Source: Phycisphaerae bacterium (GTDB taxonomy: Bacteria; Planctomycetota; Phycisphaerae; UBA1845; PWPN01). From it: a stretch of 61,734 nucleotides of DNA. Positions 1 to 61,734 of the stretch are shown one piece after another. Made by a program: the position numbers and the translations under genes. Within the stretch, counting starts at the first letter, position 1, and each line of letters opens with the position of its first letter. The DNA is taken from assembly GCA_016928855.1 (NCBI GenBank), contig JAFGKA010000213.1, positions 1-61,734 on the forward strand, read 5' to 3'. The notes below the pieces were generated by a model. That model had not been told where the DNA came from, ran no database searches, and was given only the letters and a program-made list of their open reading frames with translations.

Positions 1-327
1 CGCACGGGACAGCCCGTACATCTCGCCGACGAAGTCGATGAACTCGCGGCCGGTGAGCTTGTCGTACAGGAACGGCTCGTCGGGCACGTACGCGAGTTGG
101 GCCTTGGCCTGCCGCCCGTCGCGGTCCATCGGGTGTCCGCAGACCTCGATGCGGCCCGTATCGCTCGTCAGCAAGCCGGCGATCATTTTGATCGTCGTCG
201 TCTTGCCCGCGCCGTTCGGGCCGAGAAACGCGAACACCTCGCCAGGCTGGACTGAAAGCGACAGATCATTCACGGCAACCTTGTCGCCGAACCGCTTCGT
301 GACGTGTTCTACATGCACCGCGTACAT
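1..327 (-). CDS. ABC transporter ATP-binding protein (runs off window start)
   Basis: Manual translation from ATG at 327: MYAVHVEHVTKRFGDKVAVNDLSLSVQPGEVFAFLGPNGAGKTTTIKM...AYVPDEPFLY; Walker A GPNGAGKT. Not in the ORF track because it is truncated. Confidence 0.9.
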   Translation of the reverse strand, partial: MYAVHVEHVTKRFGDKVAVNDLSLSVQPGEVFAFLGPNGAGKTTTIKMIAGLLTSDTGRIEVCGHPMDRDGRQAKAQLAYVPDEPFLYDKLTGREFIDFVGEMYGLSRA

Positions 328-335
328 GACGGACC

Positions 336-1244
336 TCAGTTCGAGGGCACCGTGACCGTATCGATCCGCTCCGATGCCGTCTTTGTATCAGTTGATTTCG
401 TCGTCGCGTGGGTCGGCGCGCTGGCCGAGCAAACGCTTCGGCGCAGCTCGGTTCGCCGTTCGGCATCGAACGGTTCGTCCTCCACGATCAGTTTGCCGAG
501 TCCGGGGATGGGCATGTCCGCTTCCTGCCGGAGGACCCGGCCGTCCGGCGCGACCCAGGCGTGCACCCGCCCGGCGGTCACCAGAAAGCATTGAACGCGC
601 TCGCCCTGATGCTCGATCGTTTCCATCCGTTCGACCGTCGCGATGATCGACGTCGGTCGCGTCTTCTGATACAGGGCGGCGGCGAGCGGGTCGAGAATCT
701 GCATCCGCCACGACTGGCCGACACGCAGGTCCGGCAGCACGTCGAACGGCTGGATGCTGTCGCTGATCAACCGGCTGGCCGCGGCGTCGAGTTTGAACGT
801 CCGTCGGAAAGAGCCGATCTGCAGCGTGCAGGGAATGTAGCGGCCGTAGCTTTCGCCCTGCATGCTGATCTTCAGGGCCGTGCCGTCCGGAAGCATGACG
901 CCAACCACGTCAAGCTCGAACGCATCGATGTCGCCGTCCGCCATCATCGTCACCACGGTGTCGATGCAGATCGGCGGCAGCATCGGCACGCGCTCGAGCA
1001 CGACTGTCTTCTTCATCTGGACCTGCTGGCCGAATCCCACGTACTCCGACCACCCCGTGCCCACGCGGCGGCGATGCTCATCAAAGATTCCACACTGCGA
1101 CTGCCGGTAGCGTGCCTCCTTGTCCTGGGCCGTGAGGTTCGGCGGTTCCTGGGCGGTCCACGCCGGCCAGACGTCGCGATAGAACAGCGCCGCCATGGCC
1201 GTCAGCCAGAGTGCGGTGACCGCGATGCCGAATGTGCGATACAT
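336..1244 (-). CDS. Hypothetical membrane-anchored protein in ABC operon
   Basis: 302 aa, N-terminal hydrophobic helix, 8 bp upstream of the ABC ATPase. Confidence 0.7.
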   Translation of the reverse strand: MYRTFGIAVTALWLTAMAALFYRDVWPAWTAQEPPNLTAQDKEARYRQSQCGIFDEHRRRVGTGWSEYVGFGQQVQMKKTVVLERVPMLPPICIDTVVTMMADGDIDAFELDVVGVMLPDGTALKISMQGESYGRYIPCTLQIGSFRRTFKLDAAASRLISDSIQPFDVLPDLRVGQSWRMQILDPLAAALYQKTRPTSIIATVERMETIEHQGERVQCFLVTAGRVHAWVAPDGRVLRQEADMPIPGLGKLIVEDEPFDAERRTELRRSVCSASAPTHATTKSTDTKTASERIDTVTVPSN

Positions 1245-1564
1245 GATCGTTCGCCTTGCGTGAGGAAGCCTTCATGCTCCATCGGATTTTAGGGAATCGC
1301 CATCCGGCCGGTCAAACGATTGTTCTGCCGGGACGCCAGGCCGGGCGTCCTGAGGCCATTACGGCCGCTGCGATTTGCCGTGCGGGTGAAACTTGCGAAA
1401 GCCCTCGGGTGTAGTACAACGCCGGCTGGGGTCTGGCTTCGTTTTGCGCGAGTTGACCTCGTCGACCGGAGACCCGCTTCGGTATGCAACAAACGTCGGT
1501 CCGTGAATAGAAGGCCCAGGCAAAACGGTGCCTGACCCCTTCTCTTGTTTAAGGAGACACGCCG

Positions 1565-2512
1565 TTGACGAAGTCCGTGGCGGTCAGAATGGAACAGGTG
1601 GACAAGTCGTTCGGCTCGGTGCGGGCGGTCCAGGGCCTGGACCTGACGGTGCCGGCCGGCTGCATCTATGGCGTGCTCGGCCCGAACGGCGCGGGCAAGA
1701 CCACGGCGATTCGGATGCTGATGGACATTGTCGCGCCGGATCACGGCCGCATCGAGATGCTCGGGGCGGCAACGGCTTCATCGGTCAAGGACCGCGTGGG
1801 CTACCTGCCGGAAGAACGCGGCCTCTACCGAAAAATGCGAGTCGCCGACACGCTCCGCTACCTCGGCCAGATCAAGGGCGTGCCCGCGCGCGTGCTGCGC
1901 GAGGCGATCCCGGCGCGACTCGAGGCCATTGGTCTGGCGTCGTGGGCATCACATCGGGTCGACGAGCTTTCCAAGGGCATGCAGCAGAAGATCCAGTTTC
2001 TCGGCGCGGTGATTTCCGATCCGGAACTGGTCATCCTCGACGAGCCGTTCGCCGGACTCGATCCGATCAACCTCGAAGCGCTGACGCAACAGATCCTCCA
2101 GATGCGGGCGGGCGGCGGAACGATTCTGCTCTCGACGCACATGATGGAGCAGGCCCAGCGGCTGTGTGACTCGGTCGTGCTGATTCACAAGGGCCGCAAG
2201 GTTCTTGACGGGCCCGTCCGCGAGATTCTGAGCCGCGTCGATCCACGAATTGTTCTCGTCGAAATCGACGGTGATGAAACGGGCCTGCCCGAGTTCGCCA
2301 TGGTCGAACAGGTTGAGCGTCACAACGGTGGCTGGCAGTGCACGCTGGCCGAGGGGACCGACCCGCAGGCCTTCCTGGCCGCCCTGGCCGGCCGCTGTCG
2401 GGTGCTGCGGTTCGAAGTGAAACGGCCGACGCTGACCGAAGTCTTCCTGGCGAGCGTGAGCGACGCGACGGATCCTGCCGCCATGGCCGCTGGGCAGGAG
2501 GTCGCACGATGA
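1565..2512 (+). CDS. ABC-2 type transporter ATP-binding protein (NatA/YhaQ-like)
   Basis: GPNGAGKT, signature LSKGMQQ, VILDEP, LSTH. Confidence 0.92.
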   Translation: MTKSVAVRMEQVDKSFGSVRAVQGLDLTVPAGCIYGVLGPNGAGKTTAIRMLMDIVAPDHGRIEMLGAATASSVKDRVGYLPEERGLYRKMRVADTLRYLGQIKGVPARVLREAIPARLEAIGLASWASHRVDELSKGMQQKIQFLGAVISDPELVILDEPFAGLDPINLEALTQQILQMRAGGGTILLSTHMMEQAQRLCDSVVLIHKGRKVLDGPVREILSRVDPRIVLVEIDGDETGLPEFAMVEQVERHNGGWQCTLAEGTDPQAFLAALAGRCRVLRFEVKRPTLTEVFLASVSDATDPAAMAAGQEVAR

Positions 2513-3762
2513 GTGGATACAAGATCTTTACCGTGGCCCGACGCGAGTATATCGAGACCGTCAAGACAAAGGCGTTTCTGCTCGGCCTGCTGCTCATGCC
2601 GCTGATGATTGTCGCCGTGATCATGCTGTCGACGCGACTGTCCGTCCAGCAACCATCCGAGCAGAAGACACAGCGTCTCGCGATCGTCGATCGGTCCGGA
2701 CGTGTGGCCGAGCGCATGCTCGCCCAGGTTCCCGCCGGTGAGAGCGGAAGTCTTCAGATCGAGGTCGGCGATCCGGCCGCGGATCCTGGCACGCTGCTCG
2801 GCGAACTCCAGAAGAAGGTCCATGCGGGCAGTCTGTATGCCGTGCTGGATATTCCCGCCGACGTCCTGGCCGAAGATGCTTCACCGGCCGTGCTTCATGC
2901 GCGAGGCGGATTCTTCGATGAACGTACGTACCGCGTGCGCGGGCTCCTGAATGACGCGGTGACACACATCCGCTACGAAGACGCCGGACTCGATCCGGAC
3001 GAGATGCGGAAGCTGGCCCGGCCCGTGCGTTTCGAAGAGCGTGACATGCGGGGCGAGCGGAATCGTCCCGACAAGCAGATGGCAACGATGATGACGCCCT
3101 TTGCATTTCTGTTCTTGCTCTTCATGGGCGTCTTCGGCGTCAGCCAGGGCCTCCTGACCAGTGTCATCGAGGAGAAGAGTTCGCGCATTGTGGAAGTGCT
3201 TTTGTCGGCACTGAGCCCCCTCGAGTTGATGACCGGCAAGATCCTCGGCATCGCCGGCGTCGGCTTCACGCTCGTGCTGGTGTGGACCTCGGTCGCGTAC
3301 GGCGCCGCCATCTGGAAAGGGGTCGAACACCTCGTCCAGATCCAGCATATCGGCCTGTTCCTTATGTATTACGTGCTGGGCTTCCTGCTGATCGCATCGG
3401 TCCTCGCGGCACTCGGCGCGGCCTGCAACACGCTCAAGGAAGCACAGAGTCTGATGAGCCCGGTGACGTTCGTGCTGATCGTGCCGATGATCTGCTGGTT
3501 CTACATCACACGAAGCCCGAATTCGACGTTTTCGACGCTCCTGTCGTTCTTCCCGCCCCTGACACCGTTCGTCATGATCCTGCGGCTGGTTTCGCCCGAG
3601 GGCGACGGCGTGCCGCTCTGGCAACAGATCGCGGCCCCGTGCTGGCTAACGATCTGGGTCGTGCTCGTGGTGTGGGTCGCGTCACGCGTATTCCGCGTCG
3701 GCCTGCTGATGTATGGGAAGGCGCCCGGTCTGCGCGAACTCGTACGCTGGGTACGGTACTGA
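2509..3762 (+). CDS. ABC-2 type permease (NatB/YhaP-like)
   Basis: Start MSGYKIFTVARREY overlaps the ATPase stop (ATGA); EEKSSRIVEVLLS...GKILG motif; multiple TM segments. Confidence 0.9.
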   Translation: MSGYKIFTVARREYIETVKTKAFLLGLLLMPLMIVAVIMLSTRLSVQQPSEQKTQRLAIVDRSGRVAERMLAQVPAGESGSLQIEVGDPAADPGTLLGELQKKVHAGSLYAVLDIPADVLAEDASPAVLHARGGFFDERTYRVRGLLNDAVTHIRYEDAGLDPDEMRKLARPVRFEERDMRGERNRPDKQMATMMTPFAFLFLLFMGVFGVSQGLLTSVIEEKSSRIVEVLLSALSPLELMTGKILGIAGVGFTLVLVWTSVAYGAAIWKGVEHLVQIQHIGLFLMYYVLGFLLIASVLAALGAACNTLKEAQSLMSPVTFVLIVPMICWFYITRSPNSTFSTLLSFFPPLTPFVMILRLVSPEGDGVPLWQQIAAPCWLTIWVVLVVWVASRVFRVGLLMYGKAPGLRELVRWVRY

Positions 3763-3831
3763 TCGAGGATGCCGGCTGCGGCGGTCTGCGGACCGAACGC
3801 GTGGATTCGATGGTCCGCTTCTTCCGCGCCG

Positions 3832-4797
3832 TCACCGATCGCTGTCTTGCGCGAGCTTGCCCGCGACCAGCGCTTCGACGAACAGCCGGGCTTTGCGGGC
3901 GGCCGCGAGGCGCTCGGGCAGGCTGCCCGGCGCGAGCGTTTCGATGACGAGCGGGCCGCGCGTGAAGCCGCCCTTTTTCAGGCGGGCCATGACCGCCGGG
4001 AAGTCTACCCTGCCGTCGCCGGGGTTCACGTCCACCACCTTGCTGGGCTTGCCGTCCTCGACGGTCATCGTGAAATCCTTGACGCACATGCCGCTCACGA
4101 TACCGGCGACGCTCGGCGCATCCTCGATCGGATCCAGCTTGCCATCGGAGTAGTAGAAGATGTTGCCCGGATCGTACCAGAGCGTGAAGCTCTTGTGGCC
4201 GACGCGCTCGATCGTCTTACGGCACTGCGGACCGGTGGCGTTGAGACCGCCGTGCGGCTTGAGCACCAGGCCGATGTGCTTCTCGGCTGCGTAGTCACAC
4301 GTCTCAGCGACGGCCTTGTAGTAATCGTCGTAGCGATTCGCGTCGCCGGTGCCACCAAGCATGAGCGTCTTCGATCCGGCGGCGGCGCAGTTGTCGATCA
4401 GCTTCCGCAGTCCGGCAATCCCCGCCTCGAGCGACCGCTCGGCGTCGAAACCGCCGCCGTAGACCGACGGAATCTCGAGGCCGCGTTTCCGCGCCTCGGC
4501 GCCGATGCGGCTCGCTTCCTCCACGCTTGTGGCCAGGGAGATGACGAGACCCGTCTTCGACGTCATCAGCCCGGCATGCTTGAAGCCGGCCTCCGCGATG
4601 GCGTCTAGCGCGGCGGGCCATTCCTGCTCGCCCCACGGCCGGGTAAAGCAGCCGACCTGCCAGCCGCCGGCCTCGGCCGGCGCCGTGCTCGTCGCGGCCA
4701 CGGCCGCAACCGCACGCGGGCCCACAATCCCGACCGCCGCCGCACTGAGCCCCGTCTTGAGAAGGTTCCGCCGAGTCACACTATGCTCTTGCTTCAT
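3832..4797 (-). CDS. Tat-exported sugar phosphate isomerase/epimerase family TIM-barrel protein
   Basis: TRRNLL signal; KPHGG, WYDPGN, CVKD, LVIE motifs. Confidence 0.8.
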   Translation of the reverse strand: MKQEHSVTRRNLLKTGLSAAAVGIVGPRAVAAVAATSTAPAEAGGWQVGCFTRPWGEQEWPAALDAIAEAGFKHAGLMTSKTGLVISLATSVEEASRIGAEARKRGLEIPSVYGGGFDAERSLEAGIAGLRKLIDNCAAAGSKTLMLGGTGDANRYDDYYKAVAETCDYAAEKHIGLVLKPHGGLNATGPQCRKTIERVGHKSFTLWYDPGNIFYYSDGKLDPIEDAPSVAGIVSGMCVKDFTMTVEDGKPSKVVDVNPGDGRVDFPAVMARLKKGGFTRGPLVIETLAPGSLPERLAAARKARLFVEALVAGKLAQDSDR

Positions 4798-4908
4798 GGG
4801 TGCACGCTCCTGGTATGGCGTTGATCGCTCCGGCCCGACCTCGCGAGGTAAGCGCTCGCGGTCCCTCGACGACCCGGTGGCCGGGATCTGCTGGCCCATG
4901 ATAACCGG

Positions 4909-4932
4909 ATGCCGCACGCCGATCGACACACG
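4909..4932 (+). repeat. 24-bp direct repeat copy 1 (copy 2 at 6416-6439)
   Basis: ATGCCGCACGCCGATCGACACACG vs ATGCGGCATGCCGATCGACACACG, 22/24 identical. Confidence 0.7.
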
Positions 4933-5082
4933 TACACCGTTCTGCGCCACCGGCCTGCACCGGCTTGGCTGCTGGGGCCCTGCCTGCTAGAGTGGGATGC
5001 GAGCGGTTGGCCATCGCGATCCGGTAGGGCTTTATCCGCCGCCCGAAGGAGTTCCGAGACCGTGATTGAGGGCAAGAAGCAG

Positions 5083-6405
5083 ATGGGTCTCGTGCTGAAA
5101 AAGGCGAGCCGAATAGCGTGGAAAGCCAACAGGCCTCGTGTTGCGATCGTTGTCTGGGCGGGCGTCCTGCTGGTTGTCGACATTGCCGGAGCCGACATCG
5201 CCCAGGTCAACACGACCGCGCAGATTGCTCGCCTCACCGGTCCCGGCGCCGTCAACGACACGGCCGCCGTGGGAATCGGTGGGACAGACCTGGGGATCAT
5301 GGTCAACCATCACGGCCAAACCTTCCTGCTCTTCGGCGATACGTTCTCCAGCGACACGAGCTCGCCCGGCACCGGCTGGCGATGGAACACCATGGCGTAC
5401 ACGACTGACACCGACCCCGCCGACGGCATCACCTTTGACGGCTGGATCACGAGTTCACCCTCGTGGGCCTGCGAGATCATCCACTCCGGGCGCCAGACGC
5501 CCGTAACCGAAATCCCGACCGGGGCCATCAGCATCGGTGATCGTCTCTACGTCTGGTACATGTCCGTGGAGGCGTGGGGAACGGTCGGTGGCCAGTGGAC
5601 GTGCAACTACGGCGGGCTGGCGTACTCCGACGATGACGGCTGGAGCTTTACGGTCGTCGACTCGTTCGAGTTTCCGGGCGACGGCAACTTCGTCATGGTG
5701 GCTGCCGCCACGAGAACCGACCCGTACGGCGGCGAAGACCCGTACGTCTATGTCTGGGGCACGCCCGCGGGCCGCTTCGGCGGCGTGAAACTCGCCCGGA
5801 TCCTTCCGCAGGACATCGCGAACCTTGCGGCCTACCAGTACATGGGCGGCCTGGTGGATGGCCGCCCGACGTGGACCACCGCCGAGGCCGACGGCGTCAT
5901 TATCGTACCGGCACCCGTCGGCGAGATGTCCGTGATGTACAACGCCGCAGCCCGCGTTTGGACGATGCTTTCGTTTGACGAGAACCGCGACGCGATCGAG
6001 TTGTGGCAGGCCCGAACCCCCTGGGGTCCATGGTTTGGCCCCATCACCGTAACGACGGGCAGAACGTACCCCGGTCTGTACGGCTCGTACATGAACCCGC
6101 TCTACGTCGGGAACGACGGCCAAAGCGTCTACTTCACGATGTCGCGCTGGTTCTCGTATGACGTCTACCTGATGAAGACCGACTTCCGTCTCGTAGCACC
6201 GGCTGACTTTGACCGGGACGGCGACGTGGACCTTGCGGACTTCGCGAACTTCCAGGGGGCGTTCAACGGCCCCAATCGCCCCTGCAACGGTCAGCCGAGT
6301 TGTGCGAGGGTTGATTTCGACGGAGACGGAGATGTGGACCTGGCCGACTTCGGCACGTTCCAAAGCTGTTTCAACGGCCCCAACCGACCTCCCGTGTACC
6401 AGTGA
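5083..6405 (+). CDS. Secreted DUF4185-like protein with C-terminal dockerin-like double EF-hand module
   Basis: GGTDLG, LFGDTF, IPTG, VGEMSV, PWGPW, LYG motifs typical of DUF4185; C-terminal DFDxDGDVDLADF x2. Start uncertain. Confidence 0.8.
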   Translation: MGLVLKKASRIAWKANRPRVAIVVWAGVLLVVDIAGADIAQVNTTAQIARLTGPGAVNDTAAVGIGGTDLGIMVNHHGQTFLLFGDTFSSDTSSPGTGWRWNTMAYTTDTDPADGITFDGWITSSPSWACEIIHSGRQTPVTEIPTGAISIGDRLYVWYMSVEAWGTVGGQWTCNYGGLAYSDDDGWSFTVVDSFEFPGDGNFVMVAAATRTDPYGGEDPYVYVWGTPAGRFGGVKLARILPQDIANLAAYQYMGGLVDGRPTWTTAEADGVIIVPAPVGEMSVMYNAAARVWTMLSFDENRDAIELWQARTPWGPWFGPITVTTGRTYPGLYGSYMNPLYVGNDGQSVYFTMSRWFSYDVYLMKTDFRLVAPADFDRDGDVDLADFANFQGAFNGPNRPCNGQPSCARVDFDGDGDVDLADFGTFQSCFNGPNRPPVYQ

Positions 6406-6415
6406 CCGGTGCCGC

Positions 6416-6439
6416 ATGCGGCATGCCGATCGACACACG
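6416..6439 (+). repeat. 24-bp direct repeat copy 2
   Basis: Matches 4909-4932 at 22/24. Confidence 0.7.
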
Positions 6440-6448
6440 CGCAGTGTT

Positions 6449-6769
6449 TCATGCCAGAATGATCGTGCAGAGCGAGCCGCCGATCAGCATCAGGGCGGCG
6501 ATGGCTTCGAGGTCGCGGTGGCGTATGAGCGGGCGGTCCGGCACGACGGCCCGAAGGATCAGCGTCAGGACACCGAAGGCCATCGAGGCCCCCCCGAAGC
6601 TGTTAATCGCCCCACACCCCAGGCCAAAGAGAAGGCCCAGCAGCGGCCAGAGCAGGAGCAGAACGATCCCGAGGACGCAATCATCTCTCCGCCCGCGACA
6701 AAGGCCGCGGCCCCAGAACAGGACCGCAAGAACGTTCAGTACCACAAAGGCAATCAGCCCTCGGTCCAT
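6449..6769 (-). CDS. Small integral membrane hypothetical protein
   Basis: MDRGLIAFVVLNVLAV... about 4 hydrophobic segments; GAGGA upstream. Confidence 0.6.
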   Translation of the reverse strand: MDRGLIAFVVLNVLAVLFWGRGLCRGRRDDCVLGIVLLLLWPLLGLLFGLGCGAINSFGGASMAFGVLTLILRAVVPDRPLIRHRDLEAIAALMLIGGSLCTIILA

Positions 6770-6816
6770 GGCCCGTTCCTCCGTCCGCGTCAGTCTGCGG
6801 ACGATCTCTCCAACCG

Positions 6817-7986
6817 CTACGGCGTCGGATCGTCGACGACCGCGACGGATTCGCGTTGGATCAGGTCTACGTCGACGAGGACGTGTTCGGCCGGCAGATC
6901 GGTGTAGGAGCCGTGTTGCAGGCGGCGTTCGAGCAGGGCGACGGCGCGGTGGCCGATCTCGTTCGTGCGCTGGGCGGCGGTGGTCAGGTGCGGCGTCAGG
7001 GCCGTGACGACCGATGAATCGTCGAAACAGACGATCGAGACATCCTCGGGCACGCGCAGCTTGAGTTCTCGGCAGGCCTCGAGCACGCCCCACGCAATGA
7101 CATCGCACTGGGCGAACACGGCCACGGGCAGCTTCGCGGTCTTCAGGGCCGGCAAGGCCGCCTCGCAGCCGGCTTGCCACCGACGACCCTGCTCGACGCC
7201 ACGCACGACCGCATCGTGCTGGAGCCAGACCTTCCAATCCCGTCGCGGTTCGATGCCGCTTTCCAGTAACGCTCGCTCATAGCCGCGGACGCGATCCGCG
7301 ATCGACGAAAGGTCCATCCAGTCGGCCACCATCAGGATACGCTCGTGGCCGGCCTCAATCAGGTGGCTCGTGAGCAGGTGGGCGCCCTTCTCGTGGTCAC
7401 TCTCGACCAGATCGACACGCAGGCCCGGCACCGCCCGGTCGACCAGCACCAGCGGGAAGTTCGCCAGCTTCAGCCGGAAGAGCGATTCGACATTGGCGTC
7501 GCAGGAGACCGGCAGCACGATCGCCCCCCGCACGCCGCAGGTCAGAAGGCGTTCGAGGTTGCGGCTCTCCAACTCGGAATCGCTCTTGTCGTCGAAGATC
7601 TGAACGCCCCAGCCGCGCTTCTGGCAGGCATCCTCGATCCCGCGAGCCAGGCCGACGTCGAACTCGCCCGTCAGATCGACCACCACGAACGCGATTGTCA
7701 CCGGCTGGCGGTCCGTGGCCGCAGACGAGGTGGATCGAACGAATGCCCCGACCGCCGGGATGCGCGAGACATGACCCTCGCGTTCGAGGAGGCGCAGCGC
7801 CTGGCGGATCGTCATCGTGCTGACGTTGAATTCGTCGGCGAGTTCACGCAACGCGGGCAGCTTGGCTCCGCTGAGCAGGCGCCCCTCCAACAGGCGGCGG
7901 CGAAGCTCATCGGCGACCGTGCGGTGAAGCGGTTGCCTCTTGCGCCCGGTCCCCTCGACGGCCCGTGCGTGTGACGTGTCGCTCAT
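6817..7986 (-). CDS. GntR-HTH / LacI-type effector domain transcriptional regulator (AraR-like)
   Basis: KLPALRELADEFNVSTMTIRQAL...GAFV plus periplasmic-binding-fold C-terminus (VPEDVSIVCFDD). Confidence 0.9.
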   Translation of the reverse strand: MSDTSHARAVEGTGRKRQPLHRTVADELRRRLLEGRLLSGAKLPALRELADEFNVSTMTIRQALRLLEREGHVSRIPAVGAFVRSTSSAATDRQPVTIAFVVVDLTGEFDVGLARGIEDACQKRGWGVQIFDDKSDSELESRNLERLLTCGVRGAIVLPVSCDANVESLFRLKLANFPLVLVDRAVPGLRVDLVESDHEKGAHLLTSHLIEAGHERILMVADWMDLSSIADRVRGYERALLESGIEPRRDWKVWLQHDAVVRGVEQGRRWQAGCEAALPALKTAKLPVAVFAQCDVIAWGVLEACRELKLRVPEDVSIVCFDDSSVVTALTPHLTTAAQRTNEIGHRAVALLERRLQHGSYTDLPAEHVLVDVDLIQRESVAVVDDPTP

Positions 7987-8154
7987 CGGTACCCCTAGCC
8001 TAATCGCGCTGTGACAGGATTTCAAGGCGAGGCCCAACACCGTCACGATGCCCAATTACACGGAACTGTATACACACAAATAAGTTGCGCGGCTGCAGGG
8101 TCGACGGGTGCCGACCGGTTTTCTTATCACGCCATGATAGGCCGAGGCGGCGGG

Positions 8155-8201
8155 CATCAGGCGCAGGCATATCCTGGACAACGCGCAACGGATCGTGTAC
8201 A
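8155..8201 (+). repeat. First 47 bp of the outer element end (interrupted by the inner element)
   Basis: 44/47 identical to 8202-8248; continues at 22234. Confidence 0.9.
8197..8201 (+). repeat. 5-bp target site duplication GTACA (left copy)
   Basis: GTACA directly abuts CATC at 8202 and recurs at 22229-22233. Confidence 0.85.
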
Positions 8202-8288
8202 CATCAGGCGCAGGCACATCGTGGACAACGCGCAACGGATCGTGGACAACGGCGGCGCAGAACATCACCGCAGGCGGTCGGATGACCG
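8202..8288 (+). repeat. Inner element end with tandem putative transposase-binding sites (GCGCA-N4/5-ATCGTGGACAA)
   Basis: ATCGTGGACAA at 8218 and 8239 (21-bp spacing); terminus CATCAGGCGCAGGCACATCGTGGAC. Confidence 0.85.
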
Positions 8289-8393
8289 TCGCGGTTCCAA
8301 AAAAATCGGAGAACCTCAACTTTTTTTCGGGGCCTCAAGCACCCCGAAAACGGCCCTTCGAAAGACCCTCAAACGGCCGTTCCGGGCCTATCC

Positions 8394-9536
8394 TCAAGCC
8401 GCGCTTCCACCGGGGCCGAGCACGGCCTCCAGGAGCTTCGCGGCTTCGACTCTCAGTACCCTGGCCTCTTCCGAGGCCGCCTCTTCTTCACCCCCAAGTT
8501 CTTCACCCCCAACCCCGCCGGCCTGGCCGTCCGGATCGTCGTCAAGGCCGTAGAGCATCGCCTTGGTGAATCCACCGTCCAGGGCTTCCGCCACGCCCAC
8601 GGACGCAGCCTGGAGCCTCTCTGCGATCGCCTCGAAGCTCTGGATGATCGCCTGGCGGATCTCGTTCGTTGTCGGCTCTTCGCGCTGTAGGATGCTCAGC
8701 GGCCCGGCCAGGTCACCCGACCGCGGGACGAACTCATCCGACGCGGCCAGCAGAAGCGAAGACTCCAGATCGGCCGTCACGACGCCGAGCCGGTCCAGCC
8801 CGTCCCGCACGGCCTCGACGATAATGTTCACGCCCCGGTCGATCGCATCCTTCCGCCTGGCCGTGCCGGCCTCGCGTGTCGCCTGCCACGTCAACTTCCG
8901 GGCCAGGGCGATGAGCCCTTCGAGCGGCTCCACGGCATCAAGCCGCGTATGACGCTGAAGCTCGGCGACAAGGGCGGCCTGAGAGTACGCTTGGTAGGCT
9001 GTGCGGCCGGCCACGTCTTGCGACATCGCCCGGATTAGCGCCTCACGGTTGCTCGGCACGGCCACGCAGGAGATCTCCACCAACTCCCAGGATGTTACGC
9101 GTCGCACACTCACCGAGCGCCCCGCGACCTGTTGCATCTCGGTCCGCCCGTCCCGGCGAAGGAAGCCGACGCTGAACGCGTTCATAAACCCACCGGCATA
9201 GAGCGCGCGATATTCCGGCCCGAGGCCGACCGGCGAAAACTCACCGCGGAACGGCAACGCTTCCTCGGTCGGTGCGATCTCCAGCACCTTGCCGATGACC
9301 GGGCTGTGCCCGCTCTCGAATCGCGGCTTGTGCATCGCCATCAGCACGGGGTTTTTCCGGTAGCTGGAGAGGTCCACGCCGCGCGGTTCCAGAATCTCAC
9401 CGTCGCGGTCGATCGTCCGCGCGTTGGCGAGTGCGCTGAACCGGCCCGAATCATCGACGCCCTTCTTGTCGATCTCGGCGAAGATGACGCCTTTCGATCC
9501 TATACCCAGGCCGTCTGGTTCCCGTACCTTTGCCAT
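8394..9536 (-). CDS. HK97-family prohead protease with long C-terminal extension
   Basis: IDRDGEILEPRG, NPVLMAMH, FSVGF, ELVEISCVAVPSN in the first ~170 aa of 380. Confidence 0.88.
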   Translation of the reverse strand: MAKVREPDGLGIGSKGVIFAEIDKKGVDDSGRFSALANARTIDRDGEILEPRGVDLSSYRKNPVLMAMHKPRFESGHSPVIGKVLEIAPTEEALPFRGEFSPVGLGPEYRALYAGGFMNAFSVGFLRRDGRTEMQQVAGRSVSVRRVTSWELVEISCVAVPSNREALIRAMSQDVAGRTAYQAYSQAALVAELQRHTRLDAVEPLEGLIALARKLTWQATREAGTARRKDAIDRGVNIIVEAVRDGLDRLGVVTADLESSLLLAASDEFVPRSGDLAGPLSILQREEPTTNEIRQAIIQSFEAIAERLQAASVGVAEALDGGFTKAMLYGLDDDPDGQAGGVGGEELGGEEEAASEEARVLRVEAAKLLEAVLGPGGSAA

Positions 9537-9539
9537 AAC

Positions 9540-11102
9540 CTACTCCCGTAGCGACTCGCCGCGCCGCTCCGGCGCCGGAGCCGGCCCGAAAAACTGGTTG
9601 CCGTGCACGTTTGTGATGTTGTTAATAATCTGCCCGGCCTCACTCGCCCGACCCGCCAAAATGGTCTCGGCGGTCGGATCGGGTAGCCCCCTTCGTGACC
9701 ACGGACGGCGGTAGCCACCGATCGACGCGCCGATGTCCCTCAGTTGGTCGATCTGCCCGGCGGTCTCTGGTGTTTCGCCGACCCGCCCGATCGCCTCCCC
9801 GATTCGTTCCTGTATCAGTTTGGCCTCAATGGCGGCGACTTCGTTTGCCGGCGGTCCGGAGAACACCCCCAGTTCACCTGTCGCGAGCTGCTCCTTGTAA
9901 ACCTCCTCCGCCTCCTGCCGCAGACGGGCCGCGTCAAATCGCCCTTGCATTCCACGACGAAACGCCCGACGTGCCGCATCCTGCCGGCTCTGCGCCAGCG
10001 GCGTCTTCGTGAACGCGGCCGCGTCCGCCATCGCTGCCGTCTGGTCGATGTTGCTCACCTCGGCGAACGCCGCGGCGCCGGCCGCGCGGCTACCGGCGCT
10101 GAACATCACGAACAGATCGCGAATGTCCTGCCCGCCCCCGAACGCGGCCGCCACAACGTCTTGCTGTTCGGGCGTGGTTACGCCGCCGAGAACCCCGCCG
10201 AGCAGTTGCATTCGCTTATCCAGGGTCATCGACCCGAACGCCTGGCCGCGTTCCTTTGCCGCAGCCTCCAGAAACTTGCGAGACTCCGGTGTTGGCCCGG
10301 ACGCCAGCCGCGCGAACGTCTTCATCGACGTGGCGGCCAGGCCACCTTCGGCCGCCTCCTGCCGCGCCGCCACCGCATATGCGACAGTCGTTTCCAGGTC
10401 CACACCCTGCGACAGCATCGACGTACCGCCCCGCAGCATCTGCCCGACAAACTCGCCGACCGTCTCGGCCTTGCTCATCTCGGCGCCGCGCTGAATAATC
10501 AGCGCCGCTTCCCACATGTCCCGGCCGGATGCGCTGATGATCTGGAGGAACTTGCCCGCCTCGGCCTCCGGAATCGCGCCGGCACCGACCAGCGGCGCGA
10601 ACGCATGCAGCTTTTCGAGATTCTCCCGAAGCTTCGGATTGCCCTTCCTGAGCCCCAACGAAATATCACCGCTAATCCCCAGTGACACCGCCGTCTGTAA
10701 GTCCGGCAATGCCCCGCGCTCCTGTATCTGCGTCGCAATCCGCAAGGCCCGCTGTTGGCCGGCGAGAGAGGTATCCCCTAATTGCTTGGCGAACGGAAGC
10801 ACCGTCTCAAGTGCCGTAAGCCCCTCGCGGGCGATTTCCTTCAGTGCCGCCTGCACCCGCTCAAGATGGCTAACGAGTGCGCCGATAACACCCACAATCG
10901 CCTGGATACCAACGAAGCCCGCTACAAATGCAACGGCGGCACCGCCAGCGTTCCGGAGCATCGCCCCGAGCCCGCCGGTTTTCTCTTTGGCCTTGTCGGC
11001 CTGCGTGCCGATCTGCTCCTCGGCGCCGGCCACGCCGCGGAGCTTCTGCTGCGCCTGCTCGGTCCCGTCGGCCGTTACCCGGATTTTGATTTCGTCAGGC
11101 AT
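9540..11102 (-). CDS. Short tail tape-measure-like protein
   Basis: N-terminus IKIRVTADGTEQAQQKL, hydrophobic Ala/Gly segment, Ala/Gly/Gln-rich helical body, C-terminal INNITNVHGNQFFG. Confidence 0.7.
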   Translation of the reverse strand: MPDEIKIRVTADGTEQAQQKLRGVAGAEEQIGTQADKAKEKTGGLGAMLRNAGGAAVAFVAGFVGIQAIVGVIGALVSHLERVQAALKEIAREGLTALETVLPFAKQLGDTSLAGQQRALRIATQIQERGALPDLQTAVSLGISGDISLGLRKGNPKLRENLEKLHAFAPLVGAGAIPEAEAGKFLQIISASGRDMWEAALIIQRGAEMSKAETVGEFVGQMLRGGTSMLSQGVDLETTVAYAVAARQEAAEGGLAATSMKTFARLASGPTPESRKFLEAAAKERGQAFGSMTLDKRMQLLGGVLGGVTTPEQQDVVAAAFGGGQDIRDLFVMFSAGSRAAGAAAFAEVSNIDQTAAMADAAAFTKTPLAQSRQDAARRAFRRGMQGRFDAARLRQEAEEVYKEQLATGELGVFSGPPANEVAAIEAKLIQERIGEAIGRVGETPETAGQIDQLRDIGASIGGYRRPWSRRGLPDPTAETILAGRASEAGQIINNITNVHGNQFFGPAPAPERRGESLRE

Positions 11103-11386
11103 TCTGCTCCCATCTTCTACAATTCCTGTCGCCCGGTCATCGGCCCGTGGCCGCGCTTGAACTGCGTTTCCACGCCACGAAAACGCCGTTCAAGGGCGGC
11201 CCCGGCTGGGGCAACCCTCACAAAAGGATAGCAGGCATCTGCGGGCGTTATCGCCGGCCCGGTGAGAAGCCCCGGGACTTGCCACGACCCGCTGGGCAAG
11301 CGCAGAGCCGGCCCGCTCCACGGGCTCACGTCGGCTCTGTATTTCTGATGCGTCGATCGCATGCTTTCACTTCATCACCGCGCCGA

Positions 11387-12592
11387 TCAGGAATCCGCGG
11401 TCTTCAAGCCGATGATTCCACCGGGGTTGCTCGCATCGCCGCGGCTGACGCAAACGAAGTCTTGCCTCTGTGTGGCCCTCACCGCGAGAAGATCCTGCGA
11501 GAAGTATGCATCCGTGCTGCGCGCGATCTGGAGATCCCTGCGGACGCCGAGCAGGCAGCTCTTGCGGAAATCGCCGAACAGCGCGCACACCTGCGTGTTC
11601 GCTTCTGTGGAGGGCATCTTCGAACTGAAGTGGACCGGGTAGCCCAAAAACCTAGTCTGGCCGCCGATCACACCTAAAGTTATCTCTTGGGCCGTGACAC
11701 CCCCCGCCGCAAAGGCGAGCTTTTGCATCACTTCGTAAAAGAACTTGCGGTGCACGAGCCACCGCGCGTTGGCGTCGGCAAAATTCGGCAGCAGCCCTAT
11801 GACCTCCTGAAAATCGGCGAGCGTTAACTCACTGTACGCGTTGCCGCTGCCGGTTACCTTGCTGCCGGCCTGCAGCGCGGCGCGGACGCCGAGCACCTCC
11901 AGGTACGTGCTCGATCCGTCCCCATTGATGGCACTGTCGTCCATCTGCTCTGACATCGCGGTCGCGACCTCGTCTACGAGATACTCGCCAACACCGATGA
12001 CAGCGTCTTCGCTGAGTTCGCTCGAAATGGCCGTCAGCACTCCCCATTTCCGGGCGACCAGGTTGACGGCCTGAAGTGTCGGCGTGCTCGCCGTGATCGC
12101 GTTCCCCTCGCCGGGTTGGTAGACCGTCAGACCGGCCGACGCGACGGGCCAGGCTTGTGAATCGTGGCTCATCGGGACGACGCGGGCGAGTTGTCGCATG
12201 ACCCCGTAGGTATCCTGCAACCGAAGCACTTCGGCTGCCATATCCCGCGGGACCAGGATGCCGCCGCCGGCCTCCGTGCCCTCAACCAGCGTCTTGACAT
12301 CGACACCGTACTCATCCGCGGCCTTCCGGGCCGCATCGCGTTTCCCGGCGAGCGCCATCGCGAGCACCCCGAACCCCTCCGCGGCTCGCCTGCTCATCAG
12401 CTTGCCGCCGTAGTCGCTCGGGATGCTCCGGATCTGCTCCCGCCAGGCGGTATACTGCTTTTCCTGCTCACGCTTGACGACGTCCAACTCATCGGCGAAC
12501 TTTCCGAGGATATCGTCATTCTTGCCGAGCTTGTCCGCCACAGCCTTGAGGCTGTGTTGCACCTCGCCCAGGGCACTATTCATCGTACTCAT
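11387..12592 (-). CDS. HK97-family major capsid protein
   Basis: Coiled-coil N-terminus, EGTEAGGGILVP, GEG, ISSELSED, AINGDG, FLGYPV, LFGDF, VRATQRQD; GAGAGG RBS before ATG at 12592. Confidence 0.93.
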   Translation of the reverse strand: MSTMNSALGEVQHSLKAVADKLGKNDDILGKFADELDVVKREQEKQYTAWREQIRSIPSDYGGKLMSRRAAEGFGVLAMALAGKRDAARKAADEYGVDVKTLVEGTEAGGGILVPRDMAAEVLRLQDTYGVMRQLARVVPMSHDSQAWPVASAGLTVYQPGEGNAITASTPTLQAVNLVARKWGVLTAISSELSEDAVIGVGEYLVDEVATAMSEQMDDSAINGDGSSTYLEVLGVRAALQAGSKVTGSGNAYSELTLADFQEVIGLLPNFADANARWLVHRKFFYEVMQKLAFAAGGVTAQEITLGVIGGQTRFLGYPVHFSSKMPSTEANTQVCALFGDFRKSCLLGVRRDLQIARSTDAYFSQDLLAVRATQRQDFVCVSRGDASNPGGIIGLKTADS

Positions 12593-12751
12593 TGTGTACA
12601 CCTCTCGCGGGCCGATGCCCGCGTCGTTCACTGTTCCAACCGCCGGCGTTTTTCAATCGGGCCACCGGCCCCGCCCGTCGTGCCCTCTTGTCTCGGTCTC
12701 GCGTATGCGCTGTCGCCGGCGAAGGCTGTCCGGCCGCGTGACGCTTGAGAC

Positions 12752-13174
12752 CTACTGCGACGGCTCCTCCGGCAATCGCAGAGCTGCATCCATCACCAGC
12801 CACGCCGCTTCCGCGACGCGTTCGGCGTCCGCCCCGGGGACCATCCGCCCAAGAGCTTCCACCACTTCGACGAAACCGCCGCCGCTACCATCGCGAATCG
12901 CGACGAAGCACGCATCGAGCAGTGGGCCCACCTCGACACCCAACAGATCCGCGGCGACCAAGACCGGTCGCACATAAACGTAGCGCCGTCGCAAGTCCCG
13001 CAGCTTCGCGTGCCCGCGGCTGATGATCCGCGGGATCAACCGCCGTAGTCGTGTCGCCTTGGCGTCGTCGATGCCGTCGAGTTCGGCGAGCCACGCCGGC
13101 GCCTTCGCCTCGAACGTTTCGAGTTCGTGCGCAAACTGGACCGCACTGGCGTTGACTATCGCGAGCTCACTCAT
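12752..13174 (-). CDS. Hypothetical protein upstream of capsid gene
   Basis: Co-oriented ORF MSELAIVNAS..., helical composition; no recognisable motif. Confidence 0.6.
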   Translation of the reverse strand: MSELAIVNASAVQFAHELETFEAKAPAWLAELDGIDDAKATRLRRLIPRIISRGHAKLRDLRRRYVYVRPVLVAADLLGVEVGPLLDACFVAIRDGSGGGFVEVVEALGRMVPGADAERVAEAAWLVMDAALRLPEEPSQ

Positions 13175-13325
13175 CGCACTGGACGCCCTCAAAACAAAGC
13201 GCGGCCAGGCGGACCCGTCCGGGCCAACCAAGCCGCACTGTTATCGGAATCCGTTCCTTCATATGATGGCATCCTGCCCACCGGGCCGCCGTCCCTGGCG
13301 GCCGCACCCGCCGCGATCGCGGCGC

Positions 13326-13694
13326 CTACTTCATCTTCGCCCGCCGCTTCTTTGCGGTCGCGTCCTTCGTCGCGTACCGTTGCCGCTCACGCCTCGCCTG
13401 CCGTTCCACCACGCCCACGCCGATGGCGTCCAGGTCGGCGCGGATCTCGGCGGCCAGGCCGATGACCGCCTTCCGCTCCGCGTCGTGGAGCTGCCCGCTT
13501 GCCAGCGTGTGCACGACCAGGCGCAGCCGCGCCGCACAGTCGGCTAACGCGTAGAACACGCCGGCCGCCAGGTCGTCCTTCATCCAATCGAGTGATAGAC
13601 TGTATTTCGAGACCTGCCCGAACCGCACCGGCGGTCCTTCGCCCTCGATTTCCTCCAGCGTCGGTATCGCCGTCTTGATTCCTGTTCCGTACAT
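13326..13694 (-). CDS. Hypothetical protein with basic C-terminus
   Basis: 122 aa, AAGGTG upstream, co-oriented with the operon. Confidence 0.65.
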   Translation of the reverse strand: MYGTGIKTAIPTLEEIEGEGPPVRFGQVSKYSLSLDWMKDDLAAGVFYALADCAARLRLVVHTLASGQLHDAERKAVIGLAAEIRADLDAIGVGVVERQARRERQRYATKDATAKKRRAKMK

Positions 13695-13762
13695 AGAACA
13701 CCTTCCCGTTCAATCACCGCACTTCCGCCATCAGGCGGGTTCGTCGGACTCCTCGGTCGCCA

Positions 13763-14218
13763 TTAGTCGGCGGCCGAGTCCTCGGTAAACGCAACACCCA
13801 TCTGTGCGGCCTTGCGACTTTGATATGACCGCCACTTCGCGTAGTTGTAGACAGCCGCACGTCCACCCCGACAATCGCCGCTCAGATGAAAGACTTCCGT
13901 CTTGCCAAACTTCGTAGGAATTGCCGCAACGCCGTAGTGCTTATCGAGCGTGGCGTAGCACTCCAGACAAATAAACGCCCTCCGGTGCTGGCTGTTTCTG
14001 TGATACTGAACGTAGGCCCGGAAGAACTCATCTTGAAGGTGTTCCGGGATGGCGTTCAAATCCGGAAACTTGTTCTTGATCCGCTCGAATTCGCGTTCAG
14101 GATCGACCCGCATCCGCACGGAGCGAGCCATGGGGGCTCGGCACCCGCACGCCTCACATTCGATCGTATTCTTCTTGCTCATGAATTTTGTCTCACTTGC
14201 GTGGTTCGGGGTTTTCAT
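13763..14218 (-). CDS. Hypothetical protein with two CxxC motifs (putative Zn-binding)
   Basis: CEAC and CLEC about 60 aa apart. Confidence 0.65.
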   Translation of the reverse strand: MKTPNHASETKFMSKKNTIECEACGCRAPMARSVRMRVDPEREFERIKNKFPDLNAIPEHLQDEFFRAYVQYHRNSQHRRAFICLECYATLDKHYGVAAIPTKFGKTEVFHLSGDCRGGRAAVYNYAKWRSYQSRKAAQMGVAFTEDSAAD

Positions 14219-14248
14219 TCACCTCAGCGCGCCGCCCGTTTTCACCCT

Positions 14249-14452
14249 TCATGCGGCACCGCCTGGCGACTCGTCGTAATCCGGTGAAAGGCCTTCGAGC
14301 ATATCCATAAGCGACCGCATCCCCTGCCACTTCATGCGCCGGGTGATCTCGGCCACGATCGTTGCCCGCCAGATCAACTCATCCAAAACGCCATCAAGAT
14401 CCTCGGCGGTCCCTTTCTTTAGTTCCGCCAACATTCGTTCGCGCGTTGTCAT
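14249..14452 (-). CDS. Small hypothetical protein, paralog of 14449-14763
   Basis: Shares the EDLDxVxxELxxRAxIxAxIT...M..L...E...PDxD pattern; ATGA overlap with its neighbour. Confidence 0.7.
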   Translation of the reverse strand: MTTRERMLAELKKGTAEDLDGVLDELIWRATIVAEITRRMKWQGMRSLMDMLEGLSPDYDESPGGAA

Positions 14453-14763
14453 GATTGGATGACCTCCGCCTTCTGCTGTTGGCCTTCACCTGCATCGCCG
14501 CCGCTCGGGTCGAGAAGCTCACCGACCTCTTCATCATCCAGATCCGGTACGGTCGATTCCTGGAGGTTCTTCAGTATCTTCATGTCCCAGTAATGCAGTT
14601 GCCCTGTGATCCTCGCGATGATTCTCGCCCGCGCCCGCAACTCGCCGCAGACGGCATCAAGGTCTTCCTCGCTGGCACACTTCAGCAGCGTGTCACAGAC
14701 GATATCGAAGTCCTCGCCCTTCGCGCCCCTCAACAGCGCTAGTAGTTCCTTCTTTGTTACCAT
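14449..14763 (-). CDS. Small acidic hypothetical protein, paralog of 14249-14452
   Basis: AGGAG RBS; MVTKKELLALL... Confidence 0.7.
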   Translation of the reverse strand: MVTKKELLALLRGAKGEDFDIVCDTLLKCASEEDLDAVCGELRARARIIARITGQLHYWDMKILKNLQESTVPDLDDEEVGELLDPSGGDAGEGQQQKAEVIQS

Positions 14764-14944
14764 GATCCCGTACTCCTGTGCCTGTGAAATGGAGCCCGGC
14801 CCGCCGGCAACCCGCAAGGGGGGATCGCGGGGGCAGCCGTAGTGGTCGGCCGCCGGCCGGCAGGGCCGGGCACGCTTGGATACGTTACGGCCACTACCCG
14901 CAACGCCATTGGAAACCCATTCGAACTGTTGTTACTTCGCGTTT

Positions 14945-16219
14945 TCACGCCGTCCTCGGGGCATACAACTGCTGCACCTGGCGGTCAGTCTCGGCCGTCA
15001 CATCGTCGCCCATCGCCAGCCGGTTCGCCTGGCGGACCATCTCCAGAGTGATGAGCGGCTTTCCCGGATTCGCAATCATCGCGATCTCGAAAACACTGAT
15101 GGCATACCGAAGCCCGCCGCCCTCGACGCCGTCGCCGAGCGCCGTCAGATTCGCCAGGTCGGTCAGGAACTTGATCGCGCCGCGTTCAATCCGCACGGTA
15201 TACTTCCCCAACATCTCGGCGACCTCCTCGACACTGAAAAGCCGCTCGCCATCTCGCCCACCGGTCTTCTGACTGCGTGCGAGCAAGTCCCGTTGGATGC
15301 AGATCCGGCCGACGATACTGCCGCCGATCCGCTCATCCCGCTGCGACCGTTTGAGCTTCGCAACCAGCAGCGGCCGGCCCGCCAGAACCACCGGACAGCC
15401 TGTCGCGTCATGGATCTGGCGAATTGCGTTGAGCGTGTCCGCCGGCAACGCGTCCGCCTCGTCCGCGACGATCAGCCGCTTCGAGCCGGCCAGCCTTGCG
15501 ACGATCGCAGAGAAGCCGGCGGCAAGCGTGCACACCCCTTCATTGTGGGATGCCCCCGCCACGCGGCCCGGCAGTGCCGAACCCGTGCGGATGCACCGAA
15601 GCAATGTGCGGTAGAAATGCAGCGGGGCCTTGCAGGAGTCGTTGATCTCGACGTACAGCCCGCTCGGGAAATCCTTGGCCATCACCGCGCGGAGGGCGAG
15701 CGTTTTGCCGATGCCCGACGGCCCGTAAACGACACCCATCCCGCCGCGAAGATCGACCGTCTTGACGATCGCGAACACCTCGCGCGCTACACCCGTCGTG
15801 ACGAACTCGCCCTTGGCCGGCGCGTTGGCCCGCGCGGCCTCACGGGCCAGTGCCGCATCGAGCGAGCGCAACACATCATCCCGCCGGTTGCGTTCACCCT
15901 GCCGCCCTGAATCGCCCTGCAACGCCATGCCCAGCACGTACACAGACACGCCGCATAGCCGCGCCAGATCCACCCGGGACGCGCCAGTCGCCCGCTGATA
16001 GACTTCAGCGCGGCCGACAATCTCGGCGCGGATTTCCTCGGTCAACTCGGCCCCGGGTTTGACGCGCGGCGTGCTTTCGACGCGCGCGGCCCGCTCGATA
16101 CCATCCATGGCGTCCGGTGGCGCATCCGGCGGCATGGCCGGCGCGAATGGATCAGTAACCCAGTCGGATACATGTCCGCCCGGGGGAATCGTCGGCTTGT
16201 TGTGTGGTGTGTCCGTCAT
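14945..16219 (-). CDS. MuB-like AAA+ transposition ATPase with N-terminal HTH
   Basis: VYGPSGIGKT (Walker A), LIVADEAD (Walker B), IRQIHD, PVVLAG; HTH SRVDLARLCGVS; overlaps the transposase stop. Confidence 0.9.
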   Translation of the reverse strand: MTDTPHNKPTIPPGGHVSDWVTDPFAPAMPPDAPPDAMDGIERAARVESTPRVKPGAELTEEIRAEIVGRAEVYQRATGASRVDLARLCGVSVYVLGMALQGDSGRQGERNRRDDVLRSLDAALAREAARANAPAKGEFVTTGVAREVFAIVKTVDLRGGMGVVYGPSGIGKTLALRAVMAKDFPSGLYVEINDSCKAPLHFYRTLLRCIRTGSALPGRVAGASHNEGVCTLAAGFSAIVARLAGSKRLIVADEADALPADTLNAIRQIHDATGCPVVLAGRPLLVAKLKRSQRDERIGGSIVGRICIQRDLLARSQKTGGRDGERLFSVEEVAEMLGKYTVRIERGAIKFLTDLANLTALGDGVEGGGLRYAISVFEIAMIANPGKPLITLEMVRQANRLAMGDDVTAETDRQVQQLYAPRTA

Positions 16220-18141
16220 CCTGCATCAGCCTCCGGGAAGCTTGCTGTCTCCTGGCTCCAGCTTTTCGCTTCCTCCTCATCCTCGACGGTGTCGCGAAAT
16301 AGGTCCGCGAAGCTCAGCGGCACCGCGGCTTCATCGGTGCGCTCGACGCGCTGCGCATCAATCGCACCCGCCAGGTCATCCAACGTCAGCGCCTCATCAG
16401 GCCCGGTTCCGCACCCGGCCGGCTCTGAGCCCGACACACGAAACTGACACATCGCGTCCGCCCAGTCGCTCTTCAGCGGCCGTATCGTGCGCGTCGGCGC
16501 AGCGTCATCGGTGCCGGTCGCGGCGATCAGGCCATTCATCGCGTCATGTTCGCGCTGACGTTTGGCGGCGCGATTCCGCGCATCAATGGCCGCTTCGGTA
16601 ACAGTTTGCATCGCGGCGCGCGTGCCGCCGTCCTGGACCGCGCTGGCCAGCCGGCGGGCCTGTTTCTTGGCTCGCATTCCCTTGGCGATGTCATCACGTG
16701 ATGCACGTGCAAACGCCAGGCGGTTATTCGTCGCCCGGCAGATCGGCTTGCCTTCAAGATCGCACACAACAACATACGATGCATCTTCGGGATGCACGCG
16801 AAGCAATACTTCCTTGCCTTGCAAGAGCTGAAGCCTGGCTTCTCCGAGCCCATACTCGATGCCGTCGTGGCGAACGCCGAAACGCGTAACCTTGACCGGC
16901 CGGCTTACGCGCATCAGCAAGAGGTCCATGAGCCCCTCAGGCACAACGACGCGCGGAATCGGGTTCGACGCGTTGAACACGTCGATCGGGGCACGTCCGT
17001 TCATGTCCACGCCGCGGTGTGGTGTGCGGTGATACGCGTCAATGTATTTCGTGAAGCCATCCCGATACCGGGCGATTGTCGGACACCGCTCGGGATGTGC
17101 TTTCGCAACCCTGTAGGCGGCCTGGAATCGCGCGTCCTTCTTGCCTCCGCAATACGTTTCGTAGGTGGCACCGTACTGGCCTTCGAGCGTTCCAAACCAT
17201 CGTTCAATCAGCTTCGAATCAGGGTTGAATGGAAGCGCAAAGCTAACTTCGGAGCCGACGCCGCCGAAGACGGAACGGCAGTAGTCCTCATCTTCGATCA
17301 GCCGTTTCGTGGTCGGCCGCCCGCCGCTGATTCCCTTGGCGCGGTAGGGCTTGCCGTTGTCGATGATGACCTCGGCCGGTGGCCCCCACTTCTCAATACC
17401 GTCGCGGAAGGTTAAGAGTACGGCGTCTTGGTTCTCGGTTTCGCCGATCGTCCAACCCGTAACGATGCGGCTTCGCAGGTCGATGAACGCGCCCAGCCGC
17501 GGCCGAATGATTTCCGGGTCCGCATCGCTGCGCCGGCAAAAGACATCGACGATATGGAAGTCGCCAACCCAGCACTGATTCGCGCGGTATTCCGTGTAGT
17601 CGCGAGAAGGAACCCGCACGCCGTGCTTACGATCCCATTCCTCTTCGCCGAGCCGGTACCGGTTCGCTTCGAATTCGGAAATCTCACGTCTGACTTTCGC
17701 TTGAACCGTCCGCAGCGAAGGCCACGCCCAACCCTGGCGCTCTGCCTCCGCGGCAACAAGCTGGCAACACAAGGCCACGGTCCGTTGCTGTCTCGTCAGC
17801 CAGAATTTCTTGAACAGATTCCACGCCTCCGGCGAACATGATTCCCGCCGCGTATCGCGATTCGCTCGCCGCCGGCCATCAACAAGACCGAGCACGTCGC
17901 CGGCCTCAATCAGGCGCGCCCAGTCGTGCAGTTTCGAGCGCCCGACCCCGTGCATCCCGCAGAACACCCGGTCGGCCTCGCCCCGCGTTGCCCCACGGCG
18001 CACCAAATCACAGCGCATCTGCTTCCACTCGGACACAATCCGCGTCTTGCGCCCGACCTCAAGCCGCTGTTCATCCGACAACCCCGCAAGCGCCGCCCGT
18101 TGCGGATCGACGGCAATCTCTCGGCGCGCCGCAAGTGCCAT
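16216..18141 (-). CDS. MuA-like DDE transposase
   Basis: ANQCWVGDFH (D), VIIDNGKPY (D), SKLIERWFGTLE (E), YHRTPH, Mu C-terminal beta-barrel-like VTRFGVRHDGIEY; two N-terminal HTH-like regions. Confidence 0.93.
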   Translation of the reverse strand: MALAARREIAVDPQRAALAGLSDEQRLEVGRKTRIVSEWKQMRCDLVRRGATRGEADRVFCGMHGVGRSKLHDWARLIEAGDVLGLVDGRRRANRDTRRESCSPEAWNLFKKFWLTRQQRTVALCCQLVAAEAERQGWAWPSLRTVQAKVRREISEFEANRYRLGEEEWDRKHGVRVPSRDYTEYRANQCWVGDFHIVDVFCRRSDADPEIIRPRLGAFIDLRSRIVTGWTIGETENQDAVLLTFRDGIEKWGPPAEVIIDNGKPYRAKGISGGRPTTKRLIEDEDYCRSVFGGVGSEVSFALPFNPDSKLIERWFGTLEGQYGATYETYCGGKKDARFQAAYRVAKAHPERCPTIARYRDGFTKYIDAYHRTPHRGVDMNGRAPIDVFNASNPIPRVVVPEGLMDLLLMRVSRPVKVTRFGVRHDGIEYGLGEARLQLLQGKEVLLRVHPEDASYVVVCDLEGKPICRATNNRLAFARASRDDIAKGMRAKKQARRLASAVQDGGTRAAMQTVTEAAIDARNRAAKRQREHDAMNGLIAATGTDDAAPTRTIRPLKSDWADAMCQFRVSGSEPAGCGTGPDEALTLDDLAGAIDAQRVERTDEAAVPLSFADLFRDTVEDEEEAKSWSQETASFPEADAG

Positions 18142-19262
18142 CAGGCCGCCCCCTTCGTCTCTGTTACTGCCCTGCCCGCTCCCTCCCCGCGGATCTCGAC
18201 GAAGAAATCAACCGGCACACCAAACGCCACGGCCATCCGGCACACGACCCCCATCGTCGGCGTGACGACACCGGCCAGCCATCGCCGCACGGCCGGCGGC
18301 GTCGTATGGACACGCTGGGCGAGCCCCTCGACCTCTAGTCCATGTTTCACCATCAGGTCAGCCACCGCCTCCCGCCGGAACACCGGCCGCGGCGGCGTTG
18401 TTTTCGGCGTCTCGGCCGCGGCCCGGCCCGTGTCAGCCGATGCCGGGCGTGTTGCGGACGCGGCCCGCACCCCTGCCGACAAAAACGCGAGTTCACCATC
18501 ATCGACTTGCCGCATCAAAATCCGTTCGGCGCGGCGGAGGATGTTGGTCTGCACCCGCTCCACCTGCTTGCGGCCGTACCCAAACCGATCGCCGATCTGC
18601 CTCGCTGGCGTAGCGTAGGCTGGCATCGTACAAAGTCGCCCGTCAAGCAGCGCGCGGCCCACTTCACGATTCAGCGGCTTGCGCATGGTGGCGATGACAT
18701 CCGCCAGCACGGCGCGCACGTGTTCAACCGCACGAAAGTAGACGTCTTCCGGAATTCCATCCGCCCGGCCTGGCCGCGAGAGCGGCCGACCACGCCGCCC
18801 GCGTCGCTGGCGAACGCCGTCGCCGACGGCCTCGGTCAGCGAAAACGACCGGCAGGCATCAGTAATCCGATCCCGCGTGCCGGCCGCAATGCCGCCGGTC
18901 CCCCGCAGAGCATGCGATACCGTGTTCGGCGAGATAACGACCGCGCGTCCATGCTCCATCCGGAACCGCCGAATCGCCCGCCGAACGCGAATCGTCGCGT
19001 AATACCCGAAGGTCATGCCCGGGTAACGGCCCTGTTCCGCCCGCCAGTCAAGAGCCGTCTCGATCAGCGCGACGACCGCCACGATGATGTAATCGTCCCG
19101 GTCATAGTATCGGCCCTCGACCCTCGACAACGCCGCATTATTGGCACTCTTAATCGCCAGCGGAACATGATCCAGAACCAGCCGCCGTTCATCGGCCGTC
19201 AGCCTTCGCTCCCCGCCGCGGCGGTTCGTCCGGACCTCAGTTTTTCGCGTTTTTATTGACAT
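18141..19262 (-). CDS. Sigma-70-like protein (regions 2 and 4) fused to a C-terminal XRE HTH
   Basis: LVLDHVPLA...DRDDYIIVAVVALIE...TFGYYATIRVRRAIRRF; ARQIGDRFGYGRKQVERV; LAQRVHTTPPAVRRWLAGVVTP...AFGVPVDFF. Confidence 0.75.
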   Translation of the reverse strand: MSIKTRKTEVRTNRRGGERRLTADERRLVLDHVPLAIKSANNAALSRVEGRYYDRDDYIIVAVVALIETALDWRAEQGRYPGMTFGYYATIRVRRAIRRFRMEHGRAVVISPNTVSHALRGTGGIAAGTRDRITDACRSFSLTEAVGDGVRQRRGRRGRPLSRPGRADGIPEDVYFRAVEHVRAVLADVIATMRKPLNREVGRALLDGRLCTMPAYATPARQIGDRFGYGRKQVERVQTNILRRAERILMRQVDDGELAFLSAGVRAASATRPASADTGRAAAETPKTTPPRPVFRREAVADLMVKHGLEVEGLAQRVHTTPPAVRRWLAGVVTPTMGVVCRMAVAFGVPVDFFVEIRGEGAGRAVTETKGAA

Positions 19263-19792
19263 TATCCGCGCTTCCGCCGACGCGCGCCGTGTGTCGTTTT
19301 TAAGGCATCATCCGCGCCAGCCACCGGCGAGACCACGCCATCGCGTACCCATCGACACACGTCGGCGATCTCGACCCGGCCGCGATGCAACCCGGCCGGA
19401 CGCCGAAGCCGCCAACGTGGCACGCCATCGCGGTCCCGTTCACACGCCGCCAGGCCAAGGTCAGTCAACAGCCGAAGCCGGATCTCGTCTGCTGGGTCGC
19501 GAGCGTATCTCACGCGTCCCCATACCCGCCGCGGCTCGCTGATTGCCCCGCGTTGAAGCCCACTATCCCCGCGCCGCAATGCTGCTCGCCGCCAACGAAA
19601 CAAGCTGCTGGCCGAGACCCGCAGCCGGGGATACTCCGCCTGAATCGCGCGCAACAACGATCCCATGGCTGCCGTGCGAGACCCCCACGGTACTCGCTGC
19701 ACTTCGTCGAGCGCGGCAACCCACGCGCGCCTCTCCTGCTCGGTCGCCTGTCGGCGGTCAGATGGTGCCGTCCTGTTGCGACGTCGGGTCAT
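19262..19792 (-). CDS. HTH DNA-binding protein resembling a Mu transposase end-binding domain
   Basis: VSASSLFRWRRAALRRGDSGL motif; overlaps both neighbours. Confidence 0.6.
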   Translation of the reverse strand: MTRRRNRTAPSDRRQATEQERRAWVAALDEVQRVPWGSRTAAMGSLLRAIQAEYPRLRVSASSLFRWRRAALRRGDSGLQRGAISEPRRVWGRVRYARDPADEIRLRLLTDLGLAACERDRDGVPRWRLRRPAGLHRGRVEIADVCRWVRDGVVSPVAGADDALKTTHGARRRKRG

Positions 19793-20058
19793 GCGGCTTC
19801 GTCCCCCGCCTGCGGCTCAACTTCTTGCTTGGCTAACACCCCGGCCTCGGCCGTTGTAGACACAATTAGTGCGGAGACTGGGACGCGCAGCGCCCGCGCC
19901 ACGCCCCGCGCGACCCGCACGCCCACCGGCCGCCCGCTGAAGACCAAAGACAATGTCGCAGGCGCGACTCCCGCCTTCGCCGCAACATCCTTCTTCAGTA
20001 GGCCGCGGCGCGTCCGAATGTCGTCAATCAATCTGGCGTTCAGCACAACCTTGGCCAT
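19789..20058 (-). CDS. Cro/Ner-position XRE HTH regulator
   Basis: RTRRGLLKKDVAAKAGVAPATLSLVFSG...VARALRVPVSALI; first gene of the leftward operon. Confidence 0.85.
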   Translation of the reverse strand: MAKVVLNARLIDDIRTRRGLLKKDVAAKAGVAPATLSLVFSGRPVGVRVARGVARALRVPVSALIVSTTAEAGVLAKQEVEPQAGDEAA

Positions 20059-20111
20059 GGCCGCCCACTGCACCCTTTGTTGTCCATACGAATAACAGCT
20101 CGTCTTTTGAG

Positions 20112-20140
20112 AAGATACAACACATCCGGCCTGGAGTCAA
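20112..20140 (-). promoter_or_regulatory. Leftward (early operon) sigma70-type promoter
   Basis: Minus strand TTGACT-17 bp-TATCTT. Confidence 0.7.
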
Positions 20141-20162
20141 CCCCAAAATCGTCTTTTGTCCA

Positions 20163-20191
20163 TTGCTTATTCATCTGGGCTGCCGTATACT
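20163..20191 (+). promoter_or_regulatory. Rightward (repressor) sigma70-type promoter
   Basis: TTGCTT-17 bp-TATACT, ending 6 bp before GTG at 20198. Confidence 0.7.
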
Positions 20192-20197
20192 GCATCC

Positions 20198-21736
20198 GTG
20201 GCCACGGACGAACAGTTATCCGCATACATGGAATCCGTGCGCAGGCAGCGGGGTCTCCCCGCTAGTGCTGTGGCCTGCCGGTCAGGCGTTTCACTTGGCC
20301 ATATCCGCAATATTGAGAGGGGCTTGCGCCATCCGAAGGCCGCGGTGCTGGCGCGAATTCTCGACGCCCTCGACGCCACGGACGTTGAGCGGGCTGAGGC
20401 CCGCCGCCTGGCGGGTATCGACCCGAATCCGTCCACATCAAAGGAAGCGCGGGCGGCAAGACGGGGGAAGTGGCAGCCCCTCACCTTCATTCTGGCAAAC
20501 GACATACTACTTCCGTGCCTGCGGCTCGATTACGCGTTCGGCGCGCGCCTTGATCTCGCGGGCAACGCCTGGGCACTGGTCCATCAAGCCCTGAAGGCCG
20601 CCGACATGGCGACGTTCGTGGACCAGACCGCCGATGTTGTATCGCCGCCGCCGGACTTGACCACACTGCTCGAATCATCGTTCGGACATGCCCCGGCGGA
20701 CCTTGTTGAGGGTCTCGAATCACTCCTGTCTGACGAGCGGTATCTCAACGAGATGAATCGGCACTCAGGTCAACCCCCGCTGGCGTGGAAACATACGATG
20801 TTGCGATCGTTGATCCTGTCGCCAGCGCCTCCCACAGGCAAGGACGCGGTTTTCCTTCGTGATGTCGTCGAAATGCTCACGTTTGACCGCAGCTTCGCCG
20901 TATGCTTCTTCCCGGCCGTCTATTGGACGGCTTGCCGCAACTGGCCGTTTGAAAAGGTTTGGATGCCATTGTCACGGGCCTCGAAATCCCTGCAAAAAGC
21001 TGTGTATGAGCGAATCCAGGCCGGTTTATCGCTCGAAGATTTCGACCGCGCGATGATCGGTCAAGGTGATCTCGGGGACGTGGTCCGCCGGGCCGAGCCC
21101 GCGAGATTCTCTCCCGATGAAATGGCCGACAGTCCAGGAAGACCTTGGTCGTGGGAGGTTGGCCGGGGATCGTGCCGGGTAACATTCAGCGGGCCGCGCC
21201 CACCGAACGATCTTGCTTTCGATCATCTCGACCGCTGCACATTCCTGGAACGGTTCCCGTATTTGAAAGTTGACCGAGAGGCCGCCGCAAAGCTCGCCCG
21301 CTCCGTTATGCTGCCGTCGTGGCAAGCATGGGTAGACCATATTATCCAACACGAACCAGCCGTCCCGGCGGACCACCCCCTGCGCTCCAAGGACCGCTTC
21401 GACGCGGTCGTTGCCGAATACCGCGACACAGAGACCCGCGAGCCGAACTATGGCGAGCTTCCGAGCCTCATTCACCGGCTGGTATCACTGAAGGCTGGCT
21501 GGGCAATGGCGGCCTTGGAGGGGTGGGCCAGCGGCGGCCTTGCAGAACCTGGCCGCCGAACGAGGATCGCCGCGATGCTTGGTTTCCGTGATGCCTGGCA
21601 AGATATCATCAGAAAACTGGAAGAGGAAACACCGCCCGGGGGCGCTGAGAAGCCGACCGCCCCGGACACACAACCGGCCAAGCGTAGGCGGCCCGGCCGC
21701 AATGCCACAAGGCCGGGAAGACGGGAGCAAGCGTGA
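20198..21736 (+). CDS. Repressor-position XRE HTH protein with large unknown C-terminal domain
   Basis: VRRQRGLPASAVACRSGVSLGHIRNIERGLRHPKAAVLARILDAL; divergent from the Cro-like gene. Start inferred. Confidence 0.8.
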   Translation: MATDEQLSAYMESVRRQRGLPASAVACRSGVSLGHIRNIERGLRHPKAAVLARILDALDATDVERAEARRLAGIDPNPSTSKEARAARRGKWQPLTFILANDILLPCLRLDYAFGARLDLAGNAWALVHQALKAADMATFVDQTADVVSPPPDLTTLLESSFGHAPADLVEGLESLLSDERYLNEMNRHSGQPPLAWKHTMLRSLILSPAPPTGKDAVFLRDVVEMLTFDRSFAVCFFPAVYWTACRNWPFEKVWMPLSRASKSLQKAVYERIQAGLSLEDFDRAMIGQGDLGDVVRRAEPARFSPDEMADSPGRPWSWEVGRGSCRVTFSGPRPPNDLAFDHLDRCTFLERFPYLKVDREAAAKLARSVMLPSWQAWVDHIIQHEPAVPADHPLRSKDRFDAVVAEYRDTETREPNYGELPSLIHRLVSLKAGWAMAALEGWASGGLAEPGRRTRIAAMLGFRDAWQDIIRKLEEETPPGGAEKPTAPDTQPAKRRRPGRNATRPGRREQA

Positions 21737-22011
21737 CCATAGAGCCCGCCCCGGACCGCCCGCCCCGGCCACCGGCCGACGCTCGAGCCGCCGACGGAAG
21801 GGCGGTAAGCCGTGAGCCCACGGTGCCCTGCCGACCAGGAGCCACCACAGAGAGGAATACACCACCGCGATCGGCGCCGCCTCCGCGTCTCGGCCACCCG
21901 GCAGACTGGACGCCGAAAAGGCCCCTCCGTCCCGGGTTCTCCACAGACCCGAGCCGCATTGTCAAGAAGTTTGGCACACCAAATGCTAGGGGTAAAAAGC
22001 CCCTTGAATGG

Positions 22012-22228
22012 CCGTCCAAGATGCGCTGCGCGTTTTCGGCCCTATCGCCGCAACTCCAGCCCCCGCCAACAATTACGCTTGTCCACGATAGGCCCGATTT
22101 CTGCGCACACCCCCGATTTTGACGATTTATCCACGATAGGCGCCGCGGCCCATAACCCCAGCCCCAGCAAGCATTTAACCCCGTTTTTCTGCCCTTTTTA
22201 TTCGTCCACGGTTTTCCTGCGCTCGATG
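22012..22228 (-). repeat. Inner element repressor-proximal end with spaced putative transposase-binding sites
   Basis: Minus-strand ACCGTGGACGA (22202-22212), ATCGTGGATAA (22127-22137), ATCGTGGACAA (22079-22089), GCGCAGCGCATCTTGGACGG (22012-22031); terminus CATCGAGCGCAGGAAAACCGTGGAC. Confidence 0.85.
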
Positions 22229-22233
22229 GTACA
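22229..22233 (+). repeat. 5-bp target site duplication GTACA (right copy)
   Basis: Directly follows GATG at 22228. Confidence 0.85.
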
Positions 22234-22273
22234 GCGGCGGCGCAGAACATCGCCGCAGGCGGTCGATTGACCG
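22234..22273 (+). repeat. Continuation of the interrupted outer element end
   Basis: 36/40 identical to 8249-8288. Confidence 0.9.
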
Positions 22274-22297
22274 AAATTGTATCTGCAAGATGCATCG

Positions 22298-23248
22298 TCA
22301 TCCGAACGGCATCTTGACATGCTTGCGGAGGAACGCGACATTCTGCGCCGTCGCTTCGACAACCTGTGCGCGGTTCTTGTGATCAGATTCGAAAACGTAC
22401 CACCCGTCGTAGCCGATCTCGTTCAGCACCTCCAAGGCAGCCCGCCACTCGACCAGCCCCGATTCACTAAGAAGCCGGTCTCCGTTCTTGACGTGCACTT
22501 GGCAGATTCGATCCTTGCCCAACAGCCTGATACCGGGTATGGCCTCGGCTGGATGACCGTACTGCGCCATGTTGTAAGGATCGTAATAGACCTTGACGCT
22601 AGGGTGAGCAACCTCATCGAGGAGCTTCTTGTTGTCAGCGGGGCTCAGCGAGTTCTCGAGGCCAAGCGTTACTCCCGCATCGGCGGCCTTTGAAGCCACA
22701 CGCTGGAAAACTTGGACCACCGGCCCGTAGGACGATTCGTCGGCCATGTCGGGGGCGTCGTTCCGGAAGAAGGCGACCAAGACCACGCCGGATCCCAGGC
22801 TCTCGGCAACCCGGATCGCCTTCGTCAGATTGCTCTCGGCTGTTGGGGATTGCATGATCGACACGCCACTGTCCCACACACCGGCCAGCGAAGGAATCAT
22901 CATGCCCCATCGATTGGCTTCTCGCTTGTAGCGACGCACCGCATCCGGGTCCCACAGATTGGGCTTCCCGCTTGCGACCTGGAGTTCTATGCCCAGCAAG
23001 CCAGGGATCTGTCGGGCCAGCTTGAAGACGTTGAAATCGCCAACCATCCTCATGCTGGCGGCGCGGTGCCCGATTTTCAAAGGAATCCGAGTATTCTGTT
23101 CCGCTGGTGCGGCCTCCGCCGGGCGAGCCGACGGCGTCATGAAACTGGCTCCAACGGCCGCCGCTCCCCAGGATGCGAGCTTGGCAAACTGCCGTCGAGA
23201 CATGCCAACTCGGGAAGACGGTCGCGACCTCTCGGTCTTGGTTCTCAT
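22298..23248 (-). CDS. Tat-exported sugar phosphate isomerase/epimerase family protein
   Basis: SRRQFAK; LGLEN, YYDPYN, VHVKN, YDGWYVFE. Confidence 0.8.
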   Translation of the reverse strand: MRTKTERSRPSSRVGMSRRQFAKLASWGAAAVGASFMTPSARPAEAAPAEQNTRIPLKIGHRAASMRMVGDFNVFKLARQIPGLLGIELQVASGKPNLWDPDAVRRYKREANRWGMMIPSLAGVWDSGVSIMQSPTAESNLTKAIRVAESLGSGVVLVAFFRNDAPDMADESSYGPVVQVFQRVASKAADAGVTLGLENSLSPADNKKLLDEVAHPSVKVYYDPYNMAQYGHPAEAIPGIRLLGKDRICQVHVKNGDRLLSESGLVEWRAALEVLNEIGYDGWYVFESDHKNRAQVVEATAQNVAFLRKHVKMPFG

Positions 23249-23310
23249 CGCCGTTACCTCACGTTGGCTGGTTCGAGACTGCTCCAGCCTGTCGATTCCG
23301 AGGTCCTGTT

Positions 23311-24525
23311 TCACGTAACCTCCGAAGCCTTGATATGGCGTCGCTCCGCCAGGGACATCTGGGCCGCCTGCGCAATCAGGACAGCCGGTAGGTGATCTCG
23401 GGCCGATGGGAAGGCCGGTTTCTTACCCTGCACGGCATCGAGAAAGTGCAGGTACTGTAGGGTTGACGGGTCGGTTTTCGATGTGGGCAATTTGATCGCT
23501 TCCATCTTATCCGGTCCTGTGCCCTTGCCGTAGGGACGCCAATACGCGCACTTGCGGACGATGGCCTCACCCGCCCCCCGCGAGCCAAGCTGCAGCGTGG
23601 CGTTCTCACCGAAGAGGATATCCGGCCCCGGTCCGCCGCAGGAGTAGAGGTTGCCCCCATACGTCATCAAGGCGCCGTTGGCATACCGGACCACGATGCC
23701 GGCGTGGTCCCATGAGTCCCGGTTCTGCAGCTTCCTGTTGTGAACGCCGCCAAGGCACGTGATCTCGACGGGCTCATCACCGATGAACCAGTTGAACACA
23801 TCAATCGTGTGGATTCCCATCTCGTAGACGACGGACCCGCCTTCATCCTGTCTCATCCGCCAGTTCTTCTGAGAGTCCTCCTCCGGATCAGGATAGAGCT
23901 TGACCCAATCTGCACGGAATGTCTGAGCTACGCCGTACAGGACGGGCCCGATCAGGCCCTCGCGCAGCTTCTGGGCCAGCGCGGCATAGCCCGGAGAATG
24001 GCGGCTCTGTGTGCCCACCTGTACAATCCGCTGTGTCCGGCCGGACGCGTCAATGATCGCCTTCGTATCGGCTACCTTCAGGGTCAGCGGCTTCTCACAA
24101 AGAACATGCTTTCCGGCTTCGAGTGAAGCGATCGTGCCCTCTCGATGGAGCGTGTTCGGCAGAACCACGACCACGGCGTGAACGTCCGCCTCCTTGAGCA
24201 TCTTCGTGGAGTCCGTATACAACCGAGGTTCACCGGACTTGACCATCTTCTTTTTCTCTTCCAGCTTTTCAGGCAGGATGTCACACAGTGCCGCCACCTC
24301 CATGTGCTCGGCCAGGTGATTGACCGCCTGGATGTGAGCCTGGCTGCGGTTTCCGCACCCGAGGATGCCAATCCGAAGCTTCTCTCCCGGCTTCAGCGAG
24401 GCTGCACTGATGAACGTCTGGGGGGCATCCGCGCCCTTGCAGATCCTGCTTGCGAGCCCAAGGCCCGCCGAGGCGAGTACACTCCTGACCAGAAACGAAC
24501 GACGTGTCTGTTCTTCATACGACAT
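23311..24525 (-). CDS. Tat-exported Gfo/Idh/MocA oxidoreductase
   Basis: TRRSFL; GILGCG; GKHVLCEKP; HTID. Confidence 0.9.
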   Translation of the reverse strand: MSYEEQTRRSFLVRSVLASAGLGLASRICKGADAPQTFISAASLKPGEKLRIGILGCGNRSQAHIQAVNHLAEHMEVAALCDILPEKLEEKKKMVKSGEPRLYTDSTKMLKEADVHAVVVVLPNTLHREGTIASLEAGKHVLCEKPLTLKVADTKAIIDASGRTQRIVQVGTQSRHSPGYAALAQKLREGLIGPVLYGVAQTFRADWVKLYPDPEEDSQKNWRMRQDEGGSVVYEMGIHTIDVFNWFIGDEPVEITCLGGVHNRKLQNRDSWDHAGIVVRYANGALMTYGGNLYSCGGPGPDILFGENATLQLGSRGAGEAIVRKCAYWRPYGKGTGPDKMEAIKLPTSKTDPSTLQYLHFLDAVQGKKPAFPSARDHLPAVLIAQAAQMSLAERRHIKASEVT

Positions 24526-24589
24526 TGTGCTACCTCCTGGTTTGCTATTGCGGTCACAAGCGATAATGAGGCGAGACCGGCCTTGAACG

Positions 24590-25492
24590 CTACTGCACTT
24601 TCTGTCCCAGTCCTTTTGCGATCTCTCTCACGACACTCGCGCTCCTGCGCACATCGGCGGCCTTGTCCTTCACCTCGTTGTCATACTCAAACGAGATCTG
24701 GCCGGCGAACTTCTGACGGTGAAGTTCAGTCAGCATGCCCTTCACATTGACCACGCCCGTGCCCAAGATCACATCATGCCCCTGAGGGCTGTTCTCGCTC
24801 ACGTCCTTGAGGTGCAGGTATAGCAGACGGCCCTCATACGTTCTGAGGCACTCCACCGGATCCAGACCGGACCGGACCCAGTGGCCGGTGTCGGCGCAGC
24901 AACCGATGCGTTTGCTGTGCTTCTCGATCATCCGCATGATGGCGGCGGGATCCCAGTAGGTGTAGGCCGGCTGGTTCGGCCGCTTGGGGTGATTGTGCAT
25001 CGCCACGCTGATGCCGAATTCATTGGCCAGCTTGTCCAATGTGGCCAGCTTCTGAGGTTCTGGCTCACCCACAAAGACCTGGATGCCCATGACCTTGCCG
25101 AACTCGAACAGCTTCCGCATCGTGGCCTCGTTCTTGCCGAAGTTGCCGGCATAATAGCTGACGAGGGTGAGGCCCGCGTCCGCAAGCTTCTTCCTGGTCT
25201 TGGCCAGCACCTCGGGCGGTGCGGTCGGGCCCAATTCAGCATCACCTGTCTCGGCACTGATCGTGTAGGGGCGCCCCTCGACCGCCTTCAGGCCCAGCGC
25301 CCCAGCCTTGTCGATGGCCTCGAAGAACGTGACCTTCGACAGCGTCCTGTACGCTGGAACGGCCAAGGTCCACACGACCGGTTGACTCTCCGCCGACGTC
25401 GGCTCCGCCTTCTTCTCGGCGGCGTCAGCAACCGACATCAACGTCATGAACGCCACTGAGACGGCAACGATGATTGTCTTAACCGTGAACAT
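24590..25492 (-). CDS. Secreted sugar phosphate isomerase/epimerase family protein
   Basis: Sec signal; MHNH, CADTGHW, LHLKD, ISFEY. Confidence 0.82.
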   Translation of the reverse strand: MFTVKTIIVAVSVAFMTLMSVADAAEKKAEPTSAESQPVVWTLAVPAYRTLSKVTFFEAIDKAGALGLKAVEGRPYTISAETGDAELGPTAPPEVLAKTRKKLADAGLTLVSYYAGNFGKNEATMRKLFEFGKVMGIQVFVGEPEPQKLATLDKLANEFGISVAMHNHPKRPNQPAYTYWDPAAIMRMIEKHSKRIGCCADTGHWVRSGLDPVECLRTYEGRLLYLHLKDVSENSPQGHDVILGTGVVNVKGMLTELHRQKFAGQISFEYDNEVKDKAADVRRSASVVREIAKGLGQKVQ

Positions 25493-25526
25493 GCACTACC
25501 TCCAGCCATCCAAACGCTCATAGGAG

Positions 25527-26258
25527 TCAGGCCTTGATCAGATACTTGAGCCCGATGACGAACAGGAACACGAATACGATCATCCGCAGCCGTTCGCGCT
25601 TGACGCGGTGAAGGACATGTGTACCGCCCAGAATGGCCAGCACCAGGGGAACGATTGCGAGCAGGCCGGTCCACAAGAAATCGGTTCGGAGCAGTCCGTG
25701 ATTCTGAACCAGGATCAGTCGGATGATCGAGGGAATCAGGAAGACCAACTGTAGCAGAGCCACGATATGCTCTTTGGTCCAGTCTTGCGAGTATGCATAG
25801 ATCACCGCCGGCGGGCCGCCGGCGTGGAACGCGCCGCTCAACATACCGCTGATGCTCCCCATGACGACGCCGTACTTCTTGGGAATATTGAACGGGCGGA
25901 TGCGGGACATCACAACTTCCCGGAGCGAGTACAGACAGATGAATATGCCCAGCCCGCGCATCAGCCACTCGGACGGCACATGGACCATCACGTAGAAGCC
26001 AACCGGTAGCGCCACGCACGAGCTGATCAGCAGGTCGAGGCCTTGGCGCCATCGATAGTGCTTGATGTTGCCCATCAGGGTCATGCTGCAGGTCACCAGA
26101 ACCATGATCGAGACGATCGTATACGCGCCTTCGAAGCCGAGAAGCAGCGGCAACAGCGACATCGAGACGAGGCCAAAGCCGAATCCAGTCACGCTCTGAA
26201 CAAATCCGGACAGGGCAATCGCCCCTATCGTAAGAACCATCATCAAGTCGCTGTTCAT
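25527..26258 (-). CDS. TauE/SafE family exporter
   Basis: SGFVQSVTGFGFGLV, SGMLSGAFHAGGPP; multiple TM segments. Confidence 0.88.
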   Translation of the reverse strand: MNSDLMMVLTIGAIALSGFVQSVTGFGFGLVSMSLLPLLLGFEGAYTIVSIMVLVTCSMTLMGNIKHYRWRQGLDLLISSCVALPVGFYVMVHVPSEWLMRGLGIFICLYSLREVVMSRIRPFNIPKKYGVVMGSISGMLSGAFHAGGPPAVIYAYSQDWTKEHIVALLQLVFLIPSIIRLILVQNHGLLRTDFLWTGLLAIVPLVLAILGGTHVLHRVKRERLRMIVFVFLFVIGLKYLIKA

Positions 26259-27301
26259 CGCTTTCGTTTCCCCTGATGCAAGGCCACCACCGCGCCCGTA
26301 TCGACAGACTCCTGGGCCTTCAGGCACATGGCCACGGCCCAGCCACCGTCTTCGCCCGTCACAGAGGGCGGGCGACCATCACCGATCGCCTCGGCCACAT
26401 CCGCGATCTGGTCAGACAGCTCAAATACTTCGCCGGTCGGCTTGGTCAACGGCACTTCCCGGGTAACCTGCCCGTCGAAGTGTTTGAGGACGAACGTAGG
26501 ATTCCAGGTCCGATCCATCACGCCGCCCCAGACGCCCCAGATCGCTCCCTGTGATCCGGTGACCTTGAGCGTCAGATGGTGCTCATAGGCACTGAGCGTT
26601 TGCGAGATCACGGCAAAACGGCCATCGGGGAAGTTCATGATGGCCGCGAAGTTGTCCTGCAACTCCGGACATTCAGTTCGCCGCGCGCTGGCACGGGCAT
26701 AAACCGAAACCGGATCTCCCCATTTCGCCAGGTACCACCGGGCCAGATCGAAAAAGTGGATCGGCTCTTCGAGGATCCAGTTCCCCACCCGTGCGATGTC
26801 ATACCGCCAGCCTTGCGACCCCTGGCGATAGGGATTCCGCCACAGTTCGATGTTCACATAGCGGGGATCGCCGATCGAACCGGCATCGATCAGATCTTTG
26901 ATCTGCCGCCACATGCATGAGAAGCGGAACTGGTGCGTGACGCAGAGGCGAAGACCTCTCTCGCGAGCGTTTTCGAGCAGATCATTGCACTGAGCGGTGC
27001 TCAGGGCCATCGGCTTCTCCATCAGCAGATGCCTGCCGGACTCCAGAACGGACCGGCCCGCCTCGTGATGGAGGTCGTTGGGAAGGACAATATCGACCAC
27101 CTCGACTTCCGGCAGGCTGAGCAGTCGTCGGTAATCTGCAACGATCTCGGCGTCTGGATGGGTTTCGTGGGCCTGCCGGCGAGCCTGTTCACCGCAGTCG
27201 GCGATGGCCACGAGTCGCGCCCGCGGACACTGGCTGATCGCCCGGGCATGATGGCTGCCCCAGGCGCCGTACCCGACAAGGCCAAAACCAACTCTGCGCA
27301 T
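26255..27301 (-). CDS. Gfo/Idh/MocA oxidoreductase (cytoplasmic)
   Basis: GLVGYG, HLLMEKP, IHFFD. Confidence 0.9.
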   Translation of the reverse strand: MRRVGFGLVGYGAWGSHHARAISQCPRARLVAIADCGEQARRQAHETHPDAEIVADYRRLLSLPEVEVVDIVLPNDLHHEAGRSVLESGRHLLMEKPMALSTAQCNDLLENARERGLRLCVTHQFRFSCMWRQIKDLIDAGSIGDPRYVNIELWRNPYRQGSQGWRYDIARVGNWILEEPIHFFDLARWYLAKWGDPVSVYARASARRTECPELQDNFAAIMNFPDGRFAVISQTLSAYEHHLTLKVTGSQGAIWGVWGGVMDRTWNPTFVLKHFDGQVTREVPLTKPTGEVFELSDQIADVAEAIGDGRPPSVTGEDGGWAVAMCLKAQESVDTGAVVALHQGKRKR

Positions 27302-27312
27302 ATACCTGCACC

Positions 27313-28776
27313 TCAGACGCTGGGCAACTCGAAACCCTGGCGATACTCGCGAGCAAGCAACCGGTTCGCTTCCTCGTCGGGCTTGCCGTCCTGGGTCAGG
27401 ACTGTTTCACGGTCGCAATCCCACCAGATCTTGTGACCGACCCTCAGGGCGACATTGCCGAGGTGACAGGCGCTCGCGGTCCGATGCCCGATCTCGATCC
27501 CGCAATGGAGATCCTCGATCTTCCGGGAGCGGATGCAGTCCAGGAAGTTCTTGACATGCGGCGGGAGGGTATCATTGCCCGGCTTCTTGACGGCAAGTGT
27601 GCGAGGCGGGATCTTTGTCACCTTGCGGGTGCGATGTCTGGGGTTGTCGAGATCGACCTGCGTGTCCTCGGGCGTAACCTCCCAGCCGCCACGATTGATG
27701 AACAGGGAACCGTCGGAGCCGTGGAATTCGGTCCCATAGCTCTCCTGCACATTGCCCCGGTGGTACACCTTGCCCATCGTGTACACTTGGGTAAACAGGT
27801 GGCCGTCCGGCGCCTTGTATTCGTAGACCACGTCCATCATGTCCGGGGTCTCGCGGTTGTCTTTGAGCGCGCGTTTGTAGCCTTCGCCCTCGCGACAGAG
27901 AGGGCCATGCGCCACTGTCGGCCCGAACGCCGTGACGGACAATGGGGCATCCACCTGCATACCCCAGTGGATGATGTCCTGGATGTGTACGTTCCAGTCG
28001 CAGATCATGCCGCCGCCGTAGTCGTAAAAGAAACGCCAGCTCCAATGGAAGCGGTTTGGGTTGAATGCCCGCTTGGGCGCCGCCCCCAGCCACATGTCGT
28101 AGTCCACTTCTGCGGGCGGGTCCGTATCCGGCGGACTGCCGATGCCGTCCGGCATCTCATTAGCATAGTTGAAAGTCGCGGTGCGCGAGATCACGCCCAA
28201 CGGGCTGCCCGCGCGGAGGTACTCCATCGCCTCGCGAAAGTGCGGATCGCTCCGCTGCTGCATCCCGACCTGCACGATTCGCTTGTACTTCCTCGCCGCT
28301 TCGACCATGGCCCGGCCTTCGCGGATATTGTGCGAGGCGGGCTTCTCGACGTACACGTCCTTGTTCGCCGCGCAGGCGAGGATCATCACCGTGGCGTGCC
28401 AGTGGTCGGGCGTGCCGACGACCACAACGTCGATGTCCTTCCGGTCGATAACCCTGCGAAAATCCTGATAGACGTCGGGCTTGCTCTCGAACTTCCCGTT
28501 ATACGCCTTGGCGGCGGCGTCTGATTGCCGCTTGTCGACATCGCAGAGAGCAACCAGTTCGAGGCCGGCGCCGCCGACCTCCAGCATCGCGTGCATGTCG
28601 GCGCGGCCCTGGCCGCCACAGCCGACCAACGCCGCGCGCAGCCTTTCATTGGCGCCCAGCGGGCCCGGAGCCGCCAGTGTGCCGCGGGGCATGAAGTACG
28701 GCGCTGAGACCGCAAGGGATGCGGCCGCGCCGCGTTTGAGCAGGGTTCTTCGGGAAACGCCATCTCGTTGTACCAT
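27313..28776 (-). CDS. Tat-exported Gfo/Idh/MocA oxidoreductase
   Basis: SRRTLL; VGCGGQG, TPDHWH, DVYVEKP, YDMWLG. Confidence 0.9.
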   Translation of the reverse strand: MVQRDGVSRRTLLKRGAAASLAVSAPYFMPRGTLAAPGPLGANERLRAALVGCGGQGRADMHAMLEVGGAGLELVALCDVDKRQSDAAAKAYNGKFESKPDVYQDFRRVIDRKDIDVVVVGTPDHWHATVMILACAANKDVYVEKPASHNIREGRAMVEAARKYKRIVQVGMQQRSDPHFREAMEYLRAGSPLGVISRTATFNYANEMPDGIGSPPDTDPPAEVDYDMWLGAAPKRAFNPNRFHWSWRFFYDYGGGMICDWNVHIQDIIHWGMQVDAPLSVTAFGPTVAHGPLCREGEGYKRALKDNRETPDMMDVVYEYKAPDGHLFTQVYTMGKVYHRGNVQESYGTEFHGSDGSLFINRGGWEVTPEDTQVDLDNPRHRTRKVTKIPPRTLAVKKPGNDTLPPHVKNFLDCIRSRKIEDLHCGIEIGHRTASACHLGNVALRVGHKIWWDCDRETVLTQDGKPDEEANRLLAREYRQGFELPSV

Positions 28777-28867
28777 GGTCTGACCTCGCAATTGTCTCGT
28801 CTTCCTGACTGGAGGTGATACCGGCCCATGGATGTTGTCTTGCGTGCGCCCGGGCCGATCGGCCCAG

Positions 28868-30361
28868 TTACCGCAAGACCTCACACAGCGTCACGTCCGG
28901 CGTCGGCCTGACGAACGCGAAGGGCAACGAAGGCGTGCAGAGACCCGGCACCGCCTGCCCGCCGTGGTACATCCCCATGCCGTAGTAATTCCCGAACACC
29001 TCGTGCAACACGTTTCCCACGTGCGCGCGCGTCACCGCCACGTGATGCGGGAAGTGCCGCAGCAAGATATCGCGATACATGTGCGGCAACCCGTGGAGAC
29101 GACACCAGCCGTACGCCCCAAAGGTGTTCGCTGAGTTGTCCTCGAATCGGCCCTGACCCAGAAATACCTTCCAGCCCTCGCCCGGCATGCCCTGGGTTAT
29201 GCGGCAGACCGTGGCCGGACCTTCGCGGACGACCAGTTCCAGCACACCAGTGGATTTGTCCGTCCCGATGTGCCTGCTCATGATCCCCTGGGCCGCCATC
29301 GTTGGCCGGCTCTTTCCGAATGACGGGGGGTACACGCCGCAGTGCCAGAGATTGACCAGCTCCGGGTCGTCATTGTGCAAGTTGTTCCAATCCAGCAGGG
29401 CCGCCGGCGAATCCGCCGCGAGTTGCAGGGCGTACATCGACAGGGCGCCGAGCACATCGGACTCGCAGGCGTGCGGAATCCCGCGATCGCCCATTCGCGC
29501 CATGACGCCGCAGGCCACAATTCCGTAGTTCAGTTGCAGGGAGTTCCAGCACTGGACAGCCACGGCATCGAGTTCCGCCTGCTTGATCAGGTCATCCAGA
29601 GCTCGCTCGAACTTGGCAATCCTCAGCAGGATCTCGTCAGCTACTGCAGCGGTGTCCGCGCAAGACCGGATGCTGTCAAGCTTGTTGCGAACCTCGGCGT
29701 CATCGTCGCTTAATCGCGAAATGGCCCCCAGGACCTCTGACAGATCCTTGGGGACAACGGTCACTCCAATCTGCTGCAGCATCTTCTCGTCGCATCGGCA
29801 GGTCCAGAAAGCCTCCGGCCGCGGCCCGATCTGTCCGATCCGGCAGCCGCGGAGGCCCTTGAGTACCCGGCATACGCGAGCAAAGTGGTCCACCTCCGTG
29901 TGGAACTGTTCATCCGTCGGCAGGCAGATCGGCGTCTGGGCGACCGTGTAACGCACCCCGATCTGACGCATGGCCTCGGCGATGGAAAGAAGGCCGCAGA
30001 AGGCGTCCCGCCGCTTCATCCCGGCATGCAGCGCCTCTTCTTCCTGGCAACCGTAGATCAGGACAGGCACGTTGGCTCCGCAGCTCTGAACCGCGGTCGC
30101 GATGCCTTGTTCGTCTCCAAAGTTGACCGCGCCCACCAGAATCCCGTCAACACCTTCGCGACGGAAGAGTCCCCCGCACCGGTGGCCTTCGTCCCGGTTC
30201 TTGACGCAGCCGACGTCGGTCATTGTTTCGTCCGGGACCACCGCGTCGATTTCCAGGCTGGCGAGCACAGCCAGCGTCTCGCGGCGGGCCTTGGCGGCCA
30301 TTTCGGTGGAGAAGTAACGTCGGTTGGCAGGTATGAACCCGAGCTTCACCTTCGACGTCAT
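28868..30361 (-). CDS. L-fucose/L-arabinose isomerase family protein (possible sulfoquinovose isomerase)
   Basis: NFGDE, RRDAFCGLLS, AVQCW, ACESD, WHCG, FPHHVA. Confidence 0.82.
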   Translation of the reverse strand: MTSKVKLGFIPANRRYFSTEMAAKARRETLAVLASLEIDAVVPDETMTDVGCVKNRDEGHRCGGLFRREGVDGILVGAVNFGDEQGIATAVQSCGANVPVLIYGCQEEEALHAGMKRRDAFCGLLSIAEAMRQIGVRYTVAQTPICLPTDEQFHTEVDHFARVCRVLKGLRGCRIGQIGPRPEAFWTCRCDEKMLQQIGVTVVPKDLSEVLGAISRLSDDDAEVRNKLDSIRSCADTAAVADEILLRIAKFERALDDLIKQAELDAVAVQCWNSLQLNYGIVACGVMARMGDRGIPHACESDVLGALSMYALQLAADSPAALLDWNNLHNDDPELVNLWHCGVYPPSFGKSRPTMAAQGIMSRHIGTDKSTGVLELVVREGPATVCRITQGMPGEGWKVFLGQGRFEDNSANTFGAYGWCRLHGLPHMYRDILLRHFPHHVAVTRAHVGNVLHEVFGNYYGMGMYHGGQAVPGLCTPSLPFAFVRPTPDVTLCEVLR

Positions 30362-30444
30362 GTCCGCAGACTCCTCGCTTGTGCGGCGGGCATCGCCGCG
30401 CCCCATACGGCCTCCACGTTCCCTGTAACCGATGCCTCGCCACG

Positions 30445-30509
30445 TGTCAAGACAAATATTCAAAATCGTATAAATACGGTTGACAGCCGCCGGCATCTGT
30501 TGTTATATT
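30445..30509. promoter_or_regulatory. Divergent promoter region with palindromic operator candidate
   Basis: TTGACA on both strands (30445-30450 minus, 30480-30485 plus), TATATT at 30504; CGTAT-AA-ATACG palindrome at 30467-30478. Confidence 0.6.
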
Positions 30510-30522
30510 CCGTGTAATAACC

Positions 30523-31653
30523 GTGATGAGGATCCCGGTGGCAGGTGCACATATTTCTGATAGTGAAAATCTAAAACGCCATCGCCTCCTGCGGCAGATT
30601 CGCCGACTGGGCCAGGCCAGGCGTCTGGAGTGTTCTCGCTCCCTTCGAATCAGCAACGCGCGGGTATGCGATCTGATCCAACAGATGCTGGACCAGAAAC
30701 TGTTGATTGAGGACGGAGACGGAAGCGAGCGACGAGGGCGGAAGGGTTCGCCCGTGCGGCTGAACCCGAATTACGGTCATCTGGTCGGCTTCGACGTGGA
30801 GGCTAAGCGTCTCCGACTGGTTGCCACCAACTTCTCCGGCGACACGGTCTGGGAAACGCACCAGAAGCTGATACCTCCCGCGGATCGCCGCAAACTGATC
30901 GACGTGATCCTCAGCTTCATTGACAAAGGCCTGAGGGAAATCCGCGGCCGATTCCGCCGTGTGCTGGGGATCGGTTTGGCGGCCAACGGGATCATCGACG
31001 TCCGGCGCGGTGTGATTCTCCACTATGACCTGGTTCCGGCGGCAAGGGATATACCGCTGCGCGACCTCGTCGCGGGCCAGACGAATCTGCCGTGCTGCAT
31101 GGACAACAACATACGGGTCCTGACGCTCGCAGAATGGATGAGGGGAGCGGCGCAGCATCTGCACACCTTCGTCTGCCTAGCCGTCCGAAGCGGCGTGGGG
31201 GCCGGAATCGTAATGGACGGCAAACTGTATGTCGGCAGCCATGGCTTCGCCGCGGAGCCTGGTTATACGCCGGTAACCTTCGGGCAGGACGCGAGGCAGT
31301 GGAAGCATCTGCATAACGTCGTGTCCGAGATCGCGCTCGGGGTGGACGTCGAGGCCGCCGACTTCAAGCTCAGCGTGGGCAAGGCCCGTCGCGCGGGTGA
31401 GTTGCTGGGGGCTTATCTGGCCACCATTGCGGCGTTGCTCGACCCGCAAGCCATCGTGCTGGCCGGCGGCCTTGTTCGGCCGGATGGGCCGCTTTGGGAT
31501 CCGATGGTCCGGGTGTTTCGGCAGACGGTGGTCCCAGAGCTGGCGGATCGGGTGCAGATTCTGCCCGCTCGACTCGGTCCCTACGCAGCCGCTATCGGGG
31601 CGGCGCATCGTTGTTTTGAGATGCTCTACCCGGTGGAGGTGACCGGCGCCTGA
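30523..31653 (+). CDS. ROK family transcriptional regulator
   Basis: N-terminal HTH, GRKG..V.LNP, GIGLA, MDNN, GVGAGIV..G, IGAA. Confidence 0.9.
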   Translation: MMRIPVAGAHISDSENLKRHRLLRQIRRLGQARRLECSRSLRISNARVCDLIQQMLDQKLLIEDGDGSERRGRKGSPVRLNPNYGHLVGFDVEAKRLRLVATNFSGDTVWETHQKLIPPADRRKLIDVILSFIDKGLREIRGRFRRVLGIGLAANGIIDVRRGVILHYDLVPAARDIPLRDLVAGQTNLPCCMDNNIRVLTLAEWMRGAAQHLHTFVCLAVRSGVGAGIVMDGKLYVGSHGFAAEPGYTPVTFGQDARQWKHLHNVVSEIALGVDVEAADFKLSVGKARRAGELLGAYLATIAALLDPQAIVLAGGLVRPDGPLWDPMVRVFRQTVVPELADRVQILPARLGPYAAAIGAAHRCFEMLYPVEVTGA

Positions 31654-31777
31654 TGTGCCTCACGGTGCGACGCCGGCGCTGGAACAAATACATGCGATTG
31701 AGTAACGCCCTGATCTGTACGTTCCACGCCGACGGGAAAGCCAACTGAGTCCGCGGGCTTCTTGAAAGGTCAATGTC

Positions 31778-32902
31778 GTGTTCAGTTTTCAATATCACTC
31801 GCCTGTGCAGATCTGCTTCGGGTACGGCGCGCGCGACACGCTGGGCGAAGTCGCCGGCCGGTTGGGCGGTAAGGGTTTTCTGGTGGTCGACCCTGGCGTG
31901 GCGTCCTCACCGCTGTTCAAGGCGTACATCGAGTCGCAGACCGCTCTGCTGGCGGGCTGCTTCGATAAGGTCGAGCCAAACCCCAGCGTCGGTTGCGTCT
32001 CACGCATCGCGGCGCAGATTCGCTCGACAGGCGCAGGATTTGTCGTGGCCCTCGGAGGGGGCAGCACGATCGACGCCGCCAAGGCCGCAGCCCTGTCGGC
32101 CGGGGGTTCGCCCATCGAGGAATACCATTCCGGCCGCCGTCCGGCGGGTGAGAACGCCTTGCCGGTGATCGCCATGCCAACCACGGCCGGCACCGGCAGC
32201 GAGGTCACCGCGGTCTCCGTGCTCACGGACCCCGCCCGGGGCGTGAAGGCTCCCATCGGCGGGCCGGCGCTCCTGCCGCGCGTGGCCATCGTCGACCCCG
32301 AGTGGACCGTGTCCGTTCCGCCGACAGTCACGGCCGCCACCGGCATGGACGCGCTGAGTCATGCCCTGGAGGCCTATTGGGGCGTCCACGCCCAACCCAT
32401 TTGCGACGCGCTCGCGGAGAAGGCGGCTTGGCTGATCCTGGATTCGCTGGAGCAGGCGTACGCCAACGGCTCGGACCGCGACGCCCGCGAAAAGGTTGCA
32501 CTGGGCAGCCTGCTTGCCGGCCTTGCATTTGCCGCACCCAAGACCGCCGCGGTGCATGCCTGTTCGTTCCCACTTACGCAGCGATTCAGACTCCCCCACG
32601 GTGTGGCCTGCGCCCTGACCTTGGACCGTTTCCTCGAGTACAATACCCTGGCGCTGCCCGAGAAACTGGCCCACCTCGCCCGGCAATTGGGTCTTGAGGG
32701 TGTGCCGGCGCTGGCGGCGCGAATCCGGACGATGAAGCGGAACATGTCACTGCCCACCACCCTCGCTGACGTGGGCATCCATGAGCAGAATCTGCCGGCA
32801 CTTGTCGCTGAGAGTTTTCATCCCAACATGCGGAACAATCCCCGCGAAGTGACCCCTGCGGATTTGATGGCGATCTATTCGTCCCTCCAGGAGACCCACT
32901 GA
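31778..32902 (+). CDS. Iron-containing alcohol dehydrogenase
   Basis: GGGSTIDAAK, PTTAGTGSEVT, GMDALSHALE, PHGVAC. Confidence 0.92.
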   Translation: MFSFQYHSPVQICFGYGARDTLGEVAGRLGGKGFLVVDPGVASSPLFKAYIESQTALLAGCFDKVEPNPSVGCVSRIAAQIRSTGAGFVVALGGGSTIDAAKAAALSAGGSPIEEYHSGRRPAGENALPVIAMPTTAGTGSEVTAVSVLTDPARGVKAPIGGPALLPRVAIVDPEWTVSVPPTVTAATGMDALSHALEAYWGVHAQPICDALAEKAAWLILDSLEQAYANGSDRDAREKVALGSLLAGLAFAAPKTAAVHACSFPLTQRFRLPHGVACALTLDRFLEYNTLALPEKLAHLARQLGLEGVPALAARIRTMKRNMSLPTTLADVGIHEQNLPALVAESFHPNMRNNPREVTPADLMAIYSSLQETH

Positions 32903-32903
32903 C

Positions 32904-33749
32904 GTGTGTGAGTTCAAGAAGGAAGAGTTCGACAGGCTGGCCGCCGAGTGGCGATACATCATCACCGACATGATCTGCAGGGCGGGGTCCGGCCATTTGG
33001 GCGGGGCGCTCAGCCTCGTCGAGATCGTGATGACCCTCTACAGGCGGGTGATGAGGATTGCCCCCGAGAATCCCGAGTGGCCCCAGCGCGACCGGCTGAT
33101 AGTCTCCAAGGGCCATGCCGGCCCGGTGGTGTACATCGCCCTGGCGCACGCGGGTTTCTTTCCGGCCAACTGGCTGAAGACGCTCAACGCCGACGGAACG
33201 CGCCTACCCAGCCACTGCGACCAGAGCCGCACACCCGGTATCGACATGACCACCGGATCGCTTGGCCAGGGCCTGTCGTGCGCGTGTGGCCTGGCCCTGG
33301 CCGGCAGGATGGATGGCAAAAAGCACCGCCTCTTCTGCATTGTCGGCGACGGCGAATGCCAGGAGGGCCAGATCTGGGAGGCGGCCATGTTCGCCGGTCA
33401 CCACAAGCTCGACAACCTCGTGGCGATCACCGACTACAACCAGCTCCAGATCGACGGTTTCGTCAAGGATATCAACACGCTCGAACCGCTGGTCGCCCGC
33501 TGGCGGGCCTTCGGCTGGGAAGTGTTCGAGATCAACGGCCACGACTGGGATGACATCTACAACGGGCTTAACAAAGGCATCGCGGTCACCGGCAAGCCCG
33601 CGATGATCATCGCCCACACAATCAAGGGCAAGGGTTGCCGCGAAATCGAGAACAAGCCTGAAAGCCACAACATCAAGATTGCGGATGCCGCAGCCTATCA
33701 GAAATACATGAATGCCCTGGAAGTAACCGACGTTACACTCCCATATTGA
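32904..33749 (+). CDS. Transketolase, N-terminal (ThDP-binding) subunit
   Basis: SGHLGG, SKGHA, TTGSLGQG, GDGECQEGQIWEA. Confidence 0.93.
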   Translation: MCEFKKEEFDRLAAEWRYIITDMICRAGSGHLGGALSLVEIVMTLYRRVMRIAPENPEWPQRDRLIVSKGHAGPVVYIALAHAGFFPANWLKTLNADGTRLPSHCDQSRTPGIDMTTGSLGQGLSCACGLALAGRMDGKKHRLFCIVGDGECQEGQIWEAAMFAGHHKLDNLVAITDYNQLQIDGFVKDINTLEPLVARWRAFGWEVFEINGHDWDDIYNGLNKGIAVTGKPAMIIAHTIKGKGCREIENKPESHNIKIADAAAYQKYMNALEVTDVTLPY

Positions 33750-33805
33750 GGCTGCCGTCGACCGAACTGGCGAGGAGACCGCACACCGGTTAGCGAGATT
33801 CACAT

Positions 33806-34756
33806 ATGCCTGAGCTTCATGAAATGGAAATGCGTGCCGTTTACGCCCAGACGCTCAACGAGCTGATGGACGTGAATCCCAACGTGCTGTGCCTGGAGGC
33901 GGATCTGAGCAAAGCCTCGGGCACAAATCCGGCCGTAGCCAGGATGCACGCCGAGAACTTCATCAACGTGGGTGTAGCCGAGGCCAACATGGTGTGCATC
34001 GCCGCCGGCCTGGCCCGGGAGGGTAAGATCCCGTTCTGCGCGACCTTCACGTGCTTCGCGGCGCGGCGCGTGTACGACCAAGTGACCATCAGCGTCGCCT
34101 ACGCCAATAACAATGTAAAGATCGTCGGCACCGCGCCGGGCATCACCGCTGGCCCCAACGGCGGCACGCACATGTGCTTCCAGGATCTGGCCATCATGCG
34201 GGCCATGCCCAACATGCATGTGTACAGCCCATGCGATGCCTACGAACTACGCTCCGTCATCCGCCACATGGCTGAGTCGAAACAGCCCACCTACATGCAG
34301 CTCGTTCGCGAGAAGGTCGGGCCAGTGTTTGGCGAGGATTATCGGTTCGCTCCTGGCAAGGCCGTCGTGGTCCGAGAGGGGCGCGATGTCACTGTAGTCT
34401 CGACCGGGTATATGACCAGCTTCGCGATCGAGGCGGCGGAAGAGTTGGGCGCCCATGGCGTCAGGACAGAGGTGCTGCACTGTCCTTCGGTCAAACCATT
34501 TGACGTGGAGACCCTCGTGGAATCCGCGCGCAAGACCCACGCAGTGGTCACCATCGAAACTCAGAACGTCATCGGCGGGCTCGGTTCCGCCGTCTGTGAA
34601 ACACTCTCCGAGCACTGCCCGACGCTTACCAGACGCCTGGGCATCCCCGATCGCTTCGGAGAGGTCGCAACCGCGGATTACCTGTTCAACAAACACGGCT
34701 TCGGCGTGAGCCACATCGTGAAGGCCTGCCGGCAGATGATGGAAAGGAAATTCTGA
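33806..34756 (+). CDS. Transketolase, C-terminal subunit
   Basis: NVGVAEANM, GGTHM, SVKPFD, GGLGSAV. Confidence 0.93.
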   Translation: MPELHEMEMRAVYAQTLNELMDVNPNVLCLEADLSKASGTNPAVARMHAENFINVGVAEANMVCIAAGLAREGKIPFCATFTCFAARRVYDQVTISVAYANNNVKIVGTAPGITAGPNGGTHMCFQDLAIMRAMPNMHVYSPCDAYELRSVIRHMAESKQPTYMQLVREKVGPVFGEDYRFAPGKAVVVREGRDVTVVSTGYMTSFAIEAAEELGAHGVRTEVLHCPSVKPFDVETLVESARKTHAVVTIETQNVIGGLGSAVCETLSEHCPTLTRRLGIPDRFGEVATADYLFNKHGFGVSHIVKACRQMMERKF

Positions 34757-35229
34757 TGAAGATGGCCATCGCTTCAACCCGGGCGGGTCTCACCCTCAAG
34801 GATGAACTCATTGCCTTTCTGACCGGACTCGGCCACAAGGTGGACGACTTGGGCATGAAGGTCGGGGGAGAGTTTGTTCCCTATTACGAGTCGGCGGCCC
34901 GCGTGGCTGCGGCGGTGAGCCGTGGTGAGTACCCCCGTGCAATCGTCGTCTGCGGCACAGGAGCCGGTAGCGCGATCGTGGCCAACAAGTTCAAAAACGT
35001 CTACGCCGTCCATGCCAGCAGCGAGTATGAAGGGCGGCGGGCCACCATGATCAACAATGCCAACATTCTGGCCCTCGGTGAGTGGGTCACTCCGCCTCAG
35101 CATGCAAAGGAGATCGTGAAGGGCTGGCTGGACGCAACGTTCGGCGAGGGCTTCGAGCCAGACTGGCAGGGATTCCTTGCGAAAGCCTGCGAGGAAGTGA
35201 AGACGATCGAAGCCCGGAACATGGCATGA
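34756..35229 (+). CDS. RpiB/LacA/LacB family sugar isomerase
   Basis: VVCGTGAGSAIVANK, NNANILALG; the usual N-terminal DH motif is replaced by STR. Confidence 0.88.
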   Translation: MKMAIASTRAGLTLKDELIAFLTGLGHKVDDLGMKVGGEFVPYYESAARVAAAVSRGEYPRAIVVCGTGAGSAIVANKFKNVYAVHASSEYEGRRATMINNANILALGEWVTPPQHAKEIVKGWLDATFGEGFEPDWQGFLAKACEEVKTIEARNMA

Positions 35230-35954
35230 ACGAAGTTCTGCTATTCACTGTGATTGCTTGCATCGGCATCCTGGTCCAGTCCTTTGCCGGTTTCGCCGGA
35301 TCCCTGACCGCGATCCCGCTCTTCTCGCTGTTTTTGCCGCCCAGAGAGGCGATACCGGCTTTCAACATGGTCATGCTGCTGGTAGACGCATGGCTGGTAT
35401 TCGAAGCGCGCCGGTATATCCAGTGGGGTCGCGTGGGCAGGCTGATGGTCGGCGCAGTCGCGGGGATTCCTATCGGGGCTTACGGGCTCAAGTACCTGCC
35501 GACCCACGTGCTTGGACTGATCATCAGCATCGTCACGCTCATCTTCGCGATCCTTTTCCTGCTCAAGATCAGGATCAACCTCAAGGAGAACGCGGGCACA
35601 CAGATGTGCGTCGGCCTGCTGAGCGGGTTCCTTGGCGGAAGCATCTCGGAATCGGGCCCCCCGGTAGTCATCTATGGTCTGGCGCGCGACTGGGACAAGA
35701 ATGCATTCCGGACGACCCTCCTGACCTATTTTACCTGCCTGTGTGTGCTGGCCCTCTTATGCTACTGGCAACTTGGGCTGCTGTCGGGAAAGAGCCTGTC
35801 TACGTTCTCGGCCGCAATCATTCCATGCTTTCTCGCCGCCATCTTCGGCTTGGTGTTCAAGAACCGGGTGGGCGAGGCCACGTTTCGCAGGGCCGTCCTG
35901 GCGGTCATTATCATGGTCAGCCTGATCGGACTCATCCGATCGCTCTGGATGTAA
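35226..35954 (+). CDS. TauE/SafE family exporter
   Basis: VQSFAGFAGSL, SGFLGGSISESGPP; ATGA overlap with the rpiB-like gene. Confidence 0.86.
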   Translation: MNEVLLFTVIACIGILVQSFAGFAGSLTAIPLFSLFLPPREAIPAFNMVMLLVDAWLVFEARRYIQWGRVGRLMVGAVAGIPIGAYGLKYLPTHVLGLIISIVTLIFAILFLLKIRINLKENAGTQMCVGLLSGFLGGSISESGPPVVIYGLARDWDKNAFRTTLLTYFTCLCVLALLCYWQLGLLSGKSLSTFSAAIIPCFLAAIFGLVFKNRVGEATFRRAVLAVIIMVSLIGLIRSLWM

Positions 35955-36092
35955 CAACCCGACAGAGACCGTAGCCTTGGAAATCACTGAGAGAGAATGC
36001 CAATGAACCCATGGCATGATGGTCTTCAGGCGTTCCCGCTCGCCCTGACATCCAGCCCGATACGCTGGGCGTCGTCGAGACCAAAGCTGAGC

Positions 36093-36440
36093 CTGCCCGA
36101 ACACGTTTCGAGCGATGTCGACGAGATTGTCTACGTGAGATGTGTGCGGCAAATCGTTGGCGGCGAAGATGAGCGTCTTCGGGAAACGACCGGTCTCGCG
36201 CTCGTGCTCTTAAGTATGCTTGCGAATTTCTTCGAGGATCTTTCGGTTCGAGTCGGGTGACGTGACCTTGTGCTCGACCTCCGGCGCCTCAAACTGTCGC
36301 TCGTCCTCCAGCAAATCCAGTTATTCTGAACCCCTTTCCGGATCCACGATGCCTGCCTGCTCACCTGCACTCAGAAACACGCCGTTCATACGCACGTCCG
36401 AGCGAACGTCGACGACATCGTAGTCGACGAGGTACGCTCC
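36093..36440 (-). pseudogene. hsdR: Internal fragment of a type I restriction subunit (HsdR-like helicase) with two in-frame stops
   Basis: Manual translation: AYLVDYDVVDVRSDVRMNGVFL...E*LDLLEDERQF...DSNRKILEEIRKHT*EHERETGRFPKTLIFAANDLPHTSHVDNLVDIARNVFG; stops at 36321-36323 and 36210-36212. Confidence 0.7.
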
Positions 36441-36534
36441 GCGGGTATGCGCGCGGCTGCGCGAGGCACGGGGCACGCTCGGGATACTTCTCGTGACCCC
36501 TGAAACCGAAAGGATTTAGCCCGTTATCTACGAT

Positions 36535-36654
36535 ACCCCCGATTTCGGCGTTTTCTCTACGATGCGCCGATCGAACCGTAAACCAAGCTCTAATAAGCCT
36601 TTACCCCCGTTTTTCGCCCCTTTTCTTTTGGCTCTGTTTTCCCTGTGCTTCATG
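36535..36654 (-). repeat. Outer element end, homolog of inner end 22109-22228
   Basis: 84/120 identities without gaps; terminus CATGAAGCACAGGGAAAAC on the minus strand; ATCGTAGA(T/G)A site variants at 36524-36534 and 36554-36563. Confidence 0.85.
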
Positions 36655-36762
36655 GGTTTGCGCCGGCCATGCTCTAGCTCGCCTGGGCTGCTGCGACTGG
36701 ACATATTCCGGCGACGCCACGATGATTGGCGGGCTATTGATGCTAACGGAGTGAGGCTTGCC

Positions 36763-37932
36763 ATGACCCAACGCGATACGATGACTTCCCGGCAGCGTCT
36801 GCAGACCGCGATCCGCCACGAGGTGCCGGACCGGGTGCCGCTCGATCTGGGCGGGTTCCAGACCGGCATTCACCGGCTCGCCTACCTGGATCTGCTCAAG
36901 CACCTCGGCATTGAGGACGACGTCACGATCCTCGACCCCGTCCAGCAACTGGCCAAGCCGTGCGAGGCCGTACTCGAGCGGCTGCGGATCGATACCCGGT
37001 ACGTCGTGGCCCACGGCCCGGAAAGCTTCACCGGCGGCATCGAGCAGAACACCCGTGACGGCCGTCTCTGGCACGACCTCAAGGACGAGTTCGGCGTTGT
37101 CTGGTCGATGCCGGACGACGAACAGCTCTATATGGATATCTCGCATCACCCGCTGGCCGCGGCTTCGATCGACGAGATTCGCAACTACCCGTTCCCAAGG
37201 GGCGACGATCCAACGCGGTTCACCGGCGTACGCGAGGCGGCTTTGCGGCTGCGCAACGAGACGCCGTACGCGCTATGCACGGGCATCGGCGGCGTGGTGT
37301 ACGAAACCTGCTGGTACATGCGCGGGCTCGAGCGGTGGTTCATGGACACGATCGAGAACCTCAGCGTCTGCGAGCTGCTGCTGGACCGGATGGCCGAATA
37401 CTGGATCGGCTTCTATACCGCGTTCATGGCCGAGGTCGGCGATCTGGTCGACGTCGTCATGATCGGCGACGACCTGGCCGGCCAGCGTGGGCCGCTGTTC
37501 TCGCCCGTGACGTACCGTGAACTCGTCAAGCCTCGACAGAAGCGCCTCGTCCAGCACATCAAGTCGTTGACGAACGCGAAGATCTGGTACCACACGTGCG
37601 GGGCATGCACGGTCTATATCCCCGAGCTGGCCGACAACGGCGTCGATATCCTCAACCCGGTTCAGATCGGCATCGAGGACATGGAGCCGCAGTCGCTCAA
37701 GGCCCGGTTCGGCAAGCAGATGGTGTTCTGGGGCGGGGGGATCGATGCCCAGCACGTCTTGCCCACCGCGACGCCCGCCGAGGTCCGCGAGCACGTCCGG
37801 CGCAACATCAGCGCGTTCAAGCCCGGCGGCGGCTACGTGTTCAACAACGTGCACAACATTCAGGCCGGTGTGCCGGCGGCGAACGTCGTTGCGCTTTTCG
37901 ATGCGGCGCATGAGTTCGGCGCTTATGCGTGA
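36763..37932 (+). CDS. Uroporphyrinogen decarboxylase / MtaA-CmuA family protein
   Basis: PDRVPLDLG, YMRGLE, GDDLAGQ, YHTCG, DILNPVQ, FWGGGID, HNIQ. Confidence 0.88.
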   Translation: MTQRDTMTSRQRLQTAIRHEVPDRVPLDLGGFQTGIHRLAYLDLLKHLGIEDDVTILDPVQQLAKPCEAVLERLRIDTRYVVAHGPESFTGGIEQNTRDGRLWHDLKDEFGVVWSMPDDEQLYMDISHHPLAAASIDEIRNYPFPRGDDPTRFTGVREAALRLRNETPYALCTGIGGVVYETCWYMRGLERWFMDTIENLSVCELLLDRMAEYWIGFYTAFMAEVGDLVDVVMIGDDLAGQRGPLFSPVTYRELVKPRQKRLVQHIKSLTNAKIWYHTCGACTVYIPELADNGVDILNPVQIGIEDMEPQSLKARFGKQMVFWGGGIDAQHVLPTATPAEVREHVRRNISAFKPGGGYVFNNVHNIQAGVPAANVVALFDAAHEFGAYA

Positions 37933-37979
37933 TGCGGCAACCGGCGGCCTGTTGGCCATGGCGAGATATTGCGCCAGTG

Positions 37980-38079
37980 ATGGACATTATGGACGAGATG
38001 GACGGCATGGACGTCCGGTCCGGACTCGCGTCTGTTCTCTCTCGGCTATTCGCGTTGATTCGCGTCCATTCGCGGTTCG
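37980..38079. repeat. Intergenic 9-mer and 10-mer short tandem repeats
   Basis: ATGGACNNN x4 (37980, 37989, 37998, 38007); ATTCGCGNNN x3 (38048, 38058, 38068). Confidence 0.75.
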
Positions 38080-38085
38080 TCTTTC

Positions 38086-39495
38086 CTACGCTTGTTCTTC
38101 TTCCGTGACTGGCACGACCGGAAACGCGCCGCCGGCCGGCTCCCAGAACTTCTCGATCTCTTCGAGCGTCTTGCCCTTCGTCTCGGGCACGATCGCCGCG
38201 ACAAACAGCACGGTCAGGACGCACATGACGGCGTAGCCCCAGAACGGCCACGTGAAACCGACAGCCTTGATCAACGGAGGGAACGACTGGGCCACCGCGA
38301 AGCAGGCGATCCACAGGCTGACCGTCGCGATCGCCATCGCCCGGCCGCGAATCCTCGTGGGGAAGATCTCGGCAATCACCACCCAGACGACCGGCCCGAG
38401 GCCGATGCCGAACGACGTAATGTAGCACAGGATCGGAATCAAGACGAATACCCCGGGGCTGCGACCACCGTGGAAGCTCAGCCCGGCGAAGAATAGCGAT
38501 ACTGCCATGCCGCTCGTACCGATCAACATCAACAACCGACGGCCCACCTTGTCCACGGCTGCCAGGGCAACAATCGTACTGATCACATTCACGATACCCA
38601 CGCCGACAGTCGCGAGGAGCGCCGCAGAATCCGAACCGACACCGGCCCCCAAGAAGATGTCTGGAGCGTAATAGATAACCGTGTTGATACCGGTGATCTG
38701 TTGCAGAATCGCCATCACCACGCCGATCACCAGCGCAAGGCGAAGCCCGGGCCGCAGGAGCTGAAGTACGGAGCCCGCTTCGTGCGCGATCGCTTCGCGG
38801 ATTTCGCCAAGCTCGAGCTGGGCATGCCGCCATCCGCCAACGCGAGCCAGAATGCCCAGTGCCTCCTTCAGTCGCCCCTGTTTGGCCAGCCACCGCGGGC
38901 TCTCCGGCACAATGAACAGGGCGAAGAAGAACAGAGCCGCTCCGGGTGCCTCGGCCAGGAACATATAGCGCCAGTTGTGAACCCCGGTACCTTCCAGTGC
39001 CCAGTTCGTCATATTGGCACAGAGAATTCCGCAGACAATCGTCATCTGGTTCAGCACGACGAGTCGGCCGCGAATCCGCGCCGGCGCGATCTCGGCGATA
39101 TACATTGGCGAAACCATCGACGCCACGCCGACGGCCAGGCCACCGATGAACCGGGCCACGGTCAACTCCATGAAGTTTCTCGCGACAGCGCAGCCAAGGG
39201 CGGAAACGACGAAGAAGCCGGCGGCAGCAATCAGGATCTTCTTGCGGCCGAAGCGGTCGCAGAGCGAACCGACGGCCGCAACGCCAACGGCGCACCCGAT
39301 GAGGACGCTGGCGACGACGAAGCCCTTCTCAAATGATGTCAATCCGAACTGCCGCTCGACAAAGACGATCGCGCCCGAGATGACGGCCGTGTCAAAGCCG
39401 AACAACAGGCCACCGACGGCGGCGACCGTGCAAACGACATATACATAGCCACGACTGCCGTGTTCCGGCAGGGCAGCCAGTTCGGGTGTTTCCAT
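38086..39495 (-). CDS. Sugar porter family MFS transporter
   Basis: GGLLFGFDTAVISGA, DRFGRK, PESPRWL, QQITGIN, PETKGKTLEEIE. Confidence 0.95.
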   Translation of the reverse strand: METPELAALPEHGSRGYVYVVCTVAAVGGLLFGFDTAVISGAIVFVERQFGLTSFEKGFVVASVLIGCAVGVAAVGSLCDRFGRKKILIAAAGFFVVSALGCAVARNFMELTVARFIGGLAVGVASMVSPMYIAEIAPARIRGRLVVLNQMTIVCGILCANMTNWALEGTGVHNWRYMFLAEAPGAALFFFALFIVPESPRWLAKQGRLKEALGILARVGGWRHAQLELGEIREAIAHEAGSVLQLLRPGLRLALVIGVVMAILQQITGINTVIYYAPDIFLGAGVGSDSAALLATVGVGIVNVISTIVALAAVDKVGRRLLMLIGTSGMAVSLFFAGLSFHGGRSPGVFVLIPILCYITSFGIGLGPVVWVVIAEIFPTRIRGRAMAIATVSLWIACFAVAQSFPPLIKAVGFTWPFWGYAVMCVLTVLFVAAIVPETKGKTLEEIEKFWEPAGGAFPVVPVTEEEQA

Positions 39496-40068
39496 CTTCG
39501 CTTCTTCGGGCACGACGCATACCTCTCGCACGGGGGATATGATCCGAAACTGCCGCACACGATACCGGCCCGCCGAGCGGCCGGCAACCTTCTCGCCGGG
39601 GTTAAAGACAGGATAGACACATCTGCATCCGGTTTTCCCCGTTCTCGGACGGAATTGTGGGTGTGCCACTGGCTTTGAGCTTGCTGTTACCCACATTTGT
39701 CCTATCTGTTCAACGGTTGCAGGAGGCATCGCGCCGGCCCTCTTCGAGGGGGCCTTCCTGGCGGGCTACGGGCTGCTGCGAAGGGATGGACCGCCTAGGC
39801 GCACCGAAACGCGCGGCACGGCGCAGCCTTTGGAGATGGTATGTGTAAAGGCGGTCTCGCGTTGGTGCGACCAAACTCGCCCGATTTAATGACGTGAATG
39901 CCGGATCGCTCCAGGAGCTGGCGACGGGCCATGAACGTCCTGCGTGCCACAAATGTGGCAAATGGTGGTAAAATAGGCAAGATCTAGCCCCGAGTGCGGG
40001 TGTCTTACCAGCGGCAACGGCTGCTTTGGCCGTTGCTGAATCCGGCTCCTCGCTCTAGAATCCACCTC

Positions 40069-41598
40069 ATGTTGGCACGACTGCATAGCGTAGCGTTGGT
40101 TGGGATCGAGGCGGTGCCTTGCGAGGTCGAGGTGGATGTGACCTCGCGGGGGTTCAGCAGTGCGGCGATCGTGGGGCTGCCCGACACGGCGGTCAAGGAG
40201 AGCCTCGACCGGATTCGCAGCGCGTTGGGCAACTGTGGCTACAGCTTTCCGCGGCATCATGTGACGATCAACCTCGCGCCGGCCGACCTGCGGAAGGAGG
40301 GGCCGGCGTTCGACCTGCCTATGGCACTGGGGCTGCTGTTCGCTAACGGCCAGGGCATGGTCGAGCGGGCCGCCGAGTACCTCGTCGTCGGCGAGCTGGC
40401 CCTCGACGGACGGGTGAGGCCGATCCGGGGGGCGCTCTCGACGGCGATGCTGGCCCGCGATCGCGGCCTGACCGGCGTGATCGTCCCCCGCGAGAACGCC
40501 AACGAGGCCGGCGTCGTCGATGGCGTCGATGTCATCCCGGTCAGCTCGATCAGCGAGGCCCTGGGCTTCCTGACCGACCAGCTCCCGCTCGAGCCGGCGT
40601 GCGTGGACCTCGACGCCCTCTTCGCCGAGTCGTCGGCGTACGACATCGACTACAGCGACGTCCGCGGCCAGGAGGCGGCCAAGCGGGCGTTCGTCATCGC
40701 CGCGGCGGGGGCGCACAACCTGCTGCTGATCGGCCCGCCGGGCTCGGGCAAGACAATGCTGAGCCGGCGGATGCCGACGATCATGCCGCCGCTGACGCTA
40801 GCCGAGTCGCTTGAGACGACACGGATCTACTCGGCGGCGGGCAAGCTGCCCAACGGCACGAGCCTCATGGCCCGGCGGCCGGTCCGCAGCCCGCATCATT
40901 CGGCCAGCGGCCCGGCGCTGGTCGGCGGCGGGACCGTGCCGCAGGCCGGCGAGGTCTCGCTGGCCCATCACGGCATCCTGTTCCTCGACGAGTTCCCCGA
41001 GTTCCCGCGGACGATTCTCGAGACGCTGCGCCAGCCGCTCGAGGAGGGCACGGTCACGATCGCCCGGGCCCACGCGTCGGTGGCGTTCCCGGCGAGCTTC
41101 ATGCTGATTGCGTCGATGAACCCGTGCCCCTGCGGCTACTTCACCGACCCGCAGCGCAAGTGCAAGTGCACGCCGCCGCAGATCGATCGCTACCTCGCGC
41201 GGATCAGCGGGCCGCTGATCGACCGGATCGACATGCACATGGAGGTGCCGGCCGTGCCGTACCGCGAGTTGCGCACCAGCCGCGACGGCACGAGCAGCGC
41301 GGTGATGCGCGAGCAGGTGCTCGCCGCCCGCGCCGTGCAGCGCGAGCGCTTCGGCCACGCCAGCACCATACTCAACGGCACGATGGGCCCGCGCGCCCTG
41401 CGGAAGCACTGCACAATCGACGACGCCGGCGAGACGATCCTGCGCCAGGCGATGACCGAACTCGGCCTGAGCGCCCGCGCCCACGACAAAGTCCTCCGCG
41501 TAGCCCGCACCATCGCCGACATCGAGGGCACCGCCACCATCGCCGGCCACCACCTGACCGAAGCGATCATGTACCGCCGCCTGGACCGGCAGTTGTGA
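40069..41598 (+). CDS. comM: ComM/YifB Mg-chelatase-like AAA+ ATPase
   Basis: VGLPDTAVKES, NLAPADLRKEG, GPPGSGKT, GEVSLAHHGILFLDE, NPCPCG, LSARA...VARTIAD. Confidence 0.95.
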   Translation: MLARLHSVALVGIEAVPCEVEVDVTSRGFSSAAIVGLPDTAVKESLDRIRSALGNCGYSFPRHHVTINLAPADLRKEGPAFDLPMALGLLFANGQGMVERAAEYLVVGELALDGRVRPIRGALSTAMLARDRGLTGVIVPRENANEAGVVDGVDVIPVSSISEALGFLTDQLPLEPACVDLDALFAESSAYDIDYSDVRGQEAAKRAFVIAAAGAHNLLLIGPPGSGKTMLSRRMPTIMPPLTLAESLETTRIYSAAGKLPNGTSLMARRPVRSPHHSASGPALVGGGTVPQAGEVSLAHHGILFLDEFPEFPRTILETLRQPLEEGTVTIARAHASVAFPASFMLIASMNPCPCGYFTDPQRKCKCTPPQIDRYLARISGPLIDRIDMHMEVPAVPYRELRTSRDGTSSAVMREQVLAARAVQRERFGHASTILNGTMGPRALRKHCTIDDAGETILRQAMTELGLSARAHDKVLRVARTIADIEGTATIAGHHLTEAIMYRRLDRQL

Positions 41599-41608
41599 GG
41601 GGCAGGGT

Positions 41609-41917
41609 ATGCCTTTGTCTCATCAGGAGGTGATGCGACGGATCCGGGACGCCGTCCTGGAGTGTCGGTATATCGTAACGCCGCATGCGTGGATGGAGAT
41701 GCGGGAGGACGATCTGATCGTGGCGGACATTGAATCAGCCCTCCTTGGCGGTAGAATAGCAGAGGAGTACCGGGATGATCCTCGCGGCACGCGTTATCGT
41801 GTATTGGGCATAGCGACGGATCTGGATACGCCGGTAGCTGTGGTTGTACGGTTTGTGGTGGAAGGGCAACTGCTTGTGATCACAACGTTCGTACCAAAAG
41901 CCGATGCTGAGACGTAG
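41609..41917 (+). CDS. DUF4258-like putative toxin
   Basis: YIVTPHAWMEMREDDL...EEYRDDPRG...LLVITTF; paired with the Zn-finger ORF. Confidence 0.75.
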   Translation: MPLSHQEVMRRIRDAVLECRYIVTPHAWMEMREDDLIVADIESALLGGRIAEEYRDDPRGTRYRVLGIATDLDTPVAVVVRFVVEGQLLVITTFVPKADAET

Positions 41918-41921
41918 TGTC

Positions 41922-42155
41922 ATGTACGATTTTCCATGTGAGTACTGTTCGGGAACGGTCCGCGAGCAACGGCTGGATCGTGAAGTGCTCAACCACGCGC
42001 GCGGTGTGGTGATCCTGGAAAACGCCCCCATCGGCGTGTGCGATCACTGCCAGGCTCATTACTACAGCGCGGAAGTCCTCAAACGTGTAGAGGCAATTCT
42101 CGACGGCAACACGCCATCCACGCGCACCGAATCCGTTCCCGTCGCGACGTTTTGA
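41922..42155 (+). CDS. YgiT/MqsA-type zinc finger protein (putative antitoxin)
   Basis: CEYCSG...ENAPIGVCDHCQAHYY. Confidence 0.8.
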   Translation: MYDFPCEYCSGTVREQRLDREVLNHARGVVILENAPIGVCDHCQAHYYSAEVLKRVEAILDGNTPSTRTESVPVATF

Positions 42156-42275
42156 AGACTCGCAGTGTACGTGGCGGCAGCAGCTATTCCGGTGCAGCAA
42201 ACAAGTGTGTCCAACCGAGGCTGCAGTCACGTGAGAACACATCAGGGCAGGGTCGCGCAGCTCGGCGGAGATACA

Positions 42276-43094
42276 ATGATGATGGACGACCTGGAAGATC
42301 TAACGACATGGCAGGCAATGGGCCATCCCGAACTGTCCGAGAGGAAGCCGGAAGAACTCTTCAATGCCGACTTTGCCGAACGCTATCGTCAACTGCACCG
42401 GATACTCTATGAGCGAGTCATCCGCCTGCATGGCACCATTCACACGCTAGAACAACTTGAGGAGTTCCCCTTCGGCTACATCTATGGTCCGCGCGATAAC
42501 GAGTTCTGGCGACTCGTTTTCGAAAACTTCTTCGACGCCGCCTGTTTGAAGCTGCACGGATTGGCCACTGATCGCGGGTCTGCCGTGCACAACGTTGTTT
42601 CCTTCAAGAACAAGGTCATCATGGGGCCGTGGCGTGACACCCGCCTTCACACGCTGCTCAAAGGCACATTGCGGGAGCGGAAGTTCGATGAGCGTGCCCA
42701 ATCCGTCGCCACACGCATAGAGGCAATTCGCCATACACACATCGCCCATTTCCTTATCGACACGAATGCGAACGATAGTCTGCCTCACCTGGAAGGGGTT
42801 AGCCTGCGCGAGGTGCGGCACCTTTTCGATGCCGTGCATTCTCTATTTGGCGCTCTTTCATTTGGTGCGGCATTCGTTACGCTTCCGGGCGACCTGATGC
42901 CGTCGACGGTCGGCGGCAAACCAACGCGGACATGCCTCGATACCGTGCTGGATGCTGTCCTGCGCGATAGCCCTTTCGTGACGCGCCCGGAGCGCAATGG
43001 TGAGTTCTGGTCGCATATCCGGAAACACATTCCGCAACAGAGACTTGACGTCATGAACACCCTGCGAAGACGCGTTGGCCTCTCTGAAGCATGA
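42276..43094 (+). CDS. Putative HEPN (AbiU2-like) domain protein
   Basis: Helical protein with LKLHGLATD and IRHTHIAH (R-x5-H). Confidence 0.55.
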   Translation: MMMDDLEDLTTWQAMGHPELSERKPEELFNADFAERYRQLHRILYERVIRLHGTIHTLEQLEEFPFGYIYGPRDNEFWRLVFENFFDAACLKLHGLATDRGSAVHNVVSFKNKVIMGPWRDTRLHTLLKGTLRERKFDERAQSVATRIEAIRHTHIAHFLIDTNANDSLPHLEGVSLREVRHLFDAVHSLFGALSFGAAFVTLPGDLMPSTVGGKPTRTCLDTVLDAVLRDSPFVTRPERNGEFWSHIRKHIPQQRLDVMNTLRRRVGLSEA

Positions 43095-43107
43095 AAGGAA
43101 CATTGCC

Positions 43108-43521
43108 ATGGGCTTGTTTTCGTTCTTTCGACGCTGGTGTGGAGGCCGCGATGACCGATGGACCGTCGGTACGGGCGCGGATGATGGCAAGCTCCTCATC
43201 GTCCGTGCACGCCAGGACGTACCGGCCGGCATCGCGACGGAGCGCTATCGCCACCTGATGATCATCGGCTGGAAGTACGCGGTCGACGATGAACGTGGCA
43301 TGCCGTCGACAGCCGAAGCTGATCGCATGGCAACCTTGGAGGACGCACTCGACCGCTCCCTCGAACGCGGACGTAGCGCGTTCATGACAGCGGTCGTTAC
43401 GTGCAACGGCATCCGGGAATGGCAATGGTACGCCCGCGACCCGAACGAGGCGGAGCAGTTCCTGAACAAAGGCCTTTCTCGCTACCCTCGCAGCGATCTC
43501 GATCGCGAACCGGTGGTGTGA
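43108..43521 (+). CDS. DUF695-like protein
   Basis: WTVG...GKLLIVR, GMPS..E...M..LEDAL, TCNGIREWQWY. Confidence 0.7.
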   Translation: MGLFSFFRRWCGGRDDRWTVGTGADDGKLLIVRARQDVPAGIATERYRHLMIIGWKYAVDDERGMPSTAEADRMATLEDALDRSLERGRSAFMTAVVTCNGIREWQWYARDPNEAEQFLNKGLSRYPRSDLDREPVV

Positions 43522-43522
43522 A

Positions 43523-43756
43523 ATGGCTGGAAAAAAGACATTCGATTGCGTTGCTATGAAGGACGAGATCCAGCAGCGTCGCCACCGGCAATACGCGGGC
43601 TTGAGCGACGAACAGATCCGCCAGCGCATGCGTGAGGCCCTCGCAACCTCGTCGGACCCTGCTGCCCGCAAATGGCGCGAGATCGCAGCCGCGGAACCGA
43701 AGGGTGCACAATCCGCTGATCGCAACGACGTCGATTCCGGCGCGTGCCGGATTTGA
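43523..43756 (+). CDS. Small hypothetical protein (KKxFDCVxMK type)
   Basis: MAGKKTFDCVAMKDEIQ...GLSDEQ, resembling small TA-associated proteins. Confidence 0.55.
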   Translation: MAGKKTFDCVAMKDEIQQRRHRQYAGLSDEQIRQRMREALATSSDPAARKWREIAAAEPKGAQSADRNDVDSGACRI

Positions 43757-44105
43757 AGATCGAGGACTGGGAGCGGGAATCGACCACACAATGACGCAAT
43801 CATCATTCAGACCCACTGATGATCAAATCAGGACAGCCGTCATGTCGCCGCATTACGAGATCTCGCAAATGCTCGACGCTTCTCATTGGTTGGACGACAA
43901 ATGGCGGGTGAAGTACCAGGACGCTCGCGAGAGCCTTCGACAAGGCCCCTGGTGAATCCCGTGGGGGTCACCGTCACGGGCCATCTTGACGGGATGTAGT
44001 CCTTCTTGTGCCTTTTCGTGTATTTCGTAACTATTCTGTATGATTGCGCCGTCGTTCGATGGCGTAATTGGGGAGCCTTGTCGCGAAAATCGCGGCTGGA
44101 GGAAC

Positions 44106-46082
44106 ATGCCGGTGACTACCTGTTGCGAAGTGCACCATTGTCTGTACCTGGCCGGGCTGATCCTGGCCGGACTCGCGAGTCGTGCGGCGGCTGGGGTGCG
44201 GCCTGTGGATCTGACGCAGTTCTTTGTCGCCCCCGATCAGGAGACAGTGCTGCAGTGGACGGCCGACGCCGATGAAACGCGGGCGGCGCTGACGTACGCC
44301 ATCACGAACTATCGCGGTGGCCGTGTGGTCGCCGCCGGCGAGGCCGCGATTGGCGACGCTCGGCGGGTTGAGGTTCCAGTCAAGCTGGCCCGAGGGTATT
44401 ACGAGATCGCCTTTGCCCAGACCGACCAGCGGTTCGGTATCTGTGCGATTCCCGAACATGTCGGACCGTCGGACCCCTTCTTCTGCATGGACGCCGCACT
44501 GTCGTGGCTCGAAATGCGGCCCGACATTCGCGACGGCCTGGTCCGCATGCTCAAACGCATCGGCGTTGCCGTCTCGCGCGAGCGGCTGAGCTGGGGCGCG
44601 GTGCATTGGGGCGGCGAGCAATGGGACTGGCAGGCGGGCCGGCAGTACGAATCGCTGCGACAGACCTACGACCGCCACGGCGTAAAGATCCTCGAGATGT
44701 TCCACGACGCCCCGGGGTGGATGGGCACAGCGCAGGGCAATCCGTTTCCAACCGACCTGCTGGCTGTGGCCCGCTCCTGGGAGCGAATCGAGCGGCAGTG
44801 GCATCCGTATTGGGCGGCGCTCGAGATCTGGAACGAGCCGGACATCTTCTTCGGCGGCAATCTGCCGGCGGACCAGTATGTGCCTGTGGCCAAGGCCGTC
44901 GCGTTCGCCCTGCGCGATGCGAAGCCGGCGACGCCGCTTGTCGGCGGGGTGCTGACGAACATGTGCCCGGATGCCTATCGCCGAAGCTGCGCGTTGAACG
45001 GCCTGCTCGATCAGATCAACATCCTGAGCTTTCACACGTACCTCCATGCCGACACGATCGAGGAGATGGTGCAGACGTACCGCACGTGGCTCAAGGCGAA
45101 CGGCAAGGAGTCCATGCCGCTATGGATCACCGAGTCGGGCCGGCCGTGGCCGCGCGGGCCGGAGCGACCGCCGGCGGGCAAAGACGCGTACAGCGCGCTG
45201 GATGTCACTATAAAGGCCATTGAGGCCCGCGCGTGCGGCGTGGCTGCGTACTTCCCGTTCGTTTACGTCTACTACGAGGAGCGGGACAAGAACTTCGCGA
45301 TGATGGGCAAAGAAGTATCGCCGTTGCGTTCGATGGCGGCGTACGCCCAGGCGGTCGCGGTGCTGTCCGGCAAGTCGTACCGCGGCGACCTGGTCGTCAC
45401 GGACCCGGCCATCAAGCGGGCGCGGGTCTTCGGCAACGACAAGCGGTCGGTGATCGTGCTCTATACCGGTCAAGCCAAGGGGCGGGCTACGGCGAAGCTG
45501 GACATTCCCTTCAGGCGGCTCGCCGGCCTCGATGGCCGCACACTGTCCGCGAAGGAGCGTGGCGTCATCCCCGTTCAGGACGGACTCACGTACGTCTGGG
45601 CGGATTCGGCCAGGATCGCGGGCGCGCTGCGCACGGATACGCCGGCAGCGAGGCTCTACGCCGTCAGCCGGCAGGCGCCGCCGCAGCGGCCAGCGCCGTC
45701 GCCGATCGTGCTGCAGCATCTGTTCGATCCCGCACAGGCCACGGCCGCGACGACCGGGTACACCCTCTCGCCGGAGGCGGCCGCGAAATTCGCGCTGCGC
45801 ATCCGGGTGCACAACCTCGCCGAACGGCCGGAGCGGGTTATGCTCACCGTAACGCAGGTGGGCGTTCAGAATGCCGATGTTGCGCCGAACTGCTCGGCCG
45901 ACGTGGCGGCGACGGGCCACGCAGACATCACATGGGAGCTCGACCTCGGCCGGCTGGTTGATCCGCAACGCGCCTGCACGCTTATCGTATCCGCCAAAGG
46001 CCAGCAAACCGATCGCGTCAGCCCGCTGGCGATTGACGTGAACATCAAGCGCGAGGAGGCGGCAACGCAGCCGGCACACTGA
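44106..46082 (+). CDS. Secreted clan GH-A glycoside hydrolase-like protein
   Basis: EIWNEPD, LSFHTY, WITESG; signal-like segment. Start uncertain. Confidence 0.75.
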   Translation: MPVTTCCEVHHCLYLAGLILAGLASRAAAGVRPVDLTQFFVAPDQETVLQWTADADETRAALTYAITNYRGGRVVAAGEAAIGDARRVEVPVKLARGYYEIAFAQTDQRFGICAIPEHVGPSDPFFCMDAALSWLEMRPDIRDGLVRMLKRIGVAVSRERLSWGAVHWGGEQWDWQAGRQYESLRQTYDRHGVKILEMFHDAPGWMGTAQGNPFPTDLLAVARSWERIERQWHPYWAALEIWNEPDIFFGGNLPADQYVPVAKAVAFALRDAKPATPLVGGVLTNMCPDAYRRSCALNGLLDQINILSFHTYLHADTIEEMVQTYRTWLKANGKESMPLWITESGRPWPRGPERPPAGKDAYSALDVTIKAIEARACGVAAYFPFVYVYYEERDKNFAMMGKEVSPLRSMAAYAQAVAVLSGKSYRGDLVVTDPAIKRARVFGNDKRSVIVLYTGQAKGRATAKLDIPFRRLAGLDGRTLSAKERGVIPVQDGLTYVWADSARIAGALRTDTPAARLYAVSRQAPPQRPAPSPIVLQHLFDPAQATAATTGYTLSPEAAAKFALRIRVHNLAERPERVMLTVTQVGVQNADVAPNCSADVAATGHADITWELDLGRLVDPQRACTLIVSAKGQQTDRVSPLAIDVNIKREEAATQPAH

Positions 46083-46144
46083 GAATTCCGGCTGCGCCGC
46101 GTTTGGCTTCGCGCGAGTCGTCCGACTTCGTGGGGATCGGCCAT

Positions 46145-49084
46145 CTACCGCTTCTCAACCATCAGCGTCACCGGCCCCAGCAGGCCGGAGGGTACGAGCG
46201 GTGTGTCCTTGGTATAGTGCTTGGCCGAGGTGAAGGTGTAGCGACCCGAGGGGCGCTTCTGGCCGGCCTTGAACCACTCCGGCCACCCCGCCAGCGTCTC
46301 AAAGTCCCGCCACTCGGCGTCCTCGGGAAGCTGTTCGTCGCCGATCATCCGGTTGATCCAGAGGTTCACCGCGTCAACCTCCAACACGTTCTCTCCGGCT
46401 TTCGCTGCCCCGGTGATCTCCACCCGATAGGGCGGCTTCCAGGCCACGCCGCACTCCCGCCCGTTGACCCGCACCCGCCCCATCACCTCCACCGTCCCCA
46501 GGTCCAGCCACAGCCGGCCCGCGTTCCCTGCTGCCTCCGCCGCTGAGAGTGTGAAGGTGTTGCGGTACGTGGCCGTCCCCGAGTAGTAGTGGATGCGCGG
46601 ATCGCTGTGCCGGCTCCAATCGGTCAGTGTCTCGAAACGGACCGCCTTGTCCGGCCCGCCCCACTTTGGATCGAAGCGCACCTCCCAGACTCCACCGATC
46701 GTCCGCAACTCCTGGGGCGCGACGGAATTGGGCCGCTGCTCCGCTTGAACAGCGATGCCGACATCCGCTCGGAAGACCACGAACCAGCTTTGCAGCGGCT
46801 CGAAATGAAGCGGTACGCTGATCCTTCCCTCCCGCTCGCTGTAATCGGTCAGCGCCCGCCTGGCCTCGGTCTCGGGATTCCAGAGCTCCGGTTGTTTTCC
46901 GGTCACGCGGAATGTGCAGACGCACTCGAGCGGGCGGTTCTCCTGGTTGGCCACAAAGTACAACTCCGCCGCACCGCTCCGACGGTGGTGATAGATCAAG
47001 GCCGCTCCACCCTCGAAGTCCGGGCTGAGCCCGTCCTCGTGGAAAACCTCGGCCAGGCTCTTGCCGACGATCACGCGCCGACCGTCCCACAGCTCGGCCC
47101 TGATCCTGGCGACCTCCGCGTCGCAGCGGGGATAGTCGGTCAGGCCCGGCGCAGCCTTGGGCTTCGCACCGCCGATCACCCGCGCCCCGCTCTCGACCAG
47201 CTCCTCGACTTTGCGCGCCATCGGTGCCGTCATTCGGTCGCCGTCAGGCAACAGCAAGTATTGATAGCTCGCCCCCGAAGGCAACACCAGCCGCCCGTCC
47301 TTGATGCGCATCGCCAGCACGTTCTCGGAAGAACAGAGATCGTAGTCATACCCCGCCGGCATTTCCATGGTCATGTCGTTGACCCTGAGCGGCGCCCCTT
47401 CGCCGAACCACCAGGCGACATCCGCCACGAACTGCCCTTGCTGTAACAGGTACTGGCTCCGGGCGATGTACTCCATCCACGGCCGGCTGTAGTCCCACCA
47501 GGTGTTGTGCCGCTGGATGTGTTCGCCCCACTTGCGATGGGTCAGCCCCGGGATCATGTTTTCGTATGCCTGATGCGCCGAGAGGTGGAAGATAAACCGA
47601 TTGACGCCCCACCCGAACGCCATGTCGCCCATGGCCTTGAGGGTGAAGGGGGTGTCGCGCCAGCCGCGGTCGGAGGTGAACGCCTCCGCCCCGACGACGG
47701 GCATGCCGTAGGTATGAGCGATCGACGCCATCGCCTTGCTCGAATGATGGTAGGAGGCGGGCGTGGGAAACAGCCCCTTGCCCCGGGCCCAGAATTCGCT
47801 GATCGGCATGTCGCTCACGCCGCCGTACTGCAGATTGTCGATGCACAACCGGCCATAGGCCTCGATCGACAGCTTGATCCCGTGCGGGCGCGCCAACTCC
47901 TTCAGGCGGCGGGCGTAGTTGTCTCGCGTCATTTCGCTGGCGGTGACCCGCAGGTCCCACAGGAACCGCTCGGACTGTTCCAGGTCGCCGACCACGCGGC
48001 CGGTCAGCACCGGCAGCCAGGGGCGCAAGTCGTAGCCGCGCCGCACCTTGAATTCCGACGGCATCGTCGCGGTCCAGTTCTGGCATCCGGCCTCCCAACT
48101 GTCAATATGAACGGTAGTCAAGGCTCGCCCGGCCGCCGCACCGGCGTCCTTGAAGATTCTCTTCAGGAATCCCTCGTAGTGCGCCTCGATCCCCGCCCTG
48201 GCCAGACGGTCGCACTCCAGCCCCACGGCCAAAGCCGGGCAGGGCCGCGTCATTTTCATGTTCGAGGCGTGCCCGTACCGGATGATCAGCCACTTGCCGG
48301 CGGGAGCGTCCCACGTCAGCCGGCCCTCGCGGTCCATCTTGTCGGTCAGATCGACCACTCGATCCAGCGGCGTCACGGCCCCGGCCGGCGGCTCGGCGGC
48401 AGCCGCATTCCGTTGTTGCGACTCTCGGACCGTGAGCCCGGACTTGGTGTCAAGATCGGGAATGCGCCACGCGCGGTCCTGCGCCGACGACGCCAGCGGA
48501 ATCGCCACCACCGCGGCGTCGCGGTAGGAATCGGTGCGTTGCAGCATCTCCACGACTTCCGGCTTGATCTGCGCGCCCGGCCTTAGCCACGCCGACACAT
48601 TCGTCTCGACCTTCGCTTTTTCGAGCACAACGTCGATTGCCTTGCCGCCGGCCACCTCTGTTTCGCTCCAGACGAGTTGCTGCATCGACAGTTCCGGCGT
48701 GATGTGCGGTCCGCCGCTGCCGTAGCCAAAATCGACCGAAATGTCGAATTCGAGGCCCAGGCGGTCGCATTCGCGAATGGCCCACTGCATCATTTCATGC
48801 CACTGCGGGCTGGCCGGCACCACCTCGCCGTCCGGCGCCCACCACTGGCCGCTGACCTCCATCCACAGCACCCCGCCAATTCCGACCTTGTTCATTGCCT
48901 CCAGGTCGGCCGTGATCCCCTCCTTCGATATGTTGCCGTTGATCCAGAACCAGTAGACCCACGGCCGCGCCGAAGGCGGAGGATTCTGGAATCCCGCCTC
49001 CAGGTTTGGATCCGCAGCGCTCGCGCCAATCGCCCAGCATGAGAAGCACGCTGCGATCAGGACGGCTGACAGATATCGTTTCAC
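46145..49084 (-). CDS. GH106 alpha-L-rhamnosidase-like glycoside hydrolase
   Basis: FQNPP..ARPWVYWFWINGN, HIDSWEAG, GAEAFT, WKPPY, NLWINRMIGD, SGLLGPV. Confidence 0.88.
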   Translation of the reverse strand: MKRYLSAVLIAACFSCWAIGASAADPNLEAGFQNPPPSARPWVYWFWINGNISKEGITADLEAMNKVGIGGVLWMEVSGQWWAPDGEVVPASPQWHEMMQWAIRECDRLGLEFDISVDFGYGSGGPHITPELSMQQLVWSETEVAGGKAIDVVLEKAKVETNVSAWLRPGAQIKPEVVEMLQRTDSYRDAAVVAIPLASSAQDRAWRIPDLDTKSGLTVRESQQRNAAAAEPPAGAVTPLDRVVDLTDKMDREGRLTWDAPAGKWLIIRYGHASNMKMTRPCPALAVGLECDRLARAGIEAHYEGFLKRIFKDAGAAAGRALTTVHIDSWEAGCQNWTATMPSEFKVRRGYDLRPWLPVLTGRVVGDLEQSERFLWDLRVTASEMTRDNYARRLKELARPHGIKLSIEAYGRLCIDNLQYGGVSDMPISEFWARGKGLFPTPASYHHSSKAMASIAHTYGMPVVGAEAFTSDRGWRDTPFTLKAMGDMAFGWGVNRFIFHLSAHQAYENMIPGLTHRKWGEHIQRHNTWWDYSRPWMEYIARSQYLLQQGQFVADVAWWFGEGAPLRVNDMTMEMPAGYDYDLCSSENVLAMRIKDGRLVLPSGASYQYLLLPDGDRMTAPMARKVEELVESGARVIGGAKPKAAPGLTDYPRCDAEVARIRAELWDGRRVIVGKSLAEVFHEDGLSPDFEGGAALIYHHRRSGAAELYFVANQENRPLECVCTFRVTGKQPELWNPETEARRALTDYSEREGRISVPLHFEPLQSWFVVFRADVGIAVQAEQRPNSVAPQELRTIGGVWEVRFDPKWGGPDKAVRFETLTDWSRHSDPRIHYYSGTATYRNTFTLSAAEAAGNAGRLWLDLGTVEVMGRVRVNGRECGVAWKPPYRVEITGAAKAGENVLEVDAVNLWINRMIGDEQLPEDAEWRDFETLAGWPEWFKAGQKRPSGRYTFTSAKHYTKDTPLVPSGLLGPVTLMVEKR

Positions 49085-49570
49085 GAGTGCCTCTCCTTCT
49101 CTGTGGATTGGAGCAGTACGAGCCGTTGCACGAAGACCATGAAAACTAATGCCCCGCGGATTGTCCAGACAACAATACGGTGCCGTTGAAAACAGGACCG
49201 GCATCACCAGTGGCTGTTCGGTTCGGGAAAGCCGCCGTAAACAATTGTGTCACTCTCGCCAAAGAACAGCGGACTAGTGCCGTTTTCGGTTGGTGACTTT
49301 CGTCGGTCCGGCGGGTGCCACTGGTCCCGACGGACGTCGGGACCCGCCAGTGCTTTGCCGACAACGGCACACGGCTGACAGTAAACGAAACTGGGCAACC
49401 GTAAGCGGCACTAGCACGCTCCAGCAAATGAATACGCGCATCATAACCGAGGGGCGAGACGCCGCAATGCGCCGGGGCTCGCCTGGTTGCCTCCCGGTTT
49501 GCCGCGGATATGATGTCCGCCCGGCGGCGGTTCTTGCCGACTACGATTCCAATCGCGTTGAGGAGGCCCT

Positions 49571-51892
49571 ATGCGGCTTGTCAGATATCGTCCGCCGGTT
49601 GCCGTGTTCGCGGTCGCGTCGCTGCTTGTCATGGCGAGCGACGCACAAGGTGCAGAGACGCGCGCAGGCATCACCCTGGACGCAAACCATGTGACGATCA
49701 CCGCCGGTCCACTCGTCCGTACGCTCGATCTGAGCGGCAACCGAATCCTTCTGACTGACTTGCGGGTGGGCGAGACGCAGATCGCTTCCGGCCCCGGCGC
49801 GGAGTTCCGACTGACGTTCCACCAGGCCGAGCCCAACCGGCGCCCCGTCGGCCTCGCGCCGGGCGATGTGGAGCCGCTGGATTTCGGGCAGGCGAACCGG
49901 GACTGGCTCAAGGCTACACGTGCCCCTGACGCCGAGAACGCCGAGCCGGAGCTGCCGATCACGGAAATGCAGTCCGTCCAGTGGACCAATCCCATCACCC
50001 TCGACGGCCAACGGATGGCCGAGTGCTTCCAGCTTATGCACACGGAAATCTCGACGCCGCGGGCGGGCGCGACGCGGCTGAATCTGCGGGCACGGGTGAT
50101 CGACACAGCGCACCCGCTGCACCACGTCGCGATCAGCCTCTTCTACGAGGTGCACGATGGCTACCCGGCCATTCGCAAGTGGATCGAAATCACCAATAAC
50201 GGCCCCAAGTGGCTGAAGATTGACGCCCTGACGATCGACGCCGCGGACCTTTCGCCGGCGTTGGGCTCGAAGGTACCGCTGACGCCTCAATTGAACGGCG
50301 TCGGCAGCAGCGTGGTCGCGTTCGGCAATGATGAGCAGTCGTGCGGCGTGATCGCCGCGAGCGAGGTGCCCTCGGCCCTGCGCTCCATTGGCCCCAACGG
50401 ATCGATGGGCTATACCGACGCGATCTTCGAATGGGTGCTGGGGCCGTCGGAGCGCTTCGAATCCGAGCCCGTCTTCCAGTTCGCGTATACCGGCGAGGTC
50501 GAAAAGACGGTCTCCGGCGTATCCACGCCGCTCGATCGCACCGTCGAAGGGCCGTACATGCGGTTTCTGGAAGACGTCGTCGGCATGCGTGCGACCACAG
50601 AGAACTCGCCGGCCCCCGTGTGGTGTTCGTGGGCCAATTTCAAGACGCGCATAGACGATGCGAACATGCGCGAGCAGGCCAAGATCGCCGCCCGCGCCGG
50701 CTTTACGACGTTCCTCATCGATGCCGGCTGGTCGAAGTACCCGAACCTCGACAACTCGGAGCCCGATCCGGCGAGGTTCCCGGACTTCGACGCGACCTGC
50801 CGTTACATCACTTCAACCGGGTTGCGCCTGGGTCTCTGGATCTGCTGCATGCGGAATCCCGGTGCGCAGGATCTGGCCGCACTGCCCGACGCCGTTGCCA
50901 CACCGCGGGTGAACCGTGGCGGCGGCCTCGGCATGAGCTTCACAAGCCCCTGGCGGGACTATTTCGCCAACGATCTGGTGTACATGTACGACCGCTTCGG
51001 CATGACCTACGTGAAGGAGGATTTCAGCCAGATCCTCTTCGGCGACGTTACCGAAGGCCATGAGAGCCGCACGCACAAGGAATCCATCCTTCGCGGACTC
51101 CGCGGTCTGCTCGCGGCCAACGACGTCGTCGCTCACAGCGCGCCGGGCCTGATCACGCAGCTCACGCACGAGATCTACTGGGCCACGCCCGGGCCGGGCT
51201 GCGACATTGCCCTGCTCAAGCATTGCAGCTCGTACCACATCCCGCCGAACATCTATCTGGGCAACCCGGACAGCAATAAGCGCGTCAGCCAGCAGGGCGA
51301 CTATGATCCCCAGAAGCTTCGCCGGGATCTCATTCAGGGCTGCTGGGTGGCTCGCCAGCAGTACTTCGCTCATCGCGGTCTGCCACTGTATCCGCTGGAG
51401 TTCTACTCCGCTGAAACCGTGAACTTCAAAGGCAGCCTGAGCCCCGAGGTCCAGGACCGACAGGTTTGCAGTTGGCTGATGGGCTGCCCGACGGTGTTCT
51501 CCGGCGATTTGGCGTCGCTGACGGCCGAGCAGGTCGATCATTACCGGCGGCGATTCGAGCTGGTCAAACGTCTCCAGAACACGTACGACATCTACCTCCA
51601 TTTCCAGTACAGCGGCGTGCCGCTGCCCACGGACACCGACTGGCACTGGTGGGGCAAGCTCGACGAAGCCGGATGCGGTGCGGTAGTGGTCCTGCGCGGC
51701 AGCGGCGGAGCCGAGTCGCGTGCCATCAACGTCCCGTGGGTGCTCCCCGAGCGAAGCTATAACGTGAACGCGCTGCTGCAGGGCAAGCCGTTGGGCAGAT
51801 TTACCGCCGCGCAACTGCGCAGCGGCGCGTTGGCGCTGTCACTGCCGGCCTACGGCCAGGAGATCCTGGAACTGGCGGCAGCGCCGGAATGA
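49571..51892 (+). CDS. Alpha-galactosidase (GH36-like) family protein
   Basis: WCSW, FLIDAGW, RFPDF, LGLW, YVKEDF. Confidence 0.75.
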   Translation: MRLVRYRPPVAVFAVASLLVMASDAQGAETRAGITLDANHVTITAGPLVRTLDLSGNRILLTDLRVGETQIASGPGAEFRLTFHQAEPNRRPVGLAPGDVEPLDFGQANRDWLKATRAPDAENAEPELPITEMQSVQWTNPITLDGQRMAECFQLMHTEISTPRAGATRLNLRARVIDTAHPLHHVAISLFYEVHDGYPAIRKWIEITNNGPKWLKIDALTIDAADLSPALGSKVPLTPQLNGVGSSVVAFGNDEQSCGVIAASEVPSALRSIGPNGSMGYTDAIFEWVLGPSERFESEPVFQFAYTGEVEKTVSGVSTPLDRTVEGPYMRFLEDVVGMRATTENSPAPVWCSWANFKTRIDDANMREQAKIAARAGFTTFLIDAGWSKYPNLDNSEPDPARFPDFDATCRYITSTGLRLGLWICCMRNPGAQDLAALPDAVATPRVNRGGGLGMSFTSPWRDYFANDLVYMYDRFGMTYVKEDFSQILFGDVTEGHESRTHKESILRGLRGLLAANDVVAHSAPGLITQLTHEIYWATPGPGCDIALLKHCSSYHIPPNIYLGNPDSNKRVSQQGDYDPQKLRRDLIQGCWVARQQYFAHRGLPLYPLEFYSAETVNFKGSLSPEVQDRQVCSWLMGCPTVFSGDLASLTAEQVDHYRRRFELVKRLQNTYDIYLHFQYSGVPLPTDTDWHWWGKLDEAGCGAVVVLRGSGGAESRAINVPWVLPERSYNVNALLQGKPLGRFTAAQLRSGALALSLPAYGQEILELAAAPE

Positions 51893-52023
51893 AACGAGTT
51901 TCTTGACGGTCTGCCCGGAAACACCTTGCGATCGAACATTGTTGCTGCCCGCGACCACGATGTCCGGGCAGCCGTCTTCGTGAGCTGACCATGTCAATGC
52001 GCTTCCGCCGACCGCGCCGCCCG

Positions 52024-52704
52024 TCAAGAGAACTTGTCCCGTCTTCTTCTCAACACTACCAGACCACCGAACGTGAGCAGCGAAACGGTTACGGGCTCGG
52101 GCACCACTTCCCCCATGATACGGATCTCCTGCACGTCCAGGGTGTAGACTTCAGTGATGGGCAATCCACCCCCGCCCGCACTGCCCATGGCACCGAGCCT
52201 GATGCCGATTCTGTTATCCGCGGTCACCCAGTAGAAAGGTGGCGGACCGTAACCTCCGCGTTCAAGCTCATAGACCGCTTGTGGTGACACACCTGTATCC
52301 CATGTATCGCCGCCGTACCATCCATATGAAAAGTGATAGACTTGATAGAGGCAATCGGTAACACCATTGCGATCCAGCACGGATGCTGAAAGAGCAAGAG
52401 AGATGTTAGCACCTTCAACTAAACCAGATGCGTCAAACCACACGATGACCTCAGGAGAGTGGTACAAATAGCCCGTCGGTGGAGCGTAACAGAAATACCC
52501 GCTCTCCAAATGAATGTTTGCTGATCCCGAGCTCAGGGCCGCCAAATCCCCAGCCGCAAGAGGCTGGGTGGTCCATTCGGCCGCTGCACTGCTGTAGCCC
52601 ACCTCCCCTGCTACGATCGGTAATGCTTCGATCATACCAGCCCAGGTATTTCCATAGCCTAATGCGATCACCAAGGCTGCGATGACGGGCGATGACTTCG
52701 ACAT
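52024..52704 (-). CDS. PEP-CTERM sorting domain protein
   Basis: Signal peptide; C-terminus VPEPVTVSLLTFGGLVVLRRRR. Confidence 0.88.
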   Translation of the reverse strand: MSKSSPVIAALVIALGYGNTWAGMIEALPIVAGEVGYSSAAAEWTTQPLAAGDLAALSSGSANIHLESGYFCYAPPTGYLYHSPEVIVWFDASGLVEGANISLALSASVLDRNGVTDCLYQVYHFSYGWYGGDTWDTGVSPQAVYELERGGYGPPPFYWVTADNRIGIRLGAMGSAGGGGLPITEVYTLDVQEIRIMGEVVPEPVTVSLLTFGGLVVLRRRRDKFS

Positions 52705-52773
52705 TTGCCTTTCCTCCATCGAGAACGCAAGGCCAGATGAGAACAAGCCCGCAACTACTGTTTTCTCAGTGTG

Positions 52774-53730
52774 CTATCGGTTTCGCCGTCTCAAAATCGC
52801 CAGACCGCCAAGGATAACTAGGGATAGGGTGGCGGGTTCGGGCACGGGTGTAGCCAGGAAGCCGTGTCCATTTCCGCTCATATCAGTGTATGACCCCACG
52901 ACAAGACCGTCGTCGTTTATGCCGTACGCATTGCAGTTGATGCTGCCAGGAACAGCAATCGTACTGAAGACACCTCCGCTACGCACAAAGCCGAGGTACG
53001 TATACGCAACAGGTTCGTATTGTCCAACAATATCCTCGTTGTTGTTGATGCCGGTGGCCACGGTCCTGAAAGCGTCCGGGAAATCGATTGTGCTGAATAC
53101 GCCGTCGTAAAAGGAATAGCCGTGAGAGGTGGTCCCATCAGAATACCCTCCTACGATCCGACCGCTATCATTGATGCCTAAGGCGGAAGTCTCCAAGCTG
53201 CCCGGGACATCGATGGTAGTCATATTCCCGCCAACAAGTGAAAACCCGTAGCCTTTGGTGCCGTCGTTGTATTTCCCTACGATTTGGCCGCTATCGTTAA
53301 CATCCTCAGCAGCGGTCGGAGGACCATCAGGGTGATCAATCGAGCTGTAGTTACCTCCACTCAACAAATAGCCATGGACGTTACTGTAATGGGCGGGACC
53401 GACGGAATTATATGCACCAACGATGTCTCCACTATTACTGATTCCATAGGCCCCGCTTAAAGGTGCGCCAGGATAATCAACAATGGTGTAAGCACCTCCG
53501 CTCAGCACAAAAGCATGCGAGATGCCGCTTCCATCCCGGCACCACCCAACGATGTCGCCATTGTTGTTGATCTCTTGGGCCACAGTTTCGGGGAAACCGG
53601 GAACATCAATCGTGGTATAGCTGAACGAAGCTGCCCGAGTGCTCATGCCGGCACCCAAGCAAGAGGAGCATAACACAGCGAGGAATACGGCTCGTTTCAC
53701 GGCACTCGAAGTACATTTGCTCGATATCAT
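52774..53730 (-). CDS. PEP-CTERM protein with HAF-like extracellular repeats
   Basis: Repeated TIDxPG..T.A.GINxxGxIVG...HGF; VPEPATLSLVILGGLAILRRRNR. Confidence 0.9.
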   Translation of the reverse strand: MISSKCTSSAVKRAVFLAVLCSSCLGAGMSTRAASFSYTTIDVPGFPETVAQEINNNGDIVGWCRDGSGISHAFVLSGGAYTIVDYPGAPLSGAYGISNSGDIVGAYNSVGPAHYSNVHGYLLSGGNYSSIDHPDGPPTAAEDVNDSGQIVGKYNDGTKGYGFSLVGGNMTTIDVPGSLETSALGINDSGRIVGGYSDGTTSHGYSFYDGVFSTIDFPDAFRTVATGINNNEDIVGQYEPVAYTYLGFVRSGGVFSTIAVPGSINCNAYGINDDGLVVGSYTDMSGNGHGFLATPVPEPATLSLVILGGLAILRRRNR

Positions 53731-54263
53731 GCGACCCGTCCTTTCTGCTTTCAGCAAGTGTCCTCCCATAGTTACCTTCGGATGCGGCGACCTCCGCCGG
53801 GCACGTTGGTCGCGCCGCCACCGCCTAGAACACACTGCACGCAGGCACACGCCACATGGCGTGGTCTTGGTCTACCTTGAAAGACCGGGACTTATCGCAG
53901 AAGGAATGCGTCGCCGAGAAATGTGGTGCTTTTCCGCCCCTTCTGCTTCTTCTCAAGCTGCGAGTCTACCCCCCCCGTATCGCCAATGCAAGAGAAAAGG
54001 TCCGAAAATGTGAAGTTTTCATGGCGAGCCGTCACGGCGAAAGTGCCCAGACTCGTCATCGCAAGGAGCCCAGGTAGCCGCCTCGCCACCTTGGTGCCCC
54101 CAAGTGACGTTAGATTAGGCACTTACGCACCGAGTCATCGATGACCGTAGGGCTTCTGGTGCTGCTGGCACGTGCGCTTAACGTCCTGCTCATCGGCCCG
54201 CCGGGTTCGGGTTGTAACGATCTCGAGACGGCGAAGCCGACAATCCCACCCCGCCGAAGCATT

Positions 54264-55706
54264 TCACTTCGTCGATAACTCACCCTGCAATAGCTTCATC
54301 GTCGCCTCGTGGTGCGGTGAGGTGACCGCACCACGCAACAGCGGATCCTGCGTCTCGACCATGTGCTGATACAGGCGGCGGGCCAGGTCGTCCCTGACGG
54401 TGGCGAACTCCAGCTTGTTCGCGAGATCGTGCTGCTCCCAGGGGTCTTTCGCCAGGTCGTACAGCTCCAGATGCGGATGGAAGGCCAGCGCCGGATGCTT
54501 CGGCACGACGACGTCGGACGTGGGCCGCCACTGCTGCGAGGGGTCCTGAATGGCCAGCGCCGTCGAGAAGTAGGCGATAAGCTTGTGCGTCTCGGTGCGG
54601 ACGCTCCGCTGCGGGTCGTAGTAGCCGTGGTAGGTCTGCTCGCCGAAGATCATCGCGTTGGGCGTGTAGGCGCGGCCGTCGAGCAGCGGCGCGAACGACC
54701 GCCCCTGAACATTGGCCGGCACGGCAATGCCCACGAGCTCCAGGATCGTCGGCAGGACGTCAATGTTCGACACCATCTCGTTGCGGGTAACGCCGCTGTG
54801 CCACCCTTCGCGGCCCGCGTAGCGCAACAGCATCGCGACCCGCAGGCCGGGCTCATACAGGCTGCACTTGGCACGCGGCATCGCGACGCCGTGGTCCGTC
54901 GTGGCGATCAGGAGCGTGTTGCCGGCCAGATCGAGGGCCTCAAAGGCCTGCATGAAGCGGCCGAACTGCTCGTCGACGTGGCGAATCGCGCCCTGCAGGC
55001 CGGCGAGCTCCTCACGCGTGCCGGGCGTGTCGCGCAGGTAGCCGGGGATCTCCACGCCGAGCGTGCTGTCGGGCTGGAGATGCGGGCCGGGAAAGCCGTG
55101 CCCCTCGGGTGGCTGGCCCGGCCCCTCCGGATAACGCAGACGGTGCGGTTCGGTGAAGCCCGCAAAGAGGTAGAACGGCTGATCGGCCGCCGCCAATCGC
55201 GTCAGCTCTTCGATGGCTGCGGTCGTACCCTCCGCGGCCCGGCTCGGCCTGAGGTACTTGTCATAGCCGCATCGCTTCGCGCCGGAGTGCGTCTCATGAA
55301 TCACGCCGATGGCGACCGTGGCATAGCCGGCCTCCTTGAGGAACTGGGCGAGATGCTTCTCGCCCGGATGGAGTTCCCACGCAAAGTTGGCATGCGTCAA
55401 ACCCATGACGCCGTTGCTGTGCGGGTGGCGCCCCGTGAACAGCGAAGCGCGCGACGGGCTGCAGCCGGGCTGCGTGCAGAACGACCGCGCGAAGCGCACG
55501 CCCTCCTCGGCAAGCTTATCGAAATTCGGCGTCTGGACGGTCTTGACGCCATAACAGTGCAGATACTGGCCCAGGTCGTGCCAATGGACCATCACGATGT
55601 TCGGCCGCCGTGCGTCACTGCCGGCTTGCGCGCGGGCTAAAACGGTGCTCGCACTGAAGATCAGAACCGCGACCAGAACGCCATTGATGCCTGCGTTACG
55701 TTTCAT
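54264..55706 (-). CDS. Formylglycine-dependent sulfatase
   Basis: RPNIV, HDLG, CSPSRASLFTG, TDHG, ELYDLAKDPWE. Confidence 0.93.
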   Translation of the reverse strand: MKRNAGINGVLVAVLIFSASTVLARAQAGSDARRPNIVMVHWHDLGQYLHCYGVKTVQTPNFDKLAEEGVRFARSFCTQPGCSPSRASLFTGRHPHSNGVMGLTHANFAWELHPGEKHLAQFLKEAGYATVAIGVIHETHSGAKRCGYDKYLRPSRAAEGTTAAIEELTRLAAADQPFYLFAGFTEPHRLRYPEGPGQPPEGHGFPGPHLQPDSTLGVEIPGYLRDTPGTREELAGLQGAIRHVDEQFGRFMQAFEALDLAGNTLLIATTDHGVAMPRAKCSLYEPGLRVAMLLRYAGREGWHSGVTRNEMVSNIDVLPTILELVGIAVPANVQGRSFAPLLDGRAYTPNAMIFGEQTYHGYYDPQRSVRTETHKLIAYFSTALAIQDPSQQWRPTSDVVVPKHPALAFHPHLELYDLAKDPWEQHDLANKLEFATVRDDLARRLYQHMVETQDPLLRGAVTSPHHEATMKLLQGELSTK

Positions 55707-55820
55707 GGCCATTCCTTCTTCCCTTGCTGTCGGACTCCTCTCGTCGCCCGAGATCGCCCGGACACCGATACCAGCATACGCCACCGGGCCGCGCATGCGT
55801 AATCCACAGTATACGGCAAC

Positions 55821-56606
55821 CTACAGCCCGGTCAGAAAGTCTCGAAGGGCTTCCATGTTGACGCAGGCCGACGGATCGTGGCCGCCCTCGGCGAGATCTA
55901 CGAACGTCGGGCCGGTGCGGCCACACTGGGCGAGGGATTCCTCATTGATTGTCCACGACGTGATAACATCCTGGCGGCCGTAGATGACGTACATCGGCTT
56001 GTGCCCGGCCTGGCACTCGGCGCTCGGCACGTCGGAACCGAACGCCCGCTCAATGGTGTCGCGGGTCTTTTCGGCCATGTCCTCCGGCATCGCGGCGGCA
56101 TCCCTACCCGGCGTGAACGGAACCGAAGCGAGCACGAGGCCATCGACCTCGGTGCCTCGCTCGACCGCCTCGAGAGCCAGAAAGCTGCCCGCCGAGTAAC
56201 CGGCAAGGACCAGTCGGCGTGCGTTCAGTTCCGTGCGGACCCGCTCGACGGCTTCCATGACCTCAGAAACGCTCCGAGGATAGGCACGATCGGCCAGGCT
56301 GTAGTCCACGCTCGCCACGGTCCAGCCGGCATCCTCGAACGCGACCGTCCAGCCGGGCAGGTCGTAGCGCGTCCCCTCGACCCAGCCGCCACCATGCACG
56401 TACACGGCGACGTCCGGGCCGCCGGGCCAGTAGCTGTACGTCGGCCGGTCCACCCGCGGAGCACTCAGGTAACGCACCGGATGTGCAGCCACGGCCGGAA
56501 CACGGGTCCACGTTCCACGCGACCGATCGGCCGGCACGCGGCAGGACATATTCGCCGTCATGACAACCACCACGATGAGGCCCGCGGTCAGGTGAATGCC
56601 GTGCAT
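55821..56606 (-). CDS. Alpha/beta hydrolase (possible lipoprotein)
   Basis: VHGGGW, GYSAG, GRQD, GGH. Confidence 0.82.
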   Translation of the reverse strand: MHGIHLTAGLIVVVVMTANMSCRVPADRSRGTWTRVPAVAAHPVRYLSAPRVDRPTYSYWPGGPDVAVYVHGGGWVEGTRYDLPGWTVAFEDAGWTVASVDYSLADRAYPRSVSEVMEAVERVRTELNARRLVLAGYSAGSFLALEAVERGTEVDGLVLASVPFTPGRDAAAMPEDMAEKTRDTIERAFGSDVPSAECQAGHKPMYVIYGRQDVITSWTINEESLAQCGRTGPTFVDLAEGGHDPSACVNMEALRDFLTGL

Positions 56607-56784
56607 CGCTTTCCTTCTCCTTCTCGGCATCGGATCGACGCGTGACCGCTCATGGTACCGCACTGGCCGGCTGCGGCAATCAGGCACCGACAGCTGGACC
56701 GGCCGCTGGGAAGAGATCGGATAGCCGCGAAAGACACAAGTCATCCTTTCGCCGATGACAGCAACGTGTTAATCTGAGTGCACG

Positions 56785-57216
56785 ATGACGTCCGGATCTT
56801 CCGAGCATGACAAGGTAGGCATTGTCTACCGGGTGGCCCCGCCCGTGAATGACGCGGACCTAAACGAACTCTTCGTCTGCGCGTGGCCCTCCCATTCTGA
56901 CTGCAACTTTGGGGCCATCCTGAAGCACAGCCTCACATACGTCTGCGCGTATGAGGGACCAACGCTGATCGGTTTCGTCAATGTCGCGTGGGACGGTGGA
57001 ATCCACGCGTTCATTCTCGACCCCACCGTCCATCCCGATTGGCAGAGGCGTGGAGTCGGACGCACATTGATCCAGCGGGCGGCAGCCGTCGCGTGCGAGC
57101 GCGGCGTTGAGTGGCTGCACGTGGATTACAGGCCGCATCTCGAGCACTTCTACCAAAGCTGCGGTTTTCGACCTACGTCAGCGGGGCTGCTGCAACTGCA
57201 AGCCGCAAGCCGATGA
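56785..57216 (+). CDS. GNAT N-acetyltransferase
   Basis: VHPDWQRRGVG, FYQSCGF. Confidence 0.9.
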   Translation: MTSGSSEHDKVGIVYRVAPPVNDADLNELFVCAWPSHSDCNFGAILKHSLTYVCAYEGPTLIGFVNVAWDGGIHAFILDPTVHPDWQRRGVGRTLIQRAAAVACERGVEWLHVDYRPHLEHFYQSCGFRPTSAGLLQLQAASR

Positions 57217-57236
57217 CGCAACGAGGCACTGTTCGT

Positions 57237-57533
57237 TCACTTGCGCAGAACGGCGTAGAACCCATTGCTTTTCGCGTTGCCGCCGTTCGGAGCGACGATG
57301 TATGATTCGACCGTCCAGCCCTGGCGCTGGTAGTCGGCCCATGTGCCTTTCGGCATAGTGAATCCGTCGAGCGCCTTCTCCGGTACGACGCCGTCCCAGT
57401 TGCAGATCTTGATCACCAGCCGTTGATGGATCGGAGCGGCATCTTCGCTTCCGGCTGCGCCGAGAAGAAGGTGAGAACTCGCAAGTAGGAGGGCCAACAC
57501 ACAACCGGCGCAGAGTAAACCTCGCTTGGACAT
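57237..57533 (-). CDS. Small secreted hypothetical protein
   Basis: MSKRGLLCAGCVLALLLA signal; AAGGAG RBS. Confidence 0.65.
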   Translation of the reverse strand: MSKRGLLCAGCVLALLLASSHLLLGAAGSEDAAPIHQRLVIKICNWDGVVPEKALDGFTMPKGTWADYQRQGWTVESYIVAPNGGNAKSNGFYAVLRK

Positions 57534-57768
57534 GACAAGCTCCTTGAACGAAATGTGCTGGTGGAGTCTGCTTCGGTCTTCGCGATACGCAATCGTCCAC
57601 ACGGCTCGGGCCATAAAGGTTGCACTTACCGATTATCCGTCGCGTCGAATTATTTGAGGCTGCCGGGCCAACGTATGGACCTCGACACAACGGCAGTGAT
57701 CGTCCTGCCACGGCGACCGCCGGCACGCCTACACGGTCGGCCAAATCGGAAGCGTAAAGAAATCCAGA

Positions 57769-57900
57769 CAGCCACAAGAAACACAAGAATACACAAAAAG
57801 AAGAGGGCGGCGAGGGCAGGGAGGAAGAAGGGGCTGAACGGTGCCGTTGACTTTGGCTGGGCGAAGCCCTTTTCGTGCCTTTTTGCGTTCTTTGCGGCTA
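57769..57900. repeat. Inverted pair of ~30-bp intergenic repeat units
   Basis: CAGCCACAAGAAACACAAGAATACACAAAA (plus) and TAGCCGCAAAGAACGCAAAAAGGCACGAAA (minus); relatives at 44003-44033 and 58599-58629. Confidence 0.6.
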
Positions 57901-58076
57901 TTCTTCTTGGCTTCCGCAAGGTCGGACGCACGAGCCGGAGCCGCATGGGCCGATCGGCACATGGAAAACCCCTGCCGACCGGGCTGCGTGAATGATCGGC
58001 AGCCGGATCGGCAGGGGGCGCGTCGCGCTGCGGTGTCACGCCGGATGCGTGAGCGGGCGAGGAGGCGACGCCCGCG

Positions 58077-58358
58077 TCACGGCATCTGAGGCAGACCAAG
58101 GCTGCTGGTGTACCACGGGTCGGCCAGGCCGCCCCAGCTTGGCACGTTCTGCACACCGTAGCCCAGCGATGCCCAGTAGGAAGACGGGGACTCGGGTAGG
58201 CCCAGGCTGCTCGTGTAGCCCGGCATTGCCAGACCATCCCAGGTGGCCAGGTTGTAGGTCTCGTCGCAACCGGCGCTGCCGACCAGGGCTGCCAGAGCGA
58301 GGCCAAGAAGCACAACCGCTGTCGTTGATTTCGTGGTTTTTGAATGTGTGGCTCTCAT
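58077..58358 (-). CDS. Small putative lipoprotein with duplicated motif
   Basis: LVGSAGC lipobox-like; WxGLAxPxYTSSLGLP twice. Confidence 0.65.
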   Translation of the reverse strand: MRATHSKTTKSTTAVVLLGLALAALVGSAGCDETYNLATWDGLAMPGYTSSLGLPESPSSYWASLGYGVQNVPSWGGLADPWYTSSLGLPQMP

Positions 58359-58542
58359 GTCCAATCTCCTTGCCTTGATGACGCCTCAAATGCGTATCGG
58401 CTTCAGCTCTCCGAAAGGACTCCTAGCAAAGCGGATGCCATATCCGGACCCGGCGAAATCGGGTCGCCAGGGGCGTTTTCAGGCTGGAGGTGGGGACATT
58501 TGCCTGAAGTGGGTTACCCACTGGCGGACGGAAAGAGGGATT

Positions 58543-58574
58543 CGAACCGCGAATGAACGCGAATGGACACGAAT
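58543..58574 (+). repeat. 10-mer tandem repeat, inverse homolog of 38048-38079
   Basis: AACCGCGAATGAACGCGAATGGACACGAAT, 26/30 identical to the reverse complement of 38048-38077. Confidence 0.75.
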
Positions 58575-58699
58575 GGGGGAAATAACGAAGGCAAAGGACG
58601 GCCACGGCAAACACAAGAAGACGCGAGGAATGCCCTTCCCGGTCTGCCCAACAGACCTACGACAGTTGACCCGTGTAACCGGCTGCAGGGAATCGGGCT

Positions 58700-60145
58700 T
58701 CACACCCGTCTTCTGTGCATCAGCATGAGGCCGAAGAACACGATCGTGGCGGCCATGCCTGAGCCGCAGCCGCACGGCCCCGGTTGCACGCTGTTCGGAT
58801 CGTCGGGGCAACCGTCACATGCGTCGCCGACGCCGTCGCCGTCGCGGTCGGCCTGGTCGGCGTTGGACACTGCCGCACAGTTGTCGGCATCGTCCGCCAC
58901 GCCGTCACCGTCGGCATCACTGCCACCGGTACCGTCGTCGCCGGTCTCATCGCCGCCAGCCTCAACCGCTTGCCAGCATGCCCAGCGTCCGGCGGGTCCG
59001 CCGCCGGCGTAGGTGAAATCACCGCCCACATACAAGGCCCCGTCCAGTACGGCCATCGCACGCACCGTATCGTTCACGCCCGCTCCGAGATTGGACCAGC
59101 TTTGCGTCGCGGGATCCCAGCAGGCAACGCGAAACGCTTCGGTCCCGCCCGCGACGGCGAAGCTGCCTCCCGCGTACAGCTTGCCGTCCATCGTCGCGAG
59201 GGCGTTCACCTGTTCACTCATGCCGGCGCCGATGCCCGCCGCCAGAGCTGACCACGTCTGCGTAGCAGGGTCGAACGACGCAACGTTCGAGGCAGACACC
59301 TCACCAACAGACGTAAACCGGCCGCCGGCGTACAGCACGCCGTTGAGGAAGAGCATCGCGTTGATCTGTGAGGTCCCGGCTCCGCCCAGACCCGCCCCAA
59401 ACGTGGACCAGTCCAGCAAGACCGGATCCCACGTAACGATCCCGTACGAGTGGCTCTCGCCGTACGGCATGAGGAAGTCGCCGCCCGCATACAGCAGGCC
59501 GTCATCCACAGCGGCGAGGGCATACACATGATCTCCAGAGCCGGCCCCGGCCCACTGCTCATCCTGCAGCCGGAACCAGCTCATCGTGTCCGGATCCCAG
59601 TAGGTGACCCTGTCCACCTCTGTGGCACCGGCGTTGAAGAAATAGCCGCCCACGAACAGCTTGCCGTTTCGTACGGTCATCGCGTACACAGCGGCCGCGT
59701 CCGGCGCGAAGAACGATCCAGTCATGCCCGACGAGAAGGCCGACCAGCCTTGCGTGTCCGGGTCCCAGGAGGCGATGCGGTTAACGAGCGTTCCGCCGGC
59801 CGTGGTGAACTCGCCGCCTGCGATCAGCTTGCCGTTGAAGACCGTCAGGGCATACACGTTGGGATTGTCGCCACCCATGCCGGCCCCGAGCGCGGTCCAC
59901 GTCTGCGCGAGCGGATCCCAGCAGGCGATGTTGTTCACGACGGTCGTGCCTGCCGTGGTGAACCCGCCTCCGGCGTAGAGTCTGCCGTTGAAGGCGGCCA
60001 TGGCGTACACCGGACCGTCGAAACCCGGCAATTCCGCCGTCGGCAGCCACTCGTAACTCGCGGCTGAAAGGCGGCTCACCGCGGCCAGAAACACAAGACT
60101 ACTGATTACGAACGACGGGATGCACTTGTCTGATCTGGCATGCAT
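58700..60145 (-). CDS. Secreted beta-propeller repeat protein with thrombospondin type-3 repeats and C-terminal Cys-Gly/TM/basic tail
   Basis: About 7 LYAGGxF...WDP...W repeats; DGDGVAD..DNC....NADQADRDGDGVGDACD; GPCGCGSG-TM-RRR. Confidence 0.85.
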   Translation of the reverse strand: MHARSDKCIPSFVISSLVFLAAVSRLSAASYEWLPTAELPGFDGPVYAMAAFNGRLYAGGGFTTAGTTVVNNIACWDPLAQTWTALGAGMGGDNPNVYALTVFNGKLIAGGEFTTAGGTLVNRIASWDPDTQGWSAFSSGMTGSFFAPDAAAVYAMTVRNGKLFVGGYFFNAGATEVDRVTYWDPDTMSWFRLQDEQWAGAGSGDHVYALAAVDDGLLYAGGDFLMPYGESHSYGIVTWDPVLLDWSTFGAGLGGAGTSQINAMLFLNGVLYAGGRFTSVGEVSASNVASFDPATQTWSALAAGIGAGMSEQVNALATMDGKLYAGGSFAVAGGTEAFRVACWDPATQSWSNLGAGVNDTVRAMAVLDGALYVGGDFTYAGGGPAGRWACWQAVEAGGDETGDDGTGGSDADGDGVADDADNCAAVSNADQADRDGDGVGDACDGCPDDPNSVQPGPCGCGSGMAATIVFFGLMLMHRRRV

Positions 60146-60308
60146 GGCACGTACTCTCCATCTCGCCGAGCGAGATATGCGGGCCACCGCACCGGCCCGA
60201 CCGCTCAGGCTGCGCCGACATTATACCGTGCCGGACATGCGTCCACCCAGGCGAAGCTCAACTCATACGCAGACGGGAAGTGACCGCAGCACCGATGCCG
60301 CCGCACAC

Positions 60309-61734
60309 TCATTGGCACGCCATCTGGCGGTTGGGGCCGTTGAAGCAGGCCGCGAAGATGCCGAAGTCTGCCAGATCAACGTCGCCGTCGCAATCGAGGT
60401 CTGTGGCGCCGCAGCTTGGGTAGAATGGCGGGCGGTTCGGGCCGTTGAAACAGGCCTGAAATGTGCCGAAATCGGTCAGATCCACATCGTCGTCGCGGTC
60501 GAAGTCGGGCGTGGACGGCAGGATCGTCAGCGTCACGTCGATGGTCTGCGGCTCGATCGCCGTGCCGGGTGCCGAAACGCTGATCACGGCGGTGTGCGGA
60601 CCGCACTGCGACGGCAACGGCGCCGCGGCGCCGAACTGGACGGTGATGCTATCAGCGCCACAGGTCACAGACCCGGCCGCCGGGGTGACCGTCAACCAGT
60701 TCTCGCTGGTCGTAATTTCGTAATCGAGCCGAGTCATACCACCGGTCGTCACGGTGAAGCTCCGCTCGGCCACCCCCTCGGAGACGCTTCCCGCCGCGGT
60801 CAGCGAGGGTTCGCTCAGAAGGATCGGCGTGGCAGACCCGGTCGTCAGCGGATACTCGAAGCGATCCGGATGGCTCGTTTCCGCAAGATAGGCCGAGCCG
60901 AGCCAGAACATGCTCCCCGTCGTCCAGTTGGCCTGAACGTACTCGTCAAAGATCGGCCGCAGCCCGGGGTCGACGAAGCCCAGGTGTATCCACCGGAGGA
61001 TACCCGGAATATCCTCCGGCCCCGAAGCCGGAATGCCGTTGACGGTACCGAGGAAGCCGTCGGCGCCGAGGCTCAGGTAACGCACCGTGTTGGCGAAGCG
61101 CTGCATGTCAACCGCGTCAAACACGATGCCCGCACGGTAACACTGGAAAGCGAAATCGACGTTGATGCCCGCGTGGCCGACGTCCTCGTGCCAGGTCGAA
61201 AAGACCGAGTACAGCCACGTGTAGCGATCGTCGATCAGCGTGAGGCGCCTCTTGAAGAACCGCGCGAGACCCTCGGCCCGCGCCCGGTACTGCTCGTCAC
61301 CGGTAATCAGCCAGAGCATGACGAACGTGCGCCCGAGTGCGTTCTGCTGATTGAACGGCATCGGGTCATCCGGGTCCTCGCGCATGTAGCGGAAGTCGTA
61401 GTACTGCTCGCCCCGGTTCGGACCGTCGTGCACCTCCTCCTCGAACGCGGCGGTCATCTCGATGATGTCGGCAAGCCAGGCGTCCGCGTCGGCGCCATGC
61501 TCCGCCCGCAACGACGGGTCTCGATTGACCAGATAGATCCATCGCGCCAGGGGGAATGTGATCATCCCCTGATGCACGACCCAGGCGTGGTAGCCCAACT
61601 CGTGCCGCGGCGTGGCGATCCAGGCCGGCATCATCCGGTCGCGCGGCTCATCCAGCATGCCGATGCGATCCCCGCGATGCGGAAAGATCAACTCGGCGTG
61701 CGTCTTGACGACGTCGAGGTACTCCGGATCGCGC
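60309..61734 (-). CDS. Secreted protein (5' end outside window) with BACON-like and dockerin-like double EF-hand C-terminal modules
   Basis: Frame open to window end; ENWLTVTP..GS; DFDRDDDVDLTDFGTFQACFNGPNRP and a second copy. Confidence 0.75.
   Translation of the reverse strand, partial: RDPEYLDVVKTHAELIFPHRGDRIGMLDEPRDRMMPAWIATPRHELGYHAWVVHQGMITFPLARWIYLVNRDPSLRAEHGADADAWLADIIEMTAAFEEEVHDGPNRGEQYYDFRYMREDPDDPMPFNQQNALGRTFVMLWLITGDEQYRARAEGLARFFKRRLTLIDDRYTWLYSVFSTWHEDVGHAGINVDFAFQCYRAGIVFDAVDMQRFANTVRYLSLGADGFLGTVNGIPASGPEDIPGILRWIHLGFVDPGLRPIFDEYVQANWTTGSMFWLGSAYLAETSHPDRFEYPLTTGSATPILLSEPSLTAAGSVSEGVAERSFTVTTGGMTRLDYEITTSENWLTVTPAAGSVTCGADSITVQFGAAAPLPSQCGPHTAVISVSAPGTAIEPQTIDVTLTILPSTPDFDRDDDVDLTDFGTFQACFNGPNRPPFYPSCGATDLDCDGDVDLADFGIFAACFNGPNRQMACQ

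Follow-up and report, generated by a model that had tools for sequence, protein, structure and literature searches.

Two Mu-type ends enclose a sugar-catabolism cluster at positions 8155-36654 of the window (the whole stretch of DNA that was analysed, 61,734 nucleotides from a Phycisphaerae bacterium), and a Mu-like element lies nested in the left one. The locus raises the question of whether the outer ends and the genes between them form one non-autonomous unit that was mobilised in trans, as the preliminary description had proposed, or whether they are relics of separate insertions around an acquired island.

The inner element and its relatives

The genes of the nested element were matched to Pfam and PHROGs, and the element comprises the following features:

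8202-22228, minus strand, inner Mu-like element, 14,027 bp
8394-9536, minus strand, prohead-protease-like ORF
9540-11102, minus strand, 520-residue ORF, a tape-measure-like lead
11387-12631, minus strand, HK97-type capsid
minus strand, four small ORFs
14945-16219, minus strand, MuB-like AAA+ protein
16216-18141, minus strand, MuA-like transposase
18141-19262, minus strand, HTH protein
20156-21736, plus strand, repressor-like HTH ORF
8197-8201 (left copy) and 22229-22233 (right copy), perfect 5-bp target duplication GTACA

By its predicted products and end sequences, the inner element is a Mu-type transposable element: it encodes a predicted MuA-type DDE transposase and a predicted MuB-type ATPase (Pfam DDE_2, HTH_Tnp_Mu_2, Mu-transpos_C and AAA_22, all above cut-off), it is bounded by the duplication, and its ends carry repeated terminal sites. 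The five sites, each ATCGTGGAC or one base off, lie at positions 17 and 38 of the left end and at positions 17, 92 and 140 of the right end. The termini of phage Mu read TG...CA, whereas those found here read 5'-CA...TG-3'. Capsid and protease genes are present, and no terminase, portal or tail gene was recognised among the Pfam and PHROGs profile matches.

Homologues of the MuA protein were found in 8 of the 34 other genomes of the family, at no more than 49% identity. Among the five family MuA loci that were retrieved, MuA was present in all five, MuB in three, and capsid or protease in none, and no cluster of the site motif was seen at their ends. Capsid homologues occurred in 6 of 400 other genomes of the phylum; all six of these loci encode the protease, four encode MuA and three MuB. 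A scan of the phylum loci for duplications and inverted repeats returned only candidates that cross ORFs, and pairwise comparison of the loci gave a left border only. The MuA protein had no usable relative in genome or metagenome contigs (one match was reported in viral contigs), and a search of viral contigs with the inner capsid gave nothing usable. The terminal pattern gave 50 single matches in genome contigs, none of which extended beyond 31 nt or encoded an inner-element protein.

The outer ends

The inner element is inserted within the left end of an older related element and splits that end after 47 bp, so that the outer ends are found in three pieces:

8155-8201, plus strand, first 47 bp of the outer left end, 44/47 identical to 8202-8248
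22234-22273, plus strand, remaining 40 bp of the outer left end, 36/40 identical to 8249-8288
36519-36654, plus strand, outer right end, of the transposase-proximal type, by alignment to the inner right end

Once its two pieces are joined, the outer left end agrees with its inner counterpart (8202-8288) at 80 of 87 positions (92%). In a sliding comparison across the window, the next best scores of the 47-mer and the 40-mer were 28 and 25, respectively, and an independent repeat search recovered both pieces (47 nt at 94% and 43 nt at 91%). The end starts at the terminus CATCAGG..., with a first site, ATCCTGGAC, at position 17 and a second, ATCGTGTAC, at position 38; each has one core substitution, and the second, which lies only partly within the first 47 bp, is cut by the inner insertion. 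The similarity runs out at 22273, 24 bp short of the stop codon of the first cargo gene.

The outer right end is less similar to its inner counterpart. Positions 36535-36654 align ungapped to 22109-22228 with 84 of 120 identities (70%), against a 120-mer background over both strands of the window with a mean of 31.0, a standard deviation of 4.9 and a next best score of 53; by blastn, 36519-36624 matches 22092-22198 at 75% (E 1e-13). Its terminus reads ...CTTCATG. Counted from there, two sites were mapped, ATCGTAGAG at 92 and ATCGTAGAT at 121, each two positions off, and no recognisable site is present at position 17. The inner-lying sites are thus spaced at 92 and 121 in the outer end versus 92 and 140 in the inner element. 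A block at positions 30-60 is better conserved than the transposase sites of this end; searched against 400 other genomes of the class, it gave 3 matches versus 6 for a reversed control.

All four termini, inner and outer, read CAT, and the outer ends form a correctly oriented pair, which for two random relics would be expected in about 1 of 8 cases (an estimate made post hoc). After removal of the inner element and one GTACA copy, the outer unit measures 14,468 bp versus the 14,027 bp of the inner element, i.e., the spacing is within 3%; the chance of such a match is about 2% if lengths are drawn from 0-50 kb, again calculated post hoc, and it concerns a single pair of lengths noticed after the fact. 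The flanks of the outer unit, GCGGG and GGTTT, share one of five positions and form no target duplication. What is left of each end is a bare cis-acting stretch, 87 bp on the left and about 135 bp on the right; no remnants of Mu-type genes were found between them, and tblastx of the cargo against the inner element gave no significant match. On these points (ends, CAT terminus, lengths, absent duplication, and the unequal likeness of the two outer ends to the inner ones), alignment reproduced what the preliminary description had reported. Searches in the genome and in the collections of relatives yielded no further outer-end copy: the 5.28-Mb assembly holds no second copy of either end, and the genome, metagenome and viral contig collections searched gave nothing usable for outer-end copies or relatives of the element. 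By eye, the outer flanks seemed to resemble end sites, but this was not significant against 200 shuffles.

The enclosed genes and the flanks

Between and beside the outer ends the following genes were annotated:

6817-8055, minus strand, left flank, GntR-HTH and periplasmic-binding-domain sugar regulator; host DNA, about 93-94% identical in samples X2 and X5
22298-30496, minus strand, cargo block A, seven genes: two xylose-isomerase-like TIM barrels, three GFO/IDH/MocA oxidoreductases, a TauE-family permease and a FucI-like isomerase
30523-35954, plus strand, cargo block B, six genes: ROK regulator/kinase, Fe-alcohol dehydrogenase, split transketolase (N and C halves), RpiB/LacAB-family isomerase and a second TauE-family permease
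36093-36446, minus strand, hsdR scrap, 118 codons corresponding to residues 392-509 of the 913-residue HsdR of genome G002
36763-37932, plus strand, right flank, URO-D / MtaA-CmuA-like family gene; host DNA
38086-39729, minus strand, right flank, MFS sugar transporter, 3' of the URO-D-like gene

The enclosed DNA of about 14.4 kb thus holds 13 intact sugar-catabolism genes and the 118-residue hsdR scrap, and the earlier statement that only metabolic genes and such a scrap lie inside the outer ends was borne out by profile annotation. The sulfo-TK pathway of sulfoquinovose breakdown includes SqvD (a FucI homologue), the split transketolase SqwGH, the PF02502 isomerase SqwI and the PF00465 reductase SqwF (PMC9594981). 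All four Pfam families are represented in the cargo (block B and the FucI-like gene), together with the two TauE permeases. The NCBIfam models for sulfoquinovose isomerase (124 bits) and sulfoacetaldehyde reductase (227 bits) matched far below their cut-offs (700 for each), and no sulfoquinovosidase was seen among the cargo genes. One of the three GFO/IDH/MocA oxidoreductases of block A has a weak match to glycoside 3-dehydrogenase.

The hsdR scrap, which shares 61% identity with HsdR of G002 (E 3e-41) and contains two in-frame stops, is the sole piece of a type I restriction R subunit gene in the assembly. It was identified solely via homologues in relatives, as direct searches with Pfam, NCBIfam, plasmid tblastn and PDB gave no identification; the G002 homologue (L103:91-2832) has the domains ResIII, Helicase_C, EcoEI_R_C and HSDR_N. 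A broken fragment of this kind beside the right end is typical of a decaying region. No tRNA genes were found within the window.

The genome G015, from another genus, carries the genes of block A at 74-93% amino-acid identity, and at the nucleotide level the cargo matches it at 83% over 3.7 kb and at 77% over 2.75 kb, whereas 19.7 kb of the right flank had no match in G015 at E<=1e-20. The cargo is far closer to the cluster of another genus than the flanks are, which suggests that the island was probably acquired horizontally. In G015, the only other known copy of the cargo, the cluster stops at the same gene end and is followed by an IS-like transposase fragment, and the DNA next to it bears no likeness to a Mu-type end. 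Compared with 110 genome chunks, the cargo ranks at the 94th percentile in tetranucleotide profile (GC 0.612 vs 0.636), and its codon use is unremarkable (84th percentile; GC3 0.767 vs 0.764).

Contigs from the samples X2 and X5, about 93-94% identical, track the left flank as far as 8155 and are unlike the window beyond it; 8155 is therefore a real breakpoint. The first cargo gene is not next to the left flank within 459 bp (X2) and 294 bp (X5), in a comparison that included 22274-26000. A 257-bp contig of X2, about 94% identical, spans 8166-8421, so that the nested arrangement also exists outside the source sample. The depth of X2 is about 16 on the left flank and at most 4.7 over 22009-26000, and missing contig cover there carries no weight. 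Relatives breaking exactly at 8155 are present in at least two public samples. A joint from 14550 to 22274 in sample X1 was judged spurious, having just 23 letters on one side.

The source run was also assembled independently, and that assembly agrees with the window at every position from 6001 to 26000, which rules out assembly error as the cause of the junctions at 8155, 8202 and 22228; the junction at 36654 is supported by the given contig alone. The right flank shows 74-79% nucleotide identity in four genomes (G004, G017, G002 and G026), and synteny with relatives at the family level is absent on both the left and the right side. The N-terminal 116 residues of the right-flank gene, compared with 5.8 billion proteins, had a best match of 84% identity, and none was found on the 7227- or 972-bp contigs. 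For the GntR-flank protein, a single close relative (92%) was found, on a contig that at 1595 bp is too short to inform, and the search of metagenome contigs gave nothing usable.

Origin and meaning of the outer pair

Our preferred reading, held at slightly less than even confidence, is that the interval is a dead composite, in which decayed Mu-type relic ends lie around an acquired sugar island, and not a working vehicle. The two outer ends would come from different insertions or different elements, the left one from an element closely related to the resident 14-kb one and the right one from a more distant family member, and the interiors of these older elements would have been lost via deletion or rearrangement. 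The sugar island would have been acquired horizontally, with the left Mu-type terminus at 8155 as one border of the inserted DNA, and the live 14,027-bp element may later have inserted at the left relic's second transposase-binding site, creating the clean GTACA duplication; the near-equal length of outer unit and inner element would then be due to chance. This reading is suggested by the lack of an outer duplication, in contrast to the perfect GTACA, by the unequal likeness of the ends and by the differing spacing of the right-end sites. It is also suggested by the decay of the sites, the splitting of the left end by the inner insertion, the absence of gene remnants and of a second copy, and the cargo of G015 without an end. 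Because the right-end site 17 is lost, the left sites are mutated and one of them is split, use of the outer ends by the inner transposase is disfavoured, which argues against movement of the outer pair as a unit today.

In phage Mu, MuA and MuB protect the DNA at and next to Mu ends from further Mu insertion (PMC7350765, PMC2837660). The inner element carries a MuB-like gene and yet sits 47 bp into a related end, which suggests that its transposase did not bind that end. However, a landing within the 87 bp of a related end has a chance of only about 2e-5 in a genome of 5.3 Mb, and this improbability would suggest the opposite, i.e., that the inner transposase could bind there. Further points count against the relic reading: the pair is oriented, its spacing matches the inner element, its bare ends without gene remains are what a selected non-autonomous element would keep, and an acquired-looking cargo together with relatives that break at the terminus is what insertion as a unit predicts. 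Moreover, a duplication can disappear in one step, by adjacent deletion during replicative Mu-type transposition or by recombination between copies.

The strongest alternative is one that we consider unlikely: a once-mobile, non-autonomous mini-Mu cargo element of about 14.5 kb, moved in trans by a helper MuA/MuB and limited in length by the small capsid of the family, would since have died as its sites mutated, its duplication was lost via adjacent deletion or recombination, and the helper inserted in its left end. The orientation, the CAT at all four termini, the two lengths, the retention of bare ends alone, the breakpoint in relatives from two other samples, the greater likeness to G015 of cargo than of flanks, the tetranucleotide profile, and the better keeping of block 30-60 than of the transposase sites are all consistent with it. 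Against it stand the lack of a duplication and of a second copy, the unequal ends (92% vs 70%), the loss of the terminal right-end site, the G015 copy without an end, the ordinary codon use and a size match seen once and post hoc. Of the vehicle mobilised in trans that had originally been proposed, the homologous oriented ends, the breakpoint at 8155 and the acquired look of the cargo hold; movement as a unit left no sign, the right-end site 17 is lost, and the left sites are mutated or split.

An improbable alternative holds that foreign or distant DNA came to lie next to the ends of an earlier family member by its Mu-type replicative rearrangement (intramolecular transposition, replicon fusion or a transduction-like event), so that ends and cargo share a history and were never a discrete mini-element. 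Replicative transposition is expected to leave scars such as missing duplications and rearranged neighbours, and the internal hsdR fragment beside the right end, the unrelated DNA on either side and the exact breakpoint at 8155 agree with this; but an extra deletion would be needed to leave just 87 and 135 bp of ends, the differing relatedness of the outer ends is left unexplained, and no partner copy or inverted segment was seen within the 61.7-kb contig. It is very improbable that the sugar cluster is native chromosome with a coincidental pairing of ends, or that the right junction is an assembly join: the flanks too carry sugar-related genes (the left regulator and the right MFS sugar transporter), the codon use is ordinary and the independent assembly does not reach 36654, but the left flank in X2 and X5 lacks the first cargo gene over the compared lengths, and the cargo is far closer to G015 than the flanks are. 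Least probable of all is a currently active vehicle whose outer unit the inner transposase and capsid mobilise and package today, since 14 kb of inserted DNA separates the two parts of the outer left end, the right-end site 17 is lost and the others are altered, and there is neither a duplication nor another copy, in spite of an apparently intact helper in cis (MuA-like, MuB-like, capsid and protease ORFs) and the nested arrangement in X2.

Several known systems resemble parts of the locus. In laboratory mini-Mu and mini-muduction, Mu L and R ends are placed around passenger DNA, which MuA/MuB mobilise in trans and a helper packages. The outer unit likewise has bare ends with repeated sites around passenger genes, lacks a transposase gene and lies close to a helper-type element, but it is natural, known from sequence alone, and has no 5-bp duplication, unequally related ends and decayed sites. 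Mobile insertion cassettes and other non-autonomous transposon derivatives also consist of transposon ends around passenger genes, are mobilised in trans, and are defined by multiple copies or target duplications; the outer unit shares the ends-only structure, the metabolic passengers and a related autonomous element in the genome, but not the multiple copies or the duplication. Capsid-forming phage satellites (cf-PICI, P4 and similar) and gene transfer agents are models of a small capsid that limits the DNA carried. The inner element, at about 14 kb with capsid and protease but no recognised terminase, portal or tail gene, resembles such satellites, although it would integrate by Mu-type transposition and not by an integrase, and the outer unit has no particle or mobility gene. 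Mini-Mu(LR) units have been described in laboratory work (PMC5847225, PMC3145075). With relic-bordered genomic islands the locus shares an accessory catabolic cluster, mobile-element relics at both borders, a mildly atypical composition, a breakpoint in close relatives and a pseudogene scrap, but here the relics are an oriented pair of one end family, spaced at nearly the length of the nested live element.

Were the outer unit a true one, the size of its cargo would be tied to a small capsid, and it would be, to our knowledge, the first natural counterpart of laboratory mini-Mu cargo elements (a non-exhaustive literature search found no such case). It is rather unlikely that a natural mini-Mu of this kind exists here at present or existed recently, i.e., an ends-only cassette moved by the transposase of a small capsid-carrying Mu-like family and sized for its capsid, which would amount to dedicated transduction of metabolic operons among planctomycetes. 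On the preferred reading of relic ends around an acquired island, the locus would be an ordinary mobile-element graveyard at the border of a catabolic island, and serve chiefly as a sign that small Mu-like elements of a little-known family were once active in Phycisphaerae.

The inner element and the related ends around it

The window is one entire contig of a metagenome-assembled genome that is fragmented into 606 contigs (5.28 Mb in all). The inner element (8202-22228) measures 14,027 bp, as the preliminary description had stated, carries GTACA on either side and is laid out in a Mu-like manner:

20156-21736, plus strand: repressor-like HTH gene, adjoining the 22228 end
Minus strand, diverging from the repressor-like gene: HTH protein, MuA-type transposase, MuB-like AAA+ protein
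Minus strand, following these: four small ORFs, HK97-type capsid protein, 520-aa ORF, prohead-protease-like ORF

The DDE_2, HTH_Tnp_Mu_2 and Mu-transpos_C domains of the MuA-type transposase each exceed the Pfam cut-offs. Family searches with the 520-aa ORF returned no match (the sole lead is tape-measure-like), and no terminase, portal, tail or lysis genes were recognised among the inner-element ORFs tested. The element is a compact 14.0-kb Mu-type transposon and looks like a satellite-type or reduced transposable phage. Its family relatives have MuA and MuB in common and nothing else; near more distant capsid homologues, a protease was adjacent in all six fetched loci and MuA was present in four of the six.

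This element is nested in the left end of an outer unit (8155-36654), whose ends proved homologous to the inner ones as had been described: 36535-36654 aligns ungapped with 22109-22228 at 84 of 120 positions (blastn E 1e-13 for the right ends), and the left end, rebuilt from 8155-8201 and 22234-22273, agrees with 8202-8288 at 80 of 87. When the right-end 120-mer was slid along both strands of the window, the background was 31.0 +/- 4.9 and the next best position scored 53; the left-end pieces gave 44/47 (next best 28) and 36/40 (next best 25), and were recovered independently by a repeat search of the window. The end matches are far above chance.

Transposase sites in the four ends (the terminus of each end is the origin of its numbering)
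Inner left end: ATCGTGGAC at 17 and 38
Inner right end: ACCGTGGAC at 17, ATCGTGGAT at 92, ATCGTGGAC at 140
Outer left end: ATCCTGGAC at 17, ATCGTGTAC at 38, with one core substitution each
Outer right end: none recognisable at 17; ATCGTAGAG at 92, ATCGTAGAT at 121

The GTACA target of the inner element falls within the second site of the outer left end, and in the right ends a block at positions 30-60 is better kept than these sites are. Each of the four termini starts with CAT. Mu-type ends read TG...CA, and against these the CA...TG termini of the inner-element family are unusual.

Across 6001-26000 a second, independently made assembly of the source run agrees with the window letter for letter, so the nesting is no assembly artefact. 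In a public run of another sample (X2), a 257-bp contig, about 94% identical, covers 8166-8421, where the outer left end adjoins the inner one; the nesting is therefore shared by a diverged relative beyond the source sample. Removal of the inner element and one GTACA leaves an outer unit of 14,468 bp, which is flanked by GCGGG and GGTTT and thus has no target duplication; both points stand as first reported. The accompanying idea of a capsid limit has as its basis the single comparison of this length with that of the inner element.

The enclosed genes

Between the outer ends lie 13 intact genes and an hsdR scrap, in agreement with the earlier account of metabolic genes and such a scrap only:

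Minus-strand block: two xylose-isomerase-like TIM barrels, three GFO/IDH/MocA oxidoreductases, TauE permease, FucI-like isomerase
Plus-strand block: ROK protein, Fe-alcohol dehydrogenase, split transketolase, RpiB-family isomerase, second TauE permease
36093-36446, minus strand: hsdR scrap, between the last cargo gene and the outer right end

Comparison with the inner element revealed no remnants of Mu-type genes within the cargo. Direct family searches gave no identification of the scrap; in 8 of 150 further genomes from the order, a 51-residue piece of it matches ORFs that are 907-985 aa long, and one full-length homologue bears ResIII, Helicase_C, EcoEI_R_C and HSDR_N. The scrap corresponds to residues 392-509 of that homologue (61% identity, E 3e-41, two in-frame stops), and the assembly contains no further hsdR pieces.

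Cargo composition is only mildly odd: among 110 genome chunks, each of 14 kb, its tetranucleotide distance ranks at the 94th percentile, and its GC is 0.612 (chunk mean 0.636); codon use stands at the 84th percentile, with GC3 0.767 against 0.764. More telling is a genome of another genus in the same family (G015), which matches the cargo at 83% along 3.7 kb and at 77% along 2.75 kb, and at the protein level at 74-93% for both xylose-isomerase-like proteins, the first GFO/IDH/MocA oxidoreductase and the first TauE permease, and at 80-82% for the ROK and FucI-like proteins. The left flank matches G015 only over 233 bp at 79%, plus a paralogue-level 64%; the sole match of the nearer right flank is a ChlI/ComM-like gene (76%), and the 19.7 kb right of the cargo gave none at E<=1e-20. 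Because the cargo matches while the flanks barely do, the sugar cluster has probably been transferred between lineages; parts of it occur in other genera at 71-72%.

In the G015 copy (locus L023, contig C154, 8356-13049), which is degraded, part of the third oxidoreductase gene is fused to the middle of the first TauE gene. The cluster finishes there with the same last gene as in the window; past its stop codon the sequence is unrelated, and a transposase fragment, which we take to be IS256-like, follows about 330 bp on, at the contig end, with no likeness to the Mu-type end.

As to function, the products of 28868-35954 (FucI-like isomerase, Fe-alcohol dehydrogenase, split transketolase, PF02502 isomerase, TauE permeases) agree as a set with the families of enzymes that PMC9594981 describes for the sulfo-TK sulfoquinovose pathway. 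Scores against the sulfoquinovose-pathway NCBIfam models are far under the curated cut-offs and the cargo contains no sulfoquinovosidase, so that this role is only a lead. The three oxidoreductases and two TIM barrels of 22298-28884 hint at an oxidative route of glycoside cleavage; for one of the oxidoreductases there is a weak match to glycoside 3-dehydrogenases of the BT_2158 family (166 bits, cut-off 750).

The border at 8155 in relatives

Among representative genomes neither flank retains its neighbours, and all are too distant for an empty-site comparison. Small parts of 6500-9500 are present in four public runs in addition to X1, the probable source run, and contigs of X1, X2, X3 and X5 were compared with 6001-26000. 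A 7227-bp contig of X2 (depth 16) matches 6833-8155 with 92 differences, its next 459 bp being unlike anything in 6001-26000; a 972-bp contig of X5 matches 7478-8155 with 41 differences and continues 294 bp past the match. Both part from the window no more than one base away from the predicted terminus, and past it they carry neither the inner element, the remaining left end nor any of the first 3.7 kb of cargo. That close relatives in two other samples leave the window there shows 8155 to be a genuine insertion border, and in neither is the sugar cluster found syntenic at this locus without the ends.

Farther left, 26 other letters replace the 415 bp of 6418-6832 between the DUF4185 and regulator genes in the X2 relative. 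The final ~200 nt of the DUF4185 gene (6196-6408) match more than 40 places in the comparison genome G004 at ~70-75%, and many contigs of other runs, which points to a widespread C-terminal module common to many genes.

Origin of the outer unit

Tentatively, and at somewhat less than even confidence, we read the outer ends as relics of separate origin that bracket an acquired island; they are unequally related to the inner ends (80/87 left, 84/120 right).

A once-mobile mini-Mu cargo element, since dead, is a possible but doubtful alternative. In favour of a unit, as the preliminary description proposed, are the homologous ends, correctly oriented as a pair (about 1 in 8 by estimate), and the exact breakpoint at 8155; moreover, the length is within 3% of that of the live inner element, bare ends alone are retained, the cargo is seemingly foreign, and a chance hit on a relic of 87 bp within 5.3 Mb is too improbable (~2e-5), which might mean that the inner transposase is drawn to the outer left end. 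Against a unit, the duplication is missing, and no second copy of either outer end exists in the 5.28-Mb assembly or in any collection scanned. The differing relatedness of the ends, a right end without a terminal site, a left end now split and with mutated sites, and a G015 cargo copy without such an end also speak against it. The duplication could have been lost in one step, by Mu-type adjacent deletion or recombination between two copies. If the inner-element family has Mu-like target immunity (PMC7350765, PMC2837660), the insertion 47 bp inside a related end also speaks against a unit, since the inner transposase would then not have bound that end. That ends and cargo are a by-product of replicative rearrangement we regard as improbable.

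That the cluster is native, or that an assembly join created the arrangement, is hardly probable; the 36654 junction rests on the given contig, the agreement of the second assembly spanning 6001-26000. Beside ends so altered, a vehicle still active at present is most unlikely.

In design the outer unit is like a laboratory mini-Mu or mobile insertion cassette but differs in its absent target duplication, and a keyword search of open-access text found no natural mini-Mu cargo element. Under the preferred reading of relic ends around an acquired island, it would belong to a known kind, genomic islands with relics of mobile elements at their borders.

Follow-up and report, generated by a model that had tools for sequence, protein, structure and literature searches.

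A compact Mu-family element of 14.0 kb lies nested in a near copy of one of its own ends. This nesting is real and is a single event, which taken alone is evidence neither of homing nor of a breach of transposition immunity; on sequence grounds it is an insertion by a Mu-family element into the near copy of its own end, accompanied by a 5-bp duplication. We lean, with some reserve, towards the reading that the target was a decayed, transposase-less relic end at which target immunity was escaped, that is, not engaged, rather than defied. At present the case consists of a single, well-documented nesting in one metagenome-assembled genome, and an ordinary explanation for it is available. The window analysed here is the whole of contig C322 (61,734 bp), which belongs to an assembly of 5.28 Mb (5,282,483 bp; 606 contigs; 91.6% complete). 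Features of the locus are collected in Table 1.

Table 1. Positions of the inner element, its genes and ends, and the relic features around it.
Feature	Position	Strand	Basis and remarks
Left target duplication GTACA	8197-8201	.	Sequence
Right target duplication GTACA	22229-22233	.	Sequence
Inner Mu-family element, 14,027 bp	8202-22228	-	Termini, duplication, genes; genes nearly all on the minus strand
Inner late end	8202-8288	+	Terminus CATCAGGCGCAGG; exact ATCGTGGACAA at 8218-8228 and 8239-8249; contiguous, attR-like
Prohead protease-like protein, 380 aa	8394-9536	-	Peptidase_S78, E 5.7e-05; phrog_80, E 6e-19
520-aa protein	9540-11102	-	No family (Pfam, PHROGs, NCBIfam)
HK97-type major capsid protein	11387-12631	-	Phage_capsid, E 5.6e-39; TIGR01554, E 9e-51
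MuB-like AAA+ ATPase	14945-16219	-	AAA_22, E 2.5e-15; phrog_296 'DNA transposition protein', E 6.8e-37
MuA-like DDE transposase	16216-18141	-	DDE_2, 8.3e-10; HTH_Tnp_Mu_2, 1.3e-09; Mu-transpos_C, 8.6e-09; phrog_310, E 1.5e-85
HTH_3 regulator, 373 aa	18141-19262	-	Pfam
HTH_31 regulator, 526 aa	20156-21736	+	Pfam/PHROGs; divergent, repressor-like placement beside the early end
Inner early end	22079-22228	-	Three spaced sites, terminus 22216-22228; attL-like
Relic late end L'a, 47 nt	8155-8201	+	13-nt terminus same as inner; repeat family D5, 94%
Relic late end L'b, 40 nt	22234-22273	+	Repeat family D8, 91%
Sugar-catabolism cluster	22298-35954	.	Pfam; context, not element genes
Short frame-broken ORF pieces, 560 nt	35955-36514	-	No family
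Relic early end R'	36515-36654	-	Terminus at 36654, facing inward; blastn, E 1.9e-11 and 5.8e-12

At the late end of the element, 47 nt (8155-8201) are repeated immediately at 8202-8248 with three differences (44/47 identical), and the following 40 nt (8249-8288) reappear 14 kb away at 22234-22273 with four differences. The 40-nt string given by the initial annotation had one exact match, at 22234-22273, with 0 expected in 100 shuffles. When the flanks 8155-8201 and 22234-22273 were joined, one duplication copy being kept and 8202-22233 removed, an 87-nt block was obtained that aligned without gaps and in direct orientation with the element's own late end (8202-8288). Identity was 80/87, with mismatches at positions 16, 20, 44, 48, 66, 80 and 81, and the similarity between relic and inner late end stopped abruptly past 87 nt. 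This re-alignment reproduced the identity, the numbers and the shared orientation that had been claimed at the outset. The 5-bp target-site duplication expected of a Mu-like element is present as GTACA on both sides of the element. The duplicated 5-mer occupies relic positions 43-47, within the second copy of a repeated 11-mer, and the earlier placement of the target in the second site was thereby confirmed. Relic position 44 is a T in both duplication copies, which indicates that this variant is older than the insertion and that the hit site was non-consensus beforehand.

The predicted transposase aligned to the Mu transposase 4FCY with an E value of 3.9e-19; the catalytic D, D and E, which we take to be the aligned acidic residues in question, are conserved. 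The gene of the MuB-like ATPase lies directly downstream of the transposase gene. The look-alikes of the 520-aa protein were long helical tape-measure-type proteins only (Atlas feature score 0.96, structural TM 0.47-0.52), and the element also encodes four small ORFs without assigned family. Scans of the inner ORFs (11 with Pfam, 13 with PHROGs, 12 with NCBIfam) recognised nothing that would supply a portal, terminase, tail or lysis function, and the gene map leaves no room for further large genes. Capsid and protease are the only virion functions recognised, and the element would not be autonomous as a phage. As a transposon it looks complete, and its composition is typical of the genome. We class it as a new, compact Mu-family lineage.

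Regarding the Mu/Tn7 framing of the initial annotation, the Mu half fits the MuA-like and MuB-like genes and the Tn7 half does not fit the element. A Tn7-like transposon was rejected after no TnsA, TnsC or TniQ/TnsD-type protein and no TnsB transposase had appeared in the Pfam scan of the ORFs of 8.2-36 kb. Scans of the window for tRNA genes and Rfam families returned nothing.

The inner element has 13-nt terminal inverted repeats, CATCAGGCGCAGG on one side and, reverse-complemented, CATCGAGCGCAGG on the other, with 11 of the 13 positions matching. Exact copies of the 11-mer ATCGTGGACAA occur twice in the inner late end and once in the inner early end. Sites of the early end are inverted and comprise the exact copy (22079-22089), one with a single mismatch (22127-22137) and a degenerate terminal one (22201-22211). 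They are spread over about 150 nt whereas those of the late end are contiguous, a layout that presumably mirrors Mu attL and attR, respectively. In the relic late end, site 1' reads ATCCTGGACAA (8171-8181) and site 2' is truncated at ATCGTGTACA (8192-8201); both repeats differ from the exact 11-mer, site 1' by one base. Paired copies of the 11-mer were detected by a repeat scan only at these ends in the whole assembly, and the repeated 11-mers are likely transposase sites. The exact pair also serves as iterons of Rep_3 plasmids elsewhere, so that the motif alone is not specific.

Termini of the form TG...CA are the rule for Mu. Such termini were not found here; under the only exact duplication the termini read CA...TG, and both relics also begin with CAT. 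A TG...CA parse spanning 8196-22233 leaves the element without a duplication and calls for 6 nt to have been lost from the relic precisely where its two parts meet. It was rejected, and the duplication model was kept because it explains everything without gaps. Homologous recombination with the relic was likewise discarded, as it would give hybrid ends and not a full end after 47 nt together with an exact 5-bp duplication. The termini of Tn6022 are described as TGT/ACA (PMC11014353).

The duplication pointed out by the initial annotation also withstood a check for assembly errors. A 29,202-nt contig generated by another assembler from the probable source run (X1) covers 7000-23500 with 0 differences, the reads being the same and the contig thus not independent. 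An assembly artefact is unlikely because the copies differ at seven positions, the 134-nt region concerned (8155-8288) is shorter than a typical read, and two assemblers agree. A joint in X1 that leads from 14550 to 22274 was treated as spurious; its short side measures 23 nt and shares an 8-mer. The uninterrupted 87-nt form was present in no contig of four runs, though contigs cannot prove absence.

Further evidence came from X2, a run of a different study. A 7,227-nt contig of this run is 92% identical to 7000-8155 and stops matching at 8155; the 459 nt past this point fit nothing in 7000-23500 at 90% identity, and the match is not resumed at 22274. The point where the match ends coincides with the start of the relic, which marks 8155 as a true breakpoint among close relatives. 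A second X2 contig of 257 nt spans 8166-8421 end to end and thereby crosses the junction of relic and element with 14 differences and one indel; its depth is 5.2 versus 16.3. The interior of the element was absent from X2 at an identity of at least 90%. The occurrence of the tandem without the interior would mean either an old nesting whose guest has since been replaced or lost in that strain, or a tandem that travels with an end. The tandem may thus have a longer history, or be inherited more readily, than a simple recent hit would suggest.

No other copies or ends were found in the own genome outside the contig (blastn with both ends and the whole element; repeat and termini scans). A metagenome scan with the left-flank regulator yielded 50 pattern matches and 0 relatives, the exact 23-nt end pattern had 0 matches in viral and metagenome contigs, and a transposase search of viral contigs and species-representative genome contigs gave no locus. 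Among the relatives, 10 of 61 genomes had a transposase match at E <= 0.001, including the element's own genome (G000), and the best were 45-49% identical. At E <= 1e-60 a match was present in 5 of the 35 family genomes (G000 included). In a phylum sample of 401 genomes, the only one with a match at E <= 1e-100 was G000 itself, with none in the other 400. Across 5.8 billion proteins, no transposase exceeded 54% identity.

The three closest contigs (from G034, G025 and G030), all of them short, share only the transposase and the ATPase with the element. In these, no ends were defined by a motif search or by a search for inverted repeats plus duplication, the latter being dominated by noise even on the window. 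The paired-repeat pattern was found at 11 loci in genome contigs (0 matches in viral contigs). No MuA- or MuB-like gene was present within 2 kb of any of them, and they were rejected as siblings; four of the eight loci scanned with Pfam are iterons beside Rep_3 initiators. A literature survey, which was not exhaustive, yielded no account of a Mu-family element sitting inside a sibling's end site.

Target immunity is the rule for Mu, Tn7 and Tn3: DNA carrying cognate ends is avoided. In the account given for Mu, end-bound MuA removes MuB from nearby DNA, immunity peaks in the roughly 5 kb next to the ends, and self-insertions numbered 0 in about 10 million wild-type events and 85 without MuB (PMC7350765). 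For the Pseudomonas phage Ab30, 0.4% of events are described as self-insertions, with the end domains nearly empty (PMC5977238). Internal or proximal insertions of Tn6022 are described from natural genomes despite very strong immunity in assays (PMC11014353). Immunity is leaky according to this published work. The cases of Mu, Ab30 and Tn6022 all concern live elements with transposase on their ends.

The initial annotation had regarded the target as an end of a sibling element. That this end belongs to a live sibling is not supported: the outer unit (8155-36654) has no transposase, carries only sugar-metabolism genes and is not flanked by a duplication. In the reading favoured here, the compact element would have inserted by ordinary MuA-type strand transfer, with a 5-bp stagger that gave rise to the GTACA duplication. 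The target would be the 87-bp leftover late end of an older, related element, perhaps a deletion or excision footprint. Having no transposase gene and a second repeat that was already mutated, the relic would have bound little transposase. Immunity was probably weak or absent at the relic because it needs transposase on the target ends to clear the MuB-type ATPase. The G-to-T change places a flexible pyrimidine-purine step at the centre of the 5-mer, which was perhaps more bendable and hence a better target; Mu is reported to favour bendable targets (PMC5357137). One of the two options that had been offered earlier, escape from immunity at a diverged end, comes close to this reading, the hit site having been non-consensus before the insertion. 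The lesson that would follow is a modest and likely one, namely that a Mu-family element can enter a cognate repeat when immunity lapses on decayed, transposase-free relics. A point against the relic reading is that the relic matches at 80/87 positions and has an identical 13-nt terminus, and may bind transposase well.

Under uniform choice, the chance that the only copy of the element falls in the only 87-bp late-end relic is about 1.6e-5 (87/5,282,483), a figure that is not a test, as the window was flagged for follow-up because of the nesting; with the early-end relic counted too, the chance is about 4e-5. Odds of about 1.6e-5 favour some non-random link, be it weak end affinity, a local hotspot or a common history of the locus.

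The element resembles Mu in its MuA-type DDE transposase with Mu Igamma DNA-binding and C-terminal domains, in the MuB-type ATPase that directly follows, in the 5-bp duplication, in several site-like repeats, contiguous in the late end and set apart in the early one, and in the HTH regulators at the early end. Unlike Mu, for which about 37 kb are given (PMC7350765), it measures 14 kb, has no recognised portal, terminase, tail or lysis gene, and has termini of the form CA...TG instead of TG...CA. With Ab30 it has in common that a Mu-like element enters related Mu-like DNA despite immunity (PMC5977238). However, the Ab30 events are described as taking place in lytic replication and into live copies, with end domains of 900 bp and 700 bp almost free of hits (PMC5977238), whereas here the hit lies inside an end that is itself a gene-less relic. 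Nesting within or beside a sibling in natural genomes is also described for Tn6022, a Tn7-like element of Acinetobacter islands (PMC11014353). In contrast to the present element, Tn6022 is portrayed as a TnsABC system with TniQ and TnsF that is site-specific at comM and whose nesting is linked to a TnsC-TnsF fusion (PMC11014353); none of the Tn6022 proteins appeared in the Pfam scan of the present ORFs.

The right part of the late-end relic ends 24 nt before the stop codon (22298) of an intact xylose-isomerase-like gene, whose product aligns over its full length with the orthologue in G015. This gene belongs to a cluster that encodes xylose-isomerase-like TIM barrels, GFO/IDH/MocA oxidoreductases, a fucose-isomerase-like protein and ROK, together with Fe-ADH, a split transketolase, RpiB and TauE. 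The Pfam scan revealed no transposase or phage gene within 22274-36514. For the segment 35955-36514, no family, paralogue, PDB relative or clear likeness to the inner element was found (best tblastx match to the inner element, E 8.5e-5 over 43 aa); the impression of a helicase or restriction-enzyme fragment is an unsupported assumption of ours. The early-end relic beyond it shows 72-75% identity with the inner early end over 109-140 nt, and its two clear repeats, ATCGTAGAGAA and ATCGTAGATAA, share one differing variant. The outer pair may represent two separate footprints or the decayed borders of a once-mobile unit.

It is possible, though we think it unlikely, that the outer ends delimit a genuine mini-Mu-like unit, non-autonomous and 14.5 kb in length (28.5 kb when the guest is included), with the sugar cluster as cargo; in a variant of this reading, the pair would be what decay has left of the outer ends of a Mu-host-Mu composite. 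The inner element would sit within the unit as a potential helper. A late-type and an early-type end indeed face each other across the cluster in the orientation that is correct for a single unit, and their similarity to the inner ends breaks off about where the site-bearing regions do (87 nt and about 140 nt). The contig of the X2 relative, whose match ends precisely at 8155 without being taken up again at 22274, also agrees with such a unit. The composition of the cluster is mildly atypical: compared with random 14-kb segments, its GC content of 0.613 ranks at the 6th percentile and its tetranucleotide distance at the 92nd, but this signal is not significant. Against a unit stand the outer borders, where a 5-bp duplication is absent (gcggg at 8150-8154 versus ggttt at 36655-36659), and the ends themselves, which are unequal in their identity to the inner ends (92% for the late relic versus 72-75% for the early relic) and carry different site variants, those of the late relic being variants of the inner type. 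Moreover, pieces of the cluster occur at 62-84% amino-acid identity in G015 and G028, which represent two other genera of the family, and no Mu-end-like DNA was found beside them in the available sequence. In relatives, cluster pieces are conserved and their neighbours are not, which speaks neither for nor against the cluster being native at this site. A fingerprint search of close relatives for a piece of the right-flank gene lying at a contig end gave nothing above 84% identity.

The composite of 28.5 kb proposed by the initial annotation is arithmetically right (8155-36654 equals 28,500 bp), but a composite is unproven given the missing outer duplication and the unequal ends. Late and early ends that face each other across non-phage DNA are described for engineered mini-Mu(LR) units (PMC3145075); unlike mini-Mu units, the outer pair has borders without duplication and unequal ends of differing variants, and shows no sign that it ever moved as a unit. 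If real, it would give a rare instance from nature of a metabolic gene cluster moved by Mu-type ends. The cargo unit can coexist with an insertion into a relic as well as with homing to an end.

Such end-directed homing had been the other option of the initial annotation, and we judge it distinctly improbable. Transposase bound to the intact terminal repeat of the relic would tether the incoming transpososome and direct it to the adjacent, unoccupied degenerate repeat. This would account for the coincidence calculated above for random choice, and the hit lies about 15 bp beyond the better-preserved terminal repeat of the relic and in the same orientation. It is nevertheless a single event without a sibling, in a window picked for its nesting, and the Mu-family systems described in PMC7350765 and PMC5977238 avoid their own ends. 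Targeting of own ends is known from another transposase family: IS30 is described as inserting next to its own inverted repeats, which are a preferred target (PMC9333248). However, IS30 is reported to abut the repeat in an end-to-end junction with strict orientation and by a copy-out-paste-in route (PMC9333248), which differs from a 5-bp duplication inside an end. End targeting of the IS30/IS911 type was rejected for the present insertion, which lies 42-47 nt inside the relic in direct orientation and has a 5-bp duplication. That some lineages turned end recognition into targeting is unlikely and would be important if true. The 87-bp sequence and the compact element provide a natural substrate with which immunity and homing could be tested against each other in vitro. 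A more far-reaching version, in which cognate ends are landing beacons and not immune zones in this Mu lineage and a helper nested in relic ends could move the 14-kb sugar cluster, as a natural mini-Mu with cargo that brings its own driver, seems very improbable to us.

Similarly remote is the notion that the DNA of this intergenic region is a regional hotspot which repeatedly draws Mu-family insertions, so that the landing 47 bp from an old insertion point would be determined by the locus and not by the end sequence. The 28.5 kb hold as many as three Mu-family events, namely the intact element and the two relic ends, against none elsewhere in the 5.28-Mb assembly. This count assumes that both relics are independent, no hotspot feature was identified, and the assembly, incomplete and fragmented as it is, is of a kind from which repeats are often lost. 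Finally, the idea that the tandem is not a nesting but either a doubled end intrinsic to the element or a mistake of assembly has next to nothing left in its favour apart from the X2 contig that carries the tandem while the interior is missing from X2. Against it, the 87-nt block is made complete, with no gap, by the 40 nt that follow the far terminus, the inverted termini are bounded by an exact 5-bp duplication, and the copies differ at seven positions in a region on which two assemblers agree.

The Mu-type transposon at the centre of this analysis appears complete at a length of just 14 kb. Genes for an HK97 capsid protein and a prohead protease are encoded within it, with the capsid gene placed ahead of the protease gene. 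No portal, terminase, tail or lysis genes were recognised in the element, which may represent either a prophage with an internal deletion or something akin to a transposable satellite. The exact sequence of its transposase was found on this contig alone in public data, and no relative among 5.8 billion proteins exceeds 54% identity.

The two intact ends and the two relic ends all open with CAT. The termini of the element and of the relics thus read CA...TG, whereas TG...CA is usual in Mu- and Tn7-type elements. The second relic, an early-type end, is more diverged and has its own variant of the repeat. Beside it lie 560 nt with pieces of ORFs in broken frames; part of this DNA is weakly similar to the region of the inner element's 151-aa ORF (one tblastx match over 43 aa, E = 8.5e-5).

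Coordinates of features in the window
Feature	Position
Mu-type transposon (inner element)	8202-22228
Transposase gene	16216-18141
CAT, inner element ends	8202-8204; 22226-22228
CAT, relic ends	8155-8157; 36652-36654
Early-type relic end	36515-36654
DNA beside this relic end	35955-36514
Similarity to 151-aa ORF region	36323-36451
X2 contig of 257 nt	8166-8421
Repeat regions	6201-6389; 60309-60506
ORF with HEPN AbiU2-like match	42165-43094

In contigs of X2, a sequencing run from another study which was compared with window positions 7000-23500 at 90% identity or more, the interior of the inner element was absent. One contig of 257 nt spans the junction between relic and element. Another of 7.2 kb, derived from a relative and 92% identical over 7000-8155, departs from the window exactly at 8155.

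The exact pair of 11-mers present at the element's ends is not confined to them: at four loci in genome_contigs (L028, L033, L035 and L036), which come from unrelated phyla, it forms 21-23-bp iterons immediately upstream of Rep_3 plasmid initiators. The 11-mer motif, which may also resemble a DnaA-box-type word, therefore does not by itself identify a transposase site.

Elsewhere in the window, repeats of approximately 80-90 nt are 72-78% alike, direct at 6201/6309 and inverted relative to the copies near the other end of the contig. They probably represent a repeated protein domain common to two genes at the contig's opposite ends. Amid the sugar-utilisation genes, one ORF gave a weak HEPN AbiU2-like match (Pfam, E = 7e-05, below Pfam's cut-off). 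In G028, the genome of a relative from another genus of the same family, inspection by eye of locus L025 (G028:C722, ~900-1250) downstream of the TauE orthologue revealed an apparent 3' fragment of a tRNA gene, beyond which the DNA is unrelated; this candidate remnant may mark another integration site.

Follow-up and report, generated by a model that had tools for sequence, protein, structure and literature searches.

The window analysed here, a stretch of 61,734 nucleotides from a Planctomycetales metagenome-assembled genome (MAG), contains at positions 8202-22228 a complete Mu-family transposable element of 14,027 bp, present in one copy in the MAG. The exact boundaries proposed in the initial annotation were confirmed: the ends lie at 8202 and 22228, the terminal inverted repeat has 20 matches over the first 25 nucleotides of each end, and the 5-bp target-site duplication GTACA flanks the element on both sides (left copy at 8197-8201, right copy at 22229-22233). 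Subterminal repeats are clustered at the element ends. The protease-side end (8202-8290, plus strand) holds the terminal repeat and two copies of the 11-nt motif ATCGTGGACAA (8218-8228 and 8239-8249), and the repressor-side end (22010-22228, minus strand) holds the terminal repeat, motif copies at 22079-22089 and 22127-22137 and additional weaker copies. With at most one mismatch allowed, the motif occurs seven times in the window (1.18 expected; seven copies reached in 0 of 100 shuffles), five of them at the two element ends or in an adjoining old end copy. The termini of the element are 5'-CA...TG-3', whereas those of phage Mu are 5'-TG...CA-3'.

A new observation is that the element inserted into a copy of its own left end. 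This older solo copy is now split into a first half (8155-8201, plus strand), 94% identical to 8202-8248, and a second half (22234-22273, plus strand), with 22231-22273 being 91% identical to 8246-8288. Rebuilt with a single GTACA, the empty site gives a gap-free alignment with the intact end, which fixes both the 5-bp duplication and the boundary. Because the element landed in an earlier copy of this end, its lineage has transposed here before. The fit of a contig of a relative (run X2) stops exactly at 8155.

All genes of the element are on the minus strand except that of the repressor. The MuA-family DDE transposase (641 aa; 16216-18141) has the Pfam domains DDE_2, HTH_Tnp_Mu_2 and Mu-transpos_C (PF02914, PF09039 and PF09299), which make it a Mu-type transposase, and matches phrog_310 (1.5e-85); its nearest phage records are those of BalMu-1 (27% identity) and Mu (23%). 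Downstream, with a 4-bp gene overlap, is the gene for a MuB-like AAA+ transposition ATPase (424 aa; 14945-16219; AAA_22, 2.5e-15; phrog_296, 6.8e-37). On the other side of the transposase gene are those for a 373-aa regulator-like protein with a C-terminal HTH_3 domain (18141-19262), a 176-aa product of no assigned function (19262-19792) and a 94-aa HTH protein in the Ner/Cro position (19789-20073; HTH_3, 8.8e-7), homologs of which are found in the same position in three related loci (G464, G476 and G454). Divergent from the transposition operon is the gene of a repressor-like 526-aa protein (20156-21736, plus strand; N-terminal HTH_31, 1.4e-10), which has coding signal over its full length and a homolog at the equivalent position in locus G495:C41 (4e-29). 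The gene order read in the initial annotation (repressor, two HTH proteins, sigma-XRE protein, transposase, ATPase, small ORFs, capsid, tape measure, protease) stands, except that the "sigma" assignment is weak (E 0.006). Overlaps of starts and stops were likewise found (14449-14452, 16216-16219, 18141, 19262 and 19789-19792), and no frameshifts are visible, all ORFs being open.

Next to the MuB-like gene are five small minus-strand ORFs of no assigned function (159, 122, 151, 67 and 122 aa; 12752-14817), which have no Pfam or PHROG match at E<=0.01; the 159-aa product resembles hypothetical clusters only, and a small terminase could be among the five. The HK97-type major capsid protein (414 aa; 11387-12631, minus strand; PF05065, 5.6e-39; phrog_10, 1.4e-40) includes an N-terminal delta-like region, and its database form begins 13 codons later. 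Its best relative is 44-46% identical, and the 27 columns that are invariant among 11 aligned sequences are all retained. A doubtful 81-aa ORF (11117-11362, minus strand) has a weak coding signal and no demonstrated homology to the small genes located after the capsid gene in relatives. The following 520-aa protein (9540-11102, minus strand) has itself no Pfam or PHROG match and is assigned to the tape measures through its family of 100 representatives, members of which occupy the tape-measure position in the full prophages L054, L111 and L167; in L054 the gene is located after the capsid gene and six small genes (one encoding a neck protein) and before four tail-size genes. Weak tape-measure Pfam matches were obtained for 4 of 45 family members (three to PhageMin_Tail and one to TMP_2, best E 0.001), and a hydrophobic segment is visible in the sequence of the 520-aa protein. 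A gap of 3 bp separates its gene from that of an S78-type prohead serine protease (380 aa; 8394-9536, minus strand; S78 Pfam, 5.7e-5; phrog_80, 6e-19), which carries a C-terminal extension of ~110-130 aa. Residues H69, S122, E154 and N163 are invariant in seven aligned proteases, H69 and S122 being what we take to be the conserved catalytic-site His and Ser of S78 proteases, and 10 of the 10 columns invariant across seven relatives are retained. Short RNA-library contigs of the source study match the capsid, small-ORF and MuA genes exactly; these may derive from DNA carry-over, or possibly hint at transcription in an uninduced community sample.

The element was initially described as having no packaging motor, and this holds: none of its ORFs has a terminase or portal match in Pfam or PHROGs, and tblastn with the queries of relatives was negative, while a similar set of terminase and portal queries, used as a control, recovered both in 3 of 3 full-size elements. 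Profile searches detected no hidden terminase or portal either, the unassigned proteins big enough to be one being mostly HTH regulators. Genes for connectors, tube, tail tip and lysis, as well as an integrase domain, were sought in all ORFs of the element with Pfam and PHROGs and none was found. With 16-17 ORFs in 14 kb (14 had been counted at first) and no terminase, portal, connector, tail or lysis genes among them, the element is not a complete transposable bacteriophage. Its gene content is that of a phage satellite, having no autonomous particle-forming gene set and yet keeping capsid, protease and tape-measure-family genes.

Among 279 genomes of the order, surveyed for contigs with both MuA and a capsid of the element's type, MuA was present in 84 and the capsid in 32, and both were on one contig 11 times. 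Three of the 11 contigs carry full-size elements with terminase and portal. The other eight (the window, G586, G604, G467, G476, G454, G464 and G495:C41) are compact, and MuA is 3.6-5.7 kb from the capsid in these loci versus 11.8-13.5 kb in the full-size ones. Capsid and tape-measure-like protein are encoded in all eight compact loci, protease in seven (the calls including one by hhalign, 97.5%, E 6.6e-12) and a terminase or portal homolog in none; MuA and MuB are present throughout, except in G604, which has MuA only, its contig ending there. The contigs of both G586 and G604 end in or just past MuA/MuB, and the absence of further genes refers to what is within them. The tape-measure-like proteins of the f109 loci give modest matches to the family profile (5e-11 to 7e-6), that of G476 mainly at the N-terminus. 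The compact units are uniform in size, about 11-14 kb, and the repeat-defined ends of G476 lie 13.2 kb apart. They display six different gene orders and come from three host families, their proteins sharing 30-60% identity, and the retained virion ORFs are at full length. In some copies the transposition genes seem to be damaged, MuA being split into two ORFs in G464 and MuB in G454. One genome, G495, contains one compact and one full-size element. At >50% identity the element of the window stands alone, and its layout was seen in 0 of 80 IMG/VR capsid relatives. Eight loci with the same retained genes, together with nearest context-known MuA relatives that are compact too, mean that the element is more than a one-off deletion.

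The evolutionary source of the compact elements are full-size "split-arm" Mu-like phages (siphophages). Such prophages of Planctomycetota (L064-L066, G495:C20, G512:C7, G507:C89 and G889) share the MuA/MuB, capsid, protease and tape-measure families with the element and differ in that terminase and portal genes separate the regulatory region from the capsid. Members of the element's MuA family encode Gam and GemA, along with terminase and a portal in fusion with an F-like domain. The gene order of the full relatives is terminase-portal-protease-capsid-(six genes)-tape measure-(four tail genes), and that of the element is capsid-tape measure-protease; the two are not collinear, and therefore the element is not a simple deletion. 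In both the capsid and the MuA trees the compact elements are placed among full-size phages with at least two transitions, and the trees thus indicate at least two origins. In the nearest MuA clade (100% support) all four elements of known context are compact; this clade holds elements of ~8 kb with a different, Mu gpT-type capsid. The partial locus of G889 has early genes, tube and tape measure, with the capsid missing on that arm, which shows that odd arrangements arise in ordinary prophages too.

With phage Mu and Mu-like phages the element has in common MuA followed by a MuB-like ATPase, a divergent repressor, a small HTH regulator, subterminal repeats at both ends and the 5-bp duplication. 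It differs from Mu in its length (14 kb versus about 37-40 kb), the non-phage order of its structural genes, its 23% identical transposase and its CA...TG termini. Laboratory mini-Mu derivatives, consisting of the Mu ends with A and B, are transposition-proficient and packaged only with helper Mu; those are engineered and have no virion genes, whereas the elements described here are natural and recurrent and carry a specific virion cassette. The satellites P4, SaPI/PICI and PLE are small, helper-dependent and interfere with capsid size, a likeness that is a functional analogy only. Their scaffolds (Sid, CpmAB, TcaP) redirect the capsid protein of the helper, and they integrate by site-specific recombinases, whereas the element supplies capsid protein and protease itself. 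The cfPICIs resemble it in size, in having HK97-type capsid genes of their own and in missing most phage genes. They encode a tyrosine recombinase, a primase-replicase, portal, head-tail connectors and small terminase and no tail gene; the element uses MuA/MuB, has no detected portal or connector and has a tape-measure gene. According to the available text of a satellite census, the median cfPICI is 14 kb with 19 proteins, and satellites usually integrate by a tyrosine recombinase (PMC10085698), in contrast to the MuA/MuB of the element.

From this gene content we infer, as the best reading, a satellite-like, helper-dependent lifestyle, and we lean towards regarding the element as a compact, helper-packaged member of the Mu family, i.e., a transposition-based phage satellite. 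MuA and MuB would move it by DDE transposition, leaving the 5-bp duplication, under the putative control of the divergent HTH repressor and the Ner-like protein. The tightly packed operon after MuB would contribute only the virion parts that set dimensions: the capsid protein, a protease whose tail resembles a scaffold, and a tape measure of full length. De-repression would be followed by amplification through transposition, and then by packaging, for which a related phage of full size would supply the head-and-tail machinery, the element's own shell proteins giving a capsid sized for ~14 kb. The element may have kept its own tape measure to evade an exclusion by resident helpers that targets this protein. 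No helper was identified in the MAG (91.6% complete, 606 contigs), in which neither a further relative of MuA, capsid or tape measure nor a portal of the type found in the related phages is present. Of the eight genomes with compact elements, only one (G495) also harbours a full-size Mu-like phage whose capsid is of this type, the two capsids being only 46% identical.

The missing helper also fits a defective prophage lineage, in which the compact elements would be natural mini-Mu, still-transposing derivatives of deletion and rearrangement with virion genes that have no role and have so far not decayed. The position of the compact elements among full-size phages in the trees, the singleton status of the window element above 50% identity, the split MuA and MuB genes of two compact relatives and the unusual partial layout of G889 all agree with such an origin. 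We nevertheless consider it rather unlikely, although it is the most serious alternative. Neutral decay should have broken the virion genes, and the same ones are retained at full length at 30-60% identity across three host families. The tight coupling of these genes, the permuted rather than deletion-collinear order and the preserved catalytic and invariant residues argue against it as well. Improbable, in our view, is an unpackaged cassette for interference or defence, which would use its own variants of capsid, protease and tape measure to poison assembly or entry of infecting related phages and in this way shield both the host and the element. The kept proteins are indeed those that co-assemble with the parts of a related phage, phages that infect the same order include full-size relatives whose families are compatible, and transcription in an uninduced community sample, if real, would hint in the same direction; however, a full-length tape measure and a protease predicted to be catalytically intact exceed what a decoy needs, and the uniform 11-14-kb units suggest a packaging constraint.

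A cargo transposon of the Tn7/Tn5053/Tn552 type that captured three phage genes is very improbable. Transposons of this type have a DDE transposase, an AAA+ partner and a 5-bp duplication, and share with the element an rve-like core, Mu-transpos_C and AAA_22. Yet the element's transposase includes the I-gamma DNA-binding subdomain of Mu and finds its matches among phage transposase families, the divergent repressor/Ner-like layout is present, and relatives in the same MuA family carry the phage genes listed above; in addition, Pfam and PHROGs gave no further family for any ORF, and hence no sign of a target-selector or resolvase domain. Finally, a chimeric contig of unrelated pieces is hardly credible, for even though the genome is a MAG of 606 contigs, the ends match, the duplication is present, the target site can be reconstructed, positions 6500-23500 are spanned by one 29.2-kb contig of run X1 (0 differences, even depth of ~32; X1 is possibly the source run and not independent) and the same architecture occurs in seven other genomes.

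Returning to the transposition-based satellite, the compact elements might more tentatively be grouped as a Planctomycetales satellite class with Mu-type transposition in place of site-specific recombination, repeatedly derived from full-size Mu-like siphophages by loss of all but the virion parts that set dimensions, and packed by the headful into small capsids of their own via the motor, portal and tail of a helper. A terminase-portal-protease module is a conserved single-copy feature of the host family (31 of 35 genomes), and on a bolder view this module, rather than always an infecting phage, may be the partner. The element is real and recurrent, and it is probably new: no matching family was found in the open-access literature searched or in the available text of the satellite census (PMC10085698), in agreement with the initial statement that no family with this combination was known to have been described. 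The words "transposase" and "tape measure" each occur 0 times in that text, and a tape measure is not reported there as a satellite gene.

The recurrence of stripped-down elements in related bacteria suggests an undescribed kind of virus hitch-hiker. Known satellites replicate by their own replicases after excision; a satellite with a Mu core would, if the reading is right, never excise, amplify by replicative transposition and take host flanks into particles, which would add a new way for genes to be transferred and genomes to be rearranged. That exactly capsid, protease and tape measure are kept time and again prompts the question of which virion parts a parasite must own to govern particle size and entry. 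Should the compact elements be defective prophages instead, a convergent path of decay would still be documented, as would a Mu-like phage family whose structural arms are split. If they are satellites, these would extend to the Planctomycetota, to our knowledge a phylum with almost no phage biology.

The 14,027-bp element at window positions 8202-22228 is present as a single copy in the source MAG (G000; 5.28 Mb, 606 contigs, completeness 91.6%), where the window, with a G+C content of 64% and no tRNA genes, corresponds to contig C322. The first 25 bases of the two element ends have 20 identities, and GTACA is found on both flanks (8197-8201 and 22229-22233). The insertion site is an older copy of the element's own left end, whose two halves are at 8155-8201 (94%) and 22231-22273 (91%). 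The site rebuilt from these halves with one GTACA aligns gap-free to the intact end, which makes this scar of mobility, i.e., the 5-bp duplication and the exact boundaries, firm. The terminal inverted repeat, exact ends and duplication described in the initial annotation were borne out. As the target was an older copy of the same end, the lineage of the element was already present at this locus earlier. In addition, an 11-nt motif occurs seven times in the window (1.18 expected; 0 of 100 shuffles as high as seven), with two copies in each element end and one in the neighbouring old end copy. The termini of Mu and most DDE elements are TG...CA, whereas those of the element (8202-8203 and 22227-22228) read 5'-CA...TG-3'.

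All long coding-like ORFs of the element except one are on the minus strand. Gene calls were made with a simple GC3-based script, which fails below about 55% GC, and the longest ORFs were used there. On the plus strand, a 526-aa protein with an N-terminal HTH_31 domain occupies the repressor position. Reading from 22228 to 8202, it is followed on the minus strand by a 94-aa HTH protein, a 176-aa ORF, a 373-aa protein, a MuA-family transposase (641 aa; DDE_2, Mu I-gamma subdomain and Mu-transpos_C; phrog_310, 1.5e-85), a MuB-like ATPase (424 aa; AAA_22; phrog_296, 6.8e-37), five small ORFs with no family match, an HK97-type capsid protein (414 aa; PF05065, 5.6e-39), a doubtful 81-aa ORF, a 520-aa protein with no family match of its own and, last, a prohead protease (380 aa; S78, 5.7e-5; phrog_80, 6e-19). 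The 373-aa product had been annotated as a sigma-XRE protein; a C-terminal HTH_3 domain was indeed found, and the sigma-factor part is reduced to a weak match (E 0.006). Among phage transposases, those of BalMu-1 (27%) and Mu (23%) are closest to the element MuA. In the Atlas, the 526-aa protein, whose model is of low confidence, returned the HTH domain only, and a 159-aa small ORF resembled only hypothetical clusters. No homology was shown between the 81-aa ORF and the small post-capsid genes of relatives.

Residues H69, S122, E154 and N163 of the element's protease, invariant across seven relatives, are retained, and the protein has a C-terminal extension of about 110-130 extra residues. The capsid protein retains 27 of the 27 invariant columns in an 11-sequence alignment, and its root-to-tip length is not unusual in the capsid tree. 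A gap of 3 bp separates the tape-measure gene from the protease gene, and overlaps occur in five pairs of genes.

No element ORF matched terminase, portal, connector, tube, tail or lysis families in Pfam or PHROGs, and tblastn with the terminase and portal of related prophages gave no match in the element's contig. The same approach recovered terminase and portal in three out of three full-size controls. The absence of a packaging motor, first read from the DNA alone, is thereby upheld by two kinds of search. Only three unassigned proteins have the length of a portal or a large terminase, namely those of 520 aa, 373 aa (HTH) and 526 aa (repressor-like); a small terminase could be among the five small ORFs.

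A search of 1.84 billion representatives gave 100 relatives of the 520-aa protein at E<=1e-3, most of which are 510-570 aa long and align end to end. Pfam matches in 45 members of the family were limited to PhageMin_Tail in three (weak) and TMP_2 in one; tblastn against 50,697 phage records gave no match, and a PDB profile search with the family gave nothing meaningful. It is the genomic context of the relatives that settles the family assignment. Prophage L054 carries, in this order, genes for a terminase (459 aa), a portal with a fused F-like domain (791 aa), a protease and a capsid, then six small genes, one of them for a neck protein, a 551-aa family member and finally four tail-sized genes; the family gene is placed likewise in two IMG/VR contigs (L111 and L167). 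Since its relatives occupy the tape-measure position in these three, the 520-aa product is named a tape-measure-family protein. Matches to the family are found in 13 of 279 genomes of the order and in 8 of 401 genomes of the class sample. A MAG of the host's family (G016) has two near-equal partial copies, each on a 2.8-kb contig (C198 and C491), which suggests a multi-copy element in that genome.

For the census, a MuA profile and a capsid profile were run against all 279 genomes of the order, and every contig with both was inspected. MuA was detected in 84 genomes, capsid in 32, and the two together on 11 contigs from 10 genomes. Three of these loci (G495:C20, G512:C7 and G507:C89) are full-size, with MuA and capsid 11.8-13.5 kb apart; their terminase and portal genes separate the regulatory region from the capsid. 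The other eight, in which MuA and capsid are 3.6-5.7 kb apart, are compact. They comprise the window, G586 and G604, together with five loci from family f109 (G467:C1, G476:C24, G454:C22, G464:C204 and G495:C41). The gene set is therefore not confined to the window, and the co-location proposed in the initial annotation has further examples. No terminase or portal homologs are present within the 30.6-40 kb examined around the five f109 loci. Their cassette consists of an approximately 300-aa protein of the same protease family (hhalign 97.5%, E 6.6e-12), the capsid, an approximately 150-aa gene and a tape-measure-like protein of 407-633 aa, which was matched by profile in three loci (E 5e-11 to 7e-6) and linked through those three in the remaining two. 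Also, a homolog of the 526-aa repressor-like protein is in the same divergent position in G495:C41 (4e-29). At G476, clear end repeats (two copies of a 14-nt motif versus three inverted copies) are 13.2 kb apart, with no target duplication visible; the remaining f109 loci are about 10.7-13 kb by gene span. Ends and duplications were looked for and not found in G454, G464 and G467, and the end search in G495:C41 gave a 3-copy motif only. Among 80 IMG/VR contigs with related capsids, none has MuA nearby or the capsid adjoining a tape-measure gene.

The main rival to a satellite lifestyle is that the compact elements are non-adaptive defective derivatives, which we regard as rather unlikely. In G464 the MuA gene, and in G454 the MuB gene, is broken into two ORFs, and some compact copies may therefore be immobile. 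The cassette recurs in permuted order. The protease gene comes first in G476, G454 and G464, followed by capsid and tape measure; G495:C41 has capsid-protease-tape measure, the window element has capsid-tape measure-protease, and in G467 the tape measure is upstream of MuA. The order in the window element cannot arise from the full-phage order by deletions alone.

The transposases closest to the element MuA (41-55% identity) include those of L016, L017, L018 and L074, in which a Mu gpT-type capsid gene (PF10124, 4e-47; phrog_371) is directly beside MuA/MuB (L016 5558-6550; L017 5356-6372 and 9527-10837; L018 9775-11755; L074 3673-4638). These units of about 8 kb have no protease, terminase or portal; in L018, about 8 kb lie between the repressor and the end of the phage-like genes. 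A further product of the units is an alpha-helical protein, p436, whose possible kinship with the tape-measure family is limited to an N-terminal motif (hhalign 50.7% across 45 N-terminal columns) and whose gene may be frameshifted in L018. Ends and duplications of L017 and L018 were looked for and not found. In a quick MuA tree, which omits the partial MuA of L056 and the N-terminal fragment of G464, the window element groups with these four loci and four short metagenome contigs with 100% support, and the other compact elements are intermixed with full-size phages. The compact label requires three changes on this tree, at least two of them forced, and at least two on the capsid tree, also a quick tree, for which 22 of the 80 IMG/VR loci were selected by hand along with 12 of the 64 database proteins. 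Because each tree needs at least two changes, compact forms are judged from these sequences to have arisen more than once, even with two different capsid families.

The set of relatives derived from the tape-measure family is biased, because each match carries that gene by construction. It includes the full prophages L054 and L084, and L057 and L059 look like full prophages as well. Two members are compact. In G604:C106, one strand carries a repressor-like gene, 262 aa, protease, capsid, 90 aa, tape measure, 188 aa and 100 aa, and the other strand regulators and MuA; in G586:C79, one strand carries 455 aa, capsid and tape measure, and the other five genes, MuA and MuB. Both contigs stop on the MuA/MuB side, and a homolog of the L054 portal is absent from all of G586 (99% complete) and G604. 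The p455 protein of L055 has no homology to the protease. The complete genome G889 holds a Mu-like prophage with two arms (L085, G889:C1 4148000-4167999, and 4174969-4178459 of the same contig). One arm consists of MuA, MuB, GemA, Gam, a tube-like gene and tape measure, and the other of terminase and a portal broken by a TAA stop; HEPN/NTase-like and AAA (DUF4143) genes come after the tape measure. In L064-L066, terminase and portal are divergent from MuA. As these loci place terminase and portal apart from MuA, the full-size relatives are Mu-like siphophages with split arms. Pattern scans of genome contigs and viral contigs with the capsid alone gave no close relative, and a scan of viral contigs with the narrower MuA alignment (A3) gave no match.

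No other MuA, capsid or tape-measure relative is present in the source MAG, nor is a portal of the L054 type. It does contain, at a contig edge (L170, C224:1-3775), genes for a terminase (507 aa), a portal (435 aa; phrog_113, 1.5e-97) and, besides these, a head protease. The cluster of G026 and G027 has terminase and portal followed by products of 711, 451, 175 and 845 aa. Since the portal is single-copy in 31 of the 35 genomes of the host family (58-74% identity), the cluster looks like a conserved, vertically kept, GTA-like or possibly domesticated head module and not a mobile helper; that it serves the compact elements is pure speculation. Among the entries listed by a literature search on gene transfer agents in Planctomycetota, none was evidently relevant. 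A compact element and a full-size Mu-like phage occur in one genome only in G495, and these two are distant, their capsids being 46% and their MuA proteins 36% identical.

In run X1, which may be the source, one 29.2-kb contig spans 6500-23500 with no differences. Short contigs from two RNA libraries of the same study match, with at most one differing letter, the capsid (11862-12014), the small-ORF region (12718-12870, 13514-13686 and 14558-14756), MuA (16378-16608 and 16147-16345), the 3' end of the protease (8377-8548) and a flank gene (23235-23488). As DNA carry-over is possible, these matches are a hint of transcription at most, and regions with no RNA cover carry no information. Run X2, which belongs to another study, has a 7.2-kb contig (depth 16, identity about 93%) that aligns with 6833-8155 and diverges exactly from 8155, the start of the old end copy; a 257-nt contig (depth 5; 8166-8421; 94.5% identity) crosses the junction between old and new end. 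An insertion polymorphism in a related population is possible. Pieces below 60 nt in runs X1, X2, X7 and X13, and four X1 'joints' with 20-23-nt sides, were treated as noise.

Downstream of the element, by 14 kb and in matching orientation, positions 36515-36655 hold a degenerate copy of the repressor-side end (75% over 109 nt; blastn 1.7e-11). Between it and the solo left-end copy (8155-8201 and 22234-22273) is a 14.4-kb block (22,234-36,655) of lower G+C (0.59-0.63) with sugar-catabolism genes: TIM-barrel isomerases, GFO/IDH/MocA oxidoreductases, fucose-isomerase-like, ROK and Fe-ADH genes, a split transketolase and two TauE genes. These genes are absent from the 18 kb upstream of the URO-D-like ortholog in four out of four relatives, and the 5-mers flanking the block do not match each other. 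The block may be cargo bounded by Mu ends (a natural mini-Mu) or the scar of old rearrangements. The regulator (6817-8055) and the URO-D-like gene (36.65 kb) were considered as neighbours in relatives and rejected, the regulator being a multi-copy paralog family with no shared contig seen. Elsewhere in the window, the DUF4185 gene (4909-6405) and a distant opposite-strand gene have in common 76-89-nt coding repeats for Asp/Gly-rich repeats (6201-6389 and 60309-60506), and four copies of a 140-nt repeat are near the window end (59070-60010).

In the main texts of the open-access papers searched, neither a satellite based on transposition nor a Mu-like element with these genes was described, and the words 'transposase' and 'tape measure' are absent from the main text of the satellite census PMC10085698. 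The sequences establish the anatomy of the element, its mobility scar, its lack of motor, portal and tail, and the recurrence in permuted order. A satellite lifestyle of the compact elements seems somewhat probable to us, as the most economical account of a 'shell plus ruler' cassette that is kept convergently on a transposition core with a uniform size of 11-14 kb.
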